Virus record (IMG/VR): IMGVR_UViG_3300049855_000348
Location: 156,490-220,489 of that record
DNA length: 64,000 nucleotides
Reading direction: 5' to 3' (one strand)
Under the pieces are notes generated by a model. That model was given only the letters and a program-made list of their open reading frames with translations. It was not told the origin of the DNA and ran no database searches. A program made the translations under genes and the position numbers. Positions 1 through 64,000 of the stretch are shown here, piece after piece. Every line of letters begins with the position of its first letter. Within the stretch, counting starts at the first letter, position 1.

Positions 1-495
1 TGTCGCCACTGGCATCGACAACTGCATGCTGTCCAGAACTTCGGCACGATCGAGATGCACCTGGAATAGCGAGATGGCCATTGCACGGTTGTGCTGGGCC
101 AGTTGCAGGTCCTTGTTCAACAGGACTGCGAGGTTCTTCTCGAACGTACCCTGATCGCTCAGATCGAACGTAGTGGGTGCTGAAGCATCGGCCTTGGCCA
201 CTGTTCCACGTGGAACAACGCTTGGCAGCGCCACGGCCTTTGGACCACCAGCGGCAGCAGCCGGCTGACCCTGGCCGGAACCGCCCTGCCCGCCCGGCTG
301 ACCCTGGCCGCCAGCGGCTTGCGCGACCGCATTGGCCGGTTGAGCGGTCAATGGCGGGGCGATGGCCTGCGACTGTGGCGTAGGCGGCGGGAGCGCCACC
401 GCCTTGTGAGCCGGGTTCTGAGAGGTGGGCAGCGTCCCGAGGAGGTCATCCAGCATCTGGATGGCGGGTGGTTCTGGGGGCTGCTCTCCACTCAT
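1..495 (-). CDS. Hypothetical protein, Pro/Gln/Gly-rich N-terminus (runs off the window edge)
   Basis: ATG at 495 overlaps the TGA of the upstream gene (ATGA). The frame is open to position 1: MSGEQPPEPPAIQMLDDLLG...; not in the ORF track. Confidence 0.75.
   Translation of the reverse strand, partial: MSGEQPPEPPAIQMLDDLLGTLPTSQNPAHKAVALPPPTPQSQAIAPPLTAQPANAVAQAAGGQGQPGGQGGSGQGQPAAAAGGPKAVALPSVVPRGTVAKADASAPTTFDLSDQGTFEKNLAVLLNKDLQLAQHNRAMAISLFQVHLDRAEVLDSMQLSMPVAT
202..217. promoter_or_regulatory. parS-like 16-bp palindrome TGTTCCACGTGGAACA
   Basis: Perfect palindrome matching the bacterial chromosomal parS consensus family (TGTTNCACGTGAAACA and variants). Confidence 0.55.
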
Positions 496-1220
496 GCGTT
501 GAAGACCTGATCCAGCAGCTTGGTACGCTCCTCATCCGACAGCACGGCCTCTTTGAGTTCGGTGCTGCGGGGCGTGGTGAGCTTGCCGGGATTGGTGATC
601 TCGTGATGACCCTGCGGACGGCCTGCGCCGTCCTTGCCGTAGCCAGCCGGCACGTTCTTGCCGTCAGCGCCAGGGAAGATGTCCTTGGCACGCTGCGCTG
701 GGCGCTTGTCAGCCGCATCATCGTTGAAGGACTGCTTGTCGTCCGGGTTTGCAGCATCTTCAGCGGGCTGGACGGTGAGTTTTTCAACAGCCGTGCTGCC
801 ACCTTCAACACTCTCGACAGCCTGCACCACCGGCTTGCCGGAGGCACCCTGCTGACGATTCGCCATGGCATCCTGCTGGATGCCTTTGGAGGCGGCAGTC
901 GGGCTGATCTTGGTCGGCTTCGGCTGGGCGGTGAGGTTCTTGTTCACCTGCTCCTGCTGCTTCGGGTCGATACCCTGCTGGTGGGCCATGTCCGCCTTGA
1001 CGGCCTGATCACCCTGCTGGGCGTTGGCGGCAGCGGTGGCCTGCACTCCATTGGCCAGTTGCTGGGCGGCAGTCTGCACCTGCTGCTGGGGCTTGCCCGG
1101 TGCCATCTTCACCGGCTTGCCGGGAGTGGGCAGGGCGGTGCCGCCAGCGGCCTGGGCATTGGAGGAACCCTGAAGTTCTTCCAGGATGGCGGCGACGTTT
1201 TCGTGGTAGACTCGGCGCAT
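492..1220 (-). CDS. Hypothetical Gln/Ala/Pro-rich protein, possibly an internal head protein
   Basis: Phage-like codon usage, operon context, N-terminal ...AILEE resembling a prohead-protease site. Confidence 0.75.
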   Translation of the reverse strand: MRRVYHENVAAILEELQGSSNAQAAGGTALPTPGKPVKMAPGKPQQQVQTAAQQLANGVQATAAANAQQGDQAVKADMAHQQGIDPKQQEQVNKNLTAQPKPTKISPTAASKGIQQDAMANRQQGASGKPVVQAVESVEGGSTAVEKLTVQPAEDAANPDDKQSFNDDAADKRPAQRAKDIFPGADGKNVPAGYGKDGAGRPQGHHEITNPGKLTTPRSTELKEAVLSDEERTKLLDQVFNA

Positions 1221-1223
1221 AGG

Positions 1224-1892
1224 TCAGACCTTTTTGAACTGGATGGCCAACTGGCTCTTGAGCACCCCAGCACCAACAGGCTTGAGCGCCTTGGACTGGA
1301 CGATGCGACCGAAACGACGGAGGGCGAGCGGATCCTTGGGATCGAGGGCGCTCTGCGTCTTCATGACGCGCACGATCTCCTTGACCAAGTTCGGCGACAT
1401 GACCTTCGAGCCCGGATCGACAGTCGTTCCCAGGGGAGCGATAGCACGGGTGACGTTGTCGAAACGGCGAATGCGCAGACTCGAACCGTCACGGCTGATG
1501 CGGTAGTGCTTGCCCTGTTTGCCGACGGCAACGATGGCAAGAATCTTGCTCTCTTTGAGATCGAAAAGGTTGGAATAGCCGATGTAATCCGCATTTTGGT
1601 AATGCAGACCACCCTTGCTCAGGAAGGTGATGTCGTAGCCCAGATCACGCAGCACCCACGACAGCGTCTGGAGCGTGCTGAGGAACTGGCCGTAGTCGCT
1701 GATGTCGATCGGGTAGTCGGTGCCACCCCACTTGTTCTTGATCGGACCCTTGGCCTCGACCTTCTTGACGATCGTGTTGATGCGATCGGCCTTCTCGTCG
1801 GAGCCGCTTTCACCGGTGGCGTAGGCCATGCCGTTGTAGGGCCAGCGATTCTGGAAGCCGGCGTTCTTGCGTTGGATGGTCAGCAGGTCCAT
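1224..1892 (-). CDS. Hypothetical protein
   Basis: 222-aa ORF tightly packed in the operon. Confidence 0.8.
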   Translation of the reverse strand: MDLLTIQRKNAGFQNRWPYNGMAYATGESGSDEKADRINTIVKKVEAKGPIKNKWGGTDYPIDISDYGQFLSTLQTLSWVLRDLGYDITFLSKGGLHYQNADYIGYSNLFDLKESKILAIVAVGKQGKHYRISRDGSSLRIRRFDNVTRAIAPLGTTVDPGSKVMSPNLVKEIVRVMKTQSALDPKDPLALRRFGRIVQSKALKPVGAGVLKSQLAIQFKKV

Positions 1893-1895
1893 GGG

Positions 1896-2453
1896 TTACT
1901 CCACCAGCTTGGCGAGATCTTTGACGGCGTTCATCACGGCCTGGATGGGGCCACGCAACGTCAGTTTGTGAGTCTTGATCGAGTTGTCGCTGGCCTTGTT
2001 CTCGGTCAGCGCCTGGATGAGCAGGTCGACGGTCTTGATATTGGCCGTCACCTCGGTCATCTTGTCGGACACGTCCTGGAGAGTGTTCAACGACGTGGCA
2101 GGCTTCTTGAGCTTGACTTCTGGGTTCGTGGGTGGCTTTGCGCCCTGATTTTGGCCGTTGGGGGCTCCAGCCTTGTTTTGTGGCTGCATGCCGCTAGCCT
2201 GCCCGGCCTTGGGATCCACCGCTGGGGCTTCACCCGGCATATCGAGGGGCGACGTGCCACCAGCTTCGCTGATGATATCCTCGGGCTTCATGCGAACGCC
2301 GAGTTCTTCCAGAACGCTGTTGACGCGGGGATCCACCTTGCCGCGCTCTTCGCGCATCTTGTTTTCCGAATGGTTCGGATCGACGCCCATCTTCTGGAGG
2401 GCTTTGGCGACTTGGGCATTCACTCCACCGGTGCGTTTCTGAAACATGGTCAC
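1896..2453 (-). CDS. Hypothetical protein
   Basis: 185-aa ORF with GGGAG upstream of the start region. Confidence 0.75.
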   Translation of the reverse strand: MTMFQKRTGGVNAQVAKALQKMGVDPNHSENKMREERGKVDPRVNSVLEELGVRMKPEDIISEAGGTSPLDMPGEAPAVDPKAGQASGMQPQNKAGAPNGQNQGAKPPTNPEVKLKKPATSLNTLQDVSDKMTEVTANIKTVDLLIQALTENKASDNSIKTHKLTLRGPIQAVMNAVKDLAKLVE

Positions 2454-2486
2454 TCCCGGCTATCAGCCTGTCACATAGGTACCAGC

Positions 2487-3938
2487 ATGTTGACCTTCTC
2501 CTACTCGAACGCTTGGACAGCCACCTACCAGGGTGACGTTCGGGGCGTCGCGTGGCTGAAGCGTCTGTTCACCTACACCGACATGGCAGACACCCGGCAC
2601 AAGCAGCGGCTGGGTTATTTTCCCTCCTACTGCACGCTCGACACCGATGGGTGCCGGATGTCCCACGGGCAGGTGATCCACGCTGTACGGCACGCCAAAG
2701 CCGACGGCATCCCCATCACGATCAATGACCCCAGTTGCCGGTATCTGGTCGAATCTGGTCCTATCCCGCCAGATTACCTTCCGGAGATCACCGGGTACGA
2801 CTACCAACTTTTGTCAGCCCAGATCGCCCTGGGCAGCGGGCACGGGCTGGTGGTGATCGCCACCGGTGGTGGCAAGACCGTCGTGATCGGGATGGTGCTC
2901 AAAGCTCTGGCCACCATGACCAACGTTCAGGGTATCCTGATCCTGATCTACTCGAAGGACCTGCTGAACCAAACCGCCAAGCGGATGGAGAAGTACGGTG
3001 TCCCAAGTGACGACATCGGTGTCATCCACTCCGACATCCCACCAGCCAAGCAGGCTATCGCAGCCACGAAGCGCATCGTGCTCGCCACCCACACCTCCAT
3101 CGCCAAGTACCATGGGGTGATCGAACGGACGCAATACGTGCTGGTCGATGAGGGTCACCGGGCGGTCGGCCCACTTTACTCCGCCCTGTTCGGCAAGCTG
3201 CCCAACCTCGTGAACATCCTCGGCTTCACCGCCACACCATGGGACAACGAAGCTGAGCGGATGAAGATGCTGGCGATCTATGGCCAGATCCTGGTGAACA
3301 TCCCGGTGCGCTTCCTCATCGATCGCGGTGTGTTGATGAATCCCGAGGTCTACTTCATCAAGCTCTACTACAAAGACCGCGACATCAAACTGTGCAATCA
3401 GATGGAATGGCGTGAAGCCAAGACTCAGTTCATTCTTGAAGACCGTAACCGCAATCTGCTACCGATCGTTGCTCTGAAGAAGTTCGGTGGTCGCATGCTC
3501 GTCATCTATGACGATCTCGACCATGGCGAGCATCTACAACAACTTTACATCGAGCAAGGTTTCGAGACTCGTCTCGCTGAAGGAAAGACTTCCACTAAGA
3601 ATCGTGCGAATGCCATCGAATGGTTCGAGCAAGACTGCGAGCCTGGACAGTGGGGCAAGGTTCTGCTCGCCTCGAAGGTATTCGATGAGGGTGTCGACAT
3701 CAAAGGCGGCTGCGACATTTTCTTCGCCATCGGTGCCGGAAAAGATGTCAGCAAAGTTGCACAGCGACTCGGTCGTGCTCTACGAAAAAACCGCAGCGGT
3801 AAACTGCGGTGTTTCGACTGCCAGGACAGCAATCATCCAATCCTGTCGCGGTGGTCATCCACTCGTCGTGGGGCGATCGAGGATCTGAAGATTCCGGTGA
3901 AGACGATCAGCCTGGAAGAGTTTGCGGTTCTGACTTGA
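2487..3938 (+). CDS. uvsW: SF2 DNA helicase, UvsW-like
   Basis: Motif I ATGGGKT, motif II VDEGH, motif III GFTATP, motif V FDEGVD, motif VI QRLGRALR. Start re-assigned to ATG 2487; the upstream part of ORF 468..3938 is an antisense shadow. Confidence 0.88.
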   Translation: MLTFSYSNAWTATYQGDVRGVAWLKRLFTYTDMADTRHKQRLGYFPSYCTLDTDGCRMSHGQVIHAVRHAKADGIPITINDPSCRYLVESGPIPPDYLPEITGYDYQLLSAQIALGSGHGLVVIATGGGKTVVIGMVLKALATMTNVQGILILIYSKDLLNQTAKRMEKYGVPSDDIGVIHSDIPPAKQAIAATKRIVLATHTSIAKYHGVIERTQYVLVDEGHRAVGPLYSALFGKLPNLVNILGFTATPWDNEAERMKMLAIYGQILVNIPVRFLIDRGVLMNPEVYFIKLYYKDRDIKLCNQMEWREAKTQFILEDRNRNLLPIVALKKFGGRMLVIYDDLDHGEHLQQLYIEQGFETRLAEGKTSTKNRANAIEWFEQDCEPGQWGKVLLASKVFDEGVDIKGGCDIFFAIGAGKDVSKVAQRLGRALRKNRSGKLRCFDCQDSNHPILSRWSSTRRGAIEDLKIPVKTISLEEFAVLT

Positions 3939-4296
3939 CCAGGAGTTGTTCGACTTTTTTGGCGAACGCTTCCAGCATGTTTTCCACGCCAGAGGTCATG
4001 TTCAACCTCGTCTGCTCTTGGCAGTAGCTGGGCACGTGATCGAACCAGTGCCAGTTCCACTTTCCTGAGTAGGGATTGAGATGGCCTCCACAGTCGTGTG
4101 TGGGGAGATGCTTGATTGCGGCTGGGATATCCTCGAAATGGCAGGCCAGCCAGTCATCCATGGGCCGGACACGAAGAGGGCCAGCCACCGTGTTGATCCG
4201 GAACTCTTTGTTCCAATCGCACGGTACTTCCTCCAGGTGAAGACGATCCTTCAGCTTGAGCAGGCCGGCGAGCACTTCTTTGGTCAGGTCGATCAT
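3907..4296 (-). CDS. Hypothetical protein
   Basis: MIDLTKEV...; start overlaps the stop of the upstream gene; contains LNPYSGKWNWH. Confidence 0.7.
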   Translation of the reverse strand: MIDLTKEVLAGLLKLKDRLHLEEVPCDWNKEFRINTVAGPLRVRPMDDWLACHFEDIPAAIKHLPTHDCGGHLNPYSGKWNWHWFDHVPSYCQEQTRLNMTSGVENMLEAFAKKVEQLLVKSEPQTLPG

Positions 4297-4580
4297 GTGA
4301 TGACTCCGTTCGTGAGATTCAGTTCTCCGACGTAGAGGTAGTTGTGCCCCTGGCTGATGGATGGGTCTGGGTAGTGGGCCGGTGGTTCGGCGAAGGTACA
4401 CCCATCACCGAACTTCAACAGCTTCAGATGTCCGAGCGTCTTGCTACCAAGATCGTGGTTTTGGTAAGCCGCCCACCGTCCACCACGTTCACGTACCGTT
4501 GTCAGTGCCTGTGGATGGATACACTTCCCCTCAGCATTTTCATTCTCGGGGTCGATGAGTTTGGCGACAGTGGTGGTCAT
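4293..4580 (-). CDS. Hypothetical protein
   Basis: MTTTVAKL... preceded by GAGG. Confidence 0.7.
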   Translation of the reverse strand: MTTTVAKLIDPENENAEGKCIHPQALTTVRERGGRWAAYQNHDLGSKTLGHLKLLKFGDGCTFAEPPAHYPDPSISQGHNYLYVGELNLTNGVIT

Positions 4581-4605
4581 GTGATTCCTCGGGTTGATTG
4601 GTGTT

Positions 4606-4797
4606 TCAGCGTGAGATGTAGAAGCCAGCGCGATCCTTGCCGACGAGATCTTCGAGTTCTTTGTGAGCTTTGATGGCTGCCTGCTCAGCCTCAGCGAAAG
4701 CCAGCGCAGCAGCATGCCGCTTCTCACTGGCTGCTTTGGCAGCAGCACCGAGGGTGCGAGCGAGAGCATCGAAATCGGCAGCGGGTTTCTGACTCAT
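4606..4797 (-). CDS. Hypothetical small coiled-coil protein
   Basis: MSQKPAAD...; GGAGG upstream; overlaps the upstream stop. Confidence 0.65.
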   Translation of the reverse strand: MSQKPAADFDALARTLGAAAKAASEKRHAAALAFAEAEQAAIKAHKELEDLVGKDRAGFYISR

Positions 4798-5075
4798 ACC
4801 ATGACCTCCGTCTTGTGGGTGCTGTATTGTGGGCTGAAGATCGTCAGAGCCTTTACGACGCCATTCCATTCTTTCTTGATGATTTCCTCCGCCTCTGCGA
4901 GCACAGCGTTCATCTCGGCACCGTAGCGGATCCACGCCTGCTTTCTGCCGTTGATGGTGAACGTGATGAGGTATGGCTTCAGACCATTGACCTCTCCCAG
5001 CTTGAAGAAGGACGCCTTGGTGTATTCCACCCAGGCACCTTCGTATTCGGCGGTCTTTTTGTCTTCGTTGTTCAT
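4794..5075 (-). CDS. Hypothetical early protein (leaderless)
   Basis: ATG 6 nt downstream of a TATACT -10 box. Confidence 0.7.
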   Translation of the reverse strand: MNNEDKKTAEYEGAWVEYTKASFFKLGEVNGLKPYLITFTINGRKQAWIRYGAEMNAVLAEAEEIIKKEWNGVVKALTIFSPQYSTHKTEVMV

Positions 5076-5081
5076 GTCCAC

Positions 5082-5109
5082 AGTATAGCGACTAAAAGGT
5101 CGCTGTCAA
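5082..5109 (-). promoter_or_regulatory. Early promoter with embedded palindromic operator
   Basis: TTGACA-GCGACCTTTTAGTCGC-TATACT-6 nt-ATG. Confidence 0.85.
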
Positions 5110-5111
5110 CA

Positions 5112-5246
5112 CCCTATCCGAACAGCGCCTTGAGGCGGAACAGGAAGCTCGGCTTCGTGACGGGGTAGCGGCCAGCGGAGTTTGAGGTGTTACGCACGGT
5201 GTGTTCCTACTAGGGGGAGGCGTTCTGTTTTCTAGAAAATAGAATG
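5112..5246 (+). ncRNA. Candidate small structured RNA followed by a hairpin
   Basis: ORF-free intergenic region with nested stems CCCTA/TAGGG, GGAACA/TGTTCC, CGTGAC/GTTACG, CGCC/GGCG, GAAGC/GCTTC and a hairpin at 5221-5246. Confidence 0.35.
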
Positions 5247-5248
5247 GG

Positions 5249-5461
5249 TTAGCGACCACGTGGGGATGGTTCGCCGTCCTTCTGGACGTAGGGGGCGATC
5301 TTCACACCCGGATTCCAACGTTTCGCAAACGCCGCCTTGTTTCTCTCCCAATGGGCAAGAGCAGCCTCTTCACCCCGTTCGCTTGCGAGGTATTCGTAGA
5401 TCAAGCCATCGCTGACGTTGACGTAGAGGTGGACGAGAGGGAGTTCGGCGGTGGTGCTCAT
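5249..5461 (-). CDS. Hypothetical early protein (leaderless)
   Basis: 70 aa; ATG 6 nt after TATAAT. Confidence 0.75.
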   Translation of the reverse strand: MSTTAELPLVHLYVNVSDGLIYEYLASERGEEAALAHWERNKAAFAKRWNPGVKIAPYVQKDGEPSPRGR

Positions 5462-5467
5462 GCCCAG

Positions 5468-5495
5468 ATTATAGCGACACTTTAGTCTAAGTCAA
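5468..5495 (-). promoter_or_regulatory. Early promoter with operator
   Basis: TTGACT-TAGACTAAAGTGTCGC-TATAAT-6 nt-ATG. Confidence 0.85.
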
Positions 5496-5530
5496 CACCT
5501 TCCTCAACACCGGTCATGGCTACATAAGCC

Positions 5531-5707
5531 ATGAACCTCAAGCCCCTCGTCGAAGATACCTGTTCCGGCAACGTGGCTGCATTTACCCGGGCTCGCATTG
5601 GTGGCGGGGATGACAAGGTCGTCCGCAAGCCTGTAGAAAAGAAGAAGGGTACCGGACTCAAGCCCGGTACCCTCTTCGACTTCGTCAACGGCTACAAGAA
5701 ACGCTAG
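5531..5707 (+). CDS. Small basic protein (58 aa), putative internal head protein
   Basis: MNLKPLVEDTCSG...GYKKR; TACATA hexamer 4 nt upstream; below the ORF-track cutoff. Confidence 0.6.
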   Translation: MNLKPLVEDTCSGNVAAFTRARIGGGDDKVVRKPVEKKKGTGLKPGTLFDFVNGYKKR

Positions 5708-7080
5708 CCGGCAAGCTGACCGGTTGCCTTGAGCAATCCGTTCAGCAGATCTTCAGCCGAGGCCGAGGCACCTGCCGGGGGTGGATTGCTGACCGGTGGA
5801 GCCTGCTGGACCGACGATTGAGCCACGACCGGGGGCACAACAGGGTTCGTCGATACCGAGGGCGGTACGGGCATCCCAGCGTCACTGCGGATGGCAGCCT
5901 TGATGTCAGAGACCTTCTCCAGGTCCTCCAACTTGGGCATGCTCACCCGGGTTGATGGCAGGGTAGCAGGAGCCGAGTGCAGGGGCGGCGGCACATGCTG
6001 GTGGCTGGTGGTGGGCTCGGCTGGCTTGAAGACCACAACCGGTTCCTGAGGCTGTGCGGTCGGACCATTGATCGGCACCCCACCCTCCTTGAACAAGCTC
6101 TGCTGGCCTTTGCTGGCGTTCTCCTTGGCGATCACGGCGTCAGACTCGGCGATGAGCGCCTTGTATGCCTTCTCAGCGTCGGTGATGTTCTTGGCCCCGG
6201 TGACGGTCTCGATCTGCTCCGGAGTGAACATGCTACGGCTGTTCAACTCGTCGACCATCTTTTTGAGATCGGCGTCGATCTGTTCCTTGGTGCGACGACC
6301 ACGCTGAACCGTTCCAGAGATCGGCGGCTTGCTGCTACCAACACCAGTCAGGATCTGCTTGGTATCGGTGGTGACACCGGCTGTCTGAGCGGGTGATCCG
6401 AGGCTGGGCGGGGTGGCCGGCTGACCGTTGTTGCTGAAGGGGAGCGATGTCACCTCGTAGATGTCCGGCACTTCAATGTCGATCCAGTCGACCGCATCCA
6501 TCATCATCTCCATCGCCCAGTCGGTCGAATAGAGAGGGAAACTACCAAGCTGACGAGCCGCGATCTCCGCTTCGGCCAGGATGACACCGAACACATAGCG
6601 ATCAGGAACCTGACCAGCACCGCCGATGGTGCCGAGTTTGATGAGACGACCGGCGATATCGGCATCGTAGTCCTTCACCACACGGTTTTTCACGTCGGTG
6701 CCGGAGAGTTCCAGCGTCGCAAAAGTGGCGGTTACCAGACCAAACGAGCAATCCCACTTCACGCGGGCATTGAGTGATGCCATCAGACGCTGTTGGTCAC
6801 TGACCATCAGGCAACCTTTGTCGTTGCCCTCAAGTTTGTTCTTCAGGTACCAACCCCAGACCTCGTTCGAGTTGATGTTCTGGACTCGACTGGTGTTGTC
6901 CAAGCTGATGATGTTCTTCTCAGCATCGAACTTGAAATTCTTGTGGTTGGCCTGGATCGCCTTGAGCAGGTACTTCACCGGCACGCCGATGACACGCGCC
7001 ATCTCGAAGGCGGTGAACTTCGGCAAGACATCCTTGCTGAGCTTGATCGACTCGACGATGGATTCACGAGTGATTTTCAT
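5704..7080 (-). CDS. Hypothetical protein, possible N-terminal HTH and Pro-rich C-terminal tail
   Basis: FTAFEMARVIGVPVKYLLKAI is HTH-like; low-complexity tail. Confidence 0.8.
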   Translation of the reverse strand: MKITRESIVESIKLSKDVLPKFTAFEMARVIGVPVKYLLKAIQANHKNFKFDAEKNIISLDNTSRVQNINSNEVWGWYLKNKLEGNDKGCLMVSDQQRLMASLNARVKWDCSFGLVTATFATLELSGTDVKNRVVKDYDADIAGRLIKLGTIGGAGQVPDRYVFGVILAEAEIAARQLGSFPLYSTDWAMEMMMDAVDWIDIEVPDIYEVTSLPFSNNGQPATPPSLGSPAQTAGVTTDTKQILTGVGSSKPPISGTVQRGRRTKEQIDADLKKMVDELNSRSMFTPEQIETVTGAKNITDAEKAYKALIAESDAVIAKENASKGQQSLFKEGGVPINGPTAQPQEPVVVFKPAEPTTSHQHVPPPLHSAPATLPSTRVSMPKLEDLEKVSDIKAAIRSDAGMPVPPSVSTNPVVPPVVAQSSVQQAPPVSNPPPAGASASAEDLLNGLLKATGQLAG

Positions 7081-7874
7081 GAGTCGGCTCCCTTATGAGC
7101 GAGTTGTTGACCGGTGATGGTGATCGTGCCGGAAGTGGTGACGATGTGGACATAGCCGCTGTCGGCTTCCACCTCGATGTCGAGCACGACACCACCACGA
7201 CACTTGCTGTCTGGTGTGGTATCGAGTCGACCGAAGAGCTTGGAAGAGAGTTCGGTGTGAAGCTGTTGGAAAGGACGTTCCAGACCGTTGGCCTGAATCA
7301 GTGTCTTGGCCGTCGAATAGGTCGCTTCGTTCTGTGCCAGCGCATAGGCAGCTTCCAGCATCGACTGGAGTTTCTTGTGATCGGTGCGCGGCGGCTTGAC
7401 GGTGATATTCACTGGTCTTTGCGGGGCTGCGATGGTTGGAGCCGGAGCACCAGGAGCGACAGCAGGGGCGCTAGTCGCTGGGCGTGTTGGATCTACCGGG
7501 CGCAGATGCTTTCCAGCCGCAAGGGTTGACGGAGCGACCGCAGCCACGGTGACACCAGACTCACTGATGGGTGAACCGAGCGGAATCGGGCCATTCTCTT
7601 CGTGCGGTCGAGGAACAGCACCTCCAGCACCCATGATCTCAGGAACCGAACCTTCTTCACTGTCGAGATTGATCGCCTTTTTCGGATCGAACGACACGCT
7701 CTTGTTCATCTGAGTTGGTGTCTTCTTCTCATTGAGGACAGTGACGATCTCGGTGTCGTTCAGTTGTCCGAACAGAGCGGCGGTCCATCCGAGAGATTTC
7801 ACCTTGTGCCAGATAACACCCTTGGCGATCATGTTCCCTTTGTATGGAATCAGTTCATCGTGATCAAAAGCCAT
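7077..7874 (-). CDS. Hypothetical protein with a Pro/Ala-rich linker
   Basis: Start at MAFDHDEL avoids a long overlap with the resolvase gene. Confidence 0.75.
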   Translation of the reverse strand: MAFDHDELIPYKGNMIAKGVIWHKVKSLGWTAALFGQLNDTEIVTVLNEKKTPTQMNKSVSFDPKKAINLDSEEGSVPEIMGAGGAVPRPHEENGPIPLGSPISESGVTVAAVAPSTLAAGKHLRPVDPTRPATSAPAVAPGAPAPTIAAPQRPVNITVKPPRTDHKKLQSMLEAAYALAQNEATYSTAKTLIQANGLERPFQQLHTELSSKLFGRLDTTPDSKCRGGVVLDIEVEADSGYVHIVTTSGTITITGQQLAHKGADS

Positions 7875-7881
7875 GGTTTCT

Positions 7882-8526
7882 TTACCTGTAAATGGTGATT
7901 TTAGCGGCAACATCAAGATCGTCCTTACGAACGCCCAAAGTGCCAGGAATGGGTTTCGCATAGGCAACCAGTGATATCCGTCCTAAGACATAGGCGTCAG
8001 CGATATTGTTGTCGCTGGATTCAAAAGTCCAGCGTTTGTAGACCCCGAGCATCACTTGGTCCTTCTCACACGTCCCTTTGCCGGTGGCGAACTTCTTCAG
8101 TCCATTGGTGCCACAGCAGGCGAAGTGCCAGTCGGTCCTGCTCATCATGATTCTGAAGTGCCAGCCCAGACCACCGAGCTTGGCCATCTGATGAGCTTGA
8201 GAGAAGGCGAAGTCTTCCATCACCGCACAGACCTTGCGACCAGCAGCGATCTCGGTGACAAACTTGTAGGTCTCACTGAACAAAGTGACGATGCGGTGGA
8301 CTTCATCCATCGGCGTCGAGCCGGCCTTGGTAGAGATCAGTTTCTGGCCAAGCAATGTGCCCTGGTCGTCAAAGATACAGACGCCAGTGCCGGTCATCGA
8401 CTGGTCGATGCCAACATAGACCCCACCCTTCACCCAGGGAGAGACTTGCACGCATGCGGGTACGAGGTTCTTTTTCTTAGCCACTGACACCCTTCCGTCG
8501 CGCCCATCGACGTTCGTGTTCGACAT
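7882..8526 (-). CDS. RuvC-like Holliday junction resolvase
   Basis: GIDQSMTGTG, MEDFAF, LKKFATGKG..KDQV and DNNIADAY carry the RuvC catalytic acidic residues. Confidence 0.85.
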   Translation of the reverse strand: MSNTNVDGRDGRVSVAKKKNLVPACVQVSPWVKGGVYVGIDQSMTGTGVCIFDDQGTLLGQKLISTKAGSTPMDEVHRIVTLFSETYKFVTEIAAGRKVCAVMEDFAFSQAHQMAKLGGLGWHFRIMMSRTDWHFACCGTNGLKKFATGKGTCEKDQVMLGVYKRWTFESSDNNIADAYVLGRISLVAYAKPIPGTLGVRKDDLDVAAKITIYR

Positions 8527-8737
8527 TCACCGCTGCGACTTCTTCAGCTTTCAGCGATGGTGACGTGAGCGCACGGAAGTGTTCAGCCTTGAGGCGGATC
8601 TCATGTGCGACACGACGCAGTTCGGCTTGGGCCACACCTGCGCCGTGCCCGCCAGCCGCTACCTTCTCTCGATTCAAACGCTGGCTGTTGGCCAGGGTCA
8701 CGAGATCGTCAAAGATGCGGATGGCGTCAGGAGTCAT
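8477..8737 (-). CDS. Hypothetical protein
   Basis: 86-aa ORF coupled to the upstream gene. Confidence 0.6.
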   Translation of the reverse strand: MTPDAIRIFDDLVTLANSQRLNREKVAAGGHGAGVAQAELRRVAHEIRLKAEHFRALTSPSLKAEEVAAVNVEHERRWARRKGVSG

Positions 8738-9360
8738 CAGACGTGGTTGTAGCCGTCCCCACCGTTATCGACGATGCTCTTGGCAGCAACGTTGATCGAT
8801 GGAGCGGTACCAGACTTCGGCCAGTTGGTGTCGAGATCGCGGTTGGCGATATCGGTTTCGTTGACGATGAACGGACGGATCAGACGTTCAGCCCATCCAC
8901 CGACTTCAACCTGAGCCAAGGTGGCTGACTTGTAGAGGATCATGCGACCTTCGTCGCCGACCTGAGCACCTGCGGACATGATCTTTTCGATCACACCGCC
9001 ACCAACGACAGCGCGGGTCGTGTAGGTGTACTCGGATGACGACTTGAGGAACGTGTAGTCCTGGTTCGGTTTGAGACCACTGTTGGTCGGCACGAAGCCA
9101 GAGCCATGCACCGTCGGGACACGCAGAACTTTTGACGGCACCTCTTTCTGCGCTGTCAGACCCGGCTGAACAACGAAGTTCATGTCCCCGATGGTGAACT
9201 GGAGGACCTGATTCTTCTGGTTGTTCTGCGTCTGGAGTGCAGGGTTCTGATTCACTGCCGTCGAATCAAATGGATAGGTGGCGAGCATGGCGTGTTTCTC
9301 CACGCCTATGTAGCTGGACGCAGCGAAAATCAGAGTCAGGAGGGCCAGGGTCCTGATCAT
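8737..9360 (-). CDS. Hypothetical protein with an N-terminal hydrophobic segment
   Basis: MIRTLALLTLIFAASSYIG; overlaps the upstream stop. Confidence 0.7.
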   Translation of the reverse strand: MIRTLALLTLIFAASSYIGVEKHAMLATYPFDSTAVNQNPALQTQNNQKNQVLQFTIGDMNFVVQPGLTAQKEVPSKVLRVPTVHGSGFVPTNSGLKPNQDYTFLKSSSEYTYTTRAVVGGGVIEKIMSAGAQVGDEGRMILYKSATLAQVEVGGWAERLIRPFIVNETDIANRDLDTNWPKSGTAPSINVAAKSIVDNGGDGYNHV

Positions 9361-12300
9361 ACCGGTTTGATCGCCCAGGAGGTCTGCTCATCGACCATGG
9401 TGGCCACGATGGTACCAGCACGGCTGGAACCCGGCACATCGGCGTGGGTGATGACGAAGATCCGCTTCACCCGATTGACCATGGAAGCGATCAGATCCTG
9501 CACGGCACGGCGACCCTTCACGTCGAGGGCGTCGAAGACTTCGTCGAGGGCCAAGAAGCCGGCACGGTGCCGAGAACGCTGACGGGCCAACTCGAAGATC
9601 GAGAATAGCGCAGCCAGATCGGTCCACTTGCGCTGACCGCCTGAGCGCCGGCCATACCGTTCCTGGTAGGTCAGATCCGAGTTGAAGGTGAGGGTCATCT
9701 TCCCGCCGAAGTGTTGTCCGATGTAGGACTGGACGACGAGATTGAGTTGTTTCACGCTCTGGTCAAGCAGGAAACCCCTCATGGAGCCCTTAGCGGCAAA
9801 AGCCTTGTCCCAGAACGTGATGTAAGCCGATTTCAGGTCCAGGGCATGCGCCTGAGCCTTTGAGGTTTCCATCGCAGCGAACGCAGCCTGTCGGTCGGCG
9901 ACCAAACGGTCCTTGGCGATCTTCAGAGCGGCAGCCGGGTCGGTGGCGGTGAGGTTGCGCTCCTCTTGAGCCAGGGCCGCCTCGGTAGCGGCTCCACCAG
10001 CCTCCAGGGCCGACTTTTCTTGCAGGAGGGCCGAGAGTTCCCCGGTGAGGCGTTTGTGCTCATCCTGAGCCTTCTGGAGGGCTTCTTTGGCCGAGACGAG
10101 ATCCGTCACCGCCTGTGATGCCAGGATCAGATCGGCCTTGGTCCGGTAGGCACTCATGATGGCAAGTAGACCGTCGAGGATCCGCTGGAAGCCGGAGGCA
10201 GTGATGATGTCCTCCAGCCTCTCCGGCATGGGCAGGCACTGGTTGGCCTGTTCTGCGAATCGAGCATCGACCTGCTGCCGGCGTACGGCGATGGCCTGCA
10301 ACCGAGCTTCCATGTCCGGCAGGGACTTGGTCAGCGTTTCGAGCACGGTCTTGGCCGCAGCCAACTGGGCCAGGGTGGCGAGACCCTTGAGGGATTCATC
10401 AGCCTGAACTCGCAGTGCCTGGGCTTCGCTGATGAGTTTGGTCTGTTCGGCTTTGTAGGTCCGGTACCCTGCTCGCAGGCTCTCCAACTCAGCGTTGAGA
10501 CCCTTCACCACGTTGACCATCGATTCGCCATTGATCGAAGTCAGACACGTCGGGCAGTCACCACCAGTGGTGAGCTTTGAGAGCTTTTCAGCCTTCTGTG
10601 AGATCGGCGTTGCTTGCGTGGTGGTGGCCTCGGCCTTCGCACCTTCAGCCGCAGCCAACTGATCTTTCTGTGTTGCCTCTTGGCGGAGGACGTTGGCACG
10701 TTCATTGGCAGCAACCACTGCCGCTTCCTGTTTCAGTGCCGCTTCGAGACCAGTGATGCGATCACGAACAGTGCCGATCTCCGACTTGAGGATGTTCTCC
10801 TCGTTGGTGATGTTGTTGTGATCGATGCAGCGGGAATTCCAAAGCGATTGAAAGCGAACGATGTTCTTGTTGGTCTCTTCCGCCTTGTCGACGTTGGCCT
10901 TCGCCTCGACACGGATCGCCTCGACACCACCAGAGAGTAGTTGGACCTTCTCGGTCGCAGCCTTCACCACATCGTTGCTGTACTGAATAGTCTGCTCACC
11001 ACTGGCTTCTGCATACATCAAACGTTCGCGTTCTTGACGCATCTTGACCTGATGGTCGTTCTTGCGCTGGGCCACTGAACTCAACATCACCTGATGATTC
11101 TTTTCAGCGTCGAGGATCTGCGTTTCGATGGCAGAGATCTGCGCTGCTGAGCGTTCGATTTCACCAGCACGAACCTTCTGAATGTTGGCCTGTTGTTCGA
11201 GTTGATCACTCATGAGTTTCTTCAACTCACGAGTCTTCTCCAGGTAAGCGTCGAAGCGTTCGAGACCCAGCATCTCTTCGATCATGGCACGACGTTTCTT
11301 CTCGTCTCCGGTCATGAAGTTGGCCGTCACGTTTTGGCCCATGATGTAGGAACGACTGTAGGTCTCACGGTCGATGCCGATGAGATCGATGATCATCTTC
11401 TGGGTAGCTTTCGGATCACCCTTCTCGAATGACTCTTGATAGACGCCATCCTTGTAGACCTTCACACCAGTACCGCCGAGGTCGTGGTACTTGCGGAAGC
11501 GTTCGATGCTCCAGCCGTTGGCATGGTTCACCCGAACGTAGCAGTTCTTCCCCTTGCCGGTGAACTGAGGGTCGTAGACCACATCGTCAGCCTTCATCTC
11601 ATCACGGATGGTCTCGCCGAAGTAGCACCAGAAGATAGCTTCGAGGAACGTGCTCTTGCCGGCACCGTTCTCACCTTCGAGGTACCACACGCCTGGACGC
11701 AGGTCATCAAAATTGATGGTGATCTTTTCCTTCACACCAAGGAAGCCCTCAAGAGTCAGGCTGGAGACTTCACCATCGAAAGCCATGCCACCCTTTTCGG
11801 CATCTTGGAAACGTGAATTCACCTCAGCGATGATCGATTTGCCGAACTGGATGGTGATGTCCACATCCAATTGACTATCGCCAGTGATGACCGACTTCAC
11901 GAAGGGCTCGACGAGGCCAGCGGCGGAGGTGGCTTCAACACCGAGGACTTCAACCTCCTGATCACGAATCGCTTTCTCGATGACCGACTCTTTGCGTACC
12001 GAGATGACACCGGCAGCTTCGAGCTTCAGTTGCAGGGCTTCGTGCTGCTCATCGGTGACGAGGTCGTCATAGATGACAGTGACGAAGCAGTCCTTGAGTG
12101 TGGTCAGATCCTGCGGCAGATCGCTGACACCGAGAACCTTGAAGGCATCGTGGTGTGGATTGAGGATGAACCGGTCGTTACCGGTATCCATGTCGAGGAC
12201 CATGATACCACGCTGGTCACCGGCATCGCCGAAATTGAACTGGAGGGGTGAGCCGCAATAGGTCACCCGGTGATCCATGCGCTGGAAGACGTGGAAGTGG

Positions 12301-12848
12301 CCAGAGTAGGTGGCCTTGAATGGGGCGAACACGTCGGGACCGACAGCACCAGAGAAGGTGGTCTTGTAGCGGGTGTTCTGTACCGCACCGTTGATGCCGA
12401 GGTGACCGAACACGGTCATCTTGGCGGCACGCTCGGGGAACTGCCGGGCGAAGTCCTGCACGAAGGCGACGATCTTCGACTGGTCTTCGTAGTAGGGGAT
12501 GAACAGGAAATGATCACCTACCGGGGTGATCTCACGGAAGACCTTGATCTTCGGATGCATATCCAGTCCGTCGAGACTGCTGACGGAGGTAGAATGCTTG
12601 AGGTTGAGATCGTGGTTGCCCAGGGTGAGGAACACCGGCCACTTGTCGGCGAGCTTGCGAAAGAAGTTGATGGCAGCCGACTGGCTGACCACATCGACCG
12701 CTTCACGGGTAACCAGGGCATCACCCATGCAGACGACGGCCTGCACGCCTTGTCGTTGGAACTCTTCAATGATCCAGTCGCCGGTTTTGATGATGCGATC
12801 CAGCCCCTGTGGCTGGAAGTGGATGTCAGAGAAGATTCCAAGTTGCAT
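9357..12848 (-). CDS. Mre11-Rad50 (SbcD-SbcC / gp47-gp46) fusion nuclease-ATPase
   Basis: Metallophosphoesterase motifs SDIH, MGD, GNHD, FGH, GHFH, then Walker A GENGAGKST, Q-loop, coiled coil with CPTC zinc hook, signature SGGQ, Walker B LALDEVFDALD, H-loop ITH. Confidence 0.92.
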   Translation of the reverse strand: MQLGIFSDIHFQPQGLDRIIKTGDWIIEEFQRQGVQAVVCMGDALVTREAVDVVSQSAAINFFRKLADKWPVFLTLGNHDLNLKHSTSVSSLDGLDMHPKIKVFREITPVGDHFLFIPYYEDQSKIVAFVQDFARQFPERAAKMTVFGHLGINGAVQNTRYKTTFSGAVGPDVFAPFKATYSGHFHVFQRMDHRVTYCGSPLQFNFGDAGDQRGIMVLDMDTGNDRFILNPHHDAFKVLGVSDLPQDLTTLKDCFVTVIYDDLVTDEQHEALQLKLEAAGVISVRKESVIEKAIRDQEVEVLGVEATSAAGLVEPFVKSVITGDSQLDVDITIQFGKSIIAEVNSRFQDAEKGGMAFDGEVSSLTLEGFLGVKEKITINFDDLRPGVWYLEGENGAGKSTFLEAIFWCYFGETIRDEMKADDVVYDPQFTGKGKNCYVRVNHANGWSIERFRKYHDLGGTGVKVYKDGVYQESFEKGDPKATQKMIIDLIGIDRETYSRSYIMGQNVTANFMTGDEKKRRAMIEEMLGLERFDAYLEKTRELKKLMSDQLEQQANIQKVRAGEIERSAAQISAIETQILDAEKNHQVMLSSVAQRKNDHQVKMRQERERLMYAEASGEQTIQYSNDVVKAATEKVQLLSGGVEAIRVEAKANVDKAEETNKNIVRFQSLWNSRCIDHNNITNEENILKSEIGTVRDRITGLEAALKQEAAVVAANERANVLRQEATQKDQLAAAEGAKAEATTTQATPISQKAEKLSKLTTGGDCPTCLTSINGESMVNVVKGLNAELESLRAGYRTYKAEQTKLISEAQALRVQADESLKGLATLAQLAAAKTVLETLTKSLPDMEARLQAIAVRRQQVDARFAEQANQCLPMPERLEDIITASGFQRILDGLLAIMSAYRTKADLILASQAVTDLVSAKEALQKAQDEHKRLTGELSALLQEKSALEAGGAATEAALAQEERNLTATDPAAALKIAKDRLVADRQAAFAAMETSKAQAHALDLKSAYITFWDKAFAAKGSMRGFLLDQSVKQLNLVVQSYIGQHFGGKMTLTFNSDLTYQERYGRRSGGQRKWTDLAALFSIFELARQRSRHRAGFLALDEVFDALDVKGRRAVQDLIASMVNRVKRIFVITHADVPGSSRAGTIVATMVDEQTSWAIKPV

Positions 12849-12854
12849 CATCTC

Positions 12855-12882
12855 ATCCTAGCGACATTTTGGTCTAAGTCAA
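12855..12882 (-). promoter_or_regulatory. Early promoter with operator (Mre11-Rad50 gene)
   Basis: TTGACT-TAGACCAAAATGTCGC-TAGGAT-6 nt-ATG(12848). Confidence 0.8.
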
Positions 12883-12883
12883 A

Positions 12884-13180
12884 TGGACAGCGGCTTGCCC
12901 GCCAGCACGTCATTTAGGGTCCAACGAGACCTCATCACTTTTTATCACACGTTCTCGTCTGATGGGGATTACCCGTGTGGTACCTGGGAATCTAGTCCCT
13001 TGGCGGTTAGAGCCACCGGCTCGATCTACGTCTGATGTGAGGATTGAATTACCCCAGCATTTCAACTACTCGGATCAGGAGTCACCGTCCCGGCTTCGCG
13101 TAGCCTCGAAATGCCGAGGTTTCCGGCTTGGCTACCATATCGGTGAAGTTTGGTGGGCTACCGACGCTCCCACCAGGAAT
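12884..13180. ncRNA. Candidate ~300-nt structured RNA
   Basis: Gap without a convincing ORF in a dense operon; multiple stems (see findings). Confidence 0.4.
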
Positions 13181-13187
13181 CCATGAT

Positions 13188-13748
13188 TCAGATTGGGAGA
13201 ATCACCATGTAGGCGAACAGCATCTGCTCATCGGGCGCACGCACGTGGCTACCTGGGCTGAAGACGAAGAGGGTTGTGTTGGGGCGATGGTTGTCGAGCA
13301 ACCACTTCTCCAGATCCACCATGGTGGCGAACTTGGTCAGCACGGTCTCTGCCGCACTGCCCTTCCATGGGAAACGGGTGTCCGGTGCCTGACGGATATC
13401 CATCTTCAGCTTGGCAGCTTCGGCAGCAGCCTTCACCCCTTCGATGGTGATGAACTTGCCATCCGAGGTTTGACTGACGCTGACTTCACCTTGGATGAGC
13501 TTGCGGGTCTTGCCGTCAGGGAAGATCACGACGTTCACCCAGCGTTCGACGCCGTTCTCAGACACCTTGGTCTTGATGACGGCGAAGCACCAACGACCGG
13601 CGAGCGACTTGTCGGTGGCGACGATGCGCTTGGCAGCTTCCTGAGGGGAGGCATGACCGGTTTCATCGATCATCTGTCCCATGAAGTCGTACCACGTCTG
13701 GCCGACGTAGGTGGGAATTTGCTTGGTGGTGACGCTGGCAGTAATCAT
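13188..13748 (-). CDS. Hypothetical protein
   Basis: 186-aa ORF in operon. Confidence 0.75.
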   Translation of the reverse strand: MITASVTTKQIPTYVGQTWYDFMGQMIDETGHASPQEAAKRIVATDKSLAGRWCFAVIKTKVSENGVERWVNVVIFPDGKTRKLIQGEVSVSQTSDGKFITIEGVKAAAEAAKLKMDIRQAPDTRFPWKGSAAETVLTKFATMVDLEKWLLDNHRPNTTLFVFSPGSHVRAPDEQMLFAYMVILPI

Positions 13749-13749
13749 A

Positions 13750-14181
13750 TCAGTCTCTGGTTTCTTTGAGGGTGACGAGGTCGGTAACGGGTGGGAAGAA
13801 GTGGATCAGCAGACGGACGAAGTAGCTGGTGTAGCTGTTCGACAGTTTGAAACCGCTGTTGCGGTCTCGCGTATCGATGATGTGTTTCCACCGTGCCACT
13901 TCAACGAGCATCTTCATGCCGAAGGATTCTTTGCGCTCCAGCATGACCTTGGTCATCTGAACGAAAAGCGTCCAGACCTGCGGATTATCACGCAAGAACT
14001 GACGAGCCTTCTCGTCGAGATCGTTGCTGGGGGGAAAGGCCAGATCCAGTTTGGCATCGAGCAATGGAATCCCAGGCGGTGGCACGTAAGGAGGCGGCTC
14101 TGGTTTGGTGTCGAGACGTGGACCGGCACCAGCCTTGCCCAGTCTGTCGAGATCTAATTCAAAAGGATCGTCGTTATGCAC
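13750..14181 (-). CDS. Conserved phage hypothetical protein
   Basis: NPQVW..F....RW....FKLSNSY pattern recalled from common phage hypotheticals. Confidence 0.7.
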   Translation of the reverse strand: MHNDDPFELDLDRLGKAGAGPRLDTKPEPPPYVPPPGIPLLDAKLDLAFPPSNDLDEKARQFLRDNPQVWTLFVQMTKVMLERKESFGMKMLVEVARWKHIIDTRDRNSGFKLSNSYTSYFVRLLIHFFPPVTDLVTLKETRD

Positions 14182-14455
14182 GCTTCACCTTCTTGGTGAA
14201 GATCAGTCCAGCGGCACCTTCGTTCTCAACCCACAAGACCACACGATCATCAAAATAACGACCAAGAGTGGGATGACTCCTGGCCGATTCGATGATCTCT
14301 TTACCCTTGTCGTTGAGGAATGATTTCTTTCCTTCGATATCAAGATCGAAGAAGTCGACCTTGTAGTGATCGGCGACAGCCTCAATTGCATTCAGGCCAA
14401 TGCGATTCAAACGCTGGTCGATCCGAATGTTGTCTTCGTCAGGTCTTGGAGACAT
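14174..14455 (-). CDS. Hypothetical protein
   Basis: 93-aa ORF overlapping its neighbours by a few bases. Confidence 0.65.
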   Translation of the reverse strand: MSPRPDEDNIRIDQRLNRIGLNAIEAVADHYKVDFFDLDIEGKKSFLNDKGKEIIESARSHPTLGRYFDDRVVLWVENEGAAGLIFTKKVKRA

Positions 14456-14726
14456 TCCCTACCCCTCTGGATTTCAGGTAGTCGGCAAACAATTGGCGCT
14501 CGTGCAGAGCACAGAAAGCAGATTCTTCAATCCACTGTTCCTGAGTGCCGTACTCCAAGCTCGGATGGTGCTGCTTCATGTAATCCATGACGAGAGTACA
14601 CCCGATGCAGTGTTTGTGATCGACGGTAAGCGCAAACTCCTGGCAGACTTCATTGCGATGAGCAATCATTCCATCCAGGAGAATGGCCAGCGGATCAGAC
14701 GGGGAGTTTGATTGGGGTCCGTCCAT
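14439..14726 (-). CDS. Hypothetical Cys/His-containing protein
   Basis: MDGPQSN...HKHCIGC...FCALH; GGAG-like upstream. Confidence 0.55.
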   Translation of the reverse strand: MDGPQSNSPSDPLAILLDGMIAHRNEVCQEFALTVDHKHCIGCTLVMDYMKQHHPSLEYGTQEQWIEESAFCALHERQLFADYLKSRGVGNVSKT

Positions 14727-15099
14727 CCTGTTCCTTGCCGACCGATTTCTCGGAACGCCAGACCGCTTCGAGGCGACGCAGGAAGTCCACGTCACTGGCC
14801 TTGGGTGTCTTGGCGCTCTCGACGTGGTGGAAGCGAGCAGCGCCCTGTGCCTTGCGGATCTCCTTGGTACCGATGTGTAGGTGGACCACATCAGCCTTGG
14901 AGTGCTTGCGGATCTGAGGGATTGCTCCAGCAGTGCCGTCGATCGCCAGAACGGCGACCGGCAGATCCGGAATGACACCGCTCACTTCCTCAGGCGTCTT
15001 GTAGAGGAAGGCTACGCGGTTGGCGAGCCAGCGTCCTGCTAGCTCGACATGCTTGTCCGTATCGCCGGTGATGAGGAAGATGGTTTTCATGATGTCCAC
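14695..15099 (-). CDS. Hypothetical protein
   Basis: 134-aa ORF in operon. Confidence 0.65.
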   Translation of the reverse strand: MDIMKTIFLITGDTDKHVELAGRWLANRVAFLYKTPEEVSGVIPDLPVAVLAIDGTAGAIPQIRKHSKADVVHLHIGTKEIRKAQGAARFHHVESAKTPKASDVDFLRRLEAVWRSEKSVGKEQDGRTPIKLPV

Positions 15100-16070
15100 T
15101 GATTCCTGTACGTGGTGCAGAGAAACTGGGCTGTTTGATTGGCTTGTTCGGTGGCGAACTGATGACGTTGTTCCAGCCAGAGGCTGAAACGGGTGAAGTT
15201 GGTGGCGATCTGTCGAATGCTCTTCTGCTCAAGCTCAGAGACGATGACTTTCACCTTCTGGTGAATCCTTGAGTTGAAGAGATCCATCATGGAGAGATTC
15301 AGAGCTACGACAGCACGAGCATCCTGTGCCACAGGAACTGGTGTCGGGTTGTTCTTGCTCTTACGCGGAGTGACCATGCCAGTCTCTTCGGCCAGCAGCG
15401 TCGGTACACGCTTTTCGATGATCGCCTTGGTGGCCGTGACTTCACCGACACCGATGAGTCCTGGGAGGTTGTCCGAGGCATCGCCCTGAAGGGCTTTGCA
15501 AAGCAAGGATTCCTGAGGGGTCAAGCCGGTCGACTCGACAGTACCATCACCCTTGTAGCGCCAGATCTTCCCATCTTCGCCAAGCTGATAACGCAGTGAA
15601 TGAACTGGGTCGATCATGTAGGTGGTGGCATTGATCAATTGCAGGTAGTCGTTATCCGCAGTGATCAAGATGCCGGGCTTACCAACGTTGAGAGCCACCG
15701 CAGCAGCGGCCATATCATCAGCTTCGATCCATGGGTACTGGAAGTTGGGGCAACCCATCAAGGAGATGAGTTCTGGCAGTACCTCTTCGATGCAGGTCGT
15801 GGCCATGACATGCGCTGCTTCACGCACTGGATCCTTGGCCAGTTTCTCGGCACGATGTGCCTTGTAGCTGGGATGGACCTGCTTCCGCCAGCTTCCGCCC
15901 TTTGGATCCAGACACCAGTAGACACGGGTGGCTTGGTATGAGCGGATGAATTGAGCAACCTTGGCGATGATCTCCAAAGCCACGGCTGGAGGACCGTGAC
16001 GAAGAGACTCGGGCGGCAGCGAGTTCGCTGTCGCATTGGCAAGGTAGGATGCATCGACGTAGAGGTACAT
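15087..16070 (-). CDS. rnh: 5'-3' exonuclease / T4-type RNase H (FEN family)
   Basis: YVDAS, SWRK..HPSYKAHR, EADD, TADNDYLQL, GDASDNLPGLIGVGEVTA. Confidence 0.9.
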   Translation of the reverse strand: MYLYVDASYLANATANSLPPESLRHGPPAVALEIIAKVAQFIRSYQATRVYWCLDPKGGSWRKQVHPSYKAHRAEKLAKDPVREAAHVMATTCIEEVLPELISLMGCPNFQYPWIEADDMAAAAVALNVGKPGILITADNDYLQLINATTYMIDPVHSLRYQLGEDGKIWRYKGDGTVESTGLTPQESLLCKALQGDASDNLPGLIGVGEVTATKAIIEKRVPTLLAEETGMVTPRKSKNNPTPVPVAQDARAVVALNLSMMDLFNSRIHQKVKVIVSELEQKSIRQIATNFTRFSLWLEQRHQFATEQANQTAQFLCTTYRNQWTS

Positions 16071-16600
16071 CACTCGGCCTTGTGGATCATCACGTCGCAC
16101 GGGTCTTTGTCCCATGCATCGAAGGTGTCAGCCAGGGTGGTGAGATAGGAAAGATCGGCTGACGATCCAACCACTCGATTGTTGCCGACGACGATCTTCA
16201 CATCACGCACGTTGGCGAGGTTGATGAAGGTCATCTCTTCCTTGTCGCTGCTCAGCAGGGCTTTCTTGAGCAACGTGGCGAAGTTGTCGTCTTCGCCTTC
16301 ACTGGTTGGGTTGATGCGGAAGAAGTGAGTGTCGATCGGATAGATGGAAGCCTTCAGATCCCCCAGGAAACGAACCGTCAGGCTGCCCTGATTCTTGAGC
16401 GCCTGATTGATCTGTTCCCGTAGAGAGACCGTGAAACTGCCGAGCACCGACGGGACCATGATCCCATCGTCATTGAACGGCAGTTCGAGCGGATCAACCT
16501 CAGCCGCCTTGGCGACCAACTTGAGCGCAGCGATGGTGCGCTGGACTGAGAAGTCCGGTCCAGTCTTATCCACCCTTCCGAAACGGATCACTTGGTTCAT
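16070..16600 (-). CDS. Hypothetical protein
   Basis: Translationally coupled ORF. Confidence 0.7.
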   Translation of the reverse strand: MNQVIRFGRVDKTGPDFSVQRTIAALKLVAKAAEVDPLELPFNDDGIMVPSVLGSFTVSLREQINQALKNQGSLTVRFLGDLKASIYPIDTHFFRINPTSEGEDDNFATLLKKALLSSDKEEMTFINLANVRDVKIVVGNNRVVGSSADLSYLTTLADTFDAWDKDPCDVMIHKAE

Positions 16601-17082
16601 CAGAGTGCCTGCGGACCTTTGCCTTCAGGCGTCGGCGGAGGCAGTTGACCACCAACCTGTTTCTCGGCGTGGTGTTCAGCCGAGGTGGCGAGCTTGTTGC
16701 CGGCACCGGCATTCGGAGCCTTCGCCAGGATCTCCTTGATCTCATCACCACCGAGGATGCGTGGCTTGCCACCCTTCAGCGAGATCCACGGACCCTGCTG
16801 ATCTTCCGGTAGACCGGCCTGGACGATCTGGAGGTTGAGGCAGGAGGCGATGGCACGGACGTTCTTGGGCTGCGTACGATGCAGGAACTTGAAGAAGTCC
16901 TCACCGCCGACGGTCCATTTCTTCCGGCGATCGAATTCATCGGTCTCATAGACCCAGAAGTCGCCGATCAGACTGCCGTCATCACGGATGGTCAACTTGA
17001 CCTCGCACAGCGGCTTCGGCTTCTTCGGTTTCTCGTCGCCGATATTCTGGGTGTTGCCACCGGTGTTGTTGGGCTTGGCCAT
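16600..17082 (-). CDS. Hypothetical protein
   Basis: GAGG RBS; downstream of an early promoter. Confidence 0.75.
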   Translation of the reverse strand: MAKPNNTGGNTQNIGDEKPKKPKPLCEVKLTIRDDGSLIGDFWVYETDEFDRRKKWTVGGEDFFKFLHRTQPKNVRAIASCLNLQIVQAGLPEDQQGPWISLKGGKPRILGGDEIKEILAKAPNAGAGNKLATSAEHHAEKQVGGQLPPPTPEGKGPQAL

Positions 17083-17161
17083 GACTGGGTTCCTCAGCTA
17101 GGTAGACGATGTGGTTCTGCCCCGGAAGTCGGGAGCAAGGTTGGTTGGCAGGTGATTGCTT

Positions 17162-17189
17162 ACGATGGCGTCAATAGTGTCGCTGTCAA
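17162..17189 (-). promoter_or_regulatory. Degenerate early promoter/operator
   Basis: TTGACA-GCGACACTATTGACGC-CATCGT. Confidence 0.6.
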
Positions 17190-17194
17190 TACGG

Positions 17195-18772
17195 CTACTT
17201 GGGAGTCGCTATAGGTGGCGGTTGGAGCCCCATACCCCAGGCAGCATTTTCAGCCTGCTGACCTTGAGTGAGTTGCACGACCGCATTTTTGGCTTTGACC
17301 GAGTGAGTGCCGAACGACGAGGCACCCAACAGCGACTCCATACCAGCCTCTGGACTGTCTGGGGTGAATGGAGGTTGGATCGCCAGGGTTCCACTGCTGG
17401 CAGCTTTGGCGATGGCAGCCGTGGTCGCCTTGGCTACCGCAGCGTTGTAGTTCATCGTTGAGGCCGAGTCCTCGGAGATACGCAGCGTCTTGTAGTCGAC
17501 ATCGGTCATGATGGTGTAGCAGTCGTCGAAGTCGCGGACCTTCGAGGCATACAGGCGCATCTTGCCCATCTGCTTCTCAGCTTCGGTCTGATTCAGCGTC
17601 AGCACACAGTCCAACACATGCATGACAGCGTAGGAGTCGGCGATGTCTTCCTTGCCGATCTTCTCCTTGCTGGCTGCATTACGATTCGACTGGAGTGCGG
17701 TGACGATCGGGATGTCCATCTCCATGGCGATGGCACGGACCTCTTCAGCGATCTGCTTGAGCTTGGCGTAGTCACGCTTCATGTCGACGTTGTCGGGATC
17801 GTTCGGCAACATGATGGTCAGGTAGTCGAGAATGATCACGTCCGGCTTCGGGCCACCGAGCAGCAGGTAGTCATTGAGCGATCCACGAACGGTGTTCGCT
17901 GAGGCTGTGCCAGTTGGATGCTGGATGACGTAGAGTTTCCCCATCGTCCCTTTGTCTTTGATCTTCTTCAGCGCATCGTCGAGGATCTGAGGGTTGTTGC
18001 GACGCTCGTCGGAGGAAACACCACCGATGCAGACATCGTAGCGAGCCTTGGTTTTCTCAGCAGAAAGCTCGAAGGTGAAGTGGTAGACGTTCAAACCATT
18101 GAGAACACAGCAGGCACCGACATTCACGAGGTTGATCGACTTACCAGAGCCTGTCGGACCCATGAAGGCTGACAGGGCAGCTACCTGGAAGCCACCACCA
18201 TGCTTGGCATTGAAGGTTGCCCACGGTGTCTTCACACCGGCCTTGAGCGTCTTCTCCTTGGTAACACGGGCGACAACTGACTCAGCCTCAGTGCTGAGGT
18301 AGGCATCAACCGGTTGTGCCAACGTGTGGCGAACGGTGATCTCTTCGAGGAGCTTCGGAATCGACTTGTGATTCTTCTGAGAGATGAGCTTGGCAGCCTC
18401 GATGATGAAGCGATCGTAGTCGACCGCCTTCATGTGATCCATCAGACAGTCTTTGGTGTATTTCTCTTCGGTCTGGTAGTTCTTGGTGAAAATTTCATCG
18501 ATATATCGGACGAAATTTTCCAACGCATCGTAGACGCTGAGATGTTTCAGCAGTTCTTGTTTGATGATCGAGATCGTCGGGAGTTCTTTGTACTTCGTCG
18601 TATGCTCATCGACGATCTTGAAGATCACCTGGATGTGTGGTTCATTCCAGTGATCGACCTTCAGCCGATTCTTCCACTTGACCAGGAAGCTCTGGTCTTT
18701 GGTAACGATGACAATCGCCTGCTGCTCGATTTCCGGAAGGAATTCAAGTTTGCGAGTCGGAATGTCGGTCAT
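17195..18772 (-). CDS. Replicative DnaB/gp41-like helicase
   Basis: Walker A GPTGSGKS, FTFELSAE, ILDYL, TALQSNR, IADSY, KVR. Confidence 0.92.
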   Translation of the reverse strand: MTDIPTRKLEFLPEIEQQAIVIVTKDQSFLVKWKNRLKVDHWNEPHIQVIFKIVDEHTTKYKELPTISIIKQELLKHLSVYDALENFVRYIDEIFTKNYQTEEKYTKDCLMDHMKAVDYDRFIIEAAKLISQKNHKSIPKLLEEITVRHTLAQPVDAYLSTEAESVVARVTKEKTLKAGVKTPWATFNAKHGGGFQVAALSAFMGPTGSGKSINLVNVGACCVLNGLNVYHFTFELSAEKTKARYDVCIGGVSSDERRNNPQILDDALKKIKDKGTMGKLYVIQHPTGTASANTVRGSLNDYLLLGGPKPDVIILDYLTIMLPNDPDNVDMKRDYAKLKQIAEEVRAIAMEMDIPIVTALQSNRNAASKEKIGKEDIADSYAVMHVLDCVLTLNQTEAEKQMGKMRLYASKVRDFDDCYTIMTDVDYKTLRISEDSASTMNYNAAVAKATTAAIAKAASSGTLAIQPPFTPDSPEAGMESLLGASSFGTHSVKAKNAVVQLTQGQQAENAAWGMGLQPPPIATPK

Positions 18773-18777
18773 GTGAT

Positions 18778-19146
18778 CTACCGTTCGATATGAATGAGGC
18801 GAAGTTGCCGCTGAAACGCCCGTCTCAATGACTTCTTCAGCGTGGGGATCCGATCTTGCGGGATGCCCAGGAATTCTGCAACACGTTCTTCGGTCCAGCG
18901 TTCTCCCGCCTGTTGCAAGGCGAAATCCATCGGAACGTTGTAGATGAAGTCAAACAACTTGCGCTGTTCTTCAGTCTTCAACCAGTCACGGACTTTGCCC
19001 ATGAAGGCTGAGTCCTTGAGTAACTGCGTCTCGAACGATCCTTCAACTGAAGCATCCGAGGATGACTTCGGCAACGCGCTGAAGTCGATCTTTGGCGGTG
19101 ACGACAACCGTACGGTAAGAGTGGGTGTAGTGGTTCGCTGCGGCAT
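18778..19146 (-). CDS. Putative HTH protein, sigma region-4-like
   Basis: WTEERVAEFLGIPQDRIPTLKKSLRRAF. Confidence 0.55.
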   Translation of the reverse strand: MPQRTTTPTLTVRLSSPPKIDFSALPKSSSDASVEGSFETQLLKDSAFMGKVRDWLKTEEQRKLFDFIYNVPMDFALQQAGERWTEERVAEFLGIPQDRIPTLKKSLRRAFQRQLRLIHIER

Positions 19147-19816
19147 ATGCCTCTTCCCATTCGGCCTGGGGTGTTACACCACGATGAGATTTTTCGGCAG
19201 TCTTACCGAGCGGCATCTCATGTGCGCAGGCTTCGACCGGAACGTAGAGATGACTGAGCGAAATGTTGAGCGCCCAGCCGGCAGCCTGCCCGACCAGATC
19301 ACCCATCAGCATGTTGTATTCTTCATCCATCGCTTCGGTCACCGAGGCGAACTGCTCAGGGGACAGTTCGAGCTTCGAGTAGGCAGCGATGTCTCCGAAC
19401 CAGCGATCGACGAAGATCACACCACCGCCATTGGCCTTGGCGGCAGCAACCTGGGCGATGAGTTTGCGAGCCAGGATGCCGGGCAATTCCCGCTGCATCT
19501 GCTCACGGAATCCCATGAGGTTGATGTCGTTGTAGGTCTCAGGGTAGGGCTTACCCTGTTCCTTGAGTGATGCCTGAGTCTGCTGGAACCATGCGGTGGA
19601 GCAGGAGGGCACCGAGAACTGGGTCAGGGATTTGTAGTCGTAGGAGGACAGATCGAACGAGCCGTCGATGGGGAGATCCGGGGTCTTCCCCTCCATCAGA
19701 TCGGCCAGAGCACTCTTCAGATCCGTGATCAACGTACTCTTTCCGACGCCATGTGCGCCGGAAAGAGTCAGGATGGTGATGATGCCACGTGGAAACAGGT
19801 TGTGAGAACGCGGCAT
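19043..19816 (-). CDS. P-loop nucleotide kinase (NadR/AAA_28 or thymidylate-kinase-like)
   Basis: TLSGAHGVGKSTL and IFVDRWFGDIAAY. Confidence 0.7.
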   Translation of the reverse strand: MPRSHNLFPRGIITILTLSGAHGVGKSTLITDLKSALADLMEGKTPDLPIDGSFDLSSYDYKSLTQFSVPSCSTAWFQQTQASLKEQGKPYPETYNDINLMGFREQMQRELPGILARKLIAQVAAAKANGGGVIFVDRWFGDIAAYSKLELSPEQFASVTEAMDEEYNMLMGDLVGQAAGWALNISLSHLYVPVEACAHEMPLGKTAEKSHRGVTPQAEWEEAYAAANHYTHSYRTVVVTAKDRLQRVAEVILGCFS

Positions 19817-20205
19817 TACTTGCCGGCCTTGATGTCGGCGAGGCTCAGATCATCCGAACGACGACGGCGCTTCGGCAGGTGAGCGTCCGAGACGAAGCCC
19901 TCAGGCAGGATCGGGAACACGCACTTGTCGTAGTATTCCAGACCCTTCTCCGTCAGGATGAAGTCGCAGCGCGAGGTCTCGCCCTTCAGATTGATCTGAA
20001 CACCTTGGAGATCAGCAGGCGCATCTTCGATCAGGCCAGCACTCTTGGCCGGGTAGACCACATTGCGCTTCTCGTTGCGGCTGAGAACTCGGTAGTCATT
20101 CTTGACGACCCAGAATACCGCAGCCAGAGAGCAGCCGGGACGCGGCTTTTCAGGGAATGCGTTGTAATACGTGGTCTTCGGGTGCATTGGCTTCGGTGAG
20201 CCCAT
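19816..20205 (-). CDS. Putative winged-helix protein
   Basis: AKSAGLIE...FILTEKGLEYY resembles a wHTH wing. Confidence 0.55.
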   Translation of the reverse strand: MGSPKPMHPKTTYYNAFPEKPRPGCSLAAVFWVVKNDYRVLSRNEKRNVVYPAKSAGLIEDAPADLQGVQINLKGETSRCDFILTEKGLEYYDKCVFPILPEGFVSDAHLPKRRRRSDDLSLADIKAGK

Positions 20206-20233
20206 AGTATCGCCTTTCGGTGCGGTCGCTCTG

Positions 20234-20261
20234 TGTATAGCGACAAAAAGATCGCGCACAA
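20234..20261 (-). promoter_or_regulatory. Degenerate early promoter/operator
   Basis: TTGTGC-GCGATCTTTTTGTCGC-TATACA. Confidence 0.55.
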
Positions 20262-20274
20262 TAAAAATCAGGCG

Positions 20275-20601
20275 TCACGACTTGGCGTGCAGGATTCCCA
20301 TAGCAGCGGAGAGCACTACCGCCAAGTGACCATCATCAATGGACTCGGGTTTCCGAATGCCGGGCATCCGGTAAAAATTCATTCTCGGCGGGAACTCTTC
20401 CTCCATCTGCTCAGCCAGAGCATGACCGATCCGGTCGTTCTGTTGTGCAGTCTTCACCAAGACCTCGACTTGCTGAATCGTGACGACGGCTTCACGACTG
20501 ACGTTGATGCGGGTGACCTTCCGAGGTGTGAGCGTGCGCTCCCCGCCAGCGAGAGGGTTCTTCACTGGTCCCTGGTAGTTCGAGAAATCCAGGTCCACCA
20601 T
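20275..20601 (-). CDS. Hypothetical protein
   Basis: MVDLDFSN... ORF next to the non-coding region. Confidence 0.6.
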   Translation of the reverse strand: MVDLDFSNYQGPVKNPLAGGERTLTPRKVTRINVSREAVVTIQQVEVLVKTAQQNDRIGHALAEQMEEEFPPRMNFYRMPGIRKPESIDDGHLAVVLSAAMGILHAKS

Positions 20602-20639
20602 GGCTGGCAGACTACTGGCTTGTAGCACCCACACAAGCA

Positions 20640-21400
20640 ATAGCAGTCAAAGGATCGCTAGGATTGACCCATCAAAATTGCCTTACTCAAAACTGCAAGG
20701 GTCAAAAAAAACCCGGCGGAGTAAAATTTATAAAATTTATAAAAGTCATAAATTACTTGACAAAATATAATCTATCTGAGAATTGCCTTTGTCATGTCTT
20801 GCATTGCCAGGGTCCTGCCCTTGGATCAAGGTGGTAACAACTTAGCGCGAAGCGCGATAACTTACACTGACTGAGCTAAGCTAGGCTGTCCTTACAAGGA
20901 GAGTAAGAACAGCAAGACTTACAAGACTTGCAAGTCTTTCGCATTTTTGAAAGACGTGGTAGGGACTGCATAGACATCACTGGGGTATGAGAAGTCGCTA
21001 CGCGAACTGGCATGAACCTATGTTCTTGAGGATGACCACACCTTCATGAGCAAGTCTTCGCGCTTCGCGCTGAGGGTGTCTTGCCCTTGAGCTAAGGGTA
21101 TGAAAGCATCACTGGGATAGCTGGGGTCATGCAAGGCTTGTAAGCCGAGCAAGGCTTTCAAACCACACAGCCTAGCAAGCCACCGGCTTTCCGTTTTCTG
21201 GCCATCTGACGGGCTGTAGGTCGCCCAATGACCATCCAGGGTCAACCTGTCTCAAATCGCCCAGGAACGGCTCGATTGAGTACCCCTGATGAGATACGGA
21301 TTGGTGTGACACGGGTCAATAGAGACACTACCACATCCAGTATCGTGTTGTATTGACAGTTTTTGGGTGATGCCACACTTCGGCCTTCCGGTCTAAGTCA
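20640..21400. other. Long AT-richer non-coding region, putative replication origin
   Basis: Lies between the divergent replication operons; AT tract at 20722-20775; inverted and direct repeats. Confidence 0.5.
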
Positions 21401-21416
21401 ACACCCAGAGGAAGTC

Positions 21417-22034
21417 ATGCAAACGATCTACGACATCGAAACCATTGCCGTTCTCGATGCCAAGTCGATCAACCGTCGTTCCTTCCGATCTGGACCAGCC
21501 TCACGCATCCTTTCAATTTACGATGACCCTGAGATCCTACGGAAGCGACTTGAAGCGAATGTCCCCTGCCCGCTCAAAATGGCGATTGAAAAAAATGGTT
21601 ACGATCCCGCCAATCCTCCGAAGTTGAAGCGCGGTCATTACATGGATCCGAAGGAGTTGTTCTACCGCACCATGAAAGTTCAGATGGCTGGTGGAATCGA
21701 CAAAGCGGGTCGTGATGGAGAACGTTTCATCGAACTGCTGACCCTGCTGGCGAATGGTTATATGGGTCGCATCATGTTCAAGGATACCGGCTCGATGGCC
21801 AATCTCACTGAAGACATGGTGCAAGAAGCTATCACCAAGTGTGCGATGATCGTCATGCGCTTCAATCCCTGGGACCCCCGCGCCACCAAACCCACTCTCA
21901 ATAACGCTTTCGCCTATTTCACCACGGTTATCCGCAATCGCTTCTATGAAACACTCACTTGCCCATTGGTCGGGTCGGATGTGTTCCTCGAAGATCTCAA
22001 AACCGAAAACCAGTCGATCGGTGATTTGATTTGA
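21417..22034 (+). CDS. T4 gp55-like late sigma factor
   Basis: EDMVQEAITKC...RFNP...NAFAYFTTVIRNRF matches the gp55/sigma region 2 pattern. Confidence 0.8.
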   Translation: MQTIYDIETIAVLDAKSINRRSFRSGPASRILSIYDDPEILRKRLEANVPCPLKMAIEKNGYDPANPPKLKRGHYMDPKELFYRTMKVQMAGGIDKAGRDGERFIELLTLLANGYMGRIMFKDTGSMANLTEDMVQEAITKCAMIVMRFNPWDPRATKPTLNNAFAYFTTVIRNRFYETLTCPLVGSDVFLEDLKTENQSIGDLI

Positions 22035-22058
22035 CTTAGCGACAATTTGGTCTAGATT
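22031..22058 (+). promoter_or_regulatory. Early promoter with inverted operator, upstream of primase
   Basis: TTGACT-TAGCGACAATTTGGTC-TAGATT. Confidence 0.7.
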
Positions 22059-22270
22059 GGCTTCCTGGAGGAAGTCCGTTTGACGAACTGTGCGACTGGC
22101 ATCACGAGTGCATCTCGTGACTCATCAACCAATGCGTCGATCTCCGCTGGCTCGATCTCGCCTTTGGCGGCTCGGGTGGCGATCAACTCGAATTTGTCGT
22201 GCAGGATTTCTTCCAGCCGCTTCGAGAGCGTGAAGATGTCACGCGCATGGTTTTTCTGAGATTCCGCCAT
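22052..22270 (-). CDS. Hypothetical small protein
   Basis: MAESQKNHARDIFTLSKRLEE...; shares CATG with the primase start. Confidence 0.5.
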   Translation of the reverse strand: MAESQKNHARDIFTLSKRLEEILHDKFELIATRAAKGEIEPAEIDALVDESRDALVMPVAQFVKRTSSRKPI

Positions 22271-23387
22271 GGCAGATTTATCCACCCCAGACGACATCAG
22301 GATCGAAAAACTTCGCCGCTGGCTGGAGGGTAAGGGGATTGACGTGGTACAGATCGGCAACGAACTGTGCTGCCCATCCCCCTTCAAAGAGCGTGAAAAG
22401 CGCAAGACCGACCCCCATTACCACGACGATAAGCGCCGGCTGTCGATCACAGTGGTCCAGGAAGCCGGTATCCCCACCCTGCGTTGGCAGTGTTGGTGGT
22501 CGAAGGGGAAGACCGGCAAGCCGTTCGGTGGTCGGTCGGCCTATGCCGTCTCGATCCTGGCCAAGACCTCACAGGAGGAGATCGCCAAGCTGCTGGATTT
22601 AGAGTACGACGCCCAGGTCGAAGCCGCCGAGACCAACCTCGACAAGGCTATTGCCATTCTCGGTCAGCCGGCCCGCCAGTTGGAGGCACGCCGTCAGTTC
22701 GCTGCCGCCAAGCAGGCCAAGGTCCGTCGACCTCACCAATTGCCGACCAGCCTGCTGCGCATGTGGGATGGAAGCCCACTGACCATGGGCGGTGAGCAGA
22801 TGGTCACCGAGCGTGGCATCCTGCCTGAGATCGGGAAGACCTACGGGCTGTTGTGGGACTATGAGGAACAGGCTGTGGTGATGCCCTGGGCTGATCGTGA
22901 TCAACGAGTCATGACCTACCAGTGTTGGTACGGCAGCAAGTATCGTTTCCCCAAGGAGAGTGAAGACCTGATGACGAAGATGGATGCCATCTTCGGACTG
23001 CACACCTGGACCCCTGGTAGACCACTCATTCTTTGTGAGGGTGGCTTCACAGCCATGTCAGTTTGCGGTATGGCTCTTGGTGGATCAACGATCTCTGATG
23101 AGCAGATCGCTCTGATCCACGGTTGTGCTCCGTCGATGACGGTGGTTGCCTTCGACAACGACACCGGTGGTCTCTACGGGGCACAGGGTGTCACCAAAGC
23201 TCTCTCCCAGGCTATGCCCTACACCAGAGTTGTGCCGGTCTTCGCTCCCACTGGGAATGATTGGAACGATGTCATCAAGGTGAATGGCTTTCAAAAGACG
23301 ATGGAGCTTTTCGCTCGACGGATCAAGGATTCTCTCACGATGGAACCGGCACACGCCATTGCATTGCAGTATCGAGGCACCCGATGA
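22269..23387 (+). CDS. DNA primase (TOPRIM)
   Basis: N-terminal Cys motif CCPSPF...WQCW; LCEGGFTAMS, ALGGS, AFDNDTGG, NDWND. Confidence 0.85.
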   Translation: MADLSTPDDIRIEKLRRWLEGKGIDVVQIGNELCCPSPFKEREKRKTDPHYHDDKRRLSITVVQEAGIPTLRWQCWWSKGKTGKPFGGRSAYAVSILAKTSQEEIAKLLDLEYDAQVEAAETNLDKAIAILGQPARQLEARRQFAAAKQAKVRRPHQLPTSLLRMWDGSPLTMGGEQMVTERGILPEIGKTYGLLWDYEEQAVVMPWADRDQRVMTYQCWYGSKYRFPKESEDLMTKMDAIFGLHTWTPGRPLILCEGGFTAMSVCGMALGGSTISDEQIALIHGCAPSMTVVAFDNDTGGLYGAQGVTKALSQAMPYTRVVPVFAPTGNDWNDVIKVNGFQKTMELFARRIKDSLTMEPAHAIALQYRGTR

Positions 23388-23938
23388 ATTCACCAGCCAA
23401 TGAACCGACTGATCCGAAGGTTGCCTTCGTGCATGTGGTGAAAGATCACATCAAGCATAAGCCGATCGCTGAGATCGCACGATTGTTGATCTCTGATCAG
23501 TACGCTGATTTCTGGCAGGCACCGTTCTCCAACGGACAGGGACGCTGGGATTCCAACGGCGGTCTCGCTGAAGCAACTGTCCTTGGTTACCGTGCGATGC
23601 GCTTTCTCATGGCGACGGCGAATAACCTTTTCTCCACGCTCGACGCCGACGCTGAGAATCGGATCGTCGCTCTCTACCTCTCGCTCATGTCCGCTCGTTG
23701 GGCCGATGTGAGGAACCTCCATCGTACATTCAGCAAGTTCAACCCAGCCAGTGCATCGTCGGTCGCGGTGGCCAATGCCGTGGCTTTCGGCATCGACCTC
23801 AAGCCGACTGAAGTAACTGCACTGACACGCTGGTACTCCAGTCGTATTGAACTGGCCAGGGAGTTCGACGGCTTCACGGTCGAGTGGTGGGTTCTCAGTG
23901 AAACGATGAACTGGCTCTTCGTCGGCAACCGTCGGTGA
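23384..23938 (+). CDS. Degenerate HD-domain-like (YhaM-like) protein
   Basis: FWQAP.........GGLAEAT resembles the YhaM pattern F..APA...HH...GGL.EH, but the histidines are absent. Confidence 0.45.
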   Translation: MNSPANEPTDPKVAFVHVVKDHIKHKPIAEIARLLISDQYADFWQAPFSNGQGRWDSNGGLAEATVLGYRAMRFLMATANNLFSTLDADAENRIVALYLSLMSARWADVRNLHRTFSKFNPASASSVAVANAVAFGIDLKPTEVTALTRWYSSRIELAREFDGFTVEWWVLSETMNWLFVGNRR

Positions 23939-23980
23939 CTTGACAATTCCTCCCGCTCAATAGCGTGCAAAAGATCGCCA

Positions 23981-24316
23981 ATGCCACAGTACCTCGTTCT
24001 CTTCGATTTGCCTGACGAACTCATCGAACACATGAAGAAACATGGAGAAATCGATTGGGGCGCTGTCGGCCCGTACTCGGATGAAAAACACATAGAGCAG
24101 TTTGCCACTTCGTTGAAGTTGACCAGGGAACACTTCAAACTCGAAGGGGATCAAAAACTTCACGGTCTTTATACCAAGGGCAGTGAGGTGATCATCGGGC
24201 ACACCGGTACCTCACCAACCTGCGGCCTTCACGCTCGAATCATCACCGGTCTTTGGAACGCTCTTCACCATCAGGTAACGCATCCACCCATCGGTGCTGA
24301 GGGGGCTTTGCTGTGA
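23981..24316 (+). CDS. Hypothetical protein
   Basis: 111-aa ORF. Confidence 0.7.
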   Translation: MPQYLVLFDLPDELIEHMKKHGEIDWGAVGPYSDEKHIEQFATSLKLTREHFKLEGDQKLHGLYTKGSEVIIGHTGTSPTCGLHARIITGLWNALHHQVTHPPIGAEGALL

Positions 24317-24465
24317 ACAATCAGAAGAAGCTCGAAAAGAAAAAGAAGAAGGCCAAGGCGCGTGCGGCCAAGCGTAAGGAACGCAAGAGAAACGCGGAAA
24401 AACCAAGGCAAGTCTTCATGACTGGCCAAGACACTCCAGATCTCTCAGGAACCGGATTTCCGTGA
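24313..24465 (+). CDS. Small Lys/Arg-rich protein (50 aa)
   Basis: GTG and TGA overlap both neighbours (GTGA); MNNQKKLEKKKKKAKARAAKRKERKR... Confidence 0.55.
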   Translation: MNNQKKLEKKKKKAKARAAKRKERKRNAEKPRQVFMTGQDTPDLSGTGFP

Positions 24466-25016
24466 CCGAACCTATCGTCGGATCAGCCGAAGACTTCACC
24501 ATTGAAGTCCTCACCGAACTCGGTGCGAAGATCCGTCATGCGGCTCTCGATCAGATCGCAGTCAATGATGAACACCTTCTTCAGGATGCCAAGGAACTGC
24601 CGCAACTTCTCTTCTACTACCAAGCCGCATGGTGTCGTCTCAACCTGAGGGCAGCCCAGACCAAGATCAAACTCGAACAAGCTGAAGCCAACGCCTTCGT
24701 TATGCACAAGGCCAACAATCTCAAACTCGGCGAGCGCATGCCGGTCGAAGAGATCAAGGCACGCATCATCCTGGAACCGAATGTCATATCACTCACCAAC
24801 GAGCATGCCGAACTGGAAGCCAAGGCGGCCACCGTCAAGGGCATCCTCGAAGCTCTTCGTCAGAAGGGTTATTCGCTGCAACTCGTTGCCTCCATTCGCG
24901 GCAAGGAGGAAGACTGGCTCCGGTCATCCTTCGCTGACCGCTTCGCTGATCACCCACAACGGGAGCAGATAGCTTCCGCTTTCAATTCTGTCATCGGCTC
25001 TAATCTGGTTCGCTAA
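24462..25016 (+). CDS. uvsY: UvsY-like recombination mediator
   Basis: Helical protein ending ILEALRQKGYSL; located next to the SSB and UvsX genes. Confidence 0.6.
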   Translation: MTEPIVGSAEDFTIEVLTELGAKIRHAALDQIAVNDEHLLQDAKELPQLLFYYQAAWCRLNLRAAQTKIKLEQAEANAFVMHKANNLKLGERMPVEEIKARIILEPNVISLTNEHAELEAKAATVKGILEALRQKGYSLQLVASIRGKEEDWLRSSFADRFADHPQREQIASAFNSVIGSNLVR

Positions 25017-25090
25017 TCACCCCCTCATGCATCGTCACGGCATTCGCCATCGACACTTAGATGCAGGGACAACAACAAAGGAAGCCTACC

Positions 25091-26383
25091 ATGGCTCTCT
25101 TCGACGTACTCGGTAACATCAACCCCTCCACCGTCCAAGGGCAGAAGCCCACCAAAGGACGCTTCATCAAGGAAGGATATCTCGACTGGGATAATCCTGA
25201 GATCGCCAAGGTCGATCCGAACAACAAGGCCATCAAAGAAGTCGTCGGCGTGATCTTGCCGCCGTACGCTTCCTACCTCCAAGAGCGTGTCGCTGCCGCA
25301 CAAGCTGGCATCCCGTTCAACATCCCATTCTACCTCCAGGTCGGCAATCATGCGATGGGTCATCGCAACGATAAGGAGAAGGTCTACATCTCCTGCCAGC
25401 GTGAACTGGTTCGCAACAACAAGGTCGGCGCGGCTTACCCCATGCTGCACCCCGATGTCGCCAAGATGTCGGATCACTGCGAAGTGTGCGCGACCTGCTG
25501 GGAAAATCTCTGGCCGATCGTTCAGCAGTACCAGAACAACAAGAATTCGCCCGAGTACAAAGCCTACAAGGAAGCCCACAAGCAACTCTGCCCGCAGCAG
25601 AAGTACGTCTTCAACTTCCTGCCGGCTGGCTCAGCGACTCCTGTGCTGCTCGAAGCTGCCAAGACCCTCGGCGAGTCGATCGTCAATCTCCACTACGACG
25701 ACAAGCATCCCGACCTGCTCTGGCCGTATCCGGTCGGTCACTTCGCCTGCGCCTGGGTGCAGTTGAAGCGTGAAGAGAAGCCCGACACCACGAACTACTC
25801 GGCAGCACCGGTCTATCACAACCTGCCGCACGTTCGTGATGCCGCCAGCGGTGCGTTCAACGAACGCCTCTACCTGGAAATCATCGGCAAAATGAAGGAT
25901 CTGCGTGAGGTCAGCAAGCTCTACGTGCCGGAACAGGCCGACATCACCAAGGCTCTGCTCAAGCGCGACAAGATCCTGACGAGTGTCGGTCTTGGCATCG
26001 CTACCGATCGCTCAGTGGCGGATGCGGTGAATGGTGCCACTGCCGGTGTGAACGGTCAGATCGCCAGCCCGCCGCCGATCATGGCCACTGGTATGCCGGC
26101 TGCGTTCCCGGTTCCCGGTGCGACGCCGGTGCCGGCTGCAATCCCGCAGCCGACTGCCACGTTGCCTCCGGCGATCCAGAGCACCCCTGCTCTGCCGCCC
26201 GCCACGCCGACCATGCAGCAGCCCCCGGTTGCTCAGGCCAACGTGCCGGCCATGCCGCCCAGTCTCCCGGCGACTCCGCCTCCCGCCGCCACTCCTGCTC
26301 CGGTGAAGTCACCGGGTCAGACCCCGGCTTCGGGTGAAGCATTCAACATGCTTCAGAATCTGCTGGGCGAACCGCCCAAGTGA
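25091..26383 (+). CDS. gp32-like single-stranded DNA-binding protein with a Pro/Ala-rich tail
   Basis: ILPPY, NH...ISC, HCEVCATCW zinc site, KYVFN, TNY; between uvsY and uvsX. Confidence 0.7.
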   Translation: MALFDVLGNINPSTVQGQKPTKGRFIKEGYLDWDNPEIAKVDPNNKAIKEVVGVILPPYASYLQERVAAAQAGIPFNIPFYLQVGNHAMGHRNDKEKVYISCQRELVRNNKVGAAYPMLHPDVAKMSDHCEVCATCWENLWPIVQQYQNNKNSPEYKAYKEAHKQLCPQQKYVFNFLPAGSATPVLLEAAKTLGESIVNLHYDDKHPDLLWPYPVGHFACAWVQLKREEKPDTTNYSAAPVYHNLPHVRDAASGAFNERLYLEIIGKMKDLREVSKLYVPEQADITKALLKRDKILTSVGLGIATDRSVADAVNGATAGVNGQIASPPPIMATGMPAAFPVPGATPVPAAIPQPTATLPPAIQSTPALPPATPTMQQPPVAQANVPAMPPSLPATPPPAATPAPVKSPGQTPASGEAFNMLQNLLGEPPK

Positions 26384-26398
26384 ACTGAAGAGAATCGA

Positions 26399-26425
26399 GA
26401 GGGCGGCTCGTGTGAGTCGCCCTCG
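26399..26425 (+). terminator. Hairpin after the SSB gene
   Basis: GAGGGCGGCTC-GTGT-GAGTCGCCCTC; weak U-tract. Confidence 0.45.
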
Positions 26426-26457
26426 CCTCTTCGTCAACTCACAGCACAGAAAAAACC

Positions 26458-27741
26458 ATGTCCAAAGACAAAAAACCCGACGGCAAGCACAAGGCGTCGA
26501 AGGTCGATCGTGAAGGCGACGGCCCAGACATCTCGAACTTCGACAATTTCATGGACACCATCACCAAGGGTGTGGATCGCATCACCAATGTCGATCCCAA
26601 CACCGCAGTGCGCTGGTTGTCCTGCTACAACGTTGCCACCAACCTCGCTCTGTCTGGCCATCCCGAACGTGGGCTGCCGGTCGGACGCATCATCAACTTC
26701 GAGGGTGAAAGCGACACTGGTAAGACCCTGCTCGCCTTGACCTGCATGCGTGAAACGCAGAAGCAGTACGGCAGCCTCTTCCGTGGTCTTGTCATCGACA
26801 GCGAACGCGGCCAGAGTCTTCAGCGCAATGCCGACCTCGGCATCATGGTGAAGAAGAAGCCCAAGAACGCCAAGAAGCCGAACGTCGAAGACGGCGAAGA
26901 CGACACTGGAGATCCCCGTGCCGGCACTTTCAAGGTCATCCAGACCACTGACGTGACCACCGTCGCCGACAACATCCTGCCGCCGTTCCTGGCTGCTGCT
27001 CGGGCACACCCCGAGATGATGTTCATCCTGCTCATCGACTCCGTGTCGATGCTGGTGACCGAGCATGAACGCAGCACTGACTTCGGTACTCGTGACATGG
27101 CTCGTGCCCAGGAACTCCGCAAGCTGATGCGCCTGCTGAACGATGGCTACTCGGACAACCTCACGGTATTCCTGGTCCATCACCAGACCGACCGCATCGC
27201 CACGGCTGGCAAGCAACTGACCGCTCAGCAGGGCACCCACGACAAGACCATCGGCGGTGGCAAGGCGATGAAGTTCGTCCCCTCCGTGCGCCTGGAAATC
27301 AGCTACGGTGGCAAGGAACGTCGCGGCTCCGGCGACAACGAGCGCATCATCGGTGCGAAGTGCAAGATCCAGGTCATCAAGACGCGCCTGTACCGCCCGC
27401 TCTTGATCGCCCAGACCTACATCGATCACAACACCGGCTTCACCCAGTTGGGCGGCTTGGCCGACCAGTTGGAACAGCAGGGTGTGATCACTTCGCCCAG
27501 TCAGGGCTTCAAGCAGTGCAAGGCACTCTTCGGCGACAAGAAGTGGCGTGAGGCCGACCTGGAGCAGGAACTGGAGAAGCCAGAGAACGCTCGTAAGGTC
27601 GTCGACATGATCGTCGAGAAGATGCAGATGGCATCCTTCGGCGAGGGTGATGAAGCCGAACAGGCCAAGACGGAAGCGGATCCTCTGGATCTCGACTCCC
27701 TCGAAGCTCTGGCCACCAAGTCGGCTGACACCAAGAAATGA
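26458..27741 (+). CDS. uvsX: RecA/UvsX recombinase
   Basis: GLPVGRI, GESDTGKT, IDSE, LIDSV, GGGKAMKF, KTR. Confidence 0.9.
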   Translation: MSKDKKPDGKHKASKVDREGDGPDISNFDNFMDTITKGVDRITNVDPNTAVRWLSCYNVATNLALSGHPERGLPVGRIINFEGESDTGKTLLALTCMRETQKQYGSLFRGLVIDSERGQSLQRNADLGIMVKKKPKNAKKPNVEDGEDDTGDPRAGTFKVIQTTDVTTVADNILPPFLAAARAHPEMMFILLIDSVSMLVTEHERSTDFGTRDMARAQELRKLMRLLNDGYSDNLTVFLVHHQTDRIATAGKQLTAQQGTHDKTIGGGKAMKFVPSVRLEISYGGKERRGSGDNERIIGAKCKIQVIKTRLYRPLLIAQTYIDHNTGFTQLGGLADQLEQQGVITSPSQGFKQCKALFGDKKWREADLEQELEKPENARKVVDMIVEKMQMASFGEGDEAEQAKTEADPLDLDSLEALATKSADTKK

Positions 27742-27749
27742 TGTGACCT

Positions 27750-27777
27750 GCCCCGGGAGGGATGCTCTCCCGGGGCA
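27750..27777 (+). terminator. GC-rich hairpin after uvsX
   Basis: TGCCCCGGGAG...CTCCCGGGGCA; no U-tract. Confidence 0.45.
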
Positions 27778-27792
27778 CTACATGAGAGAGCC

Positions 27793-28026
27793 ATGGCGCA
27801 AGATCTGTTCGTGACCTTCATCGATGACGACAACGTCGTCCATATGCTTTTGGCCAGGGAATGCCACTTCACGTCGATGCGTGGTCAGATGTCGATCGAG
27901 ATCAAGGGTCGTGTGTACCATCTCGCCAAGAACACCAATTACACCATCGGTGATCTGGCTGGTTGTCTTCCGCAATTCAACCAAGCCATCGCCTTGACCA
28001 ACCTGAACCGTCCACCCGAGATCTGA
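27793..28026 (+). CDS. Hypothetical protein
   Basis: 77-aa ORF with a GAGAG RBS. Confidence 0.6.
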   Translation: MAQDLFVTFIDDDNVVHMLLARECHFTSMRGQMSIEIKGRVYHLAKNTNYTIGDLAGCLPQFNQAIALTNLNRPPEI

Positions 28027-28629
28027 ATGACCAAAGAACAACAATCTGTCGATGTCGAGTGCAAGCATGAGGTGGTCAACTACTCCATCCCGGCGATCTG
28101 TGCCAAGTGTGGTGCGCAGGTCGACGAGGGTATCGTAGCGGTGAAACTCTCAGACCTACCTGCCGACAAACAAGCCACGATTGCAGAACTCGCCCATGGT
28201 CTGCCTGACGTGGAGATCGGAGATGTCGAGTCGACTCCGGCTGCCATCAACATGCGTCGGCCACTCAAGATCCGTGCCGGTATCGAAAGAAAGCCCGCCA
28301 AGGCCGATTCCAAACCCTCAGAAGGCAAGAAGCCAGCCAAGGGAGCCATCACCAAGATCGAGGCTCTAAACGCCAAGGAACGCATCTTCGTGGTCAACGG
28401 GGTGAAGTTCTATGCCGCCGTGACCGACTCCGGCTTCCGGGTGCTCGCTGCCTGCCATGAGTCGAAGAAGACCCTGGAGTCGGCTGCTCGGGTGCTGGAG
28501 ATCAAAGGCTGGATCCCGAAGGTCAAACGCTCGAAGGACGACAAGAGTCTGTTCTCGCTGGAAGCCAAAGAGAAGCGCCCGTCCGGCCCCTGGCCTGATG
28601 AGGACCCAGTCGAAGAGAAGAAAGCCTAG
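28027..28629 (+). CDS. Hypothetical protein with an N-terminal zinc ribbon
   Basis: CKHE...ICAKCG. Confidence 0.7.
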   Translation: MTKEQQSVDVECKHEVVNYSIPAICAKCGAQVDEGIVAVKLSDLPADKQATIAELAHGLPDVEIGDVESTPAAINMRRPLKIRAGIERKPAKADSKPSEGKKPAKGAITKIEALNAKERIFVVNGVKFYAAVTDSGFRVLAACHESKKTLESAARVLEIKGWIPKVKRSKDDKSLFSLEAKEKRPSGPWPDEDPVEEKKA

Positions 28630-28997
28630 CCGTCTACGGTCACCTCGGTGATCCGCTTGGTCGGGTCCTCGGCGAAGTGCCAGACTGGCTGCTTGCCCGG
28701 GATCTCTTCTTTACAACTCAAACACCGGATGACGAGGGTGTAGCGCAACGGGGATCGTTTGGTCGAAACGATGTGGCAATCGTGGGTATAGATTGCGAGC
28801 CCTTGGCGTGGTCGGATGAAGGCGACGCTATGCCCCAGCCGACCAGGGGATGGGAATCGATGTAGGAACACCTTGCGGAAGCTCCTCTGTGAGACGATCT
28901 CGACAATGAGGACTCCATGACCGGAGGTATCATCGTACTGGGTGATCTCCCAGGACAGACTGTCACACCGGTGAAATTTCCACTTACCGCCACTCAT
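28626..28997 (-). CDS. Hypothetical zinc-finger protein (leaderless)
   Basis: HDC...RCLSCK; TTGTAT-16-TAGGTT-6-ATG. Confidence 0.65.
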   Translation of the reverse strand: MSGGKWKFHRCDSLSWEITQYDDTSGHGVLIVEIVSQRSFRKVFLHRFPSPGRLGHSVAFIRPRQGLAIYTHDCHIVSTKRSPLRYTLVIRCLSCKEEIPGKQPVWHFAEDPTKRITEVTVDG

Positions 28998-29003
28998 GCC
29001 TAG

Positions 29004-29077
29004 AACCTAGCATGGTTGGTGTGGAATACAATAGCGATCAAAATGTCGCTTGATTTTGAAGTCTGATTTGGTACACT
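29004..29077. promoter_or_regulatory. Divergent promoter pair with a central operator
   Basis: Minus: TTGTAT-16-TAGGTT-6-ATG. Plus: TTGATT-16-TACACT-6-ATG. Operator AGCGAT-CAAAAT-GTCGCT at 29033-29050. Confidence 0.7.
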
Positions 29078-29083
29078 GCGGGC

Positions 29084-29194
29084 ATGTTCAAACTCCCCAT
29101 CCTGGCAGTCCTCCTCATCGCCACCTTCGCCTGCGGTCTCTACGTGGGCCACAAGCTCGGCTTCGCCCACGCGCAGAAGATCCAGACCAAGTGA
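29084..29194 (+). CDS. Small single-pass membrane protein (36 aa)
   Basis: MFKLPILAVLLIATFACGLYVGHKLGFAHAQKIQTK; leaderless; stop overlaps the next GTG. Confidence 0.65.
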   Translation: MFKLPILAVLLIATFACGLYVGHKLGFAHAQKIQTK

Positions 29195-29580
29195 GTAAGC
29201 CGGTTCAGGTCTATGATGGCAATGGGTTATTCGATAACGAATACTTCATAGCCAAAGAGTCGACCAAGATCGTCCTCGAACTGAAGGGATTGTTGATCGC
29301 ACTTGAACGATATGCCAAGATGGGTGTTCGCAGAAAAGACGTTCACGGACACGATCTCGAACCACTGGATCCGGAAGAAATCTCACAAATTATAGAAAGC
29401 GCCAAAGCGGTTTATGATTGGCTGAATGATTTTGAACCTTACGAACTAGCGGCACCCGTCATTTATAGACTCGGCTTCCTTGCTGGGGAGTGTGTGAAGA
29501 AAGGATTCAATCCGTTTGCAGCCCAACTCCATCAGCTTGTCGGCGGAATGAGTAAGATCCATGAATCACGCCGTCATTGA
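29191..29580 (+). CDS. Hypothetical protein (QxY[DE]G[DN]G family, member 1)
   Basis: GTG start overlapping the upstream TGA. Confidence 0.65.
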   Translation: MSKPVQVYDGNGLFDNEYFIAKESTKIVLELKGLLIALERYAKMGVRRKDVHGHDLEPLDPEEISQIIESAKAVYDWLNDFEPYELAAPVIYRLGFLAGECVKKGFNPFAAQLHQLVGGMSKIHESRRH

Positions 29581-29983
29581 TGTCGTTCAAGTCTACGAGG
29601 GTGACGGTGTCAAACCGCCACGACGGAAAATCGTACGTCCTCCGAAGCCGTTCGAGAACGAAGGGAAGTTTCGGATCACCATCAATGATATCACGTTCAT
29701 CATCAACTATAAGGTCCAAGAGTTCAAACAACATGGTGTGGTGACGAGTCAAAACGTTGCTGTGACCGGTTGCGGTTTTGGCGGAGTCTTCACCTCCAGT
29801 GATCTCAAATTACAGGAACCGGTGAAGATCAGACAGGTCATGGTCGGCAAACAAAAAGTGCAGACCTACCTGTGGGATCTCGATGTTCTCATGATCACAC
29901 GTATGACGCTTGAACGCTTCGGCGATCACCTCGCCAAGCATGCAGCCCACAAGAAAAAATACTACAAGAAGAGGACATGGTGA
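29561..29983 (+). CDS. Hypothetical protein (QxY[DE]G[DN]G family, member 2)
   Basis: 140-aa ORF. Confidence 0.7.
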   Translation: MNHAVIDVVQVYEGDGVKPPRRKIVRPPKPFENEGKFRITINDITFIINYKVQEFKQHGVVTSQNVAVTGCGFGGVFTSSDLKLQEPVKIRQVMVGKQKVQTYLWDLDVLMITRMTLERFGDHLAKHAAHKKKYYKKRTW

Positions 29984-30678
29984 TGGAGATCCAGTGCTAT
30001 GATGGTGATGGAGTTGAGCCATTATACGTTCGTCAGAAACGCGAAGCCGAGGAGGCTCGCTATCGCAGGCGTGTTGAGCAGGTTGGTCTGCGTCTGGCAA
30101 ATCGTGAGCGCCGTGAACGCCATCGTTCAGAGCGTCAGAAGGCCAAGCCCATCGTTCGTTGTGAACGATTCGAGATGCGACGTGTCGGCAACAAGACCCA
30201 TTTCCACATCAAGTCGACTGATCACCCAACCAAGCTGATCTTCTTCGCCGGTGACCATTTCAGGGAGATGACCTTTCGTTACCCTTCCTACGATGATGTC
30301 AGAGACCCCATGCGGATGCCGGTGGTCCTCAGGGCTGTCAACGTGAAGGTCCTCCAGATGCATGCCGTCGAACCCATGGGTTCTGACGATGACACTCCGT
30401 TGTTCTATGAGACTTCGATCACCATCGAATCAGACACCCTCATCAACGAGTCGGCCAAGGTTTACAAAGCCTTCCGAGACTCTATCTGTCTCCCCATTCC
30501 AACCCTGAAGGGCACTCATGGCTCAATACAGCCTGGGCAAGTGGCGTCATCCGAAGACCGAGCAGATTCGGATCTACCTCAACGGCCTCGACAGCACCGA
30601 GCAAAAGGTGTGGTTCGAGAGGGGGGAGCGAAAAAACGACCAGCTTCCGCCCGAGTTCGGCATCAAGCTGTGTTGTGA
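29977..30678 (+). CDS. Hypothetical protein (QxY[DE]G[DN]G family, member 3)
   Basis: 233-aa ORF; 3' end overlaps the next gene. Confidence 0.65.
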   Translation: MVMEIQCYDGDGVEPLYVRQKREAEEARYRRRVEQVGLRLANRERRERHRSERQKAKPIVRCERFEMRRVGNKTHFHIKSTDHPTKLIFFAGDHFREMTFRYPSYDDVRDPMRMPVVLRAVNVKVLQMHAVEPMGSDDDTPLFYETSITIESDTLINESAKVYKAFRDSICLPIPTLKGTHGSIQPGQVASSEDRADSDLPQRPRQHRAKGVVREGGAKKRPASARVRHQAVL

Positions 30679-30799
30679 AAACACGGTAACGCTGACCAAG
30701 CAGGAGGTTGTGGAGGAGATCGCCGAGGCGTTCTCCGAGATGGACCTCTTCCTCGACAAGACCACCTGGAGCCGCCTGGGAAGGGCTGCTAGCTGGTAA
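30518..30799 (+). CDS. Hypothetical protein
   Basis: W.HP.T...RIY.N pattern. Confidence 0.65.
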   Translation: MAQYSLGKWRHPKTEQIRIYLNGLDSTEQKVWFERGERKNDQLPPEFGIKLCCENTVTLTKQEVVEEIAEAFSEMDLFLDKTTWSRLGRAASW

Positions 30800-30806
30800 C
30801 TAAGTC

Positions 30807-31304
30807 ATGCCGGTCACGCTCCCATCCCCGATCCTCTACAGCGCCCTGACCATGCTTCAGGACACGGATGAGAACGTCATCCTCCAGCGCCTGTACGACC
30901 GTGATGAAGCCCTACTGGCCGCCTTCAACGCCCTCAACGACATCCGTGAAGACCTGATTGCCCAGTTCTCCCGCTTCGACGATATCGAAGCCCGTATCCG
31001 CTCGATCGGCAACATCATCAACGCCATCATCGCAGCGTTCTATCAGGACATCGACGGTAACGGCATCGTTCCGGACAACTACGCCTTCTTCAACCAGTTG
31101 ATCGCCGACCTGAAGTTGAACATCAATGCGATCAACGCCGTCAGTGGTGGCATCATCAACTTCCTTGGTGTTCAGACCGCTGTGACGCCGGTTGCTGAGC
31201 ATCTGGCCCGTCTCCAGGGGCTCGACAATCTGATCAAGGAAAAGTTGAACTACATCTACAGCAAGTGGGACATCGATCCGAACGACGATCTACTCTCGCT
31301 GTGA
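30807..31304 (+). CDS. Putative structural coiled-coil protein
   Basis: Late hexamer TAACTA 4 nt upstream. Confidence 0.7.
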   Translation: MPVTLPSPILYSALTMLQDTDENVILQRLYDRDEALLAAFNALNDIREDLIAQFSRFDDIEARIRSIGNIINAIIAAFYQDIDGNGIVPDNYAFFNQLIADLKLNINAINAVSGGIINFLGVQTAVTPVAEHLARLQGLDNLIKEKLNYIYSKWDIDPNDDLLSL

Positions 31305-31477
31305 CGCAGGACGAGATCTACAAGATCTTCGCCAAATTCGTGGTGGGTAATCCAACCGCAAAAGCCGACGCTGTTGTAAAACACGTGCTATCGGCTTCTG
31401 GTGGATTCGGTGATCCGGTAACCATCAGCATCTGGTACAGTCAGTGGAGAATCATCTGGACCGAGTTGGCTCTCTAG
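31301..31477 (+). CDS. Hypothetical small protein
   Basis: GTG overlaps the upstream stop. Confidence 0.55.
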   Translation: MTQDEIYKIFAKFVVGNPTAKADAVVKHVLSASGGFGDPVTISIWYSQWRIIWTELAL

Positions 31478-31504
31478 TTGACAGCGACATTTTGGTCTTA
31501 TATT
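31478..31504 (+). promoter_or_regulatory. Early promoter with operator
   Basis: TTGACA-GCGACATTTTGGTCT-TATATT; ATG is 34 nt from the first T, as in the other leaderless copies. Confidence 0.75.
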
Positions 31505-31511
31505 TCCAATC

Positions 31512-31856
31512 ATGAAGCTCGCCGTTGTTGGAAGCCGTGAATTCTCGAAAATAGATGAGGTTCCCCGCCTTCTTTCAATGCTTCACGCACAGCGTCCTCT
31601 CACCAAAATCATCACTGGTGGCGCTGATGGCCCAGACAAGCAGGCTGAGGAGTGGGCCAAGACCAACGGTGTCGAGTGTGTTGTTCATGCAGCCGATTGG
31701 AGTCTTGGTGAGGGTGCTGGCATCAAGCGCAATGGCACCATCATCGACGAGTCTGAAGCTCTGATGGCCTTCTGGGATGGAGAGTCCGCTGGCACCCTAG
31801 ATTCAATCTGTCGCGCCTCCAAGAAGAAGCTCCCAATGCAGGTGATTCTCGCATGA
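31512..31856 (+). CDS. SLOG-superfamily (YspA/DUF2493-like) protein
   Basis: AVVGSREF, IITGGADGPD, AGIKRN, AFWDGESAGT. Confidence 0.85.
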   Translation: MKLAVVGSREFSKIDEVPRLLSMLHAQRPLTKIITGGADGPDKQAEEWAKTNGVECVVHAADWSLGEGAGIKRNGTIIDESEALMAFWDGESAGTLDSICRASKKKLPMQVILA

Positions 31857-32395
31857 ACTCTGTTCAGGTAAACGATGGTGGACTCAAGTTCAGCGAGAAG
31901 AACGCAATTCTCAGTCACTGCGGAACCTATCGCTACGTGTTGACTCGTCGTGTCCCCCAGGTGATTCGCTGGGTGAAGCCGGCGCTGTTTATCATGCTGA
32001 ATCCCAGCATCGCTGATGCTGAAGTTGATGATCCGACCATCCGTCGTTGCTGGGGTTTCTCCAATAGCTGGGGTTGCACCTCGCTGACCGTAGTCAACCG
32101 CTTTGCTCTGCGCTCCACGGATCCAGCAGGTCTGTATCATCACGCTGATCCCTATGGACCAGAGAATGATCGTCACCTTGAAGAACAGATCGCTGCTCAT
32201 CGTCTTGGTGTGATTGTCTGCGCCTGGGGTGCTGAGCCGATCGCCACCGCATCACCCTGGTTCGAGCCTTTCATCCAGAAACTCAAGGAAGCCAACGCTC
32301 AGTGCCTCGGCATGACCAAGAATGGCAGCCCCAAACATCCGCTCTACCTCAAGAAGACCCAAGATCTCATACCTTGGAAGGGAACGGCAGAATGA
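31853..32395 (+). CDS. DUF1643 family protein
   Basis: YRYVL, FIMLNPSIAD...DDPTIRRC, AWG, G.TK.G.PKHPLY. Confidence 0.85.
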   Translation: MNSVQVNDGGLKFSEKNAILSHCGTYRYVLTRRVPQVIRWVKPALFIMLNPSIADAEVDDPTIRRCWGFSNSWGCTSLTVVNRFALRSTDPAGLYHHADPYGPENDRHLEEQIAAHRLGVIVCAWGAEPIATASPWFEPFIQKLKEANAQCLGMTKNGSPKHPLYLKKTQDLIPWKGTAE

Positions 32396-33579
32396 CCGAC
32401 ATCTGTAAAATTTGTGGCGATGACCACCTGCCCGAACAGGCTGATCAGATCCACAAGGAGTTGATCGCTACTCTGCGTGCCAAGACCAAGGTGATGATCA
32501 CCGATGATCACGTTACCGCCATCCATTCATCGGTGATCGGTTTCTACCACACCATCACCCCTGCTCAGGTGGTGTTGAAGTGTGATCCGAAGAAGCCTGA
32601 GTGGAATGCGCTCAGACAGATGCATGAACGTATCCGCGAAGGGTTGAAGGCGCTTTTCACATGATCGGCGGATTGGTGACCAGTGTTTCGATCAACCTCA
32701 AAGCCGTGTTGGTAACCGTCACCGACAAGGGTGAGAGCATCGTCCGTGGTCTGCCACTGAACGACAAGACTCGCTGTATTGGCATCGGTGACGCCATCTG
32801 GTGGCAAGGAAAGAGATACTTCTGGACCCCTCAGGGGTCGTCACGCACGAAGCAGGGCAAGGACTTCGATATCATCATCGAGTGGGATGAGGTGCCGGTA
32901 TGACCGTTGAAGTCCTTCCTCTCATCCTTCCTCCCAAATGGCCACACGGCTGGCCTGAATGTGAAGAACACAAGATCGTCAAGGCGGCGATCAAGTTCGG
33001 TGACAAGGTCTACGTTGGATGGCGGCATATCCACATCCTGGATCACCTCCGTCACGAAGGTCATGATCGTCTGAGCTTCGGTTCTCAAGAAGACCAGGGC
33101 TTCATCAACAATCTCGGATGGTTCTTCGATCGTTATATGTCGGCCAAGATCGCCTCGGGAGCACGGCAATGCACCTGGAGTCAGATCAGGGCAAAAACGT
33201 TACTGAGTGAAGATCTCTGGGATGAAGAGGGCACTCCTCACCCGCCGAAGCCGGCATTCGACTCGAAAGACCTCGGTGAAAGGGGATATTACCGGTGATC
33301 TGCAAGCAGAAGACGATTCGTTGGAAGTTCATCATGCACCTCAGCTTTGACAAAGCTCATGAGATGCACTGCAAATCGAAGTACCGTGGTCGTGAGATCG
33401 GTTGGGTGCAAGTCACCCCTCGTAAGAGAAGTGGTGAATTCGGCAAACCGAAGAGCTACTTCATGGATCTCACCAAAGATCCAAAGACCAGGACCGAACA
33501 CACAACCAAGACCTCGCTGCTGACCGACATCGACAATGAACTCTCGATTGTAAAATCCATCAAGGGTAAAAAGAAATGA
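32392..33579 (+). other. Four coupled small hypothetical ORFs (32392-32664, 32661-32903, 32900-33298, 33295-33579)
   Basis: Chain of ATGA/GTGA overlaps. Confidence 0.65.
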
Positions 33580-34148
33580 TTCATTACATCGGCTTCCATG
33601 GCCCAAAGCGTGTGGGTAAGGACTACGTTGCTTCACACCTCGCTGAGGTGTTGAGAGAACACAAACTTCATACCACCATCGACCGCATCGCTCGTCCTCT
33701 CTACGAATGGGCTCAGGCGATCACCGGTCTTCCCGATGAATACCTGATGGGGCACGAGAAAGACACCCCTCTCAAGAACTCAGTCAACATCCCGCCAGAA
33801 CTGGTTGGCCATTCACCTCGGAAGATCCTGCTCGATCACGGCATCTGGGTGCGCAAGACCTACGGTGAACAGTTCCTTTTCAACTGTCTGAAGGCTCGGG
33901 CAGAATCGTTGAGTGAAGATCATGACCTGTGGGTGATGATCGCCGACGTGAGGACCGACGCTGAAGCCTCTCTTTGTGATGTCGTCTTCGAGATCTTACG
34001 TGAGGGCTACGTCTACGAGGGTGGTGTCACCGAGAGCAAGCTCACCGTTCCGGTCATCGACATCCATATGAAGACGAACGTCTTCCACCCGGTCCATCAG
34101 TTTCAGGAAATCTTCAAACAACACCTCGAACCGTTGATCAAGAACTGA
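33576..34148 (+). CDS. Deoxynucleoside monophosphate kinase (T4 gp1-like)
   Basis: IGFHGPKRVGKD, IARPLY, SPRKIL, IADVR..AE. Confidence 0.8.
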   Translation: MIHYIGFHGPKRVGKDYVASHLAEVLREHKLHTTIDRIARPLYEWAQAITGLPDEYLMGHEKDTPLKNSVNIPPELVGHSPRKILLDHGIWVRKTYGEQFLFNCLKARAESLSEDHDLWVMIADVRTDAEASLCDVVFEILREGYVYEGGVTESKLTVPVIDIHMKTNVFHPVHQFQEIFKQHLEPLIKN

Positions 34149-34165
34149 TCTGCGAAGGAATCATA

Positions 34166-35200
34166 ATGCAAAACACCATCATCTGCCCCGTTACCGGCGA
34201 CACCATGGTCGATGCTCTGGCATCGATTGATCCCGACCTCATCAACCAGAAGTGCCTGGACCACGGTTTCGTGAAGACCCTGGACTGCATGCCTCGTCTG
34301 ATCCCGATCGAAGCGAAGGGTTGCGACTTCGCCTTGGCTGACGCTGCCCGTATCAGCTACCAGAAGGGCACCCGCAAGGCCAACAGCGACACGGCTCTGA
34401 TCGACCACCTGATCCGCAACGAACACACCAGCCCCATCGAGATGGGTGAGTTGAAGTTCCACATCCGCCTGCCGATCTTCGTCATGCGCCAGCACGTTCG
34501 TCACCGCACTGCCTCCCTCAACGAGGAGTCAGCCCGCTACAGCGAACTGGCCGGCGATTTCTACATTCCTGAGCCTCAGAACTGGGCCATGAACACCGCT
34601 GCCAATAAGCAGGCTACGGTGAAATACGACATGCCCCAGGCAGTGGCCGACAAGCTCCACCAGTGGATCAAGGACCACAACGAGGATTCCTACCGTCTCT
34701 ACCAGCAACTGCTTGACGGGTCGGAGTCGGCTGACGCTGACATCGTCGTCCCTGGTATCGCCCGTGAACAGGCTCGCATGGTCCTCGGGGTGAACATCTA
34801 CACCCAGTGCGTCTGGAAGTGCGACCTCAAGAACCTGCTGCACTACCTGCGCCTGCGCACCGACAAGCATGCTCAGTCGGAGATCCGTGTCTTCGCTGAT
34901 GCCATCGCTCGGGTCGTAGCGGCCCTGTTCCCGGCCTCCTGGAACTCCTTCAAAGACAATTTCATCGAAGGGGTCCGCTTCTCCAGTGTGGAACTGGGGG
35001 TCGTTCGTTGGATCGACAGCATCCCTCGTGTCACGACTCCAGACACCTTCCAGGATATGCTCAAGGGTCTCGGTTGGAGCAAGACTCGTTGGATGGAGTT
35101 CAAGAAGAAGCTCGTCCGCTCCGGTCTGGGGAATGTCAGTGCAGAACAACTCGACCACCTGGAAGCTCTGGCTTTCCCGCCCGCGCCTGCCAAGGTCTGA
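34166..35200 (+). CDS. thyX: Flavin-dependent thymidylate synthase
   Basis: AARISY, HTSPIE, RHRTASLNEESARY (RHRx7S), AREQAR, LRTDKHAQSEIR. Confidence 0.95.
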   Translation: MQNTIICPVTGDTMVDALASIDPDLINQKCLDHGFVKTLDCMPRLIPIEAKGCDFALADAARISYQKGTRKANSDTALIDHLIRNEHTSPIEMGELKFHIRLPIFVMRQHVRHRTASLNEESARYSELAGDFYIPEPQNWAMNTAANKQATVKYDMPQAVADKLHQWIKDHNEDSYRLYQQLLDGSESADADIVVPGIAREQARMVLGVNIYTQCVWKCDLKNLLHYLRLRTDKHAQSEIRVFADAIARVVAALFPASWNSFKDNFIEGVRFSSVELGVVRWIDSIPRVTTPDTFQDMLKGLGWSKTRWMEFKKKLVRSGLGNVSAEQLDHLEALAFPPAPAKV

Positions 35201-35203
35201 ATC

Positions 35204-35458
35204 ATGACTGACGATTCCCTTACCCAACAACACCTCGGTCACGTGATCACCGCTGACAAACGTCAGTATCGTGTCACGACAGAGACCGGGGATATCCTTC
35301 ACGAAGTCAATGATCGGTGTTCCTCTGCGCCGTTGACGAATGTCCAGAGAGGAGTCATGTGGTTGGAAAACCACCTTGGCATTGCCAAAGACGATGACGA
35401 CGAGGTTGGTGGTCTGGCAGTTGACATCGACCAGAGTGTCGCTATTGTTCAGGGATGA
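35204..35458 (+). CDS. Hypothetical protein
   Basis: 84-aa ORF. Confidence 0.6.
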   Translation: MTDDSLTQQHLGHVITADKRQYRVTTETGDILHEVNDRCSSAPLTNVQRGVMWLENHLGIAKDDDDEVGGLAVDIDQSVAIVQG

Positions 35459-36231
35459 ACGAAGAGAAAAAGCGCCTTGATGAAGAGTTCCGTCTTTCGA
35501 CTCGTTTCAAAGACCATGTCGCCACCTACTGGTGTGAAGAAAAGAGTCTTGGTCGACGAGTCGAAAGACTGACCTTCAGAAACATCTCTGGTTCAGGCAA
35601 CGATTACATCGAATACCTGTCGATCGGTTCCGCTCTGATCGTGCGTGGTGATCTTTACGAAGCGATCTACGCTGTCAGTGGAGAAAAATCGTTGTCTTGG
35701 TGGGAAGGTACCGATCCCGATTACCTTTCCGGCAAGATGCGTGACCTCAATGGTGGTCGTGCCCTATCATCGGAGACCTGGGATTCTGATCAGGCCGATC
35801 GAGAACTTGAGAAGTTCAAGCAGGATCTGATCAAAAATCTCCGCGAGGAGACCACAAGTCAGTACGAGAGTTACAAAACCGATAGTGAGGAGAACGAGAA
35901 CGTCTCTTACGAAAATTGGCTCGAAGAACACCTCGATGGTCTCAACGAGTTTGATGACAAGCAGCGTAAGAGCTATTCTCACACCTACGCCTTCCGGATG
36001 AAGTTCTGGAACGAGTATGAGCCAGAACGTCACACCAGTGATGAACATGAGTGGATCACCTTCCTACACGAGCATGGCGAAGAACTCTTCGGTGACTGTC
36101 ACTACGAGACTGGATGCTATGACTTCGGCAAACGCCGGCATCCGATGATCGACGTTCACAAGCATGCGCTCGATCTGGCATTGAAGCAGCTTCGTGAGAA
36201 GGGCGTCGTCCTCTACGCCGTCAAGGAATGA
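35455..36231 (+). CDS. Conserved phage hypothetical protein
   Basis: FKDH...L...GD...YLSGK pattern. Confidence 0.7.
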   Translation: MNEEKKRLDEEFRLSTRFKDHVATYWCEEKSLGRRVERLTFRNISGSGNDYIEYLSIGSALIVRGDLYEAIYAVSGEKSLSWWEGTDPDYLSGKMRDLNGGRALSSETWDSDQADRELEKFKQDLIKNLREETTSQYESYKTDSEENENVSYENWLEEHLDGLNEFDDKQRKSYSHTYAFRMKFWNEYEPERHTSDEHEWITFLHEHGEELFGDCHYETGCYDFGKRRHPMIDVHKHALDLALKQLREKGVVLYAVKE

Positions 36232-37161
36232 CCTACGTCCACCTGAACATCCCAAGGTACGATCGGGTGTGGCTGCAACGCCATCCCTGTCCGTACTGCA
36301 AGAAGGAACGCTTCTTTCTCGGCTGTTCCCAGGAATGGTACGGCTTCACCAAGACCTGTCTCCGGTGTGGGGACTCATTTACAGACGAAGGTTGGAACGC
36401 TCGACCGTTTGAACGGGCGTGGCGGAAGAAGGCAGTCGAATCAGCAAGGAGAATCTGGCATGCGTGGCGGAAGAATGAATCCAAAAACCAGGGACCAGAT
36501 CGCCGAGATCCGACCCAAGCTATTTCTTCTTCTCCAGGAGAAGGGGGCCATGTCGACGCTCGACATCTGTGAACTTCTGAAGATCGACCCCAATGTCCTG
36601 GGCACTGTGTTGCGCCACAGTCAGATGACCTTCGATGTGAAGGATATCCAAGCAAACAACCTGAAGCGTCGGATGATCTCACTGAAGTCAGCCAATGCCT
36701 GCTCGGTGGTCTGATTCTTGACTTCATCCAGGTTGTCGCTATTCTCGTCCGCGTGATCACCATCGATACACCAGTCGTGATCGTCGGCGACAAGCTCGGC
36801 GAGATGTGTCTTCTCGATCTCCCCAAGATGATCGGACAGAAGGCGGTTGTCGAATCTGCACAGGGCGAAGGTTTCTGGTGGGTCAGGCTGGAAGACAACA
36901 ATCGGATTCTGCTTCATCAGGACGAACTGAAGGAATTCAATGCACCCTGAACCCAATCTCGGCTCCAGCCAAGTCAAGATCCTCAAGGATCTGAAGAAGT
37001 TGGAATCAGGGTATGGTGAAGTGCCTGGAGATCATCTGGCCAGAGCCCTCGACAAGCTCTACAACAAGGGCTACGTCAAGTTCCAGACCGTGAACGGAAA
37101 AAAGGTCTGGGCCATCACCAAGCAGGGCGTTGAAGCTCTCGATCGTAAAGGACTCTCATGA
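36228..37161 (+). other. Small ORFs: zinc ribbon 36228-36572, wHTH-like 36475-36714, 36753-36950, wHTH-like 36940-37161
   Basis: CPYC...CLRCG; MSTLDICELLKID; LDKLYNKGYV...WAITKQG. Confidence 0.55.
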
Positions 37162-37775
37162 AGCTCGGCGGCGAAGCGATCGAAGCACAGTTCACCAGCG
37201 GTGAATGGCGTGCCTACAAGGGAGACGAGTTGTTGACGATCGACAAGATCGCTCCGCTCATCGGACCCAACAGCATCGACGTGACACTGCACAAGCAGTT
37301 TCTCATCGCTCGCCTTGGAGAAGGTCATACCGTGGTCGACCCACGTGATCAGGCGTCGTTGGAGTGGGATCCATTCACTCTGGAAGATGATGATTCGCTC
37401 ATCATCCAACCCGGTGCCTTCATGCTCGGCTCGGTCAACGAACGCTTCGTCTGCGAAGCTCCGGTCCTGACAGAAGAGTACGGTCCTATCAAGAAACACC
37501 TCTTCGCCCCGATGTACGAGGGTCGCTCCTCCTGTGGTCGCCTGGGCATCGCCAGCCACATCACAGCCGGCTTCGGCGACTATGGCTTTGGCGGTGCTTT
37601 CACGCTGGAGATCTTCAACCATTTCCCCTTCCCGGTGATGCTCTACGCCGGCATGCGAATCGGTCAGGTAGCCTTCGATGAGGTCTTCAAGCCGAAGCGG
37701 TACGTAGGTGCATACTCCGGCTCGAATCACCACAACGGACCAGTGATGCCCAAACTCGGTCCAGATCGGTTCTGA
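37158..37775 (+). CDS. dcd: dCTP deaminase
   Basis: PNSIDV, EGRSSCGRLG, HITAGFGDYGFGG..TLEI, GMRIGQ. Confidence 0.9.
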   Translation: MKLGGEAIEAQFTSGEWRAYKGDELLTIDKIAPLIGPNSIDVTLHKQFLIARLGEGHTVVDPRDQASLEWDPFTLEDDDSLIIQPGAFMLGSVNERFVCEAPVLTEEYGPIKKHLFAPMYEGRSSCGRLGIASHITAGFGDYGFGGAFTLEIFNHFPFPVMLYAGMRIGQVAFDEVFKPKRYVGAYSGSNHHNGPVMPKLGPDRF

Positions 37776-37776
37776 T

Positions 37777-38283
37777 ATGAAACACCCTGCTAATGCCAAG
37801 TTCGGTGAACCAGACCTGCATGGAGTGGCTGGGGAAGCCTGGATGGTCGATGCGAAATCGGCTGTAAAAAAGCCTGACCAACAAGCCGTCCTTGCCTTCT
37901 GGCAAGCTACCATTCCAGGTGCTCATCCGTTCTGGCACAGCTATGCTATCAGCGTCATTCACCTGCGTCCGATCGCGGGCGTCAAGGATGCCCACAAGCA
38001 TTATCCAGAAGCTGTTTACGAAATCTGCGTGCTTGCGCTCGATCCTGACAAGCCGTTGAGCGATCCGAAAGACGGCGGCAACTTCGAGATGAAGCCACTC
38101 GTGCCGCTCAACCTCCAGTTTCAGTTCCATGGGATCACTGATGAGCAGGCAGGAGATCTCGCACGGGCATTGGTTGGTGAGTATGTGTCAGGGAGAATCA
38201 GCCCAGACACCGACTTCCGATCCTACAACATCCGTTTCGTTCGGGAGTACGTCGAGCGATTCCTCGGGTCTTGTGAAAAATGA
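37777..38283 (+). CDS. Conserved hypothetical protein
   Basis: PGAHPFWHSY...IHLRP. Confidence 0.7.
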   Translation: MKHPANAKFGEPDLHGVAGEAWMVDAKSAVKKPDQQAVLAFWQATIPGAHPFWHSYAISVIHLRPIAGVKDAHKHYPEAVYEICVLALDPDKPLSDPKDGGNFEMKPLVPLNLQFQFHGITDEQAGDLARALVGEYVSGRISPDTDFRSYNIRFVREYVERFLGSCEK

Positions 38284-38594
38284 CCAAGTACAAAACGAAA
38301 CCACAGTTCGTCGAAGCCGAACAATGGTTCCCTGGGAAGAAGATTGTTGGTGTCACTGAAGAGGACATCCCAATCGGCGGTCGTTATTTCCATGCCTGGA
38401 CCGACACCCTCATGAGTCTCCAGGTTGGTGTTGAAGCTGGCGATTGGATCGTAACGAGGATAGACAAACCTTATCGAGAGGTCATCAAAGATCGCATCTT
38501 CCGCGCCACTTTCGTAACGCTCAATGATGAGCCGATCCCAGACGACATCACTCGCGTCGAGACCGAAGTCATTCGGAGGAAGCGTGACGAGTGA
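38280..38594 (+). CDS. Hypothetical protein
   Basis: KP..VEAEQW...GDWIV...F..TF pattern. Confidence 0.7.
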   Translation: MTKYKTKPQFVEAEQWFPGKKIVGVTEEDIPIGGRYFHAWTDTLMSLQVGVEAGDWIVTRIDKPYREVIKDRIFRATFVTLNDEPIPDDITRVETEVIRRKRDE

Positions 38595-38596
38595 TC

Positions 38597-38932
38597 TCAG
38601 GCCGAAGCAGCAGGCTCCGGGCACTTGAGACCACCGAACGGGAAGATCATGTCTTGGAAGTCAAATCGCTTCGTCTCCACCACACCCATCAACGGGATCT
38701 TGTAGACCACCGCATAACGATCGTTCGTCACGATGTCATCGTAGGTCAAATCAACGACCAGCTTCGCACGATCGACGAAGCGATCATAGGGGCCATACTC
38801 ACGAAGCCGGTTGCTGGTGTAGCGCCAATACCGCAGGAACGACAGACAGCCACCGTTCGGCGTAGGACGGCAAAGGACCTTCGCTTCGGGCGTCGGAGCC
38901 TCTGGGGCTGGGAAGATCGGAAACAGGGCCAT
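38597..38932 (-). CDS. Putative late/structural small protein
   Basis: MALFPIFPAPE...; TATCTA 5 nt upstream. Confidence 0.6.
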   Translation of the reverse strand: MALFPIFPAPEAPTPEAKVLCRPTPNGGCLSFLRYWRYTSNRLREYGPYDRFVDRAKLVVDLTYDDIVTNDRYAVVYKIPLMGVVETKRFDFQDMIFPFGGLKCPEPAASA

Positions 38933-38967
38933 GTGTATAGATAGTTTCAGAGCATCCAAGGATACCC

Positions 38968-40557
38968 ATGATTGAGAAAATCGGTCGTTCTGGCGTCGAA
39001 CTCCACCAAGTCCGCAAGCACGTGGATGCCGATGGAAACGACATCGGACCACGTCGGAAGCCCAACAACGCCTATCTGGACGGCAAGGTGAAGACCCGTG
39101 GCGGACGGGCTCCCCAGGGCTGCACCCGCATGGTCAGCCACGGCTTCGGACCCAGCAAGCTCAACGTCAACAACGACGTGCCCAAATTGTCGAAGCAGCA
39201 GAGGACTCTGCTGCTGGCGATCGATGCAGGAGCCACCACGCTGACGACCGCTGCCTTGAAGGTGGCCGACTCCCTGGTCAAGCTGGACCTTGTGATCTGG
39301 AGCGATTCCAAGAACAACTTCGTCTGTATGGTCGAAGGTCGTCGCGTCGCTGAACTCCTGAGGGAAAACAAAAAGTGAGTGCGAGCCACGCCAAACGCAA
39401 AGTCTCACGCTTAGACTTCGAGAAGATGTTCCCAGAATACGACACTGATTTCTGGGAAGGCATTCTGTTGTTCGACGACATGAACGAGGCTTTCGTTGGA
39501 ATTGCCCAGCAGTTCACCAACGAAACGGTTGCGGTCTACGACTACGATCTCTGCCTCAAGTGCCTCATGAAGAGTGGCATGTCTGAGGAAGATGCCCTCG
39601 AATGGTTTGTGACAAACACCCAGGGTTCGTGGATCGGTGAGCGTACGCCGATGATCCTCTACCAACGTGGCGACAAGAAGAAAAAATGAAAACCACTGAA
39701 CTCATCCTGTGCAAGACAGTCACCACTGAGTCCTTCCCTGATCGTGGGTGGATCGGCCTCGTCATTCCCGGCGAGAACGGCAAAGAGTTGGCCGGTCTCT
39801 ACACCCGCTCGGAACTGTACCGGGAGGTGAAGAAGATCATGGACAAGTACGGCGAGGACAAGGTCCGCATGACCGTCTCGAAGTTCAAGGTCCCTGAGGG
39901 CTACCAACTGATGTTCGCTCCGAGCCGTGATGCCTATGATGGCACGCACGCTCGCAAGCTCATCGAGAAGCACCTGTATGGGTGAATCGTGACGCATCAC
40001 GATCATCGAAAGAACCTCAGAGATCTTTCTCGTGATGACCCAATGCTGACCCTGATCGAGCAGCCGTCGGCTATACAGGCCGACGGCTCTGTGCAGATAG
40101 GGGATGGGCTAGTTCAATCCCAACCTGCTGACCTTACATACAATACCGACAAATTCGGCAACGCCATAAAGGCTGCTGTGTTCGTCGCTGAGGTGGAGAA
40201 CACACAACCAGCATTGCCAGCCGAACCAGGACCAGTCCGGCTCGCAGTAAATCGCACTCATCTGAAAGGTCTCCTGTGCCTGCCCGAGTCATCCCTATCA
40301 CCAGACGAATCTGGAATCGAAAAAAGCTCATAGAACGAATGACTCTGACCAAGCGCGACGACAAGGACGGCATCGTCATCGATGTCAGTCCCGGGGCAGT
40401 GAACTCCATACTCATTGTTGAGACCATGGTGCTGCTGGAGCAATGCCAGAAGGACAAGGTCTCAGTCGAGATCCACACCCACGACGATACCACCTATCGT
40501 TCGTTCAAATACGTGGGTATGGAGAAACTGGCCGTCCTGAAGCGGATGCCGAACTAA
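38968..40557 (+). other. Small hypothetical ORFs (38968-39378, 39375-39689, 39686-39985, 39989-40333, ~40339-40557)
   Basis: Coupled ORFs; 39375-39689 has the common phage pattern AVYDY....MS.E.A.EW..N..G. Confidence 0.65.
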
Positions 40558-40565
40558 CTAGGTGC

Positions 40566-40892
40566 ATGCCGCTGAGCAAAGCTCAGATCCAGATTCTGAC
40601 CAACCCTGCTGTGCGTAAGCGGTTACCCGCCAGGGCGTCAGACTTCAAGTACGCCGACACCCTGCTCAGGGATGTGGGAGAGGGATGTCCTCGACTTCCA
40701 GCAGTCTGGACCAGGGTCTTCTCCAATCTCAGCCCAGCGGATGCTGCGTGGCTGAACCAGACCTTTCCCGGCCATCAATTCGCAGGTGTCGACCCCAAGG
40801 CACCACCACAGCCTTTGCCGCCGTTGGTGAAGCCGTCGAATATCGTTCACCGTGCGATTGAAGTCCTCCAGTCGTACAAGAAAGCCACATGA
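40566..40892 (+). CDS. Putative late protein
   Basis: MPLSKAQIQ...; TAACTA 5 nt upstream. Confidence 0.65.
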   Translation: MPLSKAQIQILTNPAVRKRLPARASDFKYADTLLRDVGEGCPRLPAVWTRVFSNLSPADAAWLNQTFPGHQFAGVDPKAPPQPLPPLVKPSNIVHRAIEVLQSYKKAT

Positions 40893-43800
40893 GCCTCGAT
40901 CGACCACTGTTCTCGACTAGCTCGGTGTATTCGTTGATCGAACTCAACGAAGTCATCACCCGCTACGCTCAAAACGATGAGCAGATGAAGGCTGTCGCCG
41001 AATCGCTCGAACAGATTCTCACCACCGTCTCGGCTGGTCAGATCCTGTCGCCGGCTGATCTCCAGGCTGCGGTCGATGCGATCTATGATGCCGGCAGTCC
41101 GCTGGCCCGTGCCTACATCGTCTCGCCCCCTTCTCGCTCACTGCAAGAGATTGCAAACCTGATGACGATCTCGCCACTGAGCGATCTCATCGAGGGAACC
41201 AAGCTCAACCCCACTGCCTGGATGCCCATCCTGCGCGTGTTCAGCATGCTCAAGGGCATGATCTACCTCGTCGAGAATGGCCCGAGCTACGACGCCGATC
41301 CGGTCTTCGTGAAAGATGGCTCGTTCTTCTTCACGTCGATCACTGATGGCAACAGCCCTGAGGGTCATCTCCTCTGTAGCGAAAATGGCACCGTGCTCGA
41401 AGTCGGTGGACCGATCTACCGTGTCCTGCCTGATGGCACTGATGCGATCACTCTGATCGAGTTTATGCTTCGCCGATTGGAGCAGCAACGCCTGCGCCAG
41501 ATCTATCGTTTGGGCTGCTTCGAGGCATCGGTCGATGCCAAGTACGACTCTGGCAGCAGCTACGATTTCATCGACAAGGTCTTCACCACCGGTGCGGGTC
41601 CTGAATTCAATCAGCGTTTCCCCTGTGGCTACACCGCAGCCGGTGAACTGCTGTTCCTGCGTTCGCAGGCTGGCAAGTACCGTGGTGCCGATCTCAACCT
41701 CTTCCGCCCTGGCTACAGTGCCCAGTCTGGCGTCGAAGATCGAGTCATCATCGGTGAGTCGACGGTGCAGACCCCGATGGGTCTCTTCCATATTCCGCAG
41801 TGCGTTGTGCGCTGGGATCACCTGCTGACCGATGAAGATCGTCAGCCGAATGCTGATGGCGATCCAGTCGTCTTCGTTGGCCTGCGCTTCAAGGTCAGCA
41901 TGCTGAAGCGTACCTCCTACGCCAATGGCGTAGCAGAGCCTGATGCCATCGTTGACGTTGGCACTGGTGATGGCGTCGTACTGATGAAGAGAAATGCCTT
42001 CGGCAGCGAGATCCCGAACTACCCAACGACGTTGACTGGTACCCAAGCTGAGAAGTTCCCAGCCGTCGCGGCTGAGGGTGTTGAACATGGTCGTGTGATC
42101 GGCTTCATCCAAAAGGATGGCCTGAACACCTTCGCTCAGTTCTTCCAGGTCTCACTCGACGTGGCGATCGTCAAACAGCACGGTCGTGCCTTCTTCGAGC
42201 AGGGTGTCGGCTACGCAGCCGGTCAGGTCGATGAGATCGGCAAGCTGGGTGAACTCGGTACCGACATCGACGTGGCCCCATGGCGTGCCTTCGGTACCGG
42301 TCCACGGCATGTGCTCGAAGTGGTGCAGACCGATGCCACGCTCGCCGGTGAAGGCTTCGTGCTTGATGTCGACCAGGGTGTCTTGAAGCGCGAGGAGAAG
42401 ACCTCCGACACTGCTGAATGGGAAGTCATCCTGCCCATCGGCCTGTCGCTGATGAAGAATCAGAAGCCCTTCAGCTTGGGTAACCTCAACGGCTGTTCGA
42501 CCCGCTTCACGGATGCCTGGGCAATCCGTCAGGTGACCAGCGTTCAGAAGTCCCTCAACACGGTCATCTTCGACGATGGCAATGGTGAGCCCGAAGCCTT
42601 CCCCCAGGACTTCATCGGTGCTGAGGTGACCTTCTGGCATGCCGACCGCACCAGCAGCGTGACCACCATCGTGGAGCGTGTTGGCGACCGTCTGGCTCGG
42701 ATCCCGACCGATGTGCTGGCCAAGGTCACCGCAGGTGATGTGGTCACCATCGACCGCCGTAAGCCGTCGAGCAGCTTCGATGGTGCCTACGAGCGTGAGG
42801 CCGGCATCACCAACTTCGTCGACCTGCGTCTGCTGGTACGCCGGATGGTCGATACCGAGGTCGTCCCAAGCTCGGAAGGGCTCCTCTCCCCCAGCCCGTC
42901 ACCAGCCCAGCCCTGGACCGCCCTGGTGCGTTCTAAGCCAGCTTCCCTGGTTCTGGCTGCCATGGCCCCATTCGCCGACAACGTGGCTGCAATCGGCAGC
43001 AAACTGCGTTGGCACTATGCCCAGCAGTTCATCGCCCTGGCCAGCCAGCGGCAGGACATGGTCGACATCACCGGCACCACAGCCGAGCTTCAGTCTTACC
43101 TGCTGCGGTGGGTTCAGAACTATGAGGCTAATAAGAACCACGAGTGGATCGTCGGCGAGGGCTCGATCATCCACTGGCCTGCCAAGAACCCGGTGACCAA
43201 GGTCAACCTGCGCCGATACAGCCCGCCCATCCTCCCTGGGGTGGACGACGGGATCACCATCGAAGAGGTCGCAGGCTGGGGTCCGGTGCCGGTGCTGACC
43301 AAGTACCTCCGCTCCGGTGACAACCAACGCTACCCGCTGCGCATCATCAAGCCGTTGGTCTTCGCCTCCGAGCGTTCCTTCTCGATCCCTGGCCACACCA
43401 AGCTCGCCGGCAGCTTCCGCTTCCAACCCGAGGACACCTGGATCGTTGACGAGGTGATAACCTTCGTCCTCTATCAGACCCAGAACCGCAATGGCCTGAT
43501 CCAGGAGGTGATCCTTGGTTCGTTCGACCTGCGTTGGCAGGAGGCATCCAACTTCTCAAACGCCACGGGCGTGTTCCGTATCGATGACGAGGCGAGCTAC
43601 GATCCGACGACTGGCTTCCTGAACATCAACTACAACCAGATCATCGACTTCACGGTTGAAGAGGCTGGTCGTCTGTCGGTCACTGCCGTCTATCATGACC
43701 TGACTGAGGTTCACCCGATCTACTCTTTCAACCTCGCCCAGTTCGGCCTGAACGTCAGCCATCTGGCCGATGCCAAGGTGTTCTCGATCGTGGACGGCAA

Positions 43801-44758
43801 GGTCGAAGAGAAGGCCGACGTGCTGCGCCTGGAAGGCATCTCGATTTCCAATGGTACGGTCTATATTCGCTTCAACCGTGATGACATCTTCAAAGCCATT
43901 GCTGTGCGTGGCATCTTCAAGACCAAGTGGGTGCTGCGCAACATCGCCTGGATCACCATCACCAACGTTTCGTACGACGAGAACAACATTCCGATCTCTG
44001 TGGAATACGATGCTCAGAACGTGCGTGATGCGATTACCATGTCGACACTGCTGGAAGCAGATAAACGCTGCCGTCAGGTCTACATCCCTTGTGCCACGAA
44101 GTATGGCTGGATCGATGTTGGCCAGACCAACATCCACACCGAGGCCATTCCTCAGAACGATAGTCCACGTTTCGGCTTCTTTGAACTCGACAACATCAAA
44201 GGCATCGACACGGCTCTGTTGATCGATGGTCCGGTCTACAATGCCTTCAAACCGGTCGACATCGACTATCGCTTCCTGGAGAAGTACGTCGACTCAACGG
44301 ATCTCGAAGAGATCAAATCAGTGGCCATCGTTCGTCACATCGTCACCGGCGCACGTCGCGTGTTCGTTGGTGTCTATCGTGAGGCCAACGGCGGCGGTGG
44401 AGTCACTGCTCTCAACAACGAGATCACGCTCGGCACATTGACTGATCAGGACGTTCTGTTCATCAACGATTCGCTGCTGGATTCGTCCTGGGTGCTGGAC
44501 TTCGCTGGTGTCATGACCACGGCACCTGATGGTGGCGTTGGTGACTTCGGTGACTCGAAGCTCATGCTGGCCGGTTACTGGTATGCCGGTCACTCGCTGG
44601 AGGACCGTGCTGGATCCTTCACACGCTTCCGCCCTGACACTGCTCAGTTCAACAGTCCGACCAAGAATGCCGACTTCTATCGTCTCGGCGATGTACCGAT
44701 GTCCTTCCTCTACCGTGGCAACACTCTGCTGTGGTCTGATCACACGAGACCGGCGTGA
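40889..44758 (+). CDS. Large putative virion structural protein (baseplate/tail-like)
   Basis: 1289 aa, acidic and beta-rich composition, in the late operon; no family recognised. Confidence 0.7.
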   Translation: MSLDRPLFSTSSVYSLIELNEVITRYAQNDEQMKAVAESLEQILTTVSAGQILSPADLQAAVDAIYDAGSPLARAYIVSPPSRSLQEIANLMTISPLSDLIEGTKLNPTAWMPILRVFSMLKGMIYLVENGPSYDADPVFVKDGSFFFTSITDGNSPEGHLLCSENGTVLEVGGPIYRVLPDGTDAITLIEFMLRRLEQQRLRQIYRLGCFEASVDAKYDSGSSYDFIDKVFTTGAGPEFNQRFPCGYTAAGELLFLRSQAGKYRGADLNLFRPGYSAQSGVEDRVIIGESTVQTPMGLFHIPQCVVRWDHLLTDEDRQPNADGDPVVFVGLRFKVSMLKRTSYANGVAEPDAIVDVGTGDGVVLMKRNAFGSEIPNYPTTLTGTQAEKFPAVAAEGVEHGRVIGFIQKDGLNTFAQFFQVSLDVAIVKQHGRAFFEQGVGYAAGQVDEIGKLGELGTDIDVAPWRAFGTGPRHVLEVVQTDATLAGEGFVLDVDQGVLKREEKTSDTAEWEVILPIGLSLMKNQKPFSLGNLNGCSTRFTDAWAIRQVTSVQKSLNTVIFDDGNGEPEAFPQDFIGAEVTFWHADRTSSVTTIVERVGDRLARIPTDVLAKVTAGDVVTIDRRKPSSSFDGAYEREAGITNFVDLRLLVRRMVDTEVVPSSEGLLSPSPSPAQPWTALVRSKPASLVLAAMAPFADNVAAIGSKLRWHYAQQFIALASQRQDMVDITGTTAELQSYLLRWVQNYEANKNHEWIVGEGSIIHWPAKNPVTKVNLRRYSPPILPGVDDGITIEEVAGWGPVPVLTKYLRSGDNQRYPLRIIKPLVFASERSFSIPGHTKLAGSFRFQPEDTWIVDEVITFVLYQTQNRNGLIQEVILGSFDLRWQEASNFSNATGVFRIDDEASYDPTTGFLNINYNQIIDFTVEEAGRLSVTAVYHDLTEVHPIYSFNLAQFGLNVSHLADAKVFSIVDGKVEEKADVLRLEGISISNGTVYIRFNRDDIFKAIAVRGIFKTKWVLRNIAWITITNVSYDENNIPISVEYDAQNVRDAITMSTLLEADKRCRQVYIPCATKYGWIDVGQTNIHTEAIPQNDSPRFGFFELDNIKGIDTALLIDGPVYNAFKPVDIDYRFLEKYVDSTDLEEIKSVAIVRHIVTGARRVFVGVYREANGGGGVTALNNEITLGTLTDQDVLFINDSLLDSSWVLDFAGVMTTAPDGGVGDFGDSKLMLAGYWYAGHSLEDRAGSFTRFRPDTAQFNSPTKNADFYRLGDVPMSFLYRGNTLLWSDHTRPA

Positions 44759-44883
44759 CCAGACCGTTTCCTTATATTGAATTGCAATGCAATTTCGCAG
44801 AGATTGTTATCTGTGCTGAGTCTTCATCGTCTTCTAATGCATCAAGTTCATCAAGTTCTTCTTCATCATCGAGTAATCCATAA
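44755..44883 (+). CDS. 42-aa Cys-motif + poly-Ser peptide
   Basis: GTG overlaps the upstream TGA; MTRPFPYIELQCNFAEIVICAESSSSSNASSSSSSSSSSSNP; similar to the 63759 ORF. Confidence 0.6.
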   Translation: MTRPFPYIELQCNFAEIVICAESSSSSNASSSSSSSSSSSNP

Positions 44884-44895
44884 AGTGTAATTTTC

Positions 44896-47229
44896 TTATG
44901 ATAACATCTTGGCTAGCTGTTCATCCGACGGCATCTTGTTGACGTTGAGTGGTGTCACTCGTGGTCCAACTGAGATATGTTGGTCACCGATGCGAACCTT
45001 GCGACCGTTGCCGATGTAGGCGGTAGCTGAACCAGTGCTGTGATCGGTTGCCCAAGACAGCGTCCGCTTCACAGCCTTCTCTACAGCACGGCGAGCCGCA
45101 GCCATCTTGGGGTTGCGAACCACTGCTGGCTTGCGGGCAGACTGGAAATGTACGTCCTTCGAGAGTTTCCCGACAGGGTTCTGTTTCGAGATGGATTGCG
45201 CTGGTGCTGAATTCTGTTGTGAAGTCGGAAGATCATAGTTCCGACCGATGATCATCTCGTCGACCTTGTCCCAATCTGGGTGAGGCGACTGACCGGTGAT
45301 GTTGTGAAATCTTACGAACTGTTCATCAGCGTCATCAGCGTCACTGCGCTTGGCGACATACTCAGTCTTCCACATCTCTTTCAGATGGCGATTGTAGTTG
45401 AGGATGTCGCATGCCTCGATCAGTCGCGGCAGGTCCTTGCTGATGTTGACATCGAAGTTGGCAAACGAACCTTCCATCATCACCACGTAACGCTTCTCAA
45501 ACAGTTCGGCCATGCCGTTGATCATGTCATCCAACTGGTGATCGTAGAAGCCTTCGGCACAGGTGCCGATCATGATCGCCTTGGCAGCTTCGTAGACTGG
45601 GCTGTCCTGGAGCTTCTTCAATTCTGTTGGCTTGATGGCAGCCGACTCCTCGCCGGCCTTCATCGAGTCACGAACCTTCAAAGCCTCGGTCACACCACGT
45701 TGAAAGTGGGGAATGCCATGACGACGTTTCACTTGGGCATAGAATTCGTTAGCAGCCATCCAAACAGAGACGTGTCCCCATTCGGTCTTTGGCTCGGTCC
45801 AATGCCAGTGGATCGTACCGAACAACTCCTTCAGGCCACGGCTGACATGAGGTGCGGTGTTGACCACATGATCGAGATCAATCTCAGAAGCCTGTCCGTA
45901 TGCCTTGAGACGACGATGAAGCTCGATCAGCACATCGCGCCACACAGCGGCACGTGGGTCGATTCCACGGATCGGCTTCCACTCGCTTCTTGGCTTCACA
46001 TCATGCGCCAGCTTGGCAATGTGACTGACACCATCGTCGAGTGTCTGATCACGTCCAATGCTGTAATCGATCACACCGCCTTCGGTGTAAGCAGACACCC
46101 CGGTCGTTGCTCTGATATGTTGGCCTTCCTGGCGATGTTTTGGCTTGCCAGGAACTTCTCCCTTGTCTGTGAACTTGATGCTGGTCGACACTGCCCGTCC
46201 ACGCTTGGTGATGGCCACGCGAGGCATGCTCAGGTTGACCTTGCCGGTGGTTGGAAGTGGATTGGTGAAGGCTTGAATGCCGCCGTGAACTGCACCCAAG
46301 CGAATGATCTGATCACGTGGATCGATGGCGTTGATGACACGACTGATGACCTTGCGTTCACTACGCTCTGGGTTCCAGACTGAAGGATTATATTCGCCCT
46401 TCTTCTGTTGAGCGGTTTGGAACACGTCGATGATGTCGAAAGCATCGGAACGCATGAAGAATGCTTGTTCTGGTTCACCGTGGTAGACCACGGCATCCTC
46501 GGGTCCCTTGGCAGTGTCGATCACGACACTGATTCCAGCCTTCAGGAAGCGAGCACGCTGATCATTGTGGTTGAGAACACGCTTGGCGAATAGCTTGTAA
46601 CCGTTGACCGTGTTGGCCAAATCAAAGCCTGATTGAGAGGCAAAGAAGAACGCCTTCGGCACCGTCACGGGATGTGGCGACACTTTGGAAGCAGTCATCT
46701 CCCAGATGTCTTGCCAGAATTTTTCGACCGGTACGTCATCTCCCTGCGGAAGGACCTCCATCACATTGAGGATCTTCAACGCAGCGTCTTTGGTAAGAGT
46801 CTGAAGATCGAGTACCTTAGCGTTCGGTCGTAGTTTGATGACGCGCAGGTACCGAGAGTTGCCGGCGTAAGGAATACCGGCCTGCTCACTGATCACGAAT
46901 TCGAGCGGGTAGGTGTAGATGGCAGCCGGGTCAGAGTGGTTGGGCTTGGTCCACAGTGTAGTGTCAGGATGAGGGGTACGGGCAGCTTTGAGTCCGAGCT
47001 TTTTACGGTTCGTTGTCCAGTACCGTTCCTCGTAACCCGGTTCTGGACTTCTACCATATTGCGAGCCTACCATTCGCTTGTCATCGGTCGACGAGGCGAA
47101 GTTGGTGAACTGCACGAACAGGTCTTTGCGATGTGCCTGCGGCGTGTACTTGGCGACGAACTCACGCCAGCCCTTGGTGGACACATCAGAGACCAGAACC
47201 TCAGTGACGAGTTGATTGTAGAGATCCAT
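44896..47229 (-). CDS. Putative virion-packaged protein with an ART-like domain (paralogue A)
   Basis: KPNHSDPAAIYTYP...YLRVIKL...VVID.AK....V.Y.GEPEQA; N-terminal LVTE. Confidence 0.7.
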   Translation of the reverse strand: MDLYNQLVTEVLVSDVSTKGWREFVAKYTPQAHRKDLFVQFTNFASSTDDKRMVGSQYGRSPEPGYEERYWTTNRKKLGLKAARTPHPDTTLWTKPNHSDPAAIYTYPLEFVISEQAGIPYAGNSRYLRVIKLRPNAKVLDLQTLTKDAALKILNVMEVLPQGDDVPVEKFWQDIWEMTASKVSPHPVTVPKAFFFASQSGFDLANTVNGYKLFAKRVLNHNDQRARFLKAGISVVIDTAKGPEDAVVYHGEPEQAFFMRSDAFDIIDVFQTAQQKKGEYNPSVWNPERSERKVISRVINAIDPRDQIIRLGAVHGGIQAFTNPLPTTGKVNLSMPRVAITKRGRAVSTSIKFTDKGEVPGKPKHRQEGQHIRATTGVSAYTEGGVIDYSIGRDQTLDDGVSHIAKLAHDVKPRSEWKPIRGIDPRAAVWRDVLIELHRRLKAYGQASEIDLDHVVNTAPHVSRGLKELFGTIHWHWTEPKTEWGHVSVWMAANEFYAQVKRRHGIPHFQRGVTEALKVRDSMKAGEESAAIKPTELKKLQDSPVYEAAKAIMIGTCAEGFYDHQLDDMINGMAELFEKRYVVMMEGSFANFDVNISKDLPRLIEACDILNYNRHLKEMWKTEYVAKRSDADDADEQFVRFHNITGQSPHPDWDKVDEMIIGRNYDLPTSQQNSAPAQSISKQNPVGKLSKDVHFQSARKPAVVRNPKMAAARRAVEKAVKRTLSWATDHSTGSATAYIGNGRKVRIGDQHISVGPRVTPLNVNKMPSDEQLAKMLS

Positions 47230-48107
47230 CAGAACTCGCCGAAGAGGTCATCGACTGACTCGGCCAGCGTCTCACGCTTGGCGACCGAACCAGCACTGCG
47301 GATGAGGTTGATGACCTTCTCGGCCCGGTCACCCACCTGCAAGCGCCACGCCGTGCGCTGGAGGCTGTTGGCTGCCCTGGGATAGTCGAAGCGTTCCAAG
47401 TGATCCCGGGCATCCAGGTTGGCGAAGCCGGTCGGCCCGAGGTTGTAGATCAGGTCGGTCACCGCCAACTGGACCTCCTTGGGTTGCTCCTCGAAGGTCT
47501 TCATGACCCGAGGACCAGCCTTCAGGGCATCGGCGACCTTGGCGGCGAACAGAGCCTCGATCTCTTGGTCGGTCAGACGGCGTTGGCCGGTTTTGACGGC
47601 GGTGTAGTTGATGCCCAGGTCGCGCAGGTACCGAGCCGCACCGGGCTGATCCAGGTTGAAACCGACACCAATGGTCCGCTTACCGACCGAGTCTCGGTAG
47701 ACCTTCGCCCGGCGACCCTCGTTGGGGTGGATGAACTCCTTGGCCTCTTCCAGGCTCAGGGATTCCCTTTGGAAGGCCGTATCTGGCCCGGGGGGTGTCT
47801 CGGTAGGGGGCGGCGGGTAAGATGGCTGTGTGGGCTTCTGGTGCGTCGCAGTGGCCGGTTCCTTGGCTTCCACCGGTGGCTGGTAGCTCTCCTTGTTGCC
47901 GAGAGCCTTGGCCGCCAGCAGGCCGAGGAGGACGCCAGTGCTCGCCATGGCGGCACGCTTGGTCCACGGAAGATCGGCCTCGGACACCATAGGAGCGAAT
48001 AGGCTATCGACTGATTGGCTGAGTCCAACCGATTCCTTGACGATTCGGCGGGGTGGCCGGCGCACCTCCGTTTGATGAATCCACAGCGGTTGTGCTTTCG
48101 CAGTCAT
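47229..48107 (-). CDS. GH24 (T4-lysozyme family) muramidase with N-terminal extension
   Basis: E-X8-D-X5-T triad EGRRAKVYRDSVGKRTIGVG; YNLG; W..QVGDRA; start at ATG 48107. Confidence 0.88.
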   Translation of the reverse strand: MTAKAQPLWIHQTEVRRPPRRIVKESVGLSQSVDSLFAPMVSEADLPWTKRAAMASTGVLLGLLAAKALGNKESYQPPVEAKEPATATHQKPTQPSYPPPPTETPPGPDTAFQRESLSLEEAKEFIHPNEGRRAKVYRDSVGKRTIGVGFNLDQPGAARYLRDLGINYTAVKTGQRRLTDQEIEALFAAKVADALKAGPRVMKTFEEQPKEVQLAVTDLIYNLGPTGFANLDARDHLERFDYPRAANSLQRTAWRLQVGDRAEKVINLIRSAGSVAKRETLAESVDDLFGEF

Positions 48108-48112
48108 GCATC

Positions 48113-48118
48113 TATCTA
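48113..48118. promoter_or_regulatory. Bidirectional putative late promoter hexamer TATCTA/TAGATA
   Basis: 4 nt from ATG 48123 (+) and 5 nt from ATG 48107 (-). Confidence 0.55.
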
Positions 48119-48122
48119 AGTC

Positions 48123-49820
48123 ATGCACCGCGTTGATCTGACCGACCTTGCCAGGATCTCTGAAGCTCACTACTCGGATGTCTTCGGTGCAGCGATGCGG
48201 CGGTTCCACGACAAGTACAAGGACGCCGGTCCCGAGTTCTTCGTGAATTTCAACCCGGTGGTCAGCGATCCCCGGGACAAGACCATCCTTGGCCAGCAGA
48301 GCGATATCCCGGCACCCAAGAGCGGGCCGGACGCTGGGCACCCCCTGTTCAAGAAACCCGACCACAGCGACCCGGTGGGCACCTACGTCTACCCTGCTGA
48401 GTACGTCGCCAACCACTGGCATGACCTCCAGTACGGGTCAGACATGGGCAACCTGCGGGTGCTCAAGGTCAACACCGATCCCGAACACACACTGATCCTC
48501 AGCGACATGACGCAGGATCAGTTCCTTGAGGCAATGAAACGCCTCAACCTGGAATTCCATGTCCGTGATCACGGCTGGATCTACACCCGGTCGAAGCGTG
48601 ATGCGATTGCGATCTATGAAGCGATCTTCGAGTGGGAGGCACCGTCGGCACCCCATCACCGGGTGAACTCCTACGGCAAGGTGCTCTTCAAGCTCATCCA
48701 GAACGACTACCGCTTCGAGCCCAACGTGCCCGAGGAGGATGAGGATGCCGATGAGGAGGAGGGCGAGAACTGGAATGCATTCATGGAAACTGGGTTGTCG
48801 AAAGACAGCAAATACTCCTCAGCCGGTGAGTTCAAATACGAAGGTCAATTGAAGGTCCAGCACGTCACTGAACTGACGCAGATCAAGCAGACTCGTCGTC
48901 TGTTGAAGGCCAAGTATGAAGTGGTCATCGACCGGGCCAAGACTCCGCTGGAGGCTACGATCTACCCGTCCGAGCCAGAGCAAGCCGTCTGCCTGACCAA
49001 GCGGTCCTACGAGGTGGTCGACACCTACAAGATTCAGAACGCTGCTCAGGGTGACCAGACCGTCAGACCAGAACGTCTCGACCGTGAGAAGCTGACCAAG
49101 AAGGCTGGGTGGTTGATCGCCAAGACCATGGGTGAGTCGATCACCGAGAACGTCAGCCATTTCTTCAACCGCGAAGGAGTCAACCAGCCCGGTCGAATCA
49201 GGAATCTCCACATCCTGCGGAACTGGATCTCCACCGAACGTGTTGAGCAGCACCCCATCTCGTCATGGGATCCCACTGGTCAGATGACGGCTATCGATGC
49301 CTGGGTAACCACCAAGGGCAACCTGATTGTGGTCGATACAGTTGTCGCCAGGGCCGAGACCGTCGCCGATCCACAGGCCAAAGCACGCACTCATCAGTCA
49401 GTCTCAAAGGCTCGCATCCGTCCCGGTGAGGATCAGCAGGCGATCACTGACAACCTCACCAGCTATGTCGACTCGGCGATGGACAAGTCTGAGCATCGCA
49501 AGTTCGGCGCTCACAACACCATCTCTTTTGCGATCGGTCTGGTCACCGCTGCGGCACAACCAACGTTCATCAGAACCAGGGCGAAAGAGAGCCTGTCAGA
49601 TCTGCCGGCGAAGGTTCAGGAGGCGTTGCACAAGAACAGCGCCACTGCACCCTTCAAGCGGATCACCAACGCTCTGTTGGAAGAGTTCGTGAAAGCAGCC
49701 AAGAAGAAGGTCGCTTTGGTCAAACCACACGCAGATTCAGCAGCGAGTACATCCGCTGGAAATCCTCCGACAGCCACACCAGCGGCACCGGGTGATACTT
49801 CGGCGCATCCAACACCATAA
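48123..49820 (+). CDS. Putative virion-packaged protein with an ART-like domain (paralogue B)
   Basis: KPDHSDPVGTYVYP...NLRVLKV...VVID.AK....I.Y.SEPEQA; N-terminal RISE. Confidence 0.7.
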   Translation: MHRVDLTDLARISEAHYSDVFGAAMRRFHDKYKDAGPEFFVNFNPVVSDPRDKTILGQQSDIPAPKSGPDAGHPLFKKPDHSDPVGTYVYPAEYVANHWHDLQYGSDMGNLRVLKVNTDPEHTLILSDMTQDQFLEAMKRLNLEFHVRDHGWIYTRSKRDAIAIYEAIFEWEAPSAPHHRVNSYGKVLFKLIQNDYRFEPNVPEEDEDADEEEGENWNAFMETGLSKDSKYSSAGEFKYEGQLKVQHVTELTQIKQTRRLLKAKYEVVIDRAKTPLEATIYPSEPEQAVCLTKRSYEVVDTYKIQNAAQGDQTVRPERLDREKLTKKAGWLIAKTMGESITENVSHFFNREGVNQPGRIRNLHILRNWISTERVEQHPISSWDPTGQMTAIDAWVTTKGNLIVVDTVVARAETVADPQAKARTHQSVSKARIRPGEDQQAITDNLTSYVDSAMDKSEHRKFGAHNTISFAIGLVTAAAQPTFIRTRAKESLSDLPAKVQEALHKNSATAPFKRITNALLEEFVKAAKKKVALVKPHADSAASTSAGNPPTATPAAPGDTSAHPTP

Positions 49821-52171
49821 AGCCGAGAGCATCGTTCCAACAGCCGGCGTAGAGGCACCAACGCTTGGCGCACTGGCTTTCAACGAGCCACCAGATGGCT
49901 GACATGCAGTTGTGACGAGCACAGGATGCAATGATCCGATCACGTGGATCCAATTCAGTGCTCAGACCGGTGAAGCCGTTCTGACCGGTGAGTAACTTTA
50001 CACCACCATCGACCATCAGGTGGTAGAAGATGTCGGCGATCTCTGCGCCTTCTGGTCCGTTCTCTTCGCAGTAGCCACGACGAGTCAGATACTCTTCGAT
50101 ATCTGGCTCTCGTTGCGCTTCTGTAAATCCAGGAAGATAGGCACCAAGGACGACGAGACTCATAGCGTCTAATTACGGTGCTGATGCTCGGCGAATAGTC
50201 GCAATTTTTCTTCCGCTTCTCGTTGCATTTTGACTGGGTACCACTTCAGACACTCCGAGCCGAATGACTCTGGCGGAGCCTCCCTGTTCAACCAGTCTTT
50301 GATGTCTTGGTAGTTGCGTGTGGTGTAGTGTGGATTGTTCAACACCTTCTCGTAATCGTTCTCGAAGCATGCCTGAAGAAAGAGATCCTGAGGGATCTGT
50401 CCGAACGCAATCCAGGCAGCGATCCAGTAGTGAAATTCTGGGAGGACCGGAGTCTTCTTCAGAGAATGGATGACGTGGTGGTATTTCACCGTTGGTGTAC
50501 CTTGACCAGATCATCGCGGAGCTTGAACAGTTCACGACGAACTTTGATGCTGGTCCAGAGCACCCACGCTTGAAGCGAGAGAAGGATGCTGGTGATCACC
50601 CATGTGATGGTTGCAAGCACTGGGTGATCATTGGTGAAGAAGGTGAGGCCACCGAGTGCCAACAGAACGGTGGGTGGGAGAGCCTTGATCGTTTCTTTGG
50701 TCACCTGCCAGAACGTTGGGCGCTTAGCTTCACGGATTTCTTTGAGAGCATCTTTGATCAGATTGGCGGCGTTGGTTGCCATGGCTTCTCTCAGTGGACG
50801 ATGGGGGTGACGACGCCAGCCTTCTTGGCTGCGGCCTTCTCTTCACGGGTCATGCGGCGGTAGGAGCCACAACCCGTGCGGACCAGGGTGGGCTTGTTGG
50901 GCAGCCACTTACGGATCTGGCTCTCGTAGTAGGTTTTCGGTGCATTGTGATTCCACGATGCGACACAGGTTCGCTTCTCCTTGTCAATCGTGTGAACCTT
51001 GATCGACCAGATGCCGAGCGTGCTGAGCTTAGTATTGCCCATCTTATACGAATGGCAGTCGTAGACGACGGAATTCTCTTTCAGGCTCTCGAACTTCATA
51101 GAGTCCTCAGTTTTCAGATGGGCTTGTTTGAGATTTCTTTCCTGGTTTCCCATTCTTGATATCTGGATTACAGGTGCAGATACCATTTGGTTTCAAACCT
51201 GGACAGTTGTCATCATGATAAACTGTGACGTGTGTAACAGATCCAGGTTTCAGTAAACCAGCCTTTATGATTTTTTCGATATAGGATTCTTTTGGTTTTT
51301 TACTCACAGTACCTCCAGCAGCGGGATATGGTTTTCGAGGGAGACACGGACCTTCACTGGTCCTTTGGCTTCTTGGTAGAGCTTGAGGAATGTCGCGGCG
51401 AGTCGAGTGGTGACCATGACATGGACACCACCAGCATTGTCGGGCAGCCATTGGTCGACCACATACGCAGCAGCTTTCGCAGCGGCCTTGCCGATATTTG
51501 GCCCTGGGGTGAGAGTTATGGTGAAGGGGGTCACGCCTCGACCCGTTTTGCCTTGGCATTAGACACGCCGTAGTCAACGCATGCCTGTTTGGCCTCGATC
51601 AGAGTTTTTCTGGTCGAATAGCTGGATCCGTTGATGGAAATCACCCAACCTTCTTTTTGCTTCTTGATCAGATATCGGTTCGATCCGATATCTGCACAGT
51701 AGTAAGCACCGTTCACGGTATCCCAATGCGCAGTCCACAGGAACCGTACCGGTGGGTTGAGCAGCTTCTCAGCGTTCGAGATAGCCGTGTGGAAGCCAGG
51801 AAATGCTGCTCCGTTGATATAGGCACGGTGCGAGAAGTTGACGAGTTCTTGCAGGACCTCTCTGGTTTTCTTGTTCATTTGAAGACGATCTCCAGAATGG
51901 TCGGCTTGGGAGTGTAGAGCGGCATCCGAATGGAACCGGGAACCTTTGGTGGGCACCCACCATTGAGTCCTGAGAACTCGGTCGCACACCTCTGTGTTGC
52001 GAGTTTCGGCATCCACAAAGTGACGCTCAGAATCACCACCTTGTGAGGAAGGGGAAAAGAGATCTTCCCCTTCCTGATGGTGCATTCCTTCGTGTGAGAT
52101 TTCATCTCAGGCAGCGAAGCGAGACTCGTGGATCCCTTGGGCAGGTAGTCGACCCGGCAGTGAACCTTCAT
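49720..52171 (-). other. Cluster of small early hypothetical ORFs (49720-50163, 50169-50489, 50486-50782 membrane, 50791-51099, 51107-51307 HDDxC..CxC, 51304-51534, 51531-51878, 51875-52171)
   Basis: Coupled minus-strand ORFs downstream of the 52818 promoter. Confidence 0.6.
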
Positions 52172-52785
52172 GCGTACCACGAGCAGTAGGTCTCGCGGCC
52201 ATCCCACAGGTGGGCGCTCTTGCCGTAGGTGTACTTGGCCGAGTTGCCGATGTGGAAGCTGTCCTGGCTGACCAAGGTGACTTCGATCACCTCGCCTCCG
52301 GTCGATTCGAGATCGGCGGTGACGTAGGCCGACATGCCCGAGCAGCCCTTGGTGATCTTGTAGCCGATGGGCTGGACCAAGAGCTTGGTGCGGCTCTTAC
52401 GACCGACGACCCTGAAGAAGTCGACGTTCGTCTGTTCCCAGCCCCACGAGTGGACGAAGATCGTGCCGTCGGCGTGCTTGCTGCTGTCGATCGCGGCCTT
52501 GGAGGCTTTCTTCTCAGCCTTGTAGGCGGCGACGCGGTTGGCGATGGCGTCGGCATCTTCGAGGAACTTGGTCACGAAGGCATCGCGCTGTTCGACCGTG
52601 CGGAAGTTGTGGAAGAAGTCGGCCTTGTTGCGCTTGCCAAGAAAACCCTTGGCCAGGATGACCTGCTTCCCGCCCCGATCTTCGATCCAGGCGTAGGCCA
52701 CGCCGTGACCCGTCTTCGAGTCGAGCTTGGTGGCGTTCTTGTCAGCCGAGGGGAGGAAGTATTCGCGGGTGAGGGTGATGGCCAT
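52168..52785 (-). CDS. Conserved phage early protein
   Basis: SWGWEQTNVDFFRVV motif; AAGGA RBS. Confidence 0.8.
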   Translation of the reverse strand: MAITLTREYFLPSADKNATKLDSKTGHGVAYAWIEDRGGKQVILAKGFLGKRNKADFFHNFRTVEQRDAFVTKFLEDADAIANRVAAYKAEKKASKAAIDSSKHADGTIFVHSWGWEQTNVDFFRVVGRKSRTKLLVQPIGYKITKGCSGMSAYVTADLESTGGEVIEVTLVSQDSFHIGNSAKYTYGKSAHLWDGRETYCSWYA

Positions 52786-52817
52786 GGGTTTGTCCTTTGC
52801 TGTGCTTTGACCAACGA

Positions 52818-52845
52818 AGTATAGCGACCTTTTGGTCGCTGTCAA
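52818..52845 (-). promoter_or_regulatory. Early promoter with perfect operator
   Basis: TTGACA-GCGACCAAAAGGTCGC-TATACT. Confidence 0.88.
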
Positions 52846-52849
52846 CTAC

Positions 52850-54124
52850 CTACTTTTCGAGGTCTGCGAGCAGCTTCTGACCATAGGCATGATCATTCTC
52901 GGCTTCGCGGATTCGATCGGTCACCTGGAGGTAGGTGGTCGATCCCAGCCCTTCCAGGGGCAGAACCTTGAGATTCGTATCCACGGCATGCTTCAGGCGG
53001 TGGAGGGCGGCATTCCAGGCCAGCATGTCGTCACGGGCCGGTCCCGGGCTGTAGGTCGGCAGAACCTGATCAGAGCGGGCCATTTCGTAAGAGATGAGGA
53101 TTTGAATCTCATACCGTAGGCGATCCGCCAGGGCCGGGCTGAAGTGACTGGTATCGAAGGAGGTCAGGAGTGGGCGGGTCATTTGTATGCTCGCTTTGAC
53201 TAAGTGGTCAAAAGATGGTTGATGTTGAGCGGTCTGGTAGCCTTGAAGGCTAGCTCGCCCCACTTGCGGCCACGTCCATCGATCTTGGCGTGAAACTGAC
53301 CACGCTTCATGATGACTGAGTAGGAGGCGATCTCCTCGTTGTTCGGGTTGAACAGGGCGACCGAGAAGAGGGAGTGGTCGACGTAGTATTCCTGTGCCAC
53401 AGGGGAGATCGGCAGGCCGATCTGCTGCACGATGTCGATCAGTTGGTTAGTGCTCCCACAGTCAAACCCCTGTTCGGGGTACTGCGGAACGTCATAGACC
53501 GGGGGAACCGGCAGACCGTCGTCGAGAACTTGGATGCTCATCAGACCCTCAGTTCTGGTAGTTGGCTTCAGCCTGGGCACGCAGGGCAGTGATTTCGTCG
53601 AGCGAGAGGCGACCGGCGAGGTAGAGCAGGTGGAGGACTTCGGAGGAGGAGTTGCCGCCACCGATCTCTTTGGTCTGGAGGAAGGTCGAGCGGAAGTCGC
53701 GCACCGGCTGGCTCAGAGCTTCGAGCAAGAGCTTCTGGAGTTCGAGCTTGGCCTTGGCGAACTTGCGTTCCCGGGTCGTTTCAGCGTTGTCGACCTCGTA
53801 CTGGGCATCCGGGGTGACCGTGGCCACATCGCCTTCCAGAACCTCGCGGGAGAGCGGGAAAGCCTCTCCGGTGGAGAAGGATGGGTTGGCATCGCTACCG
53901 CTGCCATCCAGGCGCAGTTCGGTGCGGAAGAGGGTGCCGGGCTTGACGTGCTCGGACTGGAAGTCGCGGGTGAGGTCGGTTTTGCCGAGGATGAAACGGG
54001 TACCAGCCTTGAGCACCGGGCGATTGAGCCAGCCTTCGCGCATGCGCTTATCGACCACCTCAGCGAAGGGGTTGGCGATGTCCTTGGTGAGGACGTGGGC
54101 GGTTTCGGTGTAGTGGTAGGTCAT
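52850..54124 (-). other. Three hypothetical ORFs (52850-53182, 53200-53541, 53549-54124)
   Basis: Operon under the 54149 promoter. Confidence 0.65.
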
Positions 54125-54148
54125 TCGTATCCTCGCTTCGATGAGCAG

Positions 54149-54176
54149 AGTATAGCGACCTTTTTGTCTAAGTCAA
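54149..54176 (-). promoter_or_regulatory. Early promoter with operator
   Basis: TTGACT-TAGACAAAAAGGTCGC-TATACT. Confidence 0.85.
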
Positions 54177-54428
54177 CACCTTCTCTATGTGGCCTGGGGT
54201 GTACCGCTTCCCACCCGGTGATGGCAGATCACGACCTGCGATCCAACGGGCACCGACCAACGCAGCGTTGAATCGGAGCCACGTCTTGATCTCCTGGTTG
54301 GTGAGGTTCATCTCCTCGAAGGCAGGTTCGGTCCCGAAGACCTTGTTGTGTGCCTGCAACAGTTCAGCGACGATCGACAGGAACTGTTGCTTCCGGGCGA
54401 TCTTTTCGGCTGTCAGTGGGGTGGGCAT
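54168..54428 (-). CDS. Hypothetical protein
   Basis: MPTPLTAEK...; stop codon lies within the next promoter. Confidence 0.6.
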   Translation of the reverse strand: MPTPLTAEKIARKQQFLSIVAELLQAHNKVFGTEPAFEEMNLTNQEIKTWLRFNAALVGARWIAGRDLPSPGGKRYTPGHIEKVLT

Positions 54429-54567
54429 CGTTTGATTTTCCGTGAATTGCGGCGGTGCAGGTGGTGAGGAAGTAGACAACAAGGATAATGGTCGCGCATT
54501 GTGCGACCTCCGAGACGGCGGTTGGCCAGTTCTTCGGGTTTTGACCGGATCCTCTTCGGTGGTGGAA

Positions 54568-55380
54568 TCAGGCATCATCTTTCTCCTGGGCTCGGACGAA
54601 CTTGAAGATCTTGGTGGCGATATTGGTGCCGGATTCTTTGAAGGTCTCCTCGGGCAGATCGAAGTCTCCAAAGGTCTCACAGAAATCACTGTGACAGATC
54701 TCCAGCAGGCGCTTGTAGGGATTGACATCCTTGTGCAGGAAGTTGGCCGGCACGATGGCTACCAGGACGCCACCCGGCCTGAGAAAGTCCAGCGCATGCA
54801 GGATGTGTTCGGCATCCTGACCGTTGGAGAACGGTGGGTTCATGACGATGCGGTCACAGGAACGACCGATGGTCGGCTCGAACTGGAGGAAGTCGCCATG
54901 GCGGGCCATCGGGTACTTCTTGCGGAGGATGGCGACGGCCTCGGGGTTGAATTCGATCATGTCGACTGTGTTTGCGGAATCGGTTCCGATTGCACGAAAG
55001 ATTGCATCGACCAGGGCACCTTCACCTGCTTCCGGTTCCATGATTCTCTGGCCAACCTTCAGATCGGCATGACGTACCAGGATGTCAGCCGCGAAGTCGG
55101 GCGTGTAGAACGACTGGAAGAGGTTCTTCTTGTTCACCACCTCACCGGTGCCCAAGGCTTCGTCCAGCACTTCGGTGATGGGTTTGTCGAAGACCGTGGC
55201 CTGCGCCGAACGGTTCCACTTCCCTCCCAGGAGTTCCAGGATCTTCGCGCATGCCTTGTAGACCTTGGGATCCAGCTTCTGCTCGATCTTGAGATGGTTA
55301 CGGTTCGGGCCGGTGATCACCGCATTGCGGAGGATCTTGGCGATGTCGGGATCGATTTTGACTTTGGTGCTGGCAGCCAT
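54568..55380 (-). CDS. N6-adenine (amino) DNA methyltransferase, orphan
   Basis: FYTP, motif I MEPEAGEGA, GDFL, motif IV MNPPF, LRPGGVLVAI, FKESGT. Confidence 0.88.
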   Translation of the reverse strand: MAASTKVKIDPDIAKILRNAVITGPNRNHLKIEQKLDPKVYKACAKILELLGGKWNRSAQATVFDKPITEVLDEALGTGEVVNKKNLFQSFYTPDFAADILVRHADLKVGQRIMEPEAGEGALVDAIFRAIGTDSANTVDMIEFNPEAVAILRKKYPMARHGDFLQFEPTIGRSCDRIVMNPPFSNGQDAEHILHALDFLRPGGVLVAIVPANFLHKDVNPYKRLLEICHSDFCETFGDFDLPEETFKESGTNIATKIFKFVRAQEKDDA

Positions 55381-55414
55381 GAGGTTCTCTGGGTTGGGTT
55401 GATTGATGAAGGAC

Positions 55415-56441
55415 TTATTTTCTCATGTGCGCCGACAGACCCCACCAGCAGAGCGCATCGCGGATGCGGAGGGCGTTCTCGATGTGGTGACGGCGGTTCT
55501 CGTTTTTCATCCTGGCCATCGCACGATGGACGATCAGAAAACGTGCCATGCCGAAGGCGTGGTCGAGGCCGACTGTGTAGCACTTGATCTTGATGTCGCA
55601 GTGATTGGTCGCACAGACGATCTTGCGACCGTGGTATGGCTCGAACCCAGCCGACCGATGCCGCTCGTCGATGCCTGCGGTGTAGATCTCACGCAGACGA
55701 TCTCCGGCAGCATGCTGGAGCGTGAAGCCAGCATCGGCTTCTAGGTGTGGGAAGAGGGTGGCGGTGGCGTTCATGCCGACCTCATGGGCCAGGGTTGGGG
55801 ATTCTCCGCCTTGGGCGGGAGCTTGCCGGCTGCGACGCAGTCGGGGCACACGTCGTACTCGGTGCGGTAGCGGGCGAACTTGTTGCGCTTGCCACGGATG
55901 GGAGCGGTCTCAACCGGTCCACAGGCGGCAAGGTAGCCCCGGGAGTCGTAGGAACCGCTTGGCCACTTGGTGACCACGACTTTGTTGGTGCAGCCTTCGC
56001 AATCGCATTTGCGATGTAGGATGCCGGTGTCTCGGTTCTCGATGATCATCATCCTTCTCCGACTTGAACGAGTTTGCGACGGTAGGTGGGCTTGCGCTTC
56101 TTCTTGGGCGGCGAGTAGCGGTAAGCGCGGCGTTCGTCGCCAAGACTGATCTGAGTGAGGTCGTAGGCGTCGGCGATGACCTGACGTTCAACGAGGTGGT
56201 GTTCCAGGCGGACGCTGCGACCGTTCTTGTGGGCAGGAACTTCCAGCGTTGGCCGGTAGTTGCCAGCGGCGTTCAGGACATCGGTCAGATCTGAGAAACC
56301 GGTATGAAATCCGACCAGACGATCGAGGACTTTCAGGGCGGCGAGGGCAGCAGCGAGGCGCTTGCGACCACCCGGGAACTTGGTGACCTTGTCACCCTCG
56401 ATGATCTGCACTTCGTTGACGGTCGTGTCGTTGTTGCTCAT
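55415..56441 (-). other. Three hypothetical ORFs (55415-55774, 55771-56052 Cys-rich, 56049-56441)
   Basis: ATGA-coupled; the first is leaderless from the 56448 promoter. Confidence 0.65.
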
Positions 56442-56447
56442 GCCGGG

Positions 56448-56475
56448 AGTATAGCGACCAATTTATCTAAGTCAA
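56448..56475 (-). promoter_or_regulatory. Early promoter with operator
   Basis: TTGACT-TAGATAAATTGGTCGC-TATACT-6 nt-ATG. Confidence 0.85.
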
Positions 56476-56478
56476 CAC

Positions 56479-58000
56479 CTACTTGGTCTCTTCGCGTTCC
56501 TTGGCAGCGGTGGCGATTTTTCCCATTTCACGCTGAACGGTTTGCAAGTTGTTCCCGTGGTGGGCTACTATCGCCATCGCGGTGGTATCTTCCCGCACAT
56601 AGTGACCAGCCAGACGAAGGTGCTCCTGAGCCGCTGCGATGTGACGCTGAGCGTCGCGGTACTCACGAGAGGTTAGTTGGTGGGCCATGGTGTTCTTTTC
56701 ATGTGAGAAGTTTCATTTCCCGCAAGGCGTTCTGAGCCGTGGTGTGCATCTCGAAACGAAGATCTGGATTTCCACGAACACGTTCAGATCGATGGTTGGA
56801 GATAGATCTCAGGGCTGCGATGGCGGTCTGTAGTTGCTTGGCCATGTCTTCGATGTCGATGAACTTCACGTAGCTGCCGTCGTTCATCGGTTCGAGATCA
56901 TAGCGTGGACCACCTTCGCAGTCGCCGACTCCGTAGCGTTGGAGAGCCATGAATTATTCCAGTTCGATCCAAATCGAGACATTCACTTCTGGCGTACCGC
57001 CAACGAGGTCGTTGTGATATTTTAGGACGTGTTCGTGTTCGACCTTACGGACGATGCCGTAGACCGGCCCTCTTTCTTCATGGTAACAAATGTGCTCGTC
57101 GATTTTCGGAATCGAGGCACCGGCTGGCCATGTGAGCATGGTCAGGATATCAGAGTCGTTTGGATTTTCCTTTTTGTAATGGTAGATGGCGATGGATTGA
57201 TTGCTGAGCATTGGTTCTTTCCTTACGAATGCTTACAAATTATCTACATACGACTGAAGCGCGTTGTCTCTCTGCTCTGCGGTGTCATATGGGCCATGCT
57301 TGTTGCACCACACTTCATCCCAGAACCAGAACTTGCCATCCTCTTTGAATCGAGGATCTGAGGAATCACCCTTTGCCTTCTTGGTCTCTTCGGCGTTGCG
57401 GTATTCCTTGAGTCCCTTCTCAGCCGCAGCACAGCGCATGCTGATGGCATTGATGCCATTGGTCAGATCACCACCGAAGGGACCGTTGGGATCTCCGAAG
57501 CCGCCGAGGGCTTGTCTGGCGCTGTCGATCTGTGCTCGCATACATTTGACGCAGCAGCCACAGGGGCCATCACCGTCTTCCATGCAGCCGACACCACGGA
57601 GCATGTCGATCTCTGCCTGTTTTTGCTCGTTGCCATGCCTGAGTTTTTGCAATTCTTCCTTGGTGAAGGCATTGACCTTGAGCAGGAAGAAATCAGGTAG
57701 GCCGGTGTCGACGTTGGGGACATCTGGATAACCAACGACCTTGGCGAAGTTGACCAACATGCACTTGCCCTGATAGAACAGTTCGTCGTACGCCTTCTCG
57801 GCGTCGGTGACCTGGGTGAAGTCATGCTCGTTGGCGACCATGAACATGGAGATCTTTTCGAGGAGTTTGAAGTCCTTCGCTCGTCCGATCTCCCCCATGC
57901 ATTCACGCAGTAGCTCGGATCCAGCCTTGATGCGTCCGAGCAGATGTCGGCTGTATTCTTGAAGTTTGGCGATCTCGTCAGCCTGTGTGGATTCTGTCAT
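56479..58000 (-). other. Hypothetical ORFs (56479-56688, 56699-56950, 56954-57211, 57233-58000)
   Basis: Tightly packed minus-strand ORFs. Confidence 0.65.
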
Positions 58001-58007
58001 GGGCTCC

Positions 58008-58035
58008 TAATTAGCGACCTTTTAGGTGCTATCAA
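58008..58035 (-). promoter_or_regulatory. Degenerate early promoter/operator
   Basis: TTGATA-GCACCTAAAAGGTCGC-TAATTA. Confidence 0.55.
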
Positions 58036-58038
58036 TCG

Positions 58039-59450
58039 TTATTTGATCGGTTTGATTGGATAGTGGGCGATCGGAATGATCGTGGCCACACGGCAGATGG
58101 TGCGCTTCGTTCCTGGTTTCAGGAAATACCAGCACACCGATCTGGTTCCGTTGTTGGCGATGGTGACCTGCCAACCCTTTTTTTGCAGTTGCGGTCTGAT
58201 GCGTAGCAGAATATCCAACACTGCCTCAGCCGTCGGTGTGAAGGTCGGCGTGGTCTTGGCCGCAAGTTGTTCCAGATCACGGATGGTTTTGATGTAGGTC
58301 ACGACTGCTCCGCGATGGTGTAGGTGAGGCTGTTGATGTTCTCGTATCCGGCTTTGGTGAGGGCGGCGAGGATCTTCTCCTGAGTTGATACCGAGAAGAC
58401 TTCAACGTCTGGATTCCAGTAGTCGCTGCCGGTCTCTCCAGCTTTCTTGCCATAGAAGGTGCAGAGAAAGGTGCGTTCCTTGGCCTCGAATTGTTCCAGC
58501 ATTCTCGCCACGTTGAAGTGGGTCATCCAGCACCAGCCGTTGACCCCGTCGATGAATGTCGTCGGGTAGATGCCGGTGCGAGGGCTGTGCGGCGAGATGA
58601 TAGATGCCAGGGCGTCTTCGTACTGGCCACAGAAGACCCCTGAGGGATCAGTAGGATCCACGATGCTCAGTAGGAACTCTCCATTGCTGTTGATCTGCAA
58701 CGGCTCCTTGAACTTCTTCTCGAAGCAGGCAGCGAGGTGACGCAACCCCTCGGCCAGCTTCTGTTCACGGGCGATGGCAACCTCGATAGGGCTGCCTTTG
58801 AAGTCATGGTGATGATAGGTCATCAGATCACTTTGAGGCTGAGGTGTAGGTGCGGCAGGTGTGCTCGCCATTGGCGCTGCGGCGTTCTTCGATGCGGGTG
58901 GTCACGGTGCGGAGCATGCCGTTCCACGTGGTGCGGACGGTCAGTTCCCAATCGATGGAGAACTTCCGATCCGGGCTGGTCTCGTTCCAATTGGCGATCT
59001 CACCCTTGGTACGCCACCGCTTGTCGTTGCCGTTGACCGCAAAGAGGGTCGGTCCCTCTTTGGACGCGCACATCTCGATGAACTGCTCGACGATGGTTGG
59101 ATCGGCTTCGACCTTCTTGCCACGGGCGCGGATCTGTTCAGCGGCGGTGGGCATTTGCAGCGTCTTCATTTGAAGATCCTCTCACCGGTGATGATGTCGA
59201 TGGCGTTGGGTCCGAGGTTGGCGCGGATCTCGCACAACTCCTCAGCACTGCGCACACGGGGCTGAGCCCGGTAGGCGGCGAGGAAGGCGTCGATCTCGGC
59301 ATCCAGGGCGGCCTTGTGCTTGACCCGGTCATAGCCAGCCGGCGCATTGGCGTCCAGGCAGTCCATGGGGACGCAGTGGTCGTTCTCGACCCAGCGGAGG
59401 ATACCCTTCTCATCGATCAGGGCTTCGGCGCGGTACGGGCTGTTGTTCAT
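58039..59450 (-). other. Hypothetical ORFs (58039-58302, 58299-58823, 58828-59169, 59166-59450)
   Basis: Coupled ORFs; the first is leaderless. Confidence 0.65.
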
Positions 59451-59456
59451 GCCCGA

Positions 59457-59484
59457 AGTATAGCGACCATTTTGTCGCTGTCAA
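59457..59484 (-). promoter_or_regulatory. Early promoter with operator
   Basis: TTGACA-GCGACAAAATGGTCGC-TATACT-6 nt-ATG. Confidence 0.88.
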
Positions 59485-59530
59485 CAACTGGTTGGTGGTA
59501 TTCGTCTGGTAGCCCCGATATACATAGAAC

Positions 59531-60949
59531 ATGCTCCTGATCGACATCGCTGACAGCACTCTTCCAAGTCACCTCCTGTTGGCACAGGCAGTTATGGAAG
59601 CCGTTGGCAAGGCAAAAGAGATGCCGATGGGCTGGAAGCATGTCTCCAAGTACCTGACCGAAGAAGAGAAAGGGAAGATGCGGAAGGACACCGCACAGAA
59701 GTTGATCAACATCTTCCGTTCCCTGCCCAACGAGAAGGAGTTCGAGGCATCAGCCCGTGCCGGCCAAGCCAAGAAGGGCTGGTACGCAGCCTCCGCCCAG
59801 GCTCTGATGGAAGTCTTCGGACCTGACACCCCTCGCTTTGCCGCCTTGCTGGCCAGCCTCTCCCCTCAGGTGTCGGTGCAGGAGAACCTGCGCAATGCCA
59901 TCCGTTTCTGGGAGAAGTGGATCGAAGCTGGTCGCCCAACCCATGGCAAGGAACTCGACGCTGTTGGCCATGCAGCAGTCGGCCAGCCACGCTGGGAGAA
60001 GATGAACTGGAAGCAGAACGTTCAGCGTTCGATGTTGCACGAAAGCCCCGAGAAGGTTGTCCTGTCTTCGGGTGGCATGGCTGGCAAGGTCGACAGCTTC
60101 CGTGCCAATCTCCTGGGAGATCTCAGCCGCGTCACCAACGACGCCTGGATGGCCCACTTCGCCAACATCGATCAGGCTCTCTTCTCCAGCCCCGCTGGCT
60201 ACCTCGCCATGACTGCCCGCGTCCGCAAGGTCGCTGCCAAGATGGGCTGGTCACCGGCTGAGGTGCAGGAGACCGTGTGGAGCTTCTTCAAGGCTCTGCA
60301 CGAGAAACAGAATCAACAACATCAGGGTCGCAAAACGCTGGAGAAGCTGGGTCATGACGACGTGAACTCGTCTGAAGATTTCGCTGATCTGCTGGTCCGC
60401 GACGAAGAGGTGAAAAATGCACTCAAAAGACTCCGGGATCGAGGGCTCGTTGGAGAACCTACTCCGCGCTCTAGAGACGGAGGGCAAGATCCAGGATCAA
60501 GCCCACAATCCGCAGCAGCGCAAAGAGGTCTTGCTGGCAGTCTTGGGCGGGTCGCCGACCGAGCAGAAGCCCTCAAGCACCGACAAGACCTCCAAGAACT
60601 CGCCACCCGTGGCTACCACTTCCCCAACGCCACCAACATCAAGTACGGGCACCACCACGTTACCTTCACGCTAGTCGATCCACGTGAGATCGCCGAGTGG
60701 AAGGAAAAGATGCGCAAGCCGGAGGACACCTACTCGCTGATCCTTGGTCGCAAGGATGGCAAGTGGGATCGTTTGTCTGGTGTCACGCATGGCATGCCGA
60801 CGGTGACCGACAACGGTACCGATGTCACCATCACCCTGCCATTCGCTGAACGTGAGAAGATCAAGCCAGCAGCGATTGATGCCGAGCGTTGGCGCTACGT
60901 TGATGCGAAGAAAATGGAACGTGCCAAGAAGTTGAACAAGGCAGTTTAG
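59531..60949 (+). CDS. Putative DNA-glycosylase-fold (DUF7178-like) protein, late-expressed
   Basis: GWY...AALLASLSPQ.SV..N...KVDSFRANL.GD..RVTNDAWM...Y...PAEVQETVW; family assignment from memory. Confidence 0.55.
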   Translation: MLLIDIADSTLPSHLLLAQAVMEAVGKAKEMPMGWKHVSKYLTEEEKGKMRKDTAQKLINIFRSLPNEKEFEASARAGQAKKGWYAASAQALMEVFGPDTPRFAALLASLSPQVSVQENLRNAIRFWEKWIEAGRPTHGKELDAVGHAAVGQPRWEKMNWKQNVQRSMLHESPEKVVLSSGGMAGKVDSFRANLLGDLSRVTNDAWMAHFANIDQALFSSPAGYLAMTARVRKVAAKMGWSPAEVQETVWSFFKALHEKQNQQHQGRKTLEKLGHDDVNSSEDFADLLVRDEEVKNALKRLRDRGLVGEPTPRSRDGGQDPGSSPQSAAAQRGLAGSLGRVADRAEALKHRQDLQELATRGYHFPNATNIKYGHHHVTFTLVDPREIAEWKEKMRKPEDTYSLILGRKDGKWDRLSGVTHGMPTVTDNGTDVTITLPFAEREKIKPAAIDAERWRYVDAKKMERAKKLNKAV

Positions 60950-60951
60950 TG

Positions 60952-60979
60952 TTGACTTAGACCAAATGGTCGCTATAAT
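60952..60979 (+). promoter_or_regulatory. Early promoter with operator
   Basis: TTGACT-TAGACCAAATGGTCGC-TATAAT-6 nt-ATG. Confidence 0.88.
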
Positions 60980-60985
60980 GTGGGC

Positions 60986-61189
60986 ATGAGCAACAGCACC
61001 ACCCCCGCCACTAAGACCTACCTCGTCCGCTTCGGCGGCGGTGGTTACAACACGGTCAATGCTACCAGCAAGCGTGAGGCTGAGAAGAAAGCAAAGGACA
61101 AATTCAACTTTGCCATTTCTTCAGTAGCTTTGCCCAAGAAGGGTGAGATCGAAGCTCTCGACGAGTTCTGGGCCAGCCAGTTCCGCTAA
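60986..61189 (+). CDS. Hypothetical early protein (leaderless)
   Basis: MSNSTTPATK...V.A.S..EA..KA. Confidence 0.7.
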   Translation: MSNSTTPATKTYLVRFGGGGYNTVNATSKREAEKKAKDKFNFAISSVALPKKGEIEALDEFWASQFR

Positions 61190-61767
61190 GCCACCAGGAC
61201 CTTCCCGGTCAGTGAGTCGAGCAGTTCGTCGGCAGCCTTCTTGAACTGACCAGGGAACTGGGCCAGGACCTCCTTCGTCCCCTCGGCATGGCCGGGCTGG
61301 GCGTAGGCGGTCCACTTCCGTTTGCCGTCATCGACCTTGATTGCCCCATTGGAGGCGTTCAGAGCCACGTTGCCGGTGAGAAGGTACTCGGCGAGCAGAT
61401 CCTCGGTAATATGGTCAGGATGGGCGTGGAAACGGCCTGTGTGGGCACTGGCTACGTGGTGGTGTTCACGGCTACCAAGGCCATGCAGCGTCGACAGGCG
61501 ATTCAAAGCCTTCCAGACCACCGTATCGACGACACGCCACTCCAGAGACTTGCTCGACTCGGCGATGCCGGCCATGCGGTGAGCCACGTGGCCTGACTTC
61601 AGTTCGGTTTCATCTGGTACGGTGACGATGATCGAGATGACACCAGGGGTCGGCATTGCGGTGTCGACCTGCTTCTCGAAGACCCCATGCTCCAGTTTGT
61701 CCTCGGTGCGATAGGTCCGAAAGTCACGGGTTACCTCGGACCAAGGCTTGAGGATGGGCGTCAGCAT
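61186..61767 (-). CDS. Hypothetical protein (late operon)
   Basis: Coupled to the upstream gene. Confidence 0.7.
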   Translation of the reverse strand: MLTPILKPWSEVTRDFRTYRTEDKLEHGVFEKQVDTAMPTPGVISIIVTVPDETELKSGHVAHRMAGIAESSKSLEWRVVDTVVWKALNRLSTLHGLGSREHHHVASAHTGRFHAHPDHITEDLLAEYLLTGNVALNASNGAIKVDDGKRKWTAYAQPGHAEGTKEVLAQFPGQFKKAADELLDSLTGKVLVA

Positions 61768-62390
61768 CAGAAGAGGATGAGGTGCGTGATCGCCAGAGCC
61801 CAGCCGGGCTGCTTTTCAATCGGGTAGGTCCAGCGGTGGGCGAACTTCGCACCGTTGGTGAGGATCACCTCGACGGTGTCGAACGTGGCACCGACCGAGG
61901 TCAGGGCATCGAGTTCGACTTCGAGTTCGACAGCGTACTCATCCGCGTTGAACGGATAGGTGACGCCAAGGGAAATGGCCTTCTGAGTCAGTGCCAGACC
62001 GACACCGTTCCACTCCAGACCATCGGCGAGCAAACCGCTCACGTCGGCTTGGGTGTGGAAGTAATTCTCGGTCAGGATCGTGTCGTACTGCGGCAGCGGG
62101 GTGACTTGGGTGACCGGTGCTTCGAGGGGACGGTTGTTGACGTTGTCCCAATGGTTGGCCAGGGCATTGGAGTAGCCGCAACGATACTTCTTCACCTGGA
62201 AGCCGAGACCGATCGAGCCCGGCGTGTTGGAGAACGCAGCCGCAGCCGAACGACGAGCGTCGTTGACGACCGTGTTCTTCTCGAACAGGGAATCGTAGGT
62301 GGTCTTGCCAGTGAGGGCATCCCAGCAACGCATGCGAACGTAGCCCTGGGCAATCTCACCTTTACGGGCGAAAGTATCGTGTGATCTCAT
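61767..62390 (-). CDS. Putative baseplate/tail-collar protein
   Basis: G.V....D......E.NTVVN.AR...FAHR...PIEK..W.L pattern of myovirus baseplate/fibre adaptors. Confidence 0.55.
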   Translation of the reverse strand: MRSHDTFARKGEIAQGYVRMRCWDALTGKTTYDSLFEKNTVVNDARRSAAAAFSNTPGSIGLGFQVKKYRCGYSNALANHWDNVNNRPLEAPVTQVTPLPQYDTILTENYFHTQADVSGLLADGLEWNGVGLALTQKAISLGVTYPFNADEYAVELEVELDALTSVGATFDTVEVILTNGAKFAHRWTYPIEKQPGWALAITHLILF

Positions 62391-63247
62391 GAGGGCTTCC
62401 GGATGCGAAGGATGTAATTGCCGAGGGAGGAGAACGGGGTCAGATCGAGACCGCTGGTGGCGATACGATAGACGACAACCTGCGGCACACCAGAGAGCAT
62501 GAAGAACGTCGCCTTGTAGGCGGTGGTCGGCAGTTCAACACCATTCTCCAGCAGCGAGATCTCGCCACCGGATTCCTGGAAGTCTGACCAGTCATACTGA
62601 GTGGTCAGTGGGAACACCTGATGGTCGATGTCGTTCAGAGCACCGAAGGAGAAATTGATCCGGATGTTGAGCGGATCCTGTTCGAGGTTGACCGCACGCA
62701 GTGTGGAGGCGGCATAGCCGGTCTCATTCTGCATCGGGCCGGTGTAATAAACATTTTCGTTACCAACCAAAGTCTCCCAGGTCTTGCCGAGGAGAACTCC
62801 GTCGTTGGCGACGATGACCGGATCATTGATGAGAGGGTCATTCCAGAACGTGGCGGCGAACTGGCTGGGCACCTTGGTGTTCAGGAAATACAGGCGCTGA
62901 ACCGGGCCGGCGACCTGAGTCCAGTCGTGGTTGCCGCTCGGGATGAGGACGCTGTTCTGCACACGGACATCGATGTTGATGGCTGCACCGTTGGTGCCGA
63001 TGGCGCGGATGCTGGCGAAGACGGTCAGGTCGGGACCTGCGGCGACACCCTTGTAGGCTTTCGAGCCACGTTCCTTGATGACCTTGAGCAACTTGTTGGT
63101 CGAGTCATACCAGGGCATGCCGGCGACGGCGTAGCCCGGCAGGGAGGCTCCGGCTTGGCTGCTCAGCAGGGAGTTGAAGTTGTCCCGGACAAGCTGGGAA
63201 ACCGCCAAAGAGTTGAATGCCGGTTGTGTCGGGGTGAAGGACTGCAT
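62387..63247 (-). CDS. Putative tail fibre/structural protein
   Basis: NFNSLLS..AG...P....G.PWYDST..LLKV motif; TAGATA 5 nt upstream. Confidence 0.65.
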   Translation of the reverse strand: MQSFTPTQPAFNSLAVSQLVRDNFNSLLSSQAGASLPGYAVAGMPWYDSTNKLLKVIKERGSKAYKGVAAGPDLTVFASIRAIGTNGAAINIDVRVQNSVLIPSGNHDWTQVAGPVQRLYFLNTKVPSQFAATFWNDPLINDPVIVANDGVLLGKTWETLVGNENVYYTGPMQNETGYAASTLRAVNLEQDPLNIRINFSFGALNDIDHQVFPLTTQYDWSDFQESGGEISLLENGVELPTTAYKATFFMLSGVPQVVVYRIATSGLDLTPFSSLGNYILRIRKPS

Positions 63248-63279
63248 GGGCTTATCTAGCGGGTCCGACGCTTCTTAGG

Positions 63280-63687
63280 TCAGTAGAACAGGACGCGCAT
63301 CGAGCCATCAGGTTCCAGTACGGTGGAGATGCCTCGGAATACGAACATTTCACGCTGGGTCAGGGCGACCAATTCAGCCCATGCCTCGTTGGTGTTTGGG
63401 ATGTTCATCACCTTGCCAGCGACCGACTTGGGTGTGGTCACCGAGACCTTCTCACCCATCAGAAAACCAGCGATCTCGTTGATGCCCTTGCTGTCCTTCA
63501 GCAGGGCGTTCTGGATCTCCATGGCGCACTTGCAGTTGGGGTTGTCCTGGTAGCTGTTGATGTTCGCTTCCTGATTGGGGAAGCGTTCGAGGAACCTCCG
63601 GCGACGGGCGACCTCTTCAGGTGTTGGTGCGGCAGCATTCTGATACCGCAGAGCCTGGGTCAGTTGTTGAACGGTAAGTGCTAGCAT
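63280..63687 (-). CDS. Hypothetical protein
   Basis: 135-aa ORF; NPNCKC. Confidence 0.7.
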   Translation of the reverse strand: MLALTVQQLTQALRYQNAAAPTPEEVARRRRFLERFPNQEANINSYQDNPNCKCAMEIQNALLKDSKGINEIAGFLMGEKVSVTTPKSVAGKVMNIPNTNEAWAELVALTQREMFVFRGISTVLEPDGSMRVLFY

Positions 63688-63758
63688 GGTGACCTATAGA
63701 TGGAGCGAAACGTCTTCAGAGACGGTCGAAATCTAACTTCTAGACGCTACATAACCAA

Positions 63759-64000
63759 GTGAGACCAGATCCTTTCATCGATATCGTATGTGGATTTTCT
63801 AAAATCCAGTTGTGTCTCGGTTCTTCGGGTCCGTCATCATCCAGTCTTTTTTCTTCAAGCTCTTCTTCGTCCTCAAGCTCAAGCTCGTCAAGCTCAAGCT
63901 CGTCAAGCTCAAGCTCGTCAAGCTCAAGCTCGTCAAGCTCAAGCTCGTCAAGCTCAAGCTCGTCAAGCTCAAGCTCGTCAAGCTCAAGCTCGTCAAGCTC
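63759..64000 (+). CDS. Cys-motif + poly-Ser protein (5' part; runs off the window)
   Basis: TACATA-5 nt-GTG; MRPDPFIDIVCGFSKIQLCLGSSGPSSSSLFSSSSS... Confidence 0.65.
   Translation, partial: MRPDPFIDIVCGFSKIQLCLGSSGPSSSSLFSSSSSSSSSSSSSSSSSSSSSSSSSSSSSSSSSSSSSSSSSSSSSSSSS
63872..64000 (+). repeat. 15-bp tandem repeat (TCAAGCTCAAGCTCG)n, more than 8 units, encoding poly-Ser
   Basis: Read directly from the sequence. Confidence 0.95.

What the first reader, a model, noticed from the sequence alone, without database searches (positions are those of the whole stretch)
5521..63761. Second tier: divergent gp55-type late promoter TA-N-[A/C]-TA directly ahead of start codons
Seen: TACATA-4-ATG (5531, 59531), TAACTA-4/5-ATG (30807, 40566), TATCTA-4/5-ATG (48123; 38932 minus), TAGATA-5-ATG (48107, 63247 minus) and TACATA-5-GTG (63759). 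TA-rich hexamers are uncommon in this GC-rich coding DNA. These genes have no -35 or SD and are structural-type. Established: T4 gp55 recognises only a -10 TATAAATA. Inference: the gp55-like sigma at 21417 reads a relaxed TANMTA core and makes leaderless late mRNAs.
Basis: partly seen in the sequence, partly recalled or inferred. Interest (0 to 1): 0.75.

Follow-up and report, generated by a model that had tools for sequence, protein, structure and literature searches.

The report
Late promoter fused to start codons
An uncultivated 220-kb freshwater phage carries a conserved 10-12-base signal (consensus gcTAGATAAGcc) directly against the start codons of its virion and lysis genes; it is most likely a one-element late promoter read by the phage's T4-gp55-like sigma factor, giving mRNAs with no leader.

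Summary
All nine cited sites exist. TANMTA hexamers are not rare (window 21 vs 22 expected). Their coupling to a start codon 4-5 nt downstream is enriched: 9 vs 1.6 in the window, 32 vs 6.8 genome-wide, and 27 vs 2.9 for the tighter form.

The real element is gcTAGATAAGcc.

The element has two layouts. Its first T lies 10-11 nt before ATG/GTG with no SD (about 28 sites), or it lies 20-47 nt upstream of an SD (about 12 sites). Genes behind it include terminase, tail sheath, the gene before the portal, a tape-measure-like protein and a lysozyme. No -35 is conserved.

TAGATA is absent from gene interiors on both strands. ORF w21417-22034 is a gp55-type sigma by profile (20 of 21 family members) and by fold (Z 10.1, 1.9 Å to T4 gp55). 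No phage RNA polymerase was detected.

Two cited sites are weak. The GTG at 63759 opens no coding ORF, and 40566 is ambiguous. No transcript 5' ends could be obtained, so both the leaderless start and the sigma-motif link remain inferences.

Verdict: a real feature, a new variant of the T4-type late promoter.

The parts
5521..5533 (+). Motif ggcTACATAAGcc-ATG, leaderless-type; gene w5531-5707 (58 aa)
   Evidence: PWM score 22.4. Coding score +10.8. Divergent from an early promoter 69 nt away.
21417..22034 (+). gp55-like late sigma factor (205 aa), the only one in the genome
   Evidence: phrog_234 E 3.7e-6, matched by 20 of 21 family members. Single genomic hit. Model superposes on 7d7c_F at Z 10.1, rmsd 1.9 Å. 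No Pfam family.
30797..30809 (+). Motif tggTAACTAAGtc-ATG, leaderless-type; gene w30807-31304 (165 aa). Its first TAA is the stop codon of w30518-30799.
   Evidence: PWM score 17.8. Upstream gene ends 7 nt before the ATG.
38938..38945 (+). TAGATAGT, leadered-type, 30 nt before the ATG of w38968-39378, with an AAGGA SD
38930..38943 (-). TATCTATAcac-ATG on the minus strand, the mirror of the previous site; gene w38597-38932 (111 aa). A weak variant with T at motif position 7.
   Evidence: The minus-strand ORF scores +10.7 and the overlapping plus-strand ORF -29.
40555..40568 (+). TAACTAGGtgc-ATG; ORF w40566-40892 of doubtful coding status. Its TAA is the stop codon of w40339-40557.
   Evidence: Coding score -5.2.
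48113..48125 (+). TATCTAAGtc-ATG, leaderless-type; gene w48123-49820 (565 aa). One half of a bidirectional pair in a 15-nt intergenic gap.
   Evidence: The stretch TCTATCTAAGTCATGCACCG is invariant in the window and three relatives, while the upstream flank does not align between them.
48105..48118 (-). TAGATAGAtgc-ATG, leaderless-type; lysozyme-domain gene w47229-48107 (292 aa), followed by w44896-47229
   Evidence: Phage_lysozyme and phrog_7 matches. The ORF extension upstream of this ATG scores -13. Orthologues carry TAGATAGatgcATG (L024) and TAGATAAgtcATG (L025).
57239..57246 (-).
59521..59533 (+). ataTACATAGaac-ATG, a weak leaderless-type variant; DUF7178 gene w59531-60949 (472 aa)
   Evidence: The DUF7178 genes in relatives carry cgcTAGATAAgcccATG (L026) and TAGATATGTCC-ATG (L025).
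63245..63258 (-). cgcTAGATAAGccc-ATG, leaderless-type; gene w62387-63247 (286 aa), followed by w61767-62390 and w61186-61767
   Evidence: PWM score 18.0.
63748..63761 (+). TACATAAccaa-GTG: the motif is present, but the GTG opens no coding ORF. Not supported as a gene start.
   Evidence: Coding score -52.4. It runs into the 15-nt tandem repeat at w63873-64000.

Best explanation
The motif is the late promoter of this phage. It is a single -10-like element, consensus g-c-T-A-G-A-T-A-A-G/A-c-c, with no -35 partner.

In about 28 cases its first T lies 10 nt (less often 11 nt) before the A of an ATG/GTG, with no room for a ribosome-binding site. Transcription would then start at or within a base or two of the start codon, and the mRNA would be leaderless. 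Each such gene therefore carries its own promoter, including promoters that overlap the last codons of the upstream gene and palindromic back-to-back pairs in 15-35-nt divergent gaps. In about 12 cases the same element lies 20-47 nt upstream of a gene that has a GAGG-type SD.

The reader of the motif is most likely host RNA polymerase core carrying the phage's only sigma-like protein, the gp55-type protein at w21417-22034.

Shown: the motif, its position, its conservation, the gene classes behind it, and the gp55-like nature of the protein.
Inferred: that it acts as a promoter, that transcripts start at the ATG, and that this sigma reads it.

On geometry, TAGATA matches the last six bases of T4's TATAAATA (TAAATA) at 5 of 6 positions. 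In T4 those bases lie at -11..-6. Here they would lie at -10..-5 (or -11..-6 in the 11-nt class) if the A of ATG is +1, which is the T4 spacing to within one base.
For: 1. Position. The motif-to-start coupling is 5-9 times the shuffle expectation. There is a sharp peak at -10/-11 relative to starts chosen by coding potential alone. 29 of 30 motif+ATG/GTG sites open an ORF of 49 aa or more.
2. Distribution. TAGATA occurs 21 times in 220 kb on both strands, and 18 have a gene start 6-45 nt downstream on the same strand.
3. Conservation. In relatives with independent gene calls (54-65% GC; 46-64% identity in the capsid-like protein), 17 of 85 genes carry the motif at -10/-11 and 12 more carry it within 60 nt upstream. 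These account for nearly every occurrence in those loci. In further relatives it recurs at the w48123, lysozyme and DUF7178 genes. In the alignments TAGATAA-A-n-C-A and TCTATCTAAGTCATGCACCG are invariant while the flanks diverge.
4. One class. Variants interchange at orthologous sites: TAGATAAgcc, TACATAGgtc and TAGATAGgtc at one gene; TAGCTAA, TACCTAA and TAACTAA at another.
5. Gene class. The motif precedes the terminase large subunit, the tail sheath, the 71-aa gene before the T4-like portal, a tape-measure-like protein, a lysozyme and a 3994-aa giant protein. The SbcC-like nuclease and the helicase operon sit behind sigma70-type early promoters instead.
6. Single element. No position from -45 to -3 is conserved.
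7. Acts on DNA. In 161 kb of gene interiors TAGATA occurs 0 times on the sense strand (3.3 expected) and 0 times on the antisense strand (17.3-17.7 expected from synonymous shuffles). That is the largest expectation among same-composition hexamers with a zero count.
8. Stop-codon overlap is not the general cause. Only 6 of 28 leaderless-type sites have a co-directional gene ending within 12 nt, and 9 are in divergent gaps.
9. New transcription unit. A GC-rich hairpin lies just upstream of the promoter of gene 5774-6520. It is kept as a structure with different sequence in three relatives.
10. Internal calibration. 19 early promoters place the ATG exactly 6 nt after a TATACT -10, the canonical +1. 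The phage therefore uses leaderless mRNAs routinely.
11. Sigma. The invariant NAFAYFT stretch matches T4 gp55 N93-P-H-A-Y97-I-T99 after a one-residue manual shift of the alignment. Y97 and T99 are gp55 pocket residues for flipped promoter bases (PMC7892883).
12. No rival polymerase. Rpb1 and Rpb2 family searches found nothing while their controls worked. None of the large proteins scanned showed a polymerase match.
Against: - No transcript 5' end was observed. The one RNA run held only five contigs of 151-244 nt on the 6-kb test stretch.
- If TAGATAAG is aligned in register with T4's TATAAATA (-13..-6; PMC7892883), the start would fall after the ATG. The model needs the shifted alignment or a shorter spacing than T4.
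- The sequence link of the sigma to gp55 is weak outside the PHROG profile: hhalign E 0.21, no PDB hit by profile, Foldseek E above 0.3.
- No gp45-type clamp was found, and gp33 was not sought.
- TA-containing hexamers are generally depleted in these genes (most at 0.1-0.6 of the synonymous-shuffle expectation), so part of the avoidance signal is compositional.
- Several large proteins have no annotation, so a very divergent polymerase cannot be excluded. The control for the single-subunit family PF00940 did not work.
Confidence: 0.58

Rival explanations
1. The motif is a promoter, but not for the gp55-like sigma. An undetected phage-encoded RNA polymerase or specificity factor would recognise an initiator-type element and start at the conserved purine at motif position 8 (TAGATAA-R). 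That would give a 2-3-nt leader in the close layout. Precedents are T7-type or mitochondrial nonanucleotide promoters, and the phiKZ (TATG) and AR9 (AACA-N6-TA/G) late promoters, which end at the start site.
For: Position 8 is a purine in 39 of the 40 curated sites (PWM). The conserved block abuts the start codon more closely than sigma70 or in-register T4 geometry allows. In three leadered promoters (sheath, tube-like, 629-aa gene) the SD begins 11-12 nt after the first T, so a T4-spaced start would cut into it. Several proteins of 600-1300 aa have no family match. Motifs that end at the start site are known in jumbo phages (PMC5312081).
Against: Rpb1 and Rpb2 families are absent from the genome while their controls worked. 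No polymerase match appeared in any large protein scanned. The 1289-aa protein's nearest Atlas clusters are virion-type DUF4815, a lead only. A gp55-type sigma is present, and it would otherwise have no promoter class to serve. The early genes use plain sigma70 promoters, so the phage depends on host polymerase.
Confidence: 0.2
2. The motif acts in RNA rather than DNA. It would be an SD-independent translation start or re-initiation signal (stop codons TAG/TAA just before the ATG), or a cleavage site that trims polycistronic late RNA down to leaderless mRNAs.
For: The motif contains TAG and TAA. In 6 of 28 close sites it overlaps or abuts the stop codon of a co-directional upstream gene. The distance to the ATG is fixed, and there is no SD.
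Against: 22 of 28 close sites have no upstream gene ending within 12 nt, and 9 are in divergent gaps as short as 15 nt. The same motif occurs at variable distance upstream of ordinary SDs. The motif is avoided on the antisense strand of genes, which an RNA signal would not require. A hairpin precedes some sites, as at the end of a transcription unit.
Confidence: 0.1
3. There is no function. The pattern would be a by-product of composition: stop-rich, AT-rich intergenic DNA next to start codons in a GC-rich genome.
For: The overall TANMTA count equals the dinucleotide expectation. Stop-containing words are confined to intergenic DNA by coding constraint.
Against: The register is exact at -10/-11. 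Orientation is always toward the gene. There is base-by-base conservation in diverged relatives with different GC content. The flanking g-c and c-c positions are also conserved.
Confidence: 0.03

Closest known systems
Bacteriophage T4 late transcription (gp55 sigma, TATAAATA late promoter, gp33 and gp45 co-activators)
   Same: A small sigma with only a region-2-like domain. A promoter made of one -10-like element with no -35. Use in front of virion and lysis genes. TAGATA equals T4's TAAATA at 5 of 6 positions. The spacing to the proposed start is within 1 nt of T4's (8-mer at -13..-6, derived from PMC7892883; promoter description in PMC2988020). A T4-like portal and gp23-like major head protein are present.
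   Different: The consensus is gcTAGATAAG, not TATAAATA. G/C replaces the T-13/A-12 pair, although A-12 is the base T4 gp55 buries in its deep pocket. Most copies abut a start codon with no SD, whereas T4 late mRNAs have leaders (from my own knowledge). No gp45-type clamp was found. The replicase is a DnaE-type Pol III alpha. The sigma has about 70 extra N-terminal residues and a different conserved C-terminal tail.
-10 element adjacent to the ORF giving leaderless mRNA (Deinococcus-Thermus: PMC12340547; mycobacteria: PMC4633059, by title only; Thermus phage phiYS40 middle/late genes: Sevostyanova et al. 2007, recalled from memory, paper not held)
   Same: A promoter -10 element a few bases upstream of the start codon, no SD, and the start codon at the mRNA 5' end. 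This phage's early promoters follow that layout exactly, with TATACT, 6 nt, then ATG.
   Different: The late element is not a housekeeping TANNNT -10. It lies 2 nt closer to the ATG than the early -10 does, has no -35, and is presumably read by a phage sigma.
Late promoters of phiKZ-like jumbo phages (phiKZ TATG, AR9 AACA-N6-TA/G; PMC5312081)
   Same: A short conserved motif lying directly at the transcription start, in a jumbo phage with many late genes each carrying its own copy.
   Different: Those motifs are read by phage multisubunit RNA polymerases, and none is detectable here. AR9 leaders are 26-491 nt long (PMC5312081).

Membership tests
T4 gp55-type late sigma factor | Profile match to the gp55 family | tested here: met
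   phrog_234 E 3.7e-6 over residues 112-179. 20 of 21 homologues match it and 3 also match phrog_12791. Genome search E 2.8e-7, a single locus.
T4 gp55-type late sigma factor | Sigma region-2-like fold, no region 4, too diverged for the Pfam sigma70 models | tested here: met
   Model pLDDT 71. 7d7c_F gp55 Z 10.1, rmsd 1.9 Å over 92 residues; the other matches at Z above 8 are sigma-factor chains or RNA polymerase-sigma models. No Pfam family. Sigma70_r2 is absent from the genome. Caveat: Foldseek E-values are all above 0.3, and Z near 10 is not decisive for helical folds.
T4 gp55-type late sigma factor | Pocket residues that hold flipped promoter bases (gp55 L54, R57, F86, H95, Y97, T99; PMC7892883) | tested here: inconclusive
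   hhalign aligns residues 108-178 to gp55 47-108 at E 0.21. After a one-residue manual shift, the invariant N163-A-F-A-Y167-F-T169 matches gp55 N93-P-H-A-Y97-I-T99. R118 aligns with R57. H95 is replaced by F.
T4 gp55-type late sigma factor | C-terminal sliding-clamp-binding tail, with gp45 and gp33 partners | tested here: inconclusive
   The family has a near-invariant acidic-hydrophobic extreme C-terminus, YLEDLKTENQS(I/V)GDLI, where T4 gp55 has SLDFLYEAND. No gp45-type clamp was found. There is only a sub-threshold DnaN-like hit. gp33 was not searched.
T4-type late promoter | A single -10-like element with no conserved -35 | tested here: met
   Across the 40 curated sites taken together, information content exceeds 0.4 bit only from the first T onward; nothing from -45 to -3 is conserved.
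T4-type late promoter | Consensus TATAAATA | tested here: not met
   The consensus is gcTAGATAAGcc. TATAAA-type words are not the enriched ones.
T4-type late promoter | Element at -13..-6 relative to a mapped transcription start | not testable with these tools
   No 5' ends were obtained. If the A of ATG is +1, TAGATA lies at -10..-5 or -11..-6.
T4-type late promoter | Lies ahead of late (virion, packaging, lysis) genes | tested here: met
   Terminase, sheath, the gene before the portal, a tape-measure-like protein and a lysozyme. Timing of expression itself was not measured.
Leaderless mRNA from an ORF-adjacent -10 element | -10-like element a few bases before the start codon, with no SD | tested here: met
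   The first T lies at -10 (23 sites) or -11 (5 sites) among the 28 curated close sites, with a peak at -10/-11 against independently called starts. The 4-5 bases between the hexamer and the ATG are AGCC-like.
Leaderless mRNA from an ORF-adjacent -10 element | mRNA 5' end at the start codon | not testable with these tools
   The RNA run X4 held only five short contigs.
Promoter of a phage-encoded RNA polymerase (T7-type, or phiKZ/AR9 non-virion type) | The genome encodes such a polymerase | tested here: not met
   Rpb2_6 and Rpb1_2 are absent while their controls worked. No polymerase family appeared in the large proteins scanned. The PF00940 search was uninformative because its control did not work.

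The most novel reading that the evidence does not exclude
A gp55-family sigma has shifted its specificity from TATAAATA to gcTAGATAAG and works with the promoter pressed against the start codon. Promoter and start codon then form one portable cassette of about 13 bases. Nearly every late gene would be its own leaderless transcription unit, including palindromic two-way promoters in 15-nt gaps. Together with the leaderless early genes, the phage would run most of its programme without Shine-Dalgarno pairing. That could make it insensitive to, or let it profit from, changes in host ribosome specificity.
Probability: 0.4. Interest if true: 0.7.

Novelty: new variant of a known kind. Interest (0 to 1): 0.55.

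Why it matters
It gives a testable second specificity for the poorly sampled gp55 branch of sigma factors. The predicted promoter sequence, a candidate base-pocket motif (NAFAYFT against gp55's NPHAYIT) and natural variants are all in hand.

It points to a clade of uncultivated jumbo phages, seen so far only in metagenomes (the source is freshwater sediment), in which both early and late genes are largely leaderless. This bears on how phages control translation, on the host (likely a lineage that translates leaderless mRNA well), and on annotation. Gene callers that expect an SD will misplace starts in these genomes, whereas the motif marks them to the base.

The 13-base promoter-plus-start cassette could also serve as a compact expression part if it works with the sigma in a laboratory host.

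Tried and rejected
- Relatives among cultured phages: none by DNA or protein. IMG/VR: none besides the genome's own record. JGI contigs with a single protein: none. With the sigma alignment: three short loci only.
There is therefore no start-site evidence either way.
- PDB search with the sigma profile found only chance hits. hhalign to T4 gp55 was weak.
- The terminator/promoter consensus scan found the one early promoter but no useful terminators.
- Rfam found nothing in the window.
Three relatives had no DNA on file.
- The locus around a distant sigma homologue (L031) holds replication genes only, so it could not test whether sigma and motif vary together.
- Rejected: stop-codon overlap or translational coupling as the general cause.
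- Rejected: the ATG being part of the promoter rather than a start codon, because 29 of 30 sites open an ORF of 49 aa or more.
- Rejected: the plus-strand ORF w38591-38944 as the real gene at the 38932 site (score -29).

Full report
**Setting.** The window is bases 156,490-220,489 of a single 220,489-bp virus record, 56% GC. It is classed as complete with direct terminal repeats, and its source is a freshwater sediment metagenome. It has no relatives among cultured phages or in IMG/VR. It encodes a T4-like portal, a gp23-like major head protein, a tail sheath, a baseplate wedge protein, a large terminase, a DnaE-type polymerase and about 33 tRNAs. It is therefore an uncultivated jumbo myovirus distantly tied to the T4 superfamily.

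**The observation.**
- The hexamers themselves are no rarer than dinucleotide content predicts: 21 vs 22 in the window and 97 vs 93 in the genome.
- Their coupling to ATG/GTG 4-5 nt downstream is enriched: 9 vs 1.6 in the window, 32 vs 6.8 genome-wide, and 27 vs 2.9 for the tighter form.
- I called 230 genes by coding potential alone. Relative to those starts the motif's first T peaks at -10 (14 sites) and -11 (3 sites), is scattered from -20 to -86, and is nearly absent downstream.
- 29 of 30 motif+start sites open an ORF of 49 aa or more.

**What the motif really is.** Unbiased hexamer enrichment upstream of starts gave two signals of equal strength, TATACT and TAGATA, each 42-fold enriched.
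- TATACT belongs to about 35 near-identical sigma70-type early promoters (TTGACttagac...GTCGCTATACT). In 19 of them the ATG lies exactly 6 nt after the -10 hexamer, at the canonical +1. Leaderless mRNAs are therefore routine in this phage.
- TAGATA occurs 21 times in the genome, 18 of them 6-45 nt ahead of a start on the same strand.
- An iterated weight matrix gives g-c-T-A-G-A-T-A-A-G-c-c followed by ATG. No position further upstream carries information, so there is no -35.

**Two layouts.**
- About 28 sites have the first T 10 or 11 nt before the start codon and no SD.
- About 12 sites have the same element 20-47 nt upstream of a gene with a GAGG-type SD, among them the sheath, the tube-like gene, the capsid-like 347-aa gene and two head-region genes.
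- Only 6 of the 28 close sites abut the stop codon of a co-directional gene, and 9 lie in divergent gaps. Two gaps are 15 nt (w48107/w48123) and 34 nt (genome 91413/91448). There the two motifs overlap as a near-palindrome, CTTAGATAAG read on one strand and CTTATCTAAG on the other. This explains the TATCTA variant.

**Conservation.**
- Homologues of the capsid-like protein and of w48123-49820 led to nine metagenomic loci of 54-65% GC, with gene calls made independently of mine.
- In the six loci around the capsid-like gene, 17 of 85 genes carry the motif at -10/-11 and 12 more carry it within 60 nt. That accounts for almost every occurrence in those loci.
- In the three loci around w48123 the motif recurs at the w48123 orthologue, the lysozyme gene and the DUF7178 gene.
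- Orthologous starts keep the motif while swapping variants.
- In alignments the motif is an island of identity. TAGATAA-A-n-C-A is invariant ahead of the capsid-like gene in six genomes (one carries a 1-nt insertion in the motif). TCTATCTAAGTCATGCACCG is invariant ahead of w48123 in four.
- In the leadered capsid-like promoter the invariant C-A falls exactly where the close layout has C-ATG. This suggests one common start position, 10 nt after the first T.

**DNA-level action.**
- In 161 kb of gene interiors TAGATA is absent from both strands. The expectation is 3.3 on the sense strand and about 17.5 on the antisense strand from synonymous-codon shuffles.
- Among 60 same-composition hexamers this is the largest expectation with a zero count. 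TA-containing words are depleted in general, so part of the effect is compositional.
- A GC-rich hairpin sits immediately upstream of one close-layout promoter. It is kept as a structure, not as sequence, in three relatives.
- These features fit a promoter better than an RNA signal.

**Gene class.** The motif precedes the large terminase, the sheath, the small gene before the portal, a tape-measure-like protein, the lysozyme-domain gene, a 3994-aa protein and many unknowns. The SbcC-like nuclease and a helicase operon are behind early promoters. Timing was not measured.

**The sigma.**
- ORF w21417-22034 has no Pfam match. It matches the gp55 family phrog_234, as do 20 of its 21 homologues. 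It is the only such gene in the genome.
- Its AlphaFold model (pLDDT 71) aligns to T4 gp55 in the late open complex at Z 10.1 and 1.9 Å. The other nine matches at Z above 8 are sigma-factor chains or RNA polymerase-sigma models. Foldseek E-values are weak, the PDB profile search is empty and hhalign gives E 0.21.
- The invariant NAFAYFT stretch matches gp55 NPHAYIT, which holds pocket residues Y97 and T99 (PMC7892883).
- No multisubunit RNA polymerase is detectable. No Sigma70_r2 domain and no gp45-type clamp were found.

**Geometry.** In T4 P23 the flipped bases A-12, A-9 and A-8 place TATAAATA at -13..-6 (PMC7892883).
- Aligned in register, the motif here would put the start after the ATG, which cannot be right.
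- Aligned as TAGATA to TAAATA (5 of 6 identical), it puts the start at the A of the ATG in the 11-nt class and one base earlier in the 10-nt class, at a pyrimidine-purine step. That is the T4 spacing to within one base.
- The conserved g-c would then replace T4's T-13/A-12. This would be a real change of specificity, and it is untested.

**Individual sites.**
- w5521, w30797, w48113, w48118(-), w59521 and w63258(-) are well supported. The sites at w48113, w48118 and w59521 are also backed by orthologues.
- w38943(-) is a weak variant mirrored by a better plus-strand TAGATAG that serves w38968. The minus-strand gene itself is real.
- w40555 precedes an ORF of uncertain coding status.
- w63748 precedes no gene.

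**Verdict.** This is a real, conserved, positionally exact regulatory element. It is best read as a gp55-type late promoter with a new consensus, fused to start codons to make leaderless late mRNAs. The promoter nature is well supported (about 0.8). The leaderless start and the assignment to this sigma are inferences awaiting 5'-end mapping or reconstitution.

Noticed in passing
whole genome (window included): The tetranucleotide TTAA does not occur once in 220,489 bases, against 72 expected from an order-2 Markov model. CTAG and CGCG are at 0.38 of expectation. This suggests escape from a TTAA-cutting host restriction system.
   Followed up: partly
window 5082-5109(-), 5468-5495(-), 12855-12882(-), 35421-35448(+), 52818-52845(-), 54149-54176(-), 56448-56475(-), 58008-58035(-), 59457-59484(-), 60952-60979(+); about 25 more elsewhere: About 35 near-identical sigma70-type promoters, TTGACttagac-N5-6-GTCGCTATACT. 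In 19 of them the ATG lies exactly 6 nt after the -10 hexamer, so early mRNAs are leaderless. The rest have 21-33-nt leaders with an SD. The invariant spacer (GAC...GTCGC) looks like an operator.
   Followed up: partly
window 20640-21416: A non-coding stretch of about 750 nt upstream of the sigma gene. It has an AT-rich part (20700-20790) and AAGACTT/AAGTCTT repeats (20890-20945). The repeats recur upstream of sigma homologues in L031 (about 9650-9700) and L030. There is no Rfam match. It could be an origin, an iteron array or a regulatory region.
   Followed up: partly
window 63873-64000 and genome 1-128: The 'direct terminal repeat' of the record is 8.5 copies of a 15-nt unit, TCAAGCTCAAGCTCG. 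It may be an assembly overlap within a tandem array rather than a true terminal redundancy.
   Followed up: partly
genome 18491-23006 (+) and 39879-40769 (-), outside the window (L001-L004): Two tRNA arrays totalling about 33 genes and covering most amino acids.
   Followed up: no
genome 5722-5763 (L001); L016 about 9180-9215; L017 about 9180-9215; L021 about 5985-6020: A GC-rich hairpin without a T-run lies immediately upstream of a close-layout late promoter. It is conserved as a structure with different sequence in three relatives. It may be a terminator or an RNA 3'-end stabiliser.
   Followed up: partly
window 21981-22031 (C-terminus of the sigma): The extreme C-terminal tail YLEDLKTENQS(I/V)GDLI is near-invariant across 21 homologues down to 41% identity. 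T4 gp55 ends in its clamp-binding SLDFLYEAND, so this may be a partner-binding peptide.
   Followed up: no
genome 102690-102740 (-), outside the window (L010/L011): One TAGATAG copy forms the loop of a perfect terminator-like hairpin (cccgctggc / gccagcggg followed by TTTTTT) between the tube-like gene and the 1249-aa gene. It may be both terminator and promoter, or a coincidence.
   Followed up: no

What the first reader, a model, noticed from the sequence alone, without database searches (positions are those of the whole stretch)
44755..44883. Unannotated two-Cys motif + poly-Ser family (stub copy)
Seen: the 42-aa ORF coupled to the 1289-aa structural gene reads RPFPYIELQCNFAEIVIC followed by poly-Ser and a stop. 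The ORF at 63759 reads RPDPFIDIVCGFSKIQLC followed by poly-Ser. The shared pattern is RPxP[FY]I[DE][IL]xCxFxxIx[IL]C. Neither is in the ORF track, and this copy is AT-rich relative to its neighbours. Inference: a short virion-docking module plus flexible serine linker for displaying variable cargo domains, with this copy cargo-less or truncated.
Basis: partly seen in the sequence, partly recalled or inferred. Interest (0 to 1): 0.7.

Follow-up and report, generated by a model that had tools for sequence, protein, structure and literature searches.

The report
Phage anchor-peptide, polyserine, swappable-cargo proteins
The 42-codon ORF is a real but cargo-less member of an undescribed protein family in a clade of uncultured freshwater jumbo phages, built from a 20-residue two-cysteine N-terminal peptide, a polyserine spacer of very variable length and an interchangeable end domain, most likely a way to hang adhesion domains on a large phage protein.

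Summary
The shared pattern occurs twice in the window, against 0.00 expected. The codons of both copies are under purifying selection against orthologues in related phages.

The window is the last 64 kb of a circularly assembled 220-kb jumbo phage from freshwater sediment. Copy 2 is not cut off. It runs across the contig junction through a 15-nt tandem repeat into a He_PIG Ig-like domain.

In four related contigs with DNA, an ORF lies at the stop of the 1289-aa gene's homologue (GTGA overlap in three, ATG one base after the stop in one). It has the same plan: Met, 8-10 residues, C-x7-C, 2-5 residues, polyserine. In the three that are complete, unrelated cargo follows (about 100-140 aa or 1157 aa).

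Copy 2 has a 294-aa orthologue with the same anchor and an Ig domain. The window's copy 1 is therefore the cargo-less allele of a hypervariable slot. It also persists in a roughly 96-97%-identical strain.

No Pfam, PHROG or NCBIfam family covers the anchor. Gene callers miss these genes or call the opposite strand.

The modular "anchor, linker, cargo" reading is supported. Docking to a virion is plausible but untested, and the 1289-aa protein is not shown to be structural.

The parts
40889..44758 (+). 1289-aa beta-rich protein of unknown function. Its TGA stop overlaps the start of copy 1. It is the conserved left flank of 'slot A' and the candidate partner.
   Evidence: ORF. It has 16 homologues at 39-84% identity. 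There is no Pfam, PHROG, NCBIfam or PDB match. An AF2 model of the last 600 aa is mostly beta, pLDDT 70.9. One homologue (P0011) carries a PA14 domain.
44755..44883 (+). Copy 1, the cargo-less 'stub' of slot A (42 codons). GTG start 44755-44757 within a GTGA overlap; anchor peptide with C-x7-C at 44761-44814; Ser-rich tract 44821-44874; Asn-Pro; TAA 44881-44883.
   Evidence: Against the L008 orthologue the anchor codons give pS = 1.0 and pN = 0.12. The stub and its stop are kept in a roughly 96-97% identical strain, run X4. An identical 166-nt contig from RNA library X3 spans 44635-44800.
44896..47229 (-). Convergent 777-aa gene, the conserved right flank of slot A. Its stop lies 12 nt after the stub's stop.
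   Evidence: Homologues occupy the same position in L008, L010 and the P0007 contig.
63745..63766 (+). 22 nt around the GTG start of copy 2 that are identical in the L014 orthologue, although the region overall is 85% identical. A likely initiation or regulatory element without a Shine-Dalgarno match.
   Evidence: An in-frame TAG 15 nt upstream fixes the GTG as the start.
63759..64000 (+). 5' part of copy 2 (slot B). GTG start; anchor peptide with C-x7-C at 63762-63815; polyserine, including the 15-nt tandem repeat at 63873-64000. The gene continues over the circular junction into genome bases 1-435 (polySer plus He_PIG Ig-like domain).
   Evidence: The 294-aa orthologue in L014, contiguous in one contig, has the same anchor, a polyserine tract of about 170 residues and the same Ig domain.
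63280..63687 (-). 135-aa gene, divergent from copy 2, the conserved flank of slot B. In L011 its homologue directly follows the slot-A gene.

Best explanation
These ORFs belong to an undescribed family of modular phage proteins. Each has an N-terminal peptide of about 20 residues: Met, 8-10 residues with alternating hydrophobics, then C-x7-C. A polyserine spacer follows, ranging from 18 to about 170 or more residues and encoded partly by tandem repeats. An interchangeable C-terminal domain comes last.

The clade keeps two genomic slots.
- Slot A lies at the stop codon of a conserved 1289-aa beta-rich protein and is read as a separate polypeptide by termination-reinitiation (GTGA overlap, or ATG one base after TGA).
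- Slot B is a stand-alone gene next to a LamG/DUF2341 operon.

The most likely mechanism is partly inferred. The N-terminal peptide acts as a tether that fixes the protein to a large partner; for slot A this is most likely the co-translated 1289-aa protein, probably on the particle surface. The polyserine acts as a flexible spacer, possibly O-glycosylated. The end domain (Ig-like, or Cys-rich arrays) binds surfaces or glycans.

The two invariant cysteines either close a small loop or metal site that shapes the tether, or bond to the partner. The window's slot-A copy has lost its cargo by deletion. It either still occupies the docking site as a bare tag, or is on its way to decay.

Shown: reality, conservation, frame, modularity and truncation. 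Inferred: tethering, the partner, virion location and glycosylation.
For: - Chance is excluded: 2 matches against 0.00 expected.
- The frame is selected: window against L008 gives pS = 1.0 and pN = 0.12; copy 2 against L014 gives pS = 0.85 and pN = 0.14.
- Five N-terminal members at slot A (window, L008, L009, L010, L011) and two at slot B (window, L014) share one plan. C-x7-C begins at residue 10-12 and the first Ser run at residue 23-26.
- The start lies at the partner's stop in all five slot-A cases. AAGAGG or AAGAGA lies 5-11 nt upstream in three of them.
- Cargo differs in every complete slot-A member: none, about 140 aa, 1157 aa with 39 Cys, about 100 aa. BLASTP finds no cross-similarity.
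- Slot-B cargo is a He_PIG Ig-like domain.
- Anchor subtypes follow phage lineage, not slot. RPxP[FY]I.. occurs in window A, window B, L008 A and L014 B. [IL][DE]C[DN]E[GN]xI[FY]IC occurs in L009 A, L011 A and L017 B. This fits a shared, co-evolving docking site.
- Context points to surface or adhesin proteins: LamG/DUF2341 next to slot B, a PA14 domain in one homologue of the partner, a faint Fibritin_C match upstream in L017, and a GT2 glycosyltransferase beside the L008 member.
- The stub persists in a second strain.
Against: - No direct evidence of translation, binding or virion location exists.
- The 1289-aa protein sits among nucleotide-metabolism genes (dCTP deaminase, thymidylate synthase). 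It has no recognisable structural-protein fold, only generic beta-sandwich likeness.
- The only sheath-like ORF is about 100 kb away.
- Cys-rich cargo would suit an extracytoplasmic protein better than one assembled in the cytoplasm.
- In L017 the C-x7-C segment lies about 235 residues inside a 916-aa ORF. The module therefore need not be N-terminal.
- Lineage-wise similarity of the anchors could also come from gene conversion.
- The family was found only in this clade. Pattern scans of three large collections gave chance hits only.
Confidence: 0.5

Rival explanations
1. The family is real, but the window's 42-codon copy is only a dead remnant. A deletion removed the cargo, and in the L008-like state a glycosyltransferase too. 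What is left has no function.
For: Every other slot-A gene read to its end has cargo (L009 runs off its contig inside the polyserine). L008, whose partner protein is 84% identical, has about 1.5 kb more here. tblastn finds no trace of that cargo or of the GT2 in this genome. Synonymous sites are saturated, so the measured purifying selection may predate the deletion.
Against: The stub keeps its start overlap, both Cys, an unbroken Ser tract and its stop. A strain about 96-97% identical, from another study, has the same stub with one conservative change and a different Ser count. If the peptide completes or caps a site on the partner, a bare tag is still useful.
Confidence: 0.3
2. The proteins are not particle-bound. 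They are released or exported from the infected cell, or act on its envelope, and the N-terminal peptide is an unconventional export or membrane-association signal.
For: Polyserine linkers are otherwise typical of secreted multidomain carbohydrate-active enzymes of Cellvibrionaceae (PMC2699552). The cargo is Cys-rich or Ig-like. A lysozyme-domain gene lies nearby.
Against: The N-termini have 2-5 charged residues in the first 20 and no apolar run longer than 5, so they are neither Sec nor lipoprotein signals. Position -1 before the second Cys is always I or L, not G, A or S. Start-at-stop coupling to a 1289-aa protein and lineage-wise co-variation are better explained by a protein partner.
Confidence: 0.15
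3. Copy 1 is a C-terminal extension of the 1289-aa protein, added by programmed frameshifting, as is known for Ig-like domains on some phage structural proteins.
For: It starts within the last codons of the upstream gene, in another frame.
Against: There is no slippery heptamer in the 8-codon window between the two stops. The frame offset is -1 in four members but +1 in L011. Slot-B members share the same peptide and stand alone after an in-frame stop.
Confidence: 0.04
4. The coding strand is the opposite one (acidic D/E/L-rich ORFs), or the stub is a RiPP-like precursor peptide.
For: Gene callers called opposite-strand acidic ORFs over the polyserine DNA in L014, L017 and the P0007 contig. 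The stub is short, with a conserved leader-like N-terminus and Ser/Cys content.
Against: The opposite strand of the stub has no start codon giving 30 aa or more. The Ser frame joins a selected N-terminal peptide to a Pfam-recognised Ig domain. Other members carry large folded cargo. No modification-enzyme families appear among the neighbours scanned.
Confidence: 0.02

Closest known systems
Capsid decoration proteins with Ig-like domains: T5 pb10 and T4 Hoc (PMC5292684, PMC10385173)
   Same: These are small accessory phage proteins. A binding module at one end fixes solvent-exposed Ig-like domain(s) to a large phage assembly. Copy 2 ends in an Ig-like (He_PIG) domain.
   Different: pb10 and Hoc bind through folded alpha-helical domains of tens of residues. 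Here the candidate tether is about 20 residues with C-x7-C, followed by a very long polyserine spacer. There is no sequence similarity. The cargo is interchangeable and not always Ig-like. Virion location is unproven.
Polyserine linkers (PSLs) of secreted carbohydrate-active enzymes in Cellvibrio, Saccharophagus and Teredinibacter (PMC2699552, which cites Howard et al. 2004)
   Same: Spacers made almost wholly of Ser, tens of residues long, separate autonomous domains. L010 has eight domains separated this way.
   Different: Those are bacterial, carry Sec signal peptides and join catalytic and carbohydrate-binding modules. These are phage genes without a signal peptide or CAZy domains, and the tracts reach about 170 or more residues.
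Ig-like domains added to phage structural proteins (Fraser et al. 2006, J Mol Biol; recalled from my own knowledge, not read here)
   Same: An accessory adhesion-type domain is encoded at the 3' end of a large phage gene, in another frame.
   Different: Here it is a separate, re-initiated polypeptide rather than a frameshift fusion, and a stand-alone paralogue exists.
Cohesin-dockerin and peptide-tag style modular assembly (analogy only)
   Same: A short conserved tag shared by proteins with different cargo, which co-varies by lineage.
   Different: No receptor module has been identified, there is no sequence or fold relation, and binding is untested.

Membership tests
He_PIG putative Ig domain (PF05345), copy 2 cargo only | Match to the Pfam profile above the gathering score (24 bits) | tested here: met
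   35.3 bits, E = 1.6e-8, on genome bases 1-435. It is the only such match in the genome. The stub has no domain.
Hoc / pb10-type capsid decoration proteins | Sequence-recognisable capsid-binding domain | tested here: not met
   No Pfam or PHROG match for either copy or for relatives' full-length members.
Hoc / pb10-type capsid decoration proteins | Presence on the particle, bound to the major capsid protein | not testable with these tools
   This is an uncultured phage from a sediment metagenome. There are no proteomic data.
Polyserine-linker proteins (Cellvibrionaceae type) | Tract of about 80% or more Ser, tens of residues long, between domains | tested here: met
Polyserine-linker proteins (Cellvibrionaceae type) | Secretion signal and carbohydrate-active or binding modules | tested here: not met
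   No hydrophobic core in the N-termini. No CAZy or CBM Pfam hits in the cargo.
Bacterial lipoprotein (signal peptide II) | Positively charged n-region, uncharged hydrophobic h-region, and a lipobox [LVI][ASTVI][GAS]C | tested here: not met
   2-5 charged residues within the first 20. The longest apolar run is 5 or less. Position -1 is I or L in all seven members.
Programmed-frameshift C-terminal extension | Slippery site and a constant frame offset relative to the upstream gene | tested here: not met
   No slippery heptamer. The offset differs in L011. Slot B stands alone.
RiPP precursor peptide | Neighbouring modification enzyme (LanM/LanB, radical SAM, YcaO and the like) and a short core peptide | tested here: not met
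   None found among the neighbours scanned. Other members are 167-1157 aa with folded cargo.

The most novel reading that the evidence does not exclude
The 20-residue C-x7-C peptide is a transferable docking tag. A clade of jumbo phages uses it to load interchangeable adhesion domains, on polyserine tethers whose length can change through repeat gain or loss, onto one receptor site of a large particle protein. The cargo-less stub then acts as a cap or competitor that sets how many sites carry cargo. This would be a natural plug-and-display system on a virus, with anchor and receptor co-evolving by lineage.
Probability: 0.2. Interest if true: 0.8.

Novelty: new variant of a known kind. Interest (0 to 1): 0.6.

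Why it matters
If the tether reading is right, this is a compact natural system for hanging arbitrary domains on a phage. It uses a 20-residue tag and a spacer whose length varies. Cargo is exchanged at two fixed genomic slots that also coincide with rearrangement breakpoints. That bears on how uncultured jumbo phages diversify surface adhesion, and it could be borrowed for phage display.

There is also a practical annotation point. These genes are systematically mis-annotated. They are missed, started at an internal ATG, or called on the opposite strand as acidic repeat proteins. Their repeats break assemblies; here they created the contig ends and a spurious 'direct terminal repeat'.

Tried and rejected
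- **Pattern scans.** Back-translated anchor patterns were scanned in viral contigs (strict and relaxed), metagenome contigs and genome contigs. Only chance hits came back: stops inside the match, no polySer. The pattern derived from two copies was too narrow, and relatives were found through the neighbouring genes instead.
- **Nucleotide and protein searches.** megablast and tblastn of the locus against GenBank phages gave no match. The search for related loci with the 1289-aa protein in IMG/VR found none.
- **Cargo of copy 2.** A homologue search found only the protein itself.
- **Complex prediction.** The last 600 aa of the 1289-aa protein plus the 42-aa stub scored 0.02 against a mark of 0.32. 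This is no verdict and counts neither for nor against binding.
- **Fold searches.** The C-terminal model was searched against PDB, BFVD, VIA wide, the atlas and AFDB clusters. Only generic Ig-like or beta-sandwich likeness appeared, all below noise.
- **L008 cargo.** AF2 without an alignment gave pLDDT 42, which is unusable. The atlas lead to Phage_cement_2 scored 0.76, too weak, and Pfam did not confirm it.
- **Partner cysteines.** No Cys column in the 1289-aa protein is specific to lineages that have a slot-A gene.
- **RNA evidence.** None was listed for copy 2. The single RNA-library contig over the stub junction cannot exclude DNA carry-over.
- **Promoter and terminator scans** around both copies showed nothing above shuffles.

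Full report
**What is at the coordinates**

Window 44755-44883 (+) is a 42-codon ORF. Its GTG start overlaps the TGA of the 1289-aa ORF (40889-44758) as GTGA. It reads M/V-TRPFPYIELQCNFAEIVIC-AE, then 18 Ser-rich codons, then NP-stop. Window 63759 onward reads M/V-RPDPFIDIVCGFSKIQLC-LG, then polyserine to the end of the window.

The back-translated shared pattern occurs exactly twice in the window, against 0.00 expected from shuffles. A six-frame scan finds exactly two copies in the whole genome. Local GC falls to 0.36-0.43 at copy 1, against 0.56 for the genome.

**The genome and the true extent of copy 2**

The window is bases 156490-220489 of a single 220,489-bp virus record. IMG/VR classes the record as having 'direct terminal repeats', and CheckV estimates it at 100% complete. 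The source is a freshwater sediment metagenome.

The two contig ends overlap by 8 + 15n bases, up to 128, inside a perfect 15-nt tandem repeat that encodes SSSSS. Every register keeps the reading frame. Copy 2 is therefore a protein of 182-222 aa or more: anchor, then polyserine of about 73 residues or more, then a 90-residue domain. That domain matches Pfam He_PIG (PF05345, 35.3 bits, E = 1.6e-8) and is the only such domain in the genome.

A 112-kb contig from the source run passes through the junction, so the wrap-around is real. The 'terminal repeat' is the polyserine array. The opposite strand of the stub has no usable start codon.

**Relatives: slot A**

GenBank phages and IMG/VR gave nothing for the locus. 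A protein search with the last 490 residues of the 1289-aa protein found 16 homologues at 39-84% identity in metagenome assemblies. In the four relatives at 59% identity or more whose DNA could be fetched, an ORF lies at the homologue's stop codon.

| Locus | Identity of partner homologue | Start | N-terminus | Total length and cargo |
|---|---|---|---|---|
| L008 | 84% | GTGA overlap | MSRPIPYIELKCNFAEVIIC | 253 aa, about 140-aa domain |
| L009 | 66% | GTGA overlap | MSDLIYGVSIDCDENSIFIC | contig ends inside the polyserine |
| L010 | 64% | GTGA overlap | MSNLETLIRSLCNQGSLCLC | 1157 aa, eight domains separated by polyserine, 39 Cys |
| L011 | 59% | ATG one base after TGA | MDSLSYQLECNEGRIFIC | 167 aa, about 100-aa Cys-containing domain |

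In all of them C-x7-C begins at residue 10-12 and the first Ser run at residue 23-26. Only the two Cys are invariant. The cargo domains show no similarity to one another. More distant homologues (L012 at 47%, L013 at 39%) have no such ORF.

Two further contigs give only indirect signs. In one, a minus-strand ORF is called over the 3' end of the large gene. The other ends 104 nt after the large gene. AAGAGG or AAGAGA lies 5-11 nt before the GTG in three members.

**Relatives: slot B**

The 355-aa gene convergent on copy 2 has homologues at 82% and 87% identity. In L014, a 294-aa gene in the same position and orientation reads M/V-RPDPFIRIECGFSKLSLC-TGTE, followed by about 170 residues of Ser-rich spacer and the same Ig-like domain. 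It is contiguous in one contig. The 22 nt around its GTG are identical to the window, while the surrounding region is 85% identical. L015 ends in polyserine plus a more diverged domain of the same kind.

A distant relative, L017, whose neighbouring gene is 34% identical, has a 916-aa ORF on the other strand orientation. It starts 3 nt after the neighbour's stop. It contains ..FSLDCDEGPIYICE followed by a long (SSSE)n tract and a Cys-rich domain, but this segment lies about 235 residues from the ORF's first start codon.

**Is it coding, and in this frame?**

Over the anchor codons, window copy 1 against L008 gives pS = 1.0 and pN = 0.12. Copy 2 against L014 gives pS = 0.85 and pN = 0.14. This frame is therefore selected at the protein level, in both a coupled and a stand-alone context. 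That excludes an RNA or DNA element as the reason for conservation.

An RNA-library run from another sediment study holds an identical 166-nt contig across 44635-44800. This fits co-transcription with the large gene, but DNA carry-over cannot be excluded.

A strain about 96-97% identical, in a freshwater metagenome from another study, keeps the stub. Its contig covers 44824-44985 and retains the stop, with one A fewer in TAAA. Its unaligned end reads ..IIICAESS, which implies a different Ser count.

**What the stub is**

Every slot-A gene that could be read to its end carries cargo, and the closest relative (L008) has about 1.5 kb more DNA here: the cargo plus a GT2 glycosyltransferase (Pfam PF00535, E = 2.4e-23). 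No trace of either is left in this genome. The window's copy is therefore a derived, cargo-less allele. Whether it still works as a bare tag or is decaying cannot be decided. I put about 0.3 on pure decay.

**How it probably works**

The N-terminus is not a Sec or lipoprotein signal. It has 2-5 charged residues in the first 20, no apolar run longer than 5, and I or L at position -1 before the second Cys. It is not a frameshift extension either: there is no slippery site, the frame offset differs in L011, and slot B stands alone.

Three features argue for a short tether that fixes cargo to a partner:
- The start sits at the stop of one particular large protein in five lineages.
- A paralogue with the same peptide is encoded elsewhere in the genome.
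- Anchor subtypes follow phage lineage rather than slot. RPxP[FY]I.. occurs in window A and B, L008 A and L014 B. [IL][DE]C[DN]E[GN]xI[FY]IC occurs in L009 A, L011 A and L017 B.

The obvious candidate partner is the 1289-aa protein, with polyserine as the spacer and Ig-like or Cys-rich domains as binders.

The context leans toward surface or adhesin functions but does not prove a virion location. There is a LamG/DUF2341 protein beside slot B, a PA14 insert in one partner homologue, and a faint Fibritin_C match upstream in L017. Against this, the 1289-aa gene lies among nucleotide-metabolism genes. Its model shows only generic beta-sandwiches. One complex prediction gave no verdict and is not used as evidence.

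**Comparison with what is known**

In architecture, the closest known proteins are the decoration proteins T5 pb10 and T4 Hoc, which combine a binding module with exposed Ig-like domains (PMC5292684, PMC10385173). The closest known spacers are the polyserine linkers of secreted Cellvibrionaceae enzymes (PMC2699552).

Membership of either group fails on the defining parts that could be tested: there is no recognisable capsid-binding domain, no signal peptide and no CAZy modules. No Pfam, PHROG or NCBIfam model covers the anchor. Three literature searches found no description of polyserine proteins in phages. I rate it a new variant of a known kind, namely modular display or adhesin proteins of phages, built on an undescribed anchor module.

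**Verdict**

The feature is real and conserved, and it is systematically mis-annotated. The docking function is plausible at about 0.5 and is testable by a simple pull-down. Interest 0.6.

Noticed in passing
window 63873-64000 and genome bases 1-128: The contig ends lie inside the 15-nt Ser-coding tandem repeat and overlap by up to 128 nt. The record's 'direct terminal repeats' label is therefore most likely an assembly overlap within a gene, not a packaging feature. The true repeat number is unknown.
   Followed up: yes
window 44896-63687, compared with L011:8783-10941: In L011 the genes that directly follow the slot-A polyserine gene are homologues of the window's 135-, 286- and 207-aa genes, which flank slot B on the other strand. 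The roughly 19-kb segment between the two polyserine genes is therefore inverted between lineages. In L017 the slot-B gene alone has the opposite orientation. Rearrangement breakpoints coincide with polyserine genes.
   Followed up: partly
L008:8664-9545: A GT2-family glycosyltransferase (PF00535, E = 2.4e-23) lies directly after the polyserine gene in the closest relative and is absent from this genome. It is a possible modifier of the serine tract.
   Followed up: partly
window 52804-52846, 54133-54188, 56432-56487, 58012-58035, 59441-59496 (minus-strand sense) and 60949-61010 (plus-strand sense): A repeated intergenic element reads TTGAC(A/T), then a 17-nt spacer holding the palindrome GCGACC..GGTCGC, then TATA(C/A)T. 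It looks like a family of sigma-70-type promoters with an operator in the spacer.
   Followed up: no
L014:4103-4723, L017:6803-7585 and L017:6066-6554, the P0007 contig 7405-7881, and genome bases 178-435 (P0020): Automatic gene calls over polyserine genes are wrong in a consistent way. They give acidic D/E/L-repeat ORFs on the opposite strand, or truncated products from internal starts, such as the 82-aa He_PIG protein called in this genome.
   Followed up: yes
window 47229-48422 (-): A 397-aa protein with a C-terminal phage-lysozyme domain (PF00959, E = 9e-9) lies next to the 777-aa unknown gene, convergent on slot A. This gene pair is conserved in relatives.
   Followed up: partly
genome 30586-33846, outside the window, and window 20604-20883 and 51123-51336: There are further AT-rich islands (GC 0.32-0.36) in a 56% GC genome. 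They were not examined.
   Followed up: no

Follow-up and report, generated by a model that had tools for sequence, protein, structure and literature searches.

Paralogous phage proteins with an ADP-ribosyltransferase-like domain, encoded on either side of a lysozyme gene, are candidate head-packaged effectors

Two large proteins encoded on opposite strands and on either side of a lysozyme gene, in the 64,000-nucleotide window of viral DNA that we analyzed, are true paralogues, and structure prediction supports an ADP-ribosyltransferase (ART)-like fold for the domain that they share. We lean, with modest confidence, toward reading both as ART-superfamily effectors that would be packaged in the phage head, trimmed by the prohead protease, injected into the host, and dependent on NAD+. 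The genes and the elements between them are as follows.

44896..47229, minus strand: gene of P0001, 777 aa (open reading frame and translation)
47229..48107, minus strand: membrane-anchored GH24 lysozyme, 292 aa (Pfam Phage_lysozyme, E 3.4e-9; PHROG endolysin, 1.1e-13)
47898..47954, minus strand: Gly/Ala-rich hydrophobic segment of the lysozyme, AAMASTGVLLGLLAAKALG (translation; kept in relatives)
48108..48122, no strand: spacer separating the lysozyme and P0002 start codons, which diverge (15 bp of sequence)
48123..49820, plus strand: gene of P0002, 565 aa (open reading frame and translation)

BLASTP aligns P0001 with P0002 in two collinear segments, far above chance: residues 8 to 156 with 12 to 143 (31% identity, E 3e-11), and residues 219 to 297 with 251 to 326 (33% identity, E 1e-10). 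The original prediction of two paralogous open reading frames is thereby confirmed. A family profile search of the genome finds no copies beyond these two, and their mirror-image pairing is confined to this phage clade, family members elsewhere occurring singly. P0001 has 10 full-length homologues (37 to 65% identity); P0002 orthologues are 39 to 54% identical, and one on another contig (44%) is likewise divergently placed. In P0001 a candidate propeptide and the ART-like domain are followed by a mid domain and then by a helical domain, which a disordered linker connects to a small beta domain at the C terminus (full-length AF2 model, pLDDT 87.5, pTM 0.74). In P0002 the N-terminal peptide has 14 residues, the ART-like domain contains an acidic insertion of ~85 residues, and the mid domain is followed by a short tail rich in Ala and Pro. 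Since the divergent start codons are only 15 bp apart, promoters must lie within the adjoining coding regions; no late-promoter motif was recognizable.

The lysozyme between the paralogues is the membrane-segment enzyme that had been predicted there. Alignment with three relatives indicates that it most likely starts at 48107 and not farther downstream, and its hydrophobic segment lies between a conserved basic extension at the N terminus and a Pro-rich linker. Base 47229 belongs both to the lysozyme stop codon and to the start codon of P0001, and this overlap, together with synteny conserved in three related contigs, supports co-expression of the two genes. The further proposal that this muramidase is co-injected gained no support: it is the sole hit in the genome among the four peptidoglycan hydrolase families searched, with no SLT, Amidase_2, or M23 domain found, and is thus more likely the lysis endolysin. 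Translational coupling to the genome's only lysozyme, and the lysozyme adjoining another family member on contig L025, could be taken to mean that P0001 and P0002 are lysis accessories, for example regulators of the membrane release of the endolysin. We consider this very improbable, however, given that most family members adjoin no lysozyme and that the proteins are large, lack membrane segments, conserve a site resembling that of an enzyme, and occur in fusions of the effector type.

P0001 and P0002 belong to a large, hitherto unannotated group of phage proteins, comprising at least 206 clusters (50% identity; E ≤ 1e-3) without a sequence match in Pfam, PHROG, or PDB. Among 50,697 GenBank phage records searched with five query proteins, the single homologue, and the sole cultured one found, is Salicola phage SCTP-2 gp444, annotated as hypothetical. 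The family architecture is an N-terminal peptide of ~10 residues ending in [LIV]-x-Glu, an ART-superfamily-like domain of 260 to 300 residues, an alpha/beta domain of ~100 residues, and a variable C terminus. In an alignment of 149 family sequences with a mean column identity of 19%, H98, D100, E252, and Q255 are invariant and are kept by both paralogues, and Y105, Y107, P108, R129, D238, and P253 are nearly so. The motifs first spotted by eye in the pair (FV[QN]F, KP[ND]HSDP..Y.YP, LRV[IL]K, and VVID.AK...EPEQA) turn out to be the most conserved columns of this alignment. Invariant polar residues at so low a mean identity form a pattern typical of an active site.

The ART-like domains of the two proteins were delimited as follows.

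46315..47199, minus strand: ART-superfamily-like domain of P0001, aa 11 to 305 (AF2 pLDDT 88.9, pTM 0.85; fold matches; conservation)
48165..49127, plus strand: ART-like domain of P0002, aa 15 to ~335 (family profile, 217 bits, E 2e-65)

The original prediction had proposed structure prediction and Foldseek as a check on the fold, and the outcome agrees with it: in PDB, AFDB, BFVD, and the ESM Atlas, nearly all matches to the confident AF2 domain model are members of the ART superfamily. Against 48,161 chains, ~35 of the 45 best VIA-align matches belong to the superfamily, among them diphtheria toxin (Z 6.0), RES, ParT, PARP1-4, MbcT, NatT, exotoxin A, cholix, AcrIF11, and Arr. Foldseek recovers ART-PolyVal-like proteins in BFVD (E 1e-4) and ART-PolyVal, RES, and DUF3990 in AFDB, and ART-PolyVal accounts for 45 of the 100 nearest clusters by Atlas language-model features. 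Single Z-scores (5 to 7) fall in the tool's "common" range, so the case rests on the consistency of the match list. No ART Pfam model matches P0001 or P0002.

A purely topological likeness, the domain being another enzyme, such as a metal-dependent hydrolase with a His/Asp/Glu set, could be argued from these values: every Z-score is below 8, TM-scores are at most ~0.4 for the named ART matches, and no significant sequence or profile link ties the family to any ART family. We nevertheless give this reading little credence, as searches of four independent libraries, with two aligners, all lead to one superfamily and to almost nothing else. The conserved site also has the ART-typical order: a Gly-h-Tyr strand 2, here just preceded by His-x-Asp-Pro, and a late acidic residue, here in a Glu-Pro-x-Gln that starts the late strand. 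Glu-Pro-x-Gln-Ile aligns, moreover, with the x-Pro-x-Gln-Ile-Lys-Ser of ART-PolyVal. The same order is found in diphtheria toxin and the PARP catalytic domains (His-Tyr-Glu ARTs), whose split beta-sheet core is matched over ~120 to 150 residues at Z 5 to 6; P0001 and P0002 differ from these in lacking the strand-1 His and in having large inserts.

In known ARTs a His or Arg of strand 1 contacts NAD+. Mapped through alignment ranges and secondary structure, without residue-level superposition, this position appears to be replaced by Gln or Asn: Gln40 is the inferred equivalent in P0001, and P0002, which retains all family invariants (H, D, Y, Y, R, D, and E-P-E-Q), has Asn there. The active site would therefore be non-canonical, and NAD+-dependent transfer is plausible but unproven. 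The apparent loss of this residue would also suit catalytically dead proteins that have a structural or DNA-associated role inside the head, or that bind or inhibit a host factor; the pseudo-PARP folds TASOR and PARP13 are among the matches, and T4 internal proteins such as IPI* work by binding and not by catalysis (PMC3012670). That reading is improbable in our judgment, because H, D, E, and Q are invariant and several more residues nearly so at 19% mean column identity, and because the family is recurrently linked to NUDIX, NADAR, and NAMPT. Fusion partners within the family are NUDIX, GNAT, ART-PolyVal, and PcfJ together with pentapeptide repeats, and at 14 loci the neighboring genes include NUDIX (at 4 of them), NADAR, NAMPT/NAPRTase, Acb1, SAM lyase, and muramidases. 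That head-packaged ARTs and NUDIX proteins occur beside lysozyme genes is well established (PMC9503650, PMC5512222).

By Foldseek (BFVD, AFDB) and Atlas features the nearest named family is ART-PolyVal (PF18760), of the Tox-ART-HYD2 clade, from polyvalent proteins of phages and conjugative elements. Both families have a C-terminal x-Pro-x-Gln-Ile signature, a Gly-aromatic-Asp strand, and GNAT and NUDIX as partner domains, and one family member carries both types of domain. The predicted role as a delivered effector is also the same (PMC5512222). The ART-PolyVal Pfam model, however, fails to match P0001 or P0002, and profile-profile comparison of the families by hhalign is not significant (probability 6%). 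The His-Tyr-Asp set of ART-PolyVal is not kept in our family, which has Gln or Asn at strand 1 and its own invariant His-x-Asp-Pro, and whose domain contains helical and hairpin inserts and is roughly double the length.

Ahead of each ART-like domain lies a short peptide.

47200..47229, minus strand: candidate capsid-targeting or propeptide segment of P0001, codons 1 to 10, MDLYNQLVTE (predicted cut after Glu10)
48123..48164, plus strand: candidate propeptide of P0002, codons 1 to 14, MHRVDLTDLARISE (predicted cut after Glu14)

The segments ending in LVTE and RISE are indeed conserved in the orthologues of each protein, those of P0002 keeping MHRADLT.LA.[IL]xE, with Glu14 aligned to Glu10 of P0001. 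Residues 1 to 9 of P0001 have a pLDDT below 50 and are predicted to be disordered; the fold begins at about residue 11. Across the family, the boundary Glu is present in 115 of 129 N-terminal members, with L, I, or V at P3 in 105 of those 115, and peptide length peaks at 9 to 11; exact 10-mers have Y or F at position 4 (20 of 24) and a hydrophobic residue at position 8 (24 of 24). The T4 capsid-targeting sequence (CTS) is MKTYQEFIAE (PMC8442874), in which positions 4 and 7 serve targeting and 8 and 10 processing (PMC9026906). Like the CTS of T4 IPI-III, the P0001 peptide is ~10 residues long, has an aromatic residue at position 4 and hydrophobic ones at 7 and 8, and ends in Glu10; another family member bears MKTFQTFLIE, and the P0002 peptide is a 14-residue variant. 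The mature parts are unrelated, the internal proteins being small and basic. The genome encodes a gp21-type prohead protease (Peptidase_S77, 54.7 bits), and its portal, protease, scaffold-like, and gp23-like MCP genes stand in T4 order. As regards processing, the genome thus has a gene for such a protease, and the family a shared CTS-like [LIV]-x-E peptide, predicted to be disordered, that the enzyme may cleave.

A rather unlikely, though not negligible, alternative is that P0001 and P0002 are unpackaged ART-fold enzymes acting in the infected cell, like T4 ModA/ModB or NAD+-consuming or signal-degrading counter-defense enzymes, with [LIV]-x-Glu simply a part of the fold. RES-type NADases are among the fold matches, the module lies ~55 kb from the head genes, and CTS-like N termini are not above chance genome-wide (6 matches versus ~2 expected among 5,761 candidate starts). 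Of 20 members with an internal domain, moreover, 15 retain the boundary Glu, which could therefore be structural instead of a cleavage site; protease release of modules would, however, explain those internal copies equally well. Against this alternative stand the predicted disorder of the pre-Glu peptide, the agreement of its commonest length and its critical positions with those of the T4 CTS, the gp21-type protease, and fusions with polyvalent-protein domains that suggest delivered effectors.

Under the packaged-effector reading that we prefer, P0001 would be translated from one late message with the endolysin and P0002 from the opposite strand. The CTS-like peptide would bring both into the prohead scaffolding core, where the gp21-type protease would remove it after Glu10 or Glu14, and the mature enzymes would remain in the DNA-filled head and enter the cell along with the DNA. 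There, host macromolecules may be their targets for NAD+-dependent modification in the service of takeover or counter-defense, as is thought to be the case for T4 Alt and polyvalent-protein ART domains. The suggested analogy with Alt is largely borne out in silico by the ART-like fold, the CTS-like peptide, and the gp21-type protease; packaging, injection, NAD+ use, and target are inferred. Alt, a head-packaged ADP-ribosyltransferase of the Alt/VIP2 R-S-E clade, is likewise a large T4-type phage protein with an ART-superfamily domain, and prohead entry, gp21-type trimming after Glu, and injection with DNA are the features that P0001 and P0002 are predicted to share with it. Alt is processed at both termini (PMC9026906). 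P0001 and P0002, in contrast, have no sequence similarity to Alt, lack the Arg-Ser-Glu triad, carry an extra conserved mid domain, and have structural neighbors of the His-Tyr-Glu/Asp type (diphtheria toxin, PARP, ART-PolyVal), not VIP2/C3.

The best structural match of all is a solved protein located inside a capsid and ejected from it, an ejection-protein chain of the cyanophage A4 pre-ejectosome (PDB 9k3a chain B; VIA-align Z 7.1; Foldseek E 1.9e-3, probability 0.99). The two superpose loosely (rmsd 5.5 to 7.5 Å over ~170 residues), the chain comes from a podophage core protein of >1,700 residues without sequence similarity to P0001 or P0002, and the matched region is not described as an ART in its paper.

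Beyond the ART-like domain, three regions could be delimited.

46000..46308, minus strand: alpha/beta mid domain of P0001, aa 308 to 410 (iterative search, conservation)
49461..49727, plus strand: mid domain of P0002, aa ~447 to 535, containing KSEHRKFGAH (iterative search)
44899..45957, minus strand: clade-specific C-terminal half of P0001 (iterative search and AF2 secondary structure)

K..HR..G.H, originally listed among the shared motifs, is missed by pairwise BLAST (E 12) but falls inside this conserved mid domain, which was recovered iteratively from either paralogue. Starting from the P0001 mid region, the search matched 134 of 160 collected proteins, P0002 orthologues included; starting from the C-terminal part of P0002, it found the mid domain at the corresponding place in 88 of the collected proteins. 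The P0001 mid domain carries TKRGR (341 to 345), H365-R366, and E383-x-G385, with G344 and H365 nearly invariant. Fold searches gave generic matches only for the P0001 mid domain and no informative match for the C-terminal half. The latter comprises a helical domain (aa 425 to 650), a disordered linker (656 to 701), and a small beta domain (707 to 777), and is restricted to the P0001 clade of 13 sequences.

The original prediction had placed a pair of paralogues around a lysozyme gene, and this arrangement is real. Both members of the pair are genuine ORFs:

44896 to 47229, minus strand: gene for P0001, a 777-aa protein homologous to P0002
48123 to 49820, plus strand: gene for P0002, a 565-aa protein homologous to P0001

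BLASTP aligns the two proteins in two collinear segments (E values of 3e-11 and 1e-10), and a GH24 lysozyme gene lies between them. Alignment with relatives places the start of the lysozyme gene at 48107, yielding a product of 292 aa. Only 15 bp separate the divergent start codons of P0002 and the lysozyme, and the lysozyme stop codon and the P0001 start codon share one base. Three related metagenomic contigs show the same layout: a lysozyme gene and a P0001-like gene share a strand, and a P0002-like gene occupies the opposite one. These are the only two copies of the shared domain that a profile search recovered from the genome. Convergent on the P0001 gene is an ORF of 1,289 aa (window 40889 to 44758, plus strand) without a Pfam or PHROG match; related contigs have a counterpart of 1,284 to 1,286 aa next to the module, and in one contig a 1,157-aa neighbor is present as well. 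The 1,289-aa ORF and the 1,157-aa neighbor are possibly large virion or effector proteins.

Ten full-length homologues of P0001 share 37 to 65% identity with it, and an exhaustive phmmer search with P0002 returned 206 clusters at an E of ≤1e-3. The domain common to these proteins spans ~260 residues (300 to 340 in P0001 and P0002 because of inserts) and usually begins at residue 5 to 15 of proteins of ~500 aa. C-terminal to it, 134 of the 160 proteins collected have a conserved alpha/beta domain of ~100 residues, as determined by iterative search from the P0001 region; fold comparison of this mid domain and of the C-terminal domains gave generic matches only. Across an alignment of 149 sequences with a mean column identity of 19%, H98, D100, E252, and Q255 (P0001 numbering) are invariant and P101, Y105, Y107, P108, R129, Q199, Q224, D238, and P253 are nearly so; P0001 and P0002 each retain every one of these residues.

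Scans of P0001 and P0002 found no match in Pfam (at an E of ≤1) or PHROGs, and sequence and profile searches of the PDB returned chance matches only. Neither megablast nor tblastn searches of 50,697 GenBank phage records with the region, P0001, P0002, and the family members P0158 and P0120 produced a match. Searched against the same records, the member P0033 found only gp444 of Salicola phage SCTP-2, a protein annotated as hypothetical and the sole cultured-phage homologue recovered by the five query proteins. It is 466 aa long (MF360958.1, 364793 to 366193; locus L046) and begins MRLTNLIE/SNIKDIY, and its gene lies two genes upstream of that for gp442 (3,456 aa). Members of the family occur at 20 loci in IMG/VR, mostly as single copies on contigs that are mostly 140 to 600 kb long.

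The shared domain very probably has a fold like that of the ADP-ribosyltransferase (ART) superfamily. AlphaFold2 modeled the domain from its alignment with a pLDDT of 88.9 and a pTM of 0.85, and the full-length protein with a pLDDT of 87.5 and a pTM of 0.74. Among 48,161 PDB chains, the top match to the domain model by VIA structural alignment was an ejection-protein chain of the cyanophage A4 pre-ejectosome, at a Z of 7.1, a modest score given that a Z of 7 to 8 is, according to the tool, common for models without a clear match. After this chain, the list consists almost only of ART-superfamily domains, which make up ~35 of the top 45 matches, at similarly modest Z scores of 4 to 6. They include diphtheria toxin (Z of 6.0) and its homologues, RES toxins, ParT, PARP1-4, MbcT, NatT, exotoxin A, cholix, AcrIF11, Arr, and scabin. 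Foldseek searches of the PDB agreed with this result and, in the AFDB clusters, returned ART-PolyVal-like, RES, DUF3990, and PARP proteins. In BFVD, Foldseek matched a 466-aa homologue, of the same length as SCTP-2 gp444, at an E of 7.6e-14, together with ART-PolyVal-like proteins at an E of 1e-4 and polyvalent and MuF-fusion proteins. An independent feature search of the ESM Atlas placed ART-PolyVal clusters nearest (45 of 100). It is the return of the same superfamily from four libraries, not any single score, that argues for an ART-like fold, and the split beta-sheet ART core is recognizable in the predicted structure.

The active site within this fold appears to be noncanonical. We mapped it by comparing motifs, alignment ranges, and secondary structure. 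In ARTs, NAD+ is contacted by the His or Arg with which strand 1 ends. Strand 1 of the family reads L-[YF]-V-[QN]-F-T, and the column that would correspond to this residue in our mapping is mostly Gln (95 of the 149 sequences) or Asn (41), with His in 6 and Arg in 5. P0001 has Gln40 here and P0002 has Asn, so the residue typical of a catalytic ART is missing from the inferred column in both. The second core strand, Gly103-h-Tyr105-x-Tyr107-Pro108, does carry the Tyr of an ART catalytic site (Tyr105, in 148 of 149 sequences) and resembles strand 2 of both diphtheria toxin (G-F-Y-S-T) and ART-PolyVal (G-x-Y-F-T-D). Just before it lies an invariant P-x-H98-x-D100-P, which is specific to the P0001/P0002 family. 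Secondary structure and alignment indicate that the penultimate core strand opens with an invariant Glu252-Pro-(Glu/Gln)254-Gln255-(I/A), which may contain the counterpart of the catalytic Glu or Asp that begins strand 5 in ARTs. This motif aligns with x-P-x-Q-I-K-S of ART-PolyVal, the sole region that hhalign aligned between the family profile and 14 ART-PolyVal domains, at a probability of only 6.3% (E of 0.006).

Sequence-level tests separate the family from both ART-PolyVal and Alt/VIP2. The ART-PolyVal configuration comprises a His on strand 1, a Tyr on strand 2, and an Asp on strand 5 (PMC5512222), whereas the family replaces the His with Gln or Asn, and the column aligned with the invariant ART-PolyVal Asp (Gly-Tyr-Asp-Gly) holds Asp in only 85 of 149 sequences and Ser in P0001. 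The ART-PolyVal Pfam model (PF18760) matched neither P0001 nor P0002 at an E of ≤1 and nothing in the genome; hhalign comparisons with one ART-PolyVal sequence and with the 14-sequence profile, in global and permissive local modes, were not significant or uninformative; and a word-based search with the ART-PolyVal piece of P0151, a family member, gave no match. Unlike ARTs of the Alt/VIP2 type (R-S-E), which carry Arg, Ser-Thr-Ser, and Glu-x-Glu motifs, P0001 and P0002 lack Ser-Thr-Ser and have no match to the corresponding Pfam family (ADPrib_exo_Tox), and the structural neighbors of the family are of the His-Tyr-Glu type. By fold and motif order the domain thus behaves like an ART, yet it fails the sequence-level tests for both subfamilies and appears to lack the canonical strand-1 residue. 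The proposal that these proteins are ART-like analogues of T4 Alt largely survives the structure prediction and comparison suggested with it, with the caveats that the active site appears noncanonical and that we infer packaging, injection, and NAD+ use for both P0001 and P0002.

The N-termini of these proteins bear a peptide that resembles the T4 capsid-targeting sequence (CTS). AlphaFold2 predicts that residues 1 to 9 of P0001 are disordered and that the fold starts at ~residue 11. A Glu stands at this boundary in 115 of the 129 members with an N-terminal domain; the peptide before it has a length peak at 9 to 11 residues, and its P3 position is Leu, Ile, or Val in 105 of the 115. Peptides of exactly 10 residues have Tyr or Phe at position 4 (20 of 24) and a hydrophobic residue at position 8 (24 of 24). 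The T4 CTS is MKTYQEFIAE (PMC8442874), in which targeting depends on positions 4 and 7 and processing by the prohead protease gp21 depends on positions 8 and 10 (PMC9026906). P0001 begins MDLYNQLVTE and matches the CTS type at all of these positions (Tyr4, Leu7, Val8, Glu10), another family member starts MKTFQTFLIE, and P0002 has a 14-residue variant that ends in Ile-Ser-Glu.

The window comprises the final 64 kb of an IMG/VR phage record of 220,489 bp that is rated complete. It comes from an uncultured, distant member of the T4 superfamily. Head genes in T4 order (large terminase, portal, prohead protease, scaffold-like protein, and gp23-like major capsid protein [MCP]) occupy 137.6 to 149.2 kb of the genome, with PHROG matches to head maturation protease, portal, and major head protein. 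The protease is of the gp21 type (Pfam Peptidase_S77, 54.7 bits), the scaffold-like protein has 249 aa and is rich in Glu, Lys, and Ala, and the MCP shares 23 to 31% identity with those of cyanomyophages, Campylobacter phages, and KVP40-type phages. Given this protease and the scaffold-like protein, the simplest, albeit unproven, reading of the sequences is that the N-terminal peptide would target P0001 and P0002 into the prohead core and be trimmed after the boundary Glu. The boundary Glu is also retained in 15 of 20 members in which the domain is internal, where it could allow the protease to release modules or could play a structural role. A genome-wide regular-expression scan for CTS-like N-termini found them no more often than expected by chance. 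Elsewhere in the genome, outside the window, an ATG-initiated ORF of 478 aa (G000:C1:86225-87661, minus strand) starts with the CTS-like MAPFKHLLRE, and one of 869 aa (genome 31148 to 33757, minus strand) starts with MSDIDGIMNE.

The lysozyme matches Pfam GH24 (E of 3.4e-9) and an endolysin PHROG. It combines the T4-lysozyme-type catalytic spacing Glu-x8-Asp-x5-Thr, in NEGRRAKVYRDSVGKRT, with an N-proximal, weakly hydrophobic Gly/Ala-rich segment, AAMASTGVLLGLLAAKALG, as in SAR-type or membrane-tethered endolysins; a conserved basic N-terminal extension and a Pro-rich linker are also present. A search of the genome for a second peptidoglycan hydrolase (GH24, SLT, Amidase_2, or M23) found none. 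As the sole hydrolase among these four families, the protein is most simply a signal-anchor-type or tethered endolysin, and we set aside the original idea of a coinjected muramidase in favor of what is probably a lysis enzyme. The translational coupling of P0001 to this putative endolysin argues, indirectly, that P0001 is made late, when proheads are built. The T4 late promoter TATAAATA is essentially absent from the genome, so expression timing cannot be read from promoters. The basic extension of the lysozyme (window 47990 to 48107, minus strand) ends in a hydrophobic-x-Glu site of its own (PMVSE/A; PVTE/G and PMLE/G in relatives), so the lysozyme itself might be a protease substrate.

Other family members are fused to effector-type domains: NUDIX (P0013 and a 980-aa protein of locus L034), GNAT (P0118 and P0130), canonical ART-PolyVal (P0151), and PcfJ with pentapeptide repeats (P0141). 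These members qualify as polyvalent proteins, which unite multiple effector domains on a single long chain (Iyer et al., 2017); P0001 and P0002, with one recognizable enzymatic domain each, do not. Among 142 neighboring ORFs at 14 nonredundant loci, NUDIX was the commonest Pfam family (four separate loci), and NADAR, NAPRTase/NAMPT, Acb1, SAM lyase, GH108 and SLT muramidases, Gp23, and T4 gp15 were also found. These fusions and neighbors agree with published work on polyvalent proteins and on myophage ART, NUDIX, and NADAR proteins that are packaged in the head (PMC9503650, PMC5512222). The genome of the window phage itself yielded no NUDIX or ART-PolyVal gene and a single subthreshold Macro-domain match (14.3 bits, E of 0.005), which lies inside the scaffold-like gene (G000:C1:141878-142111, minus strand) and is probably spurious. 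Two members (L040:8369-11554 and L037:9671-11776) have extra N-terminal regions with canonical-looking ART strand-1 motifs (LYHGTT and IYRGVS), which suggests two different ART-type domains in one protein.

Head-packaged phage ARTs are already known as a kind of system; to our knowledge, T4 Alt is the one example that has been studied, the others being computational predictions. The resources that we searched contain no description of this family, of its conserved site, or of its CTS-like tag. Our data add a family of >200 sequence clusters that Pfam and PHROGs do not detect and that cultured phages almost entirely lack. Its members, which occur in jumbo phages and distant T4 relatives, join a predicted ART-like fold to a candidate capsid-targeting peptide of the T4 style. 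If confirmed, the CTS route for effector loading would be ancient and widespread, and the family would offer a conserved residue set for probing a noncanonical ART active site, new candidate host-takeover or antidefense enzymes, and a naturally occurring tag for loading cargo in engineered phages beyond Escherichia coli T4. A bolder scenario, which we consider improbable, is that the family constitutes a new catalytic type of ART fold, in which a His98-x-Asp100/Tyr105/Glu252-Pro-x-Gln255 site replaces the classical triad and catalyzes a reaction other than ordinary protein mono-ADP-ribosylation, while the gp21-type protease cuts polyvalent precursors inside the capsid at the [LIV]-x-Glu sites, which are found ahead of internal copies of the domain as well. 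Such an enzyme might, for example, modify nucleic acid or destroy NAD+-derived immune signals. Polyvalent proteins are thought to be processed by their own metallopeptidase domains; [LIV]-x-Glu cleavage would be a capsid-protease-based answer to that problem, yielding separate effectors.

Only two of ten scanned neighboring ORFs matched PHROGs: a 225-aa ORF (window 52168 to 52845, minus strand; phrog_37844, unknown function, E of 1.2e-19) and the flavin-dependent thymidylate synthase ThyX (window 34166 to 35200, plus strand; Pfam Thy1, E of 4e-48). The "direct terminal repeat" recorded at both ends of the genome is only 128 bp long; rather than being a true repeat, it more likely arose where the assembly of a circular or permuted genome overlaps itself.
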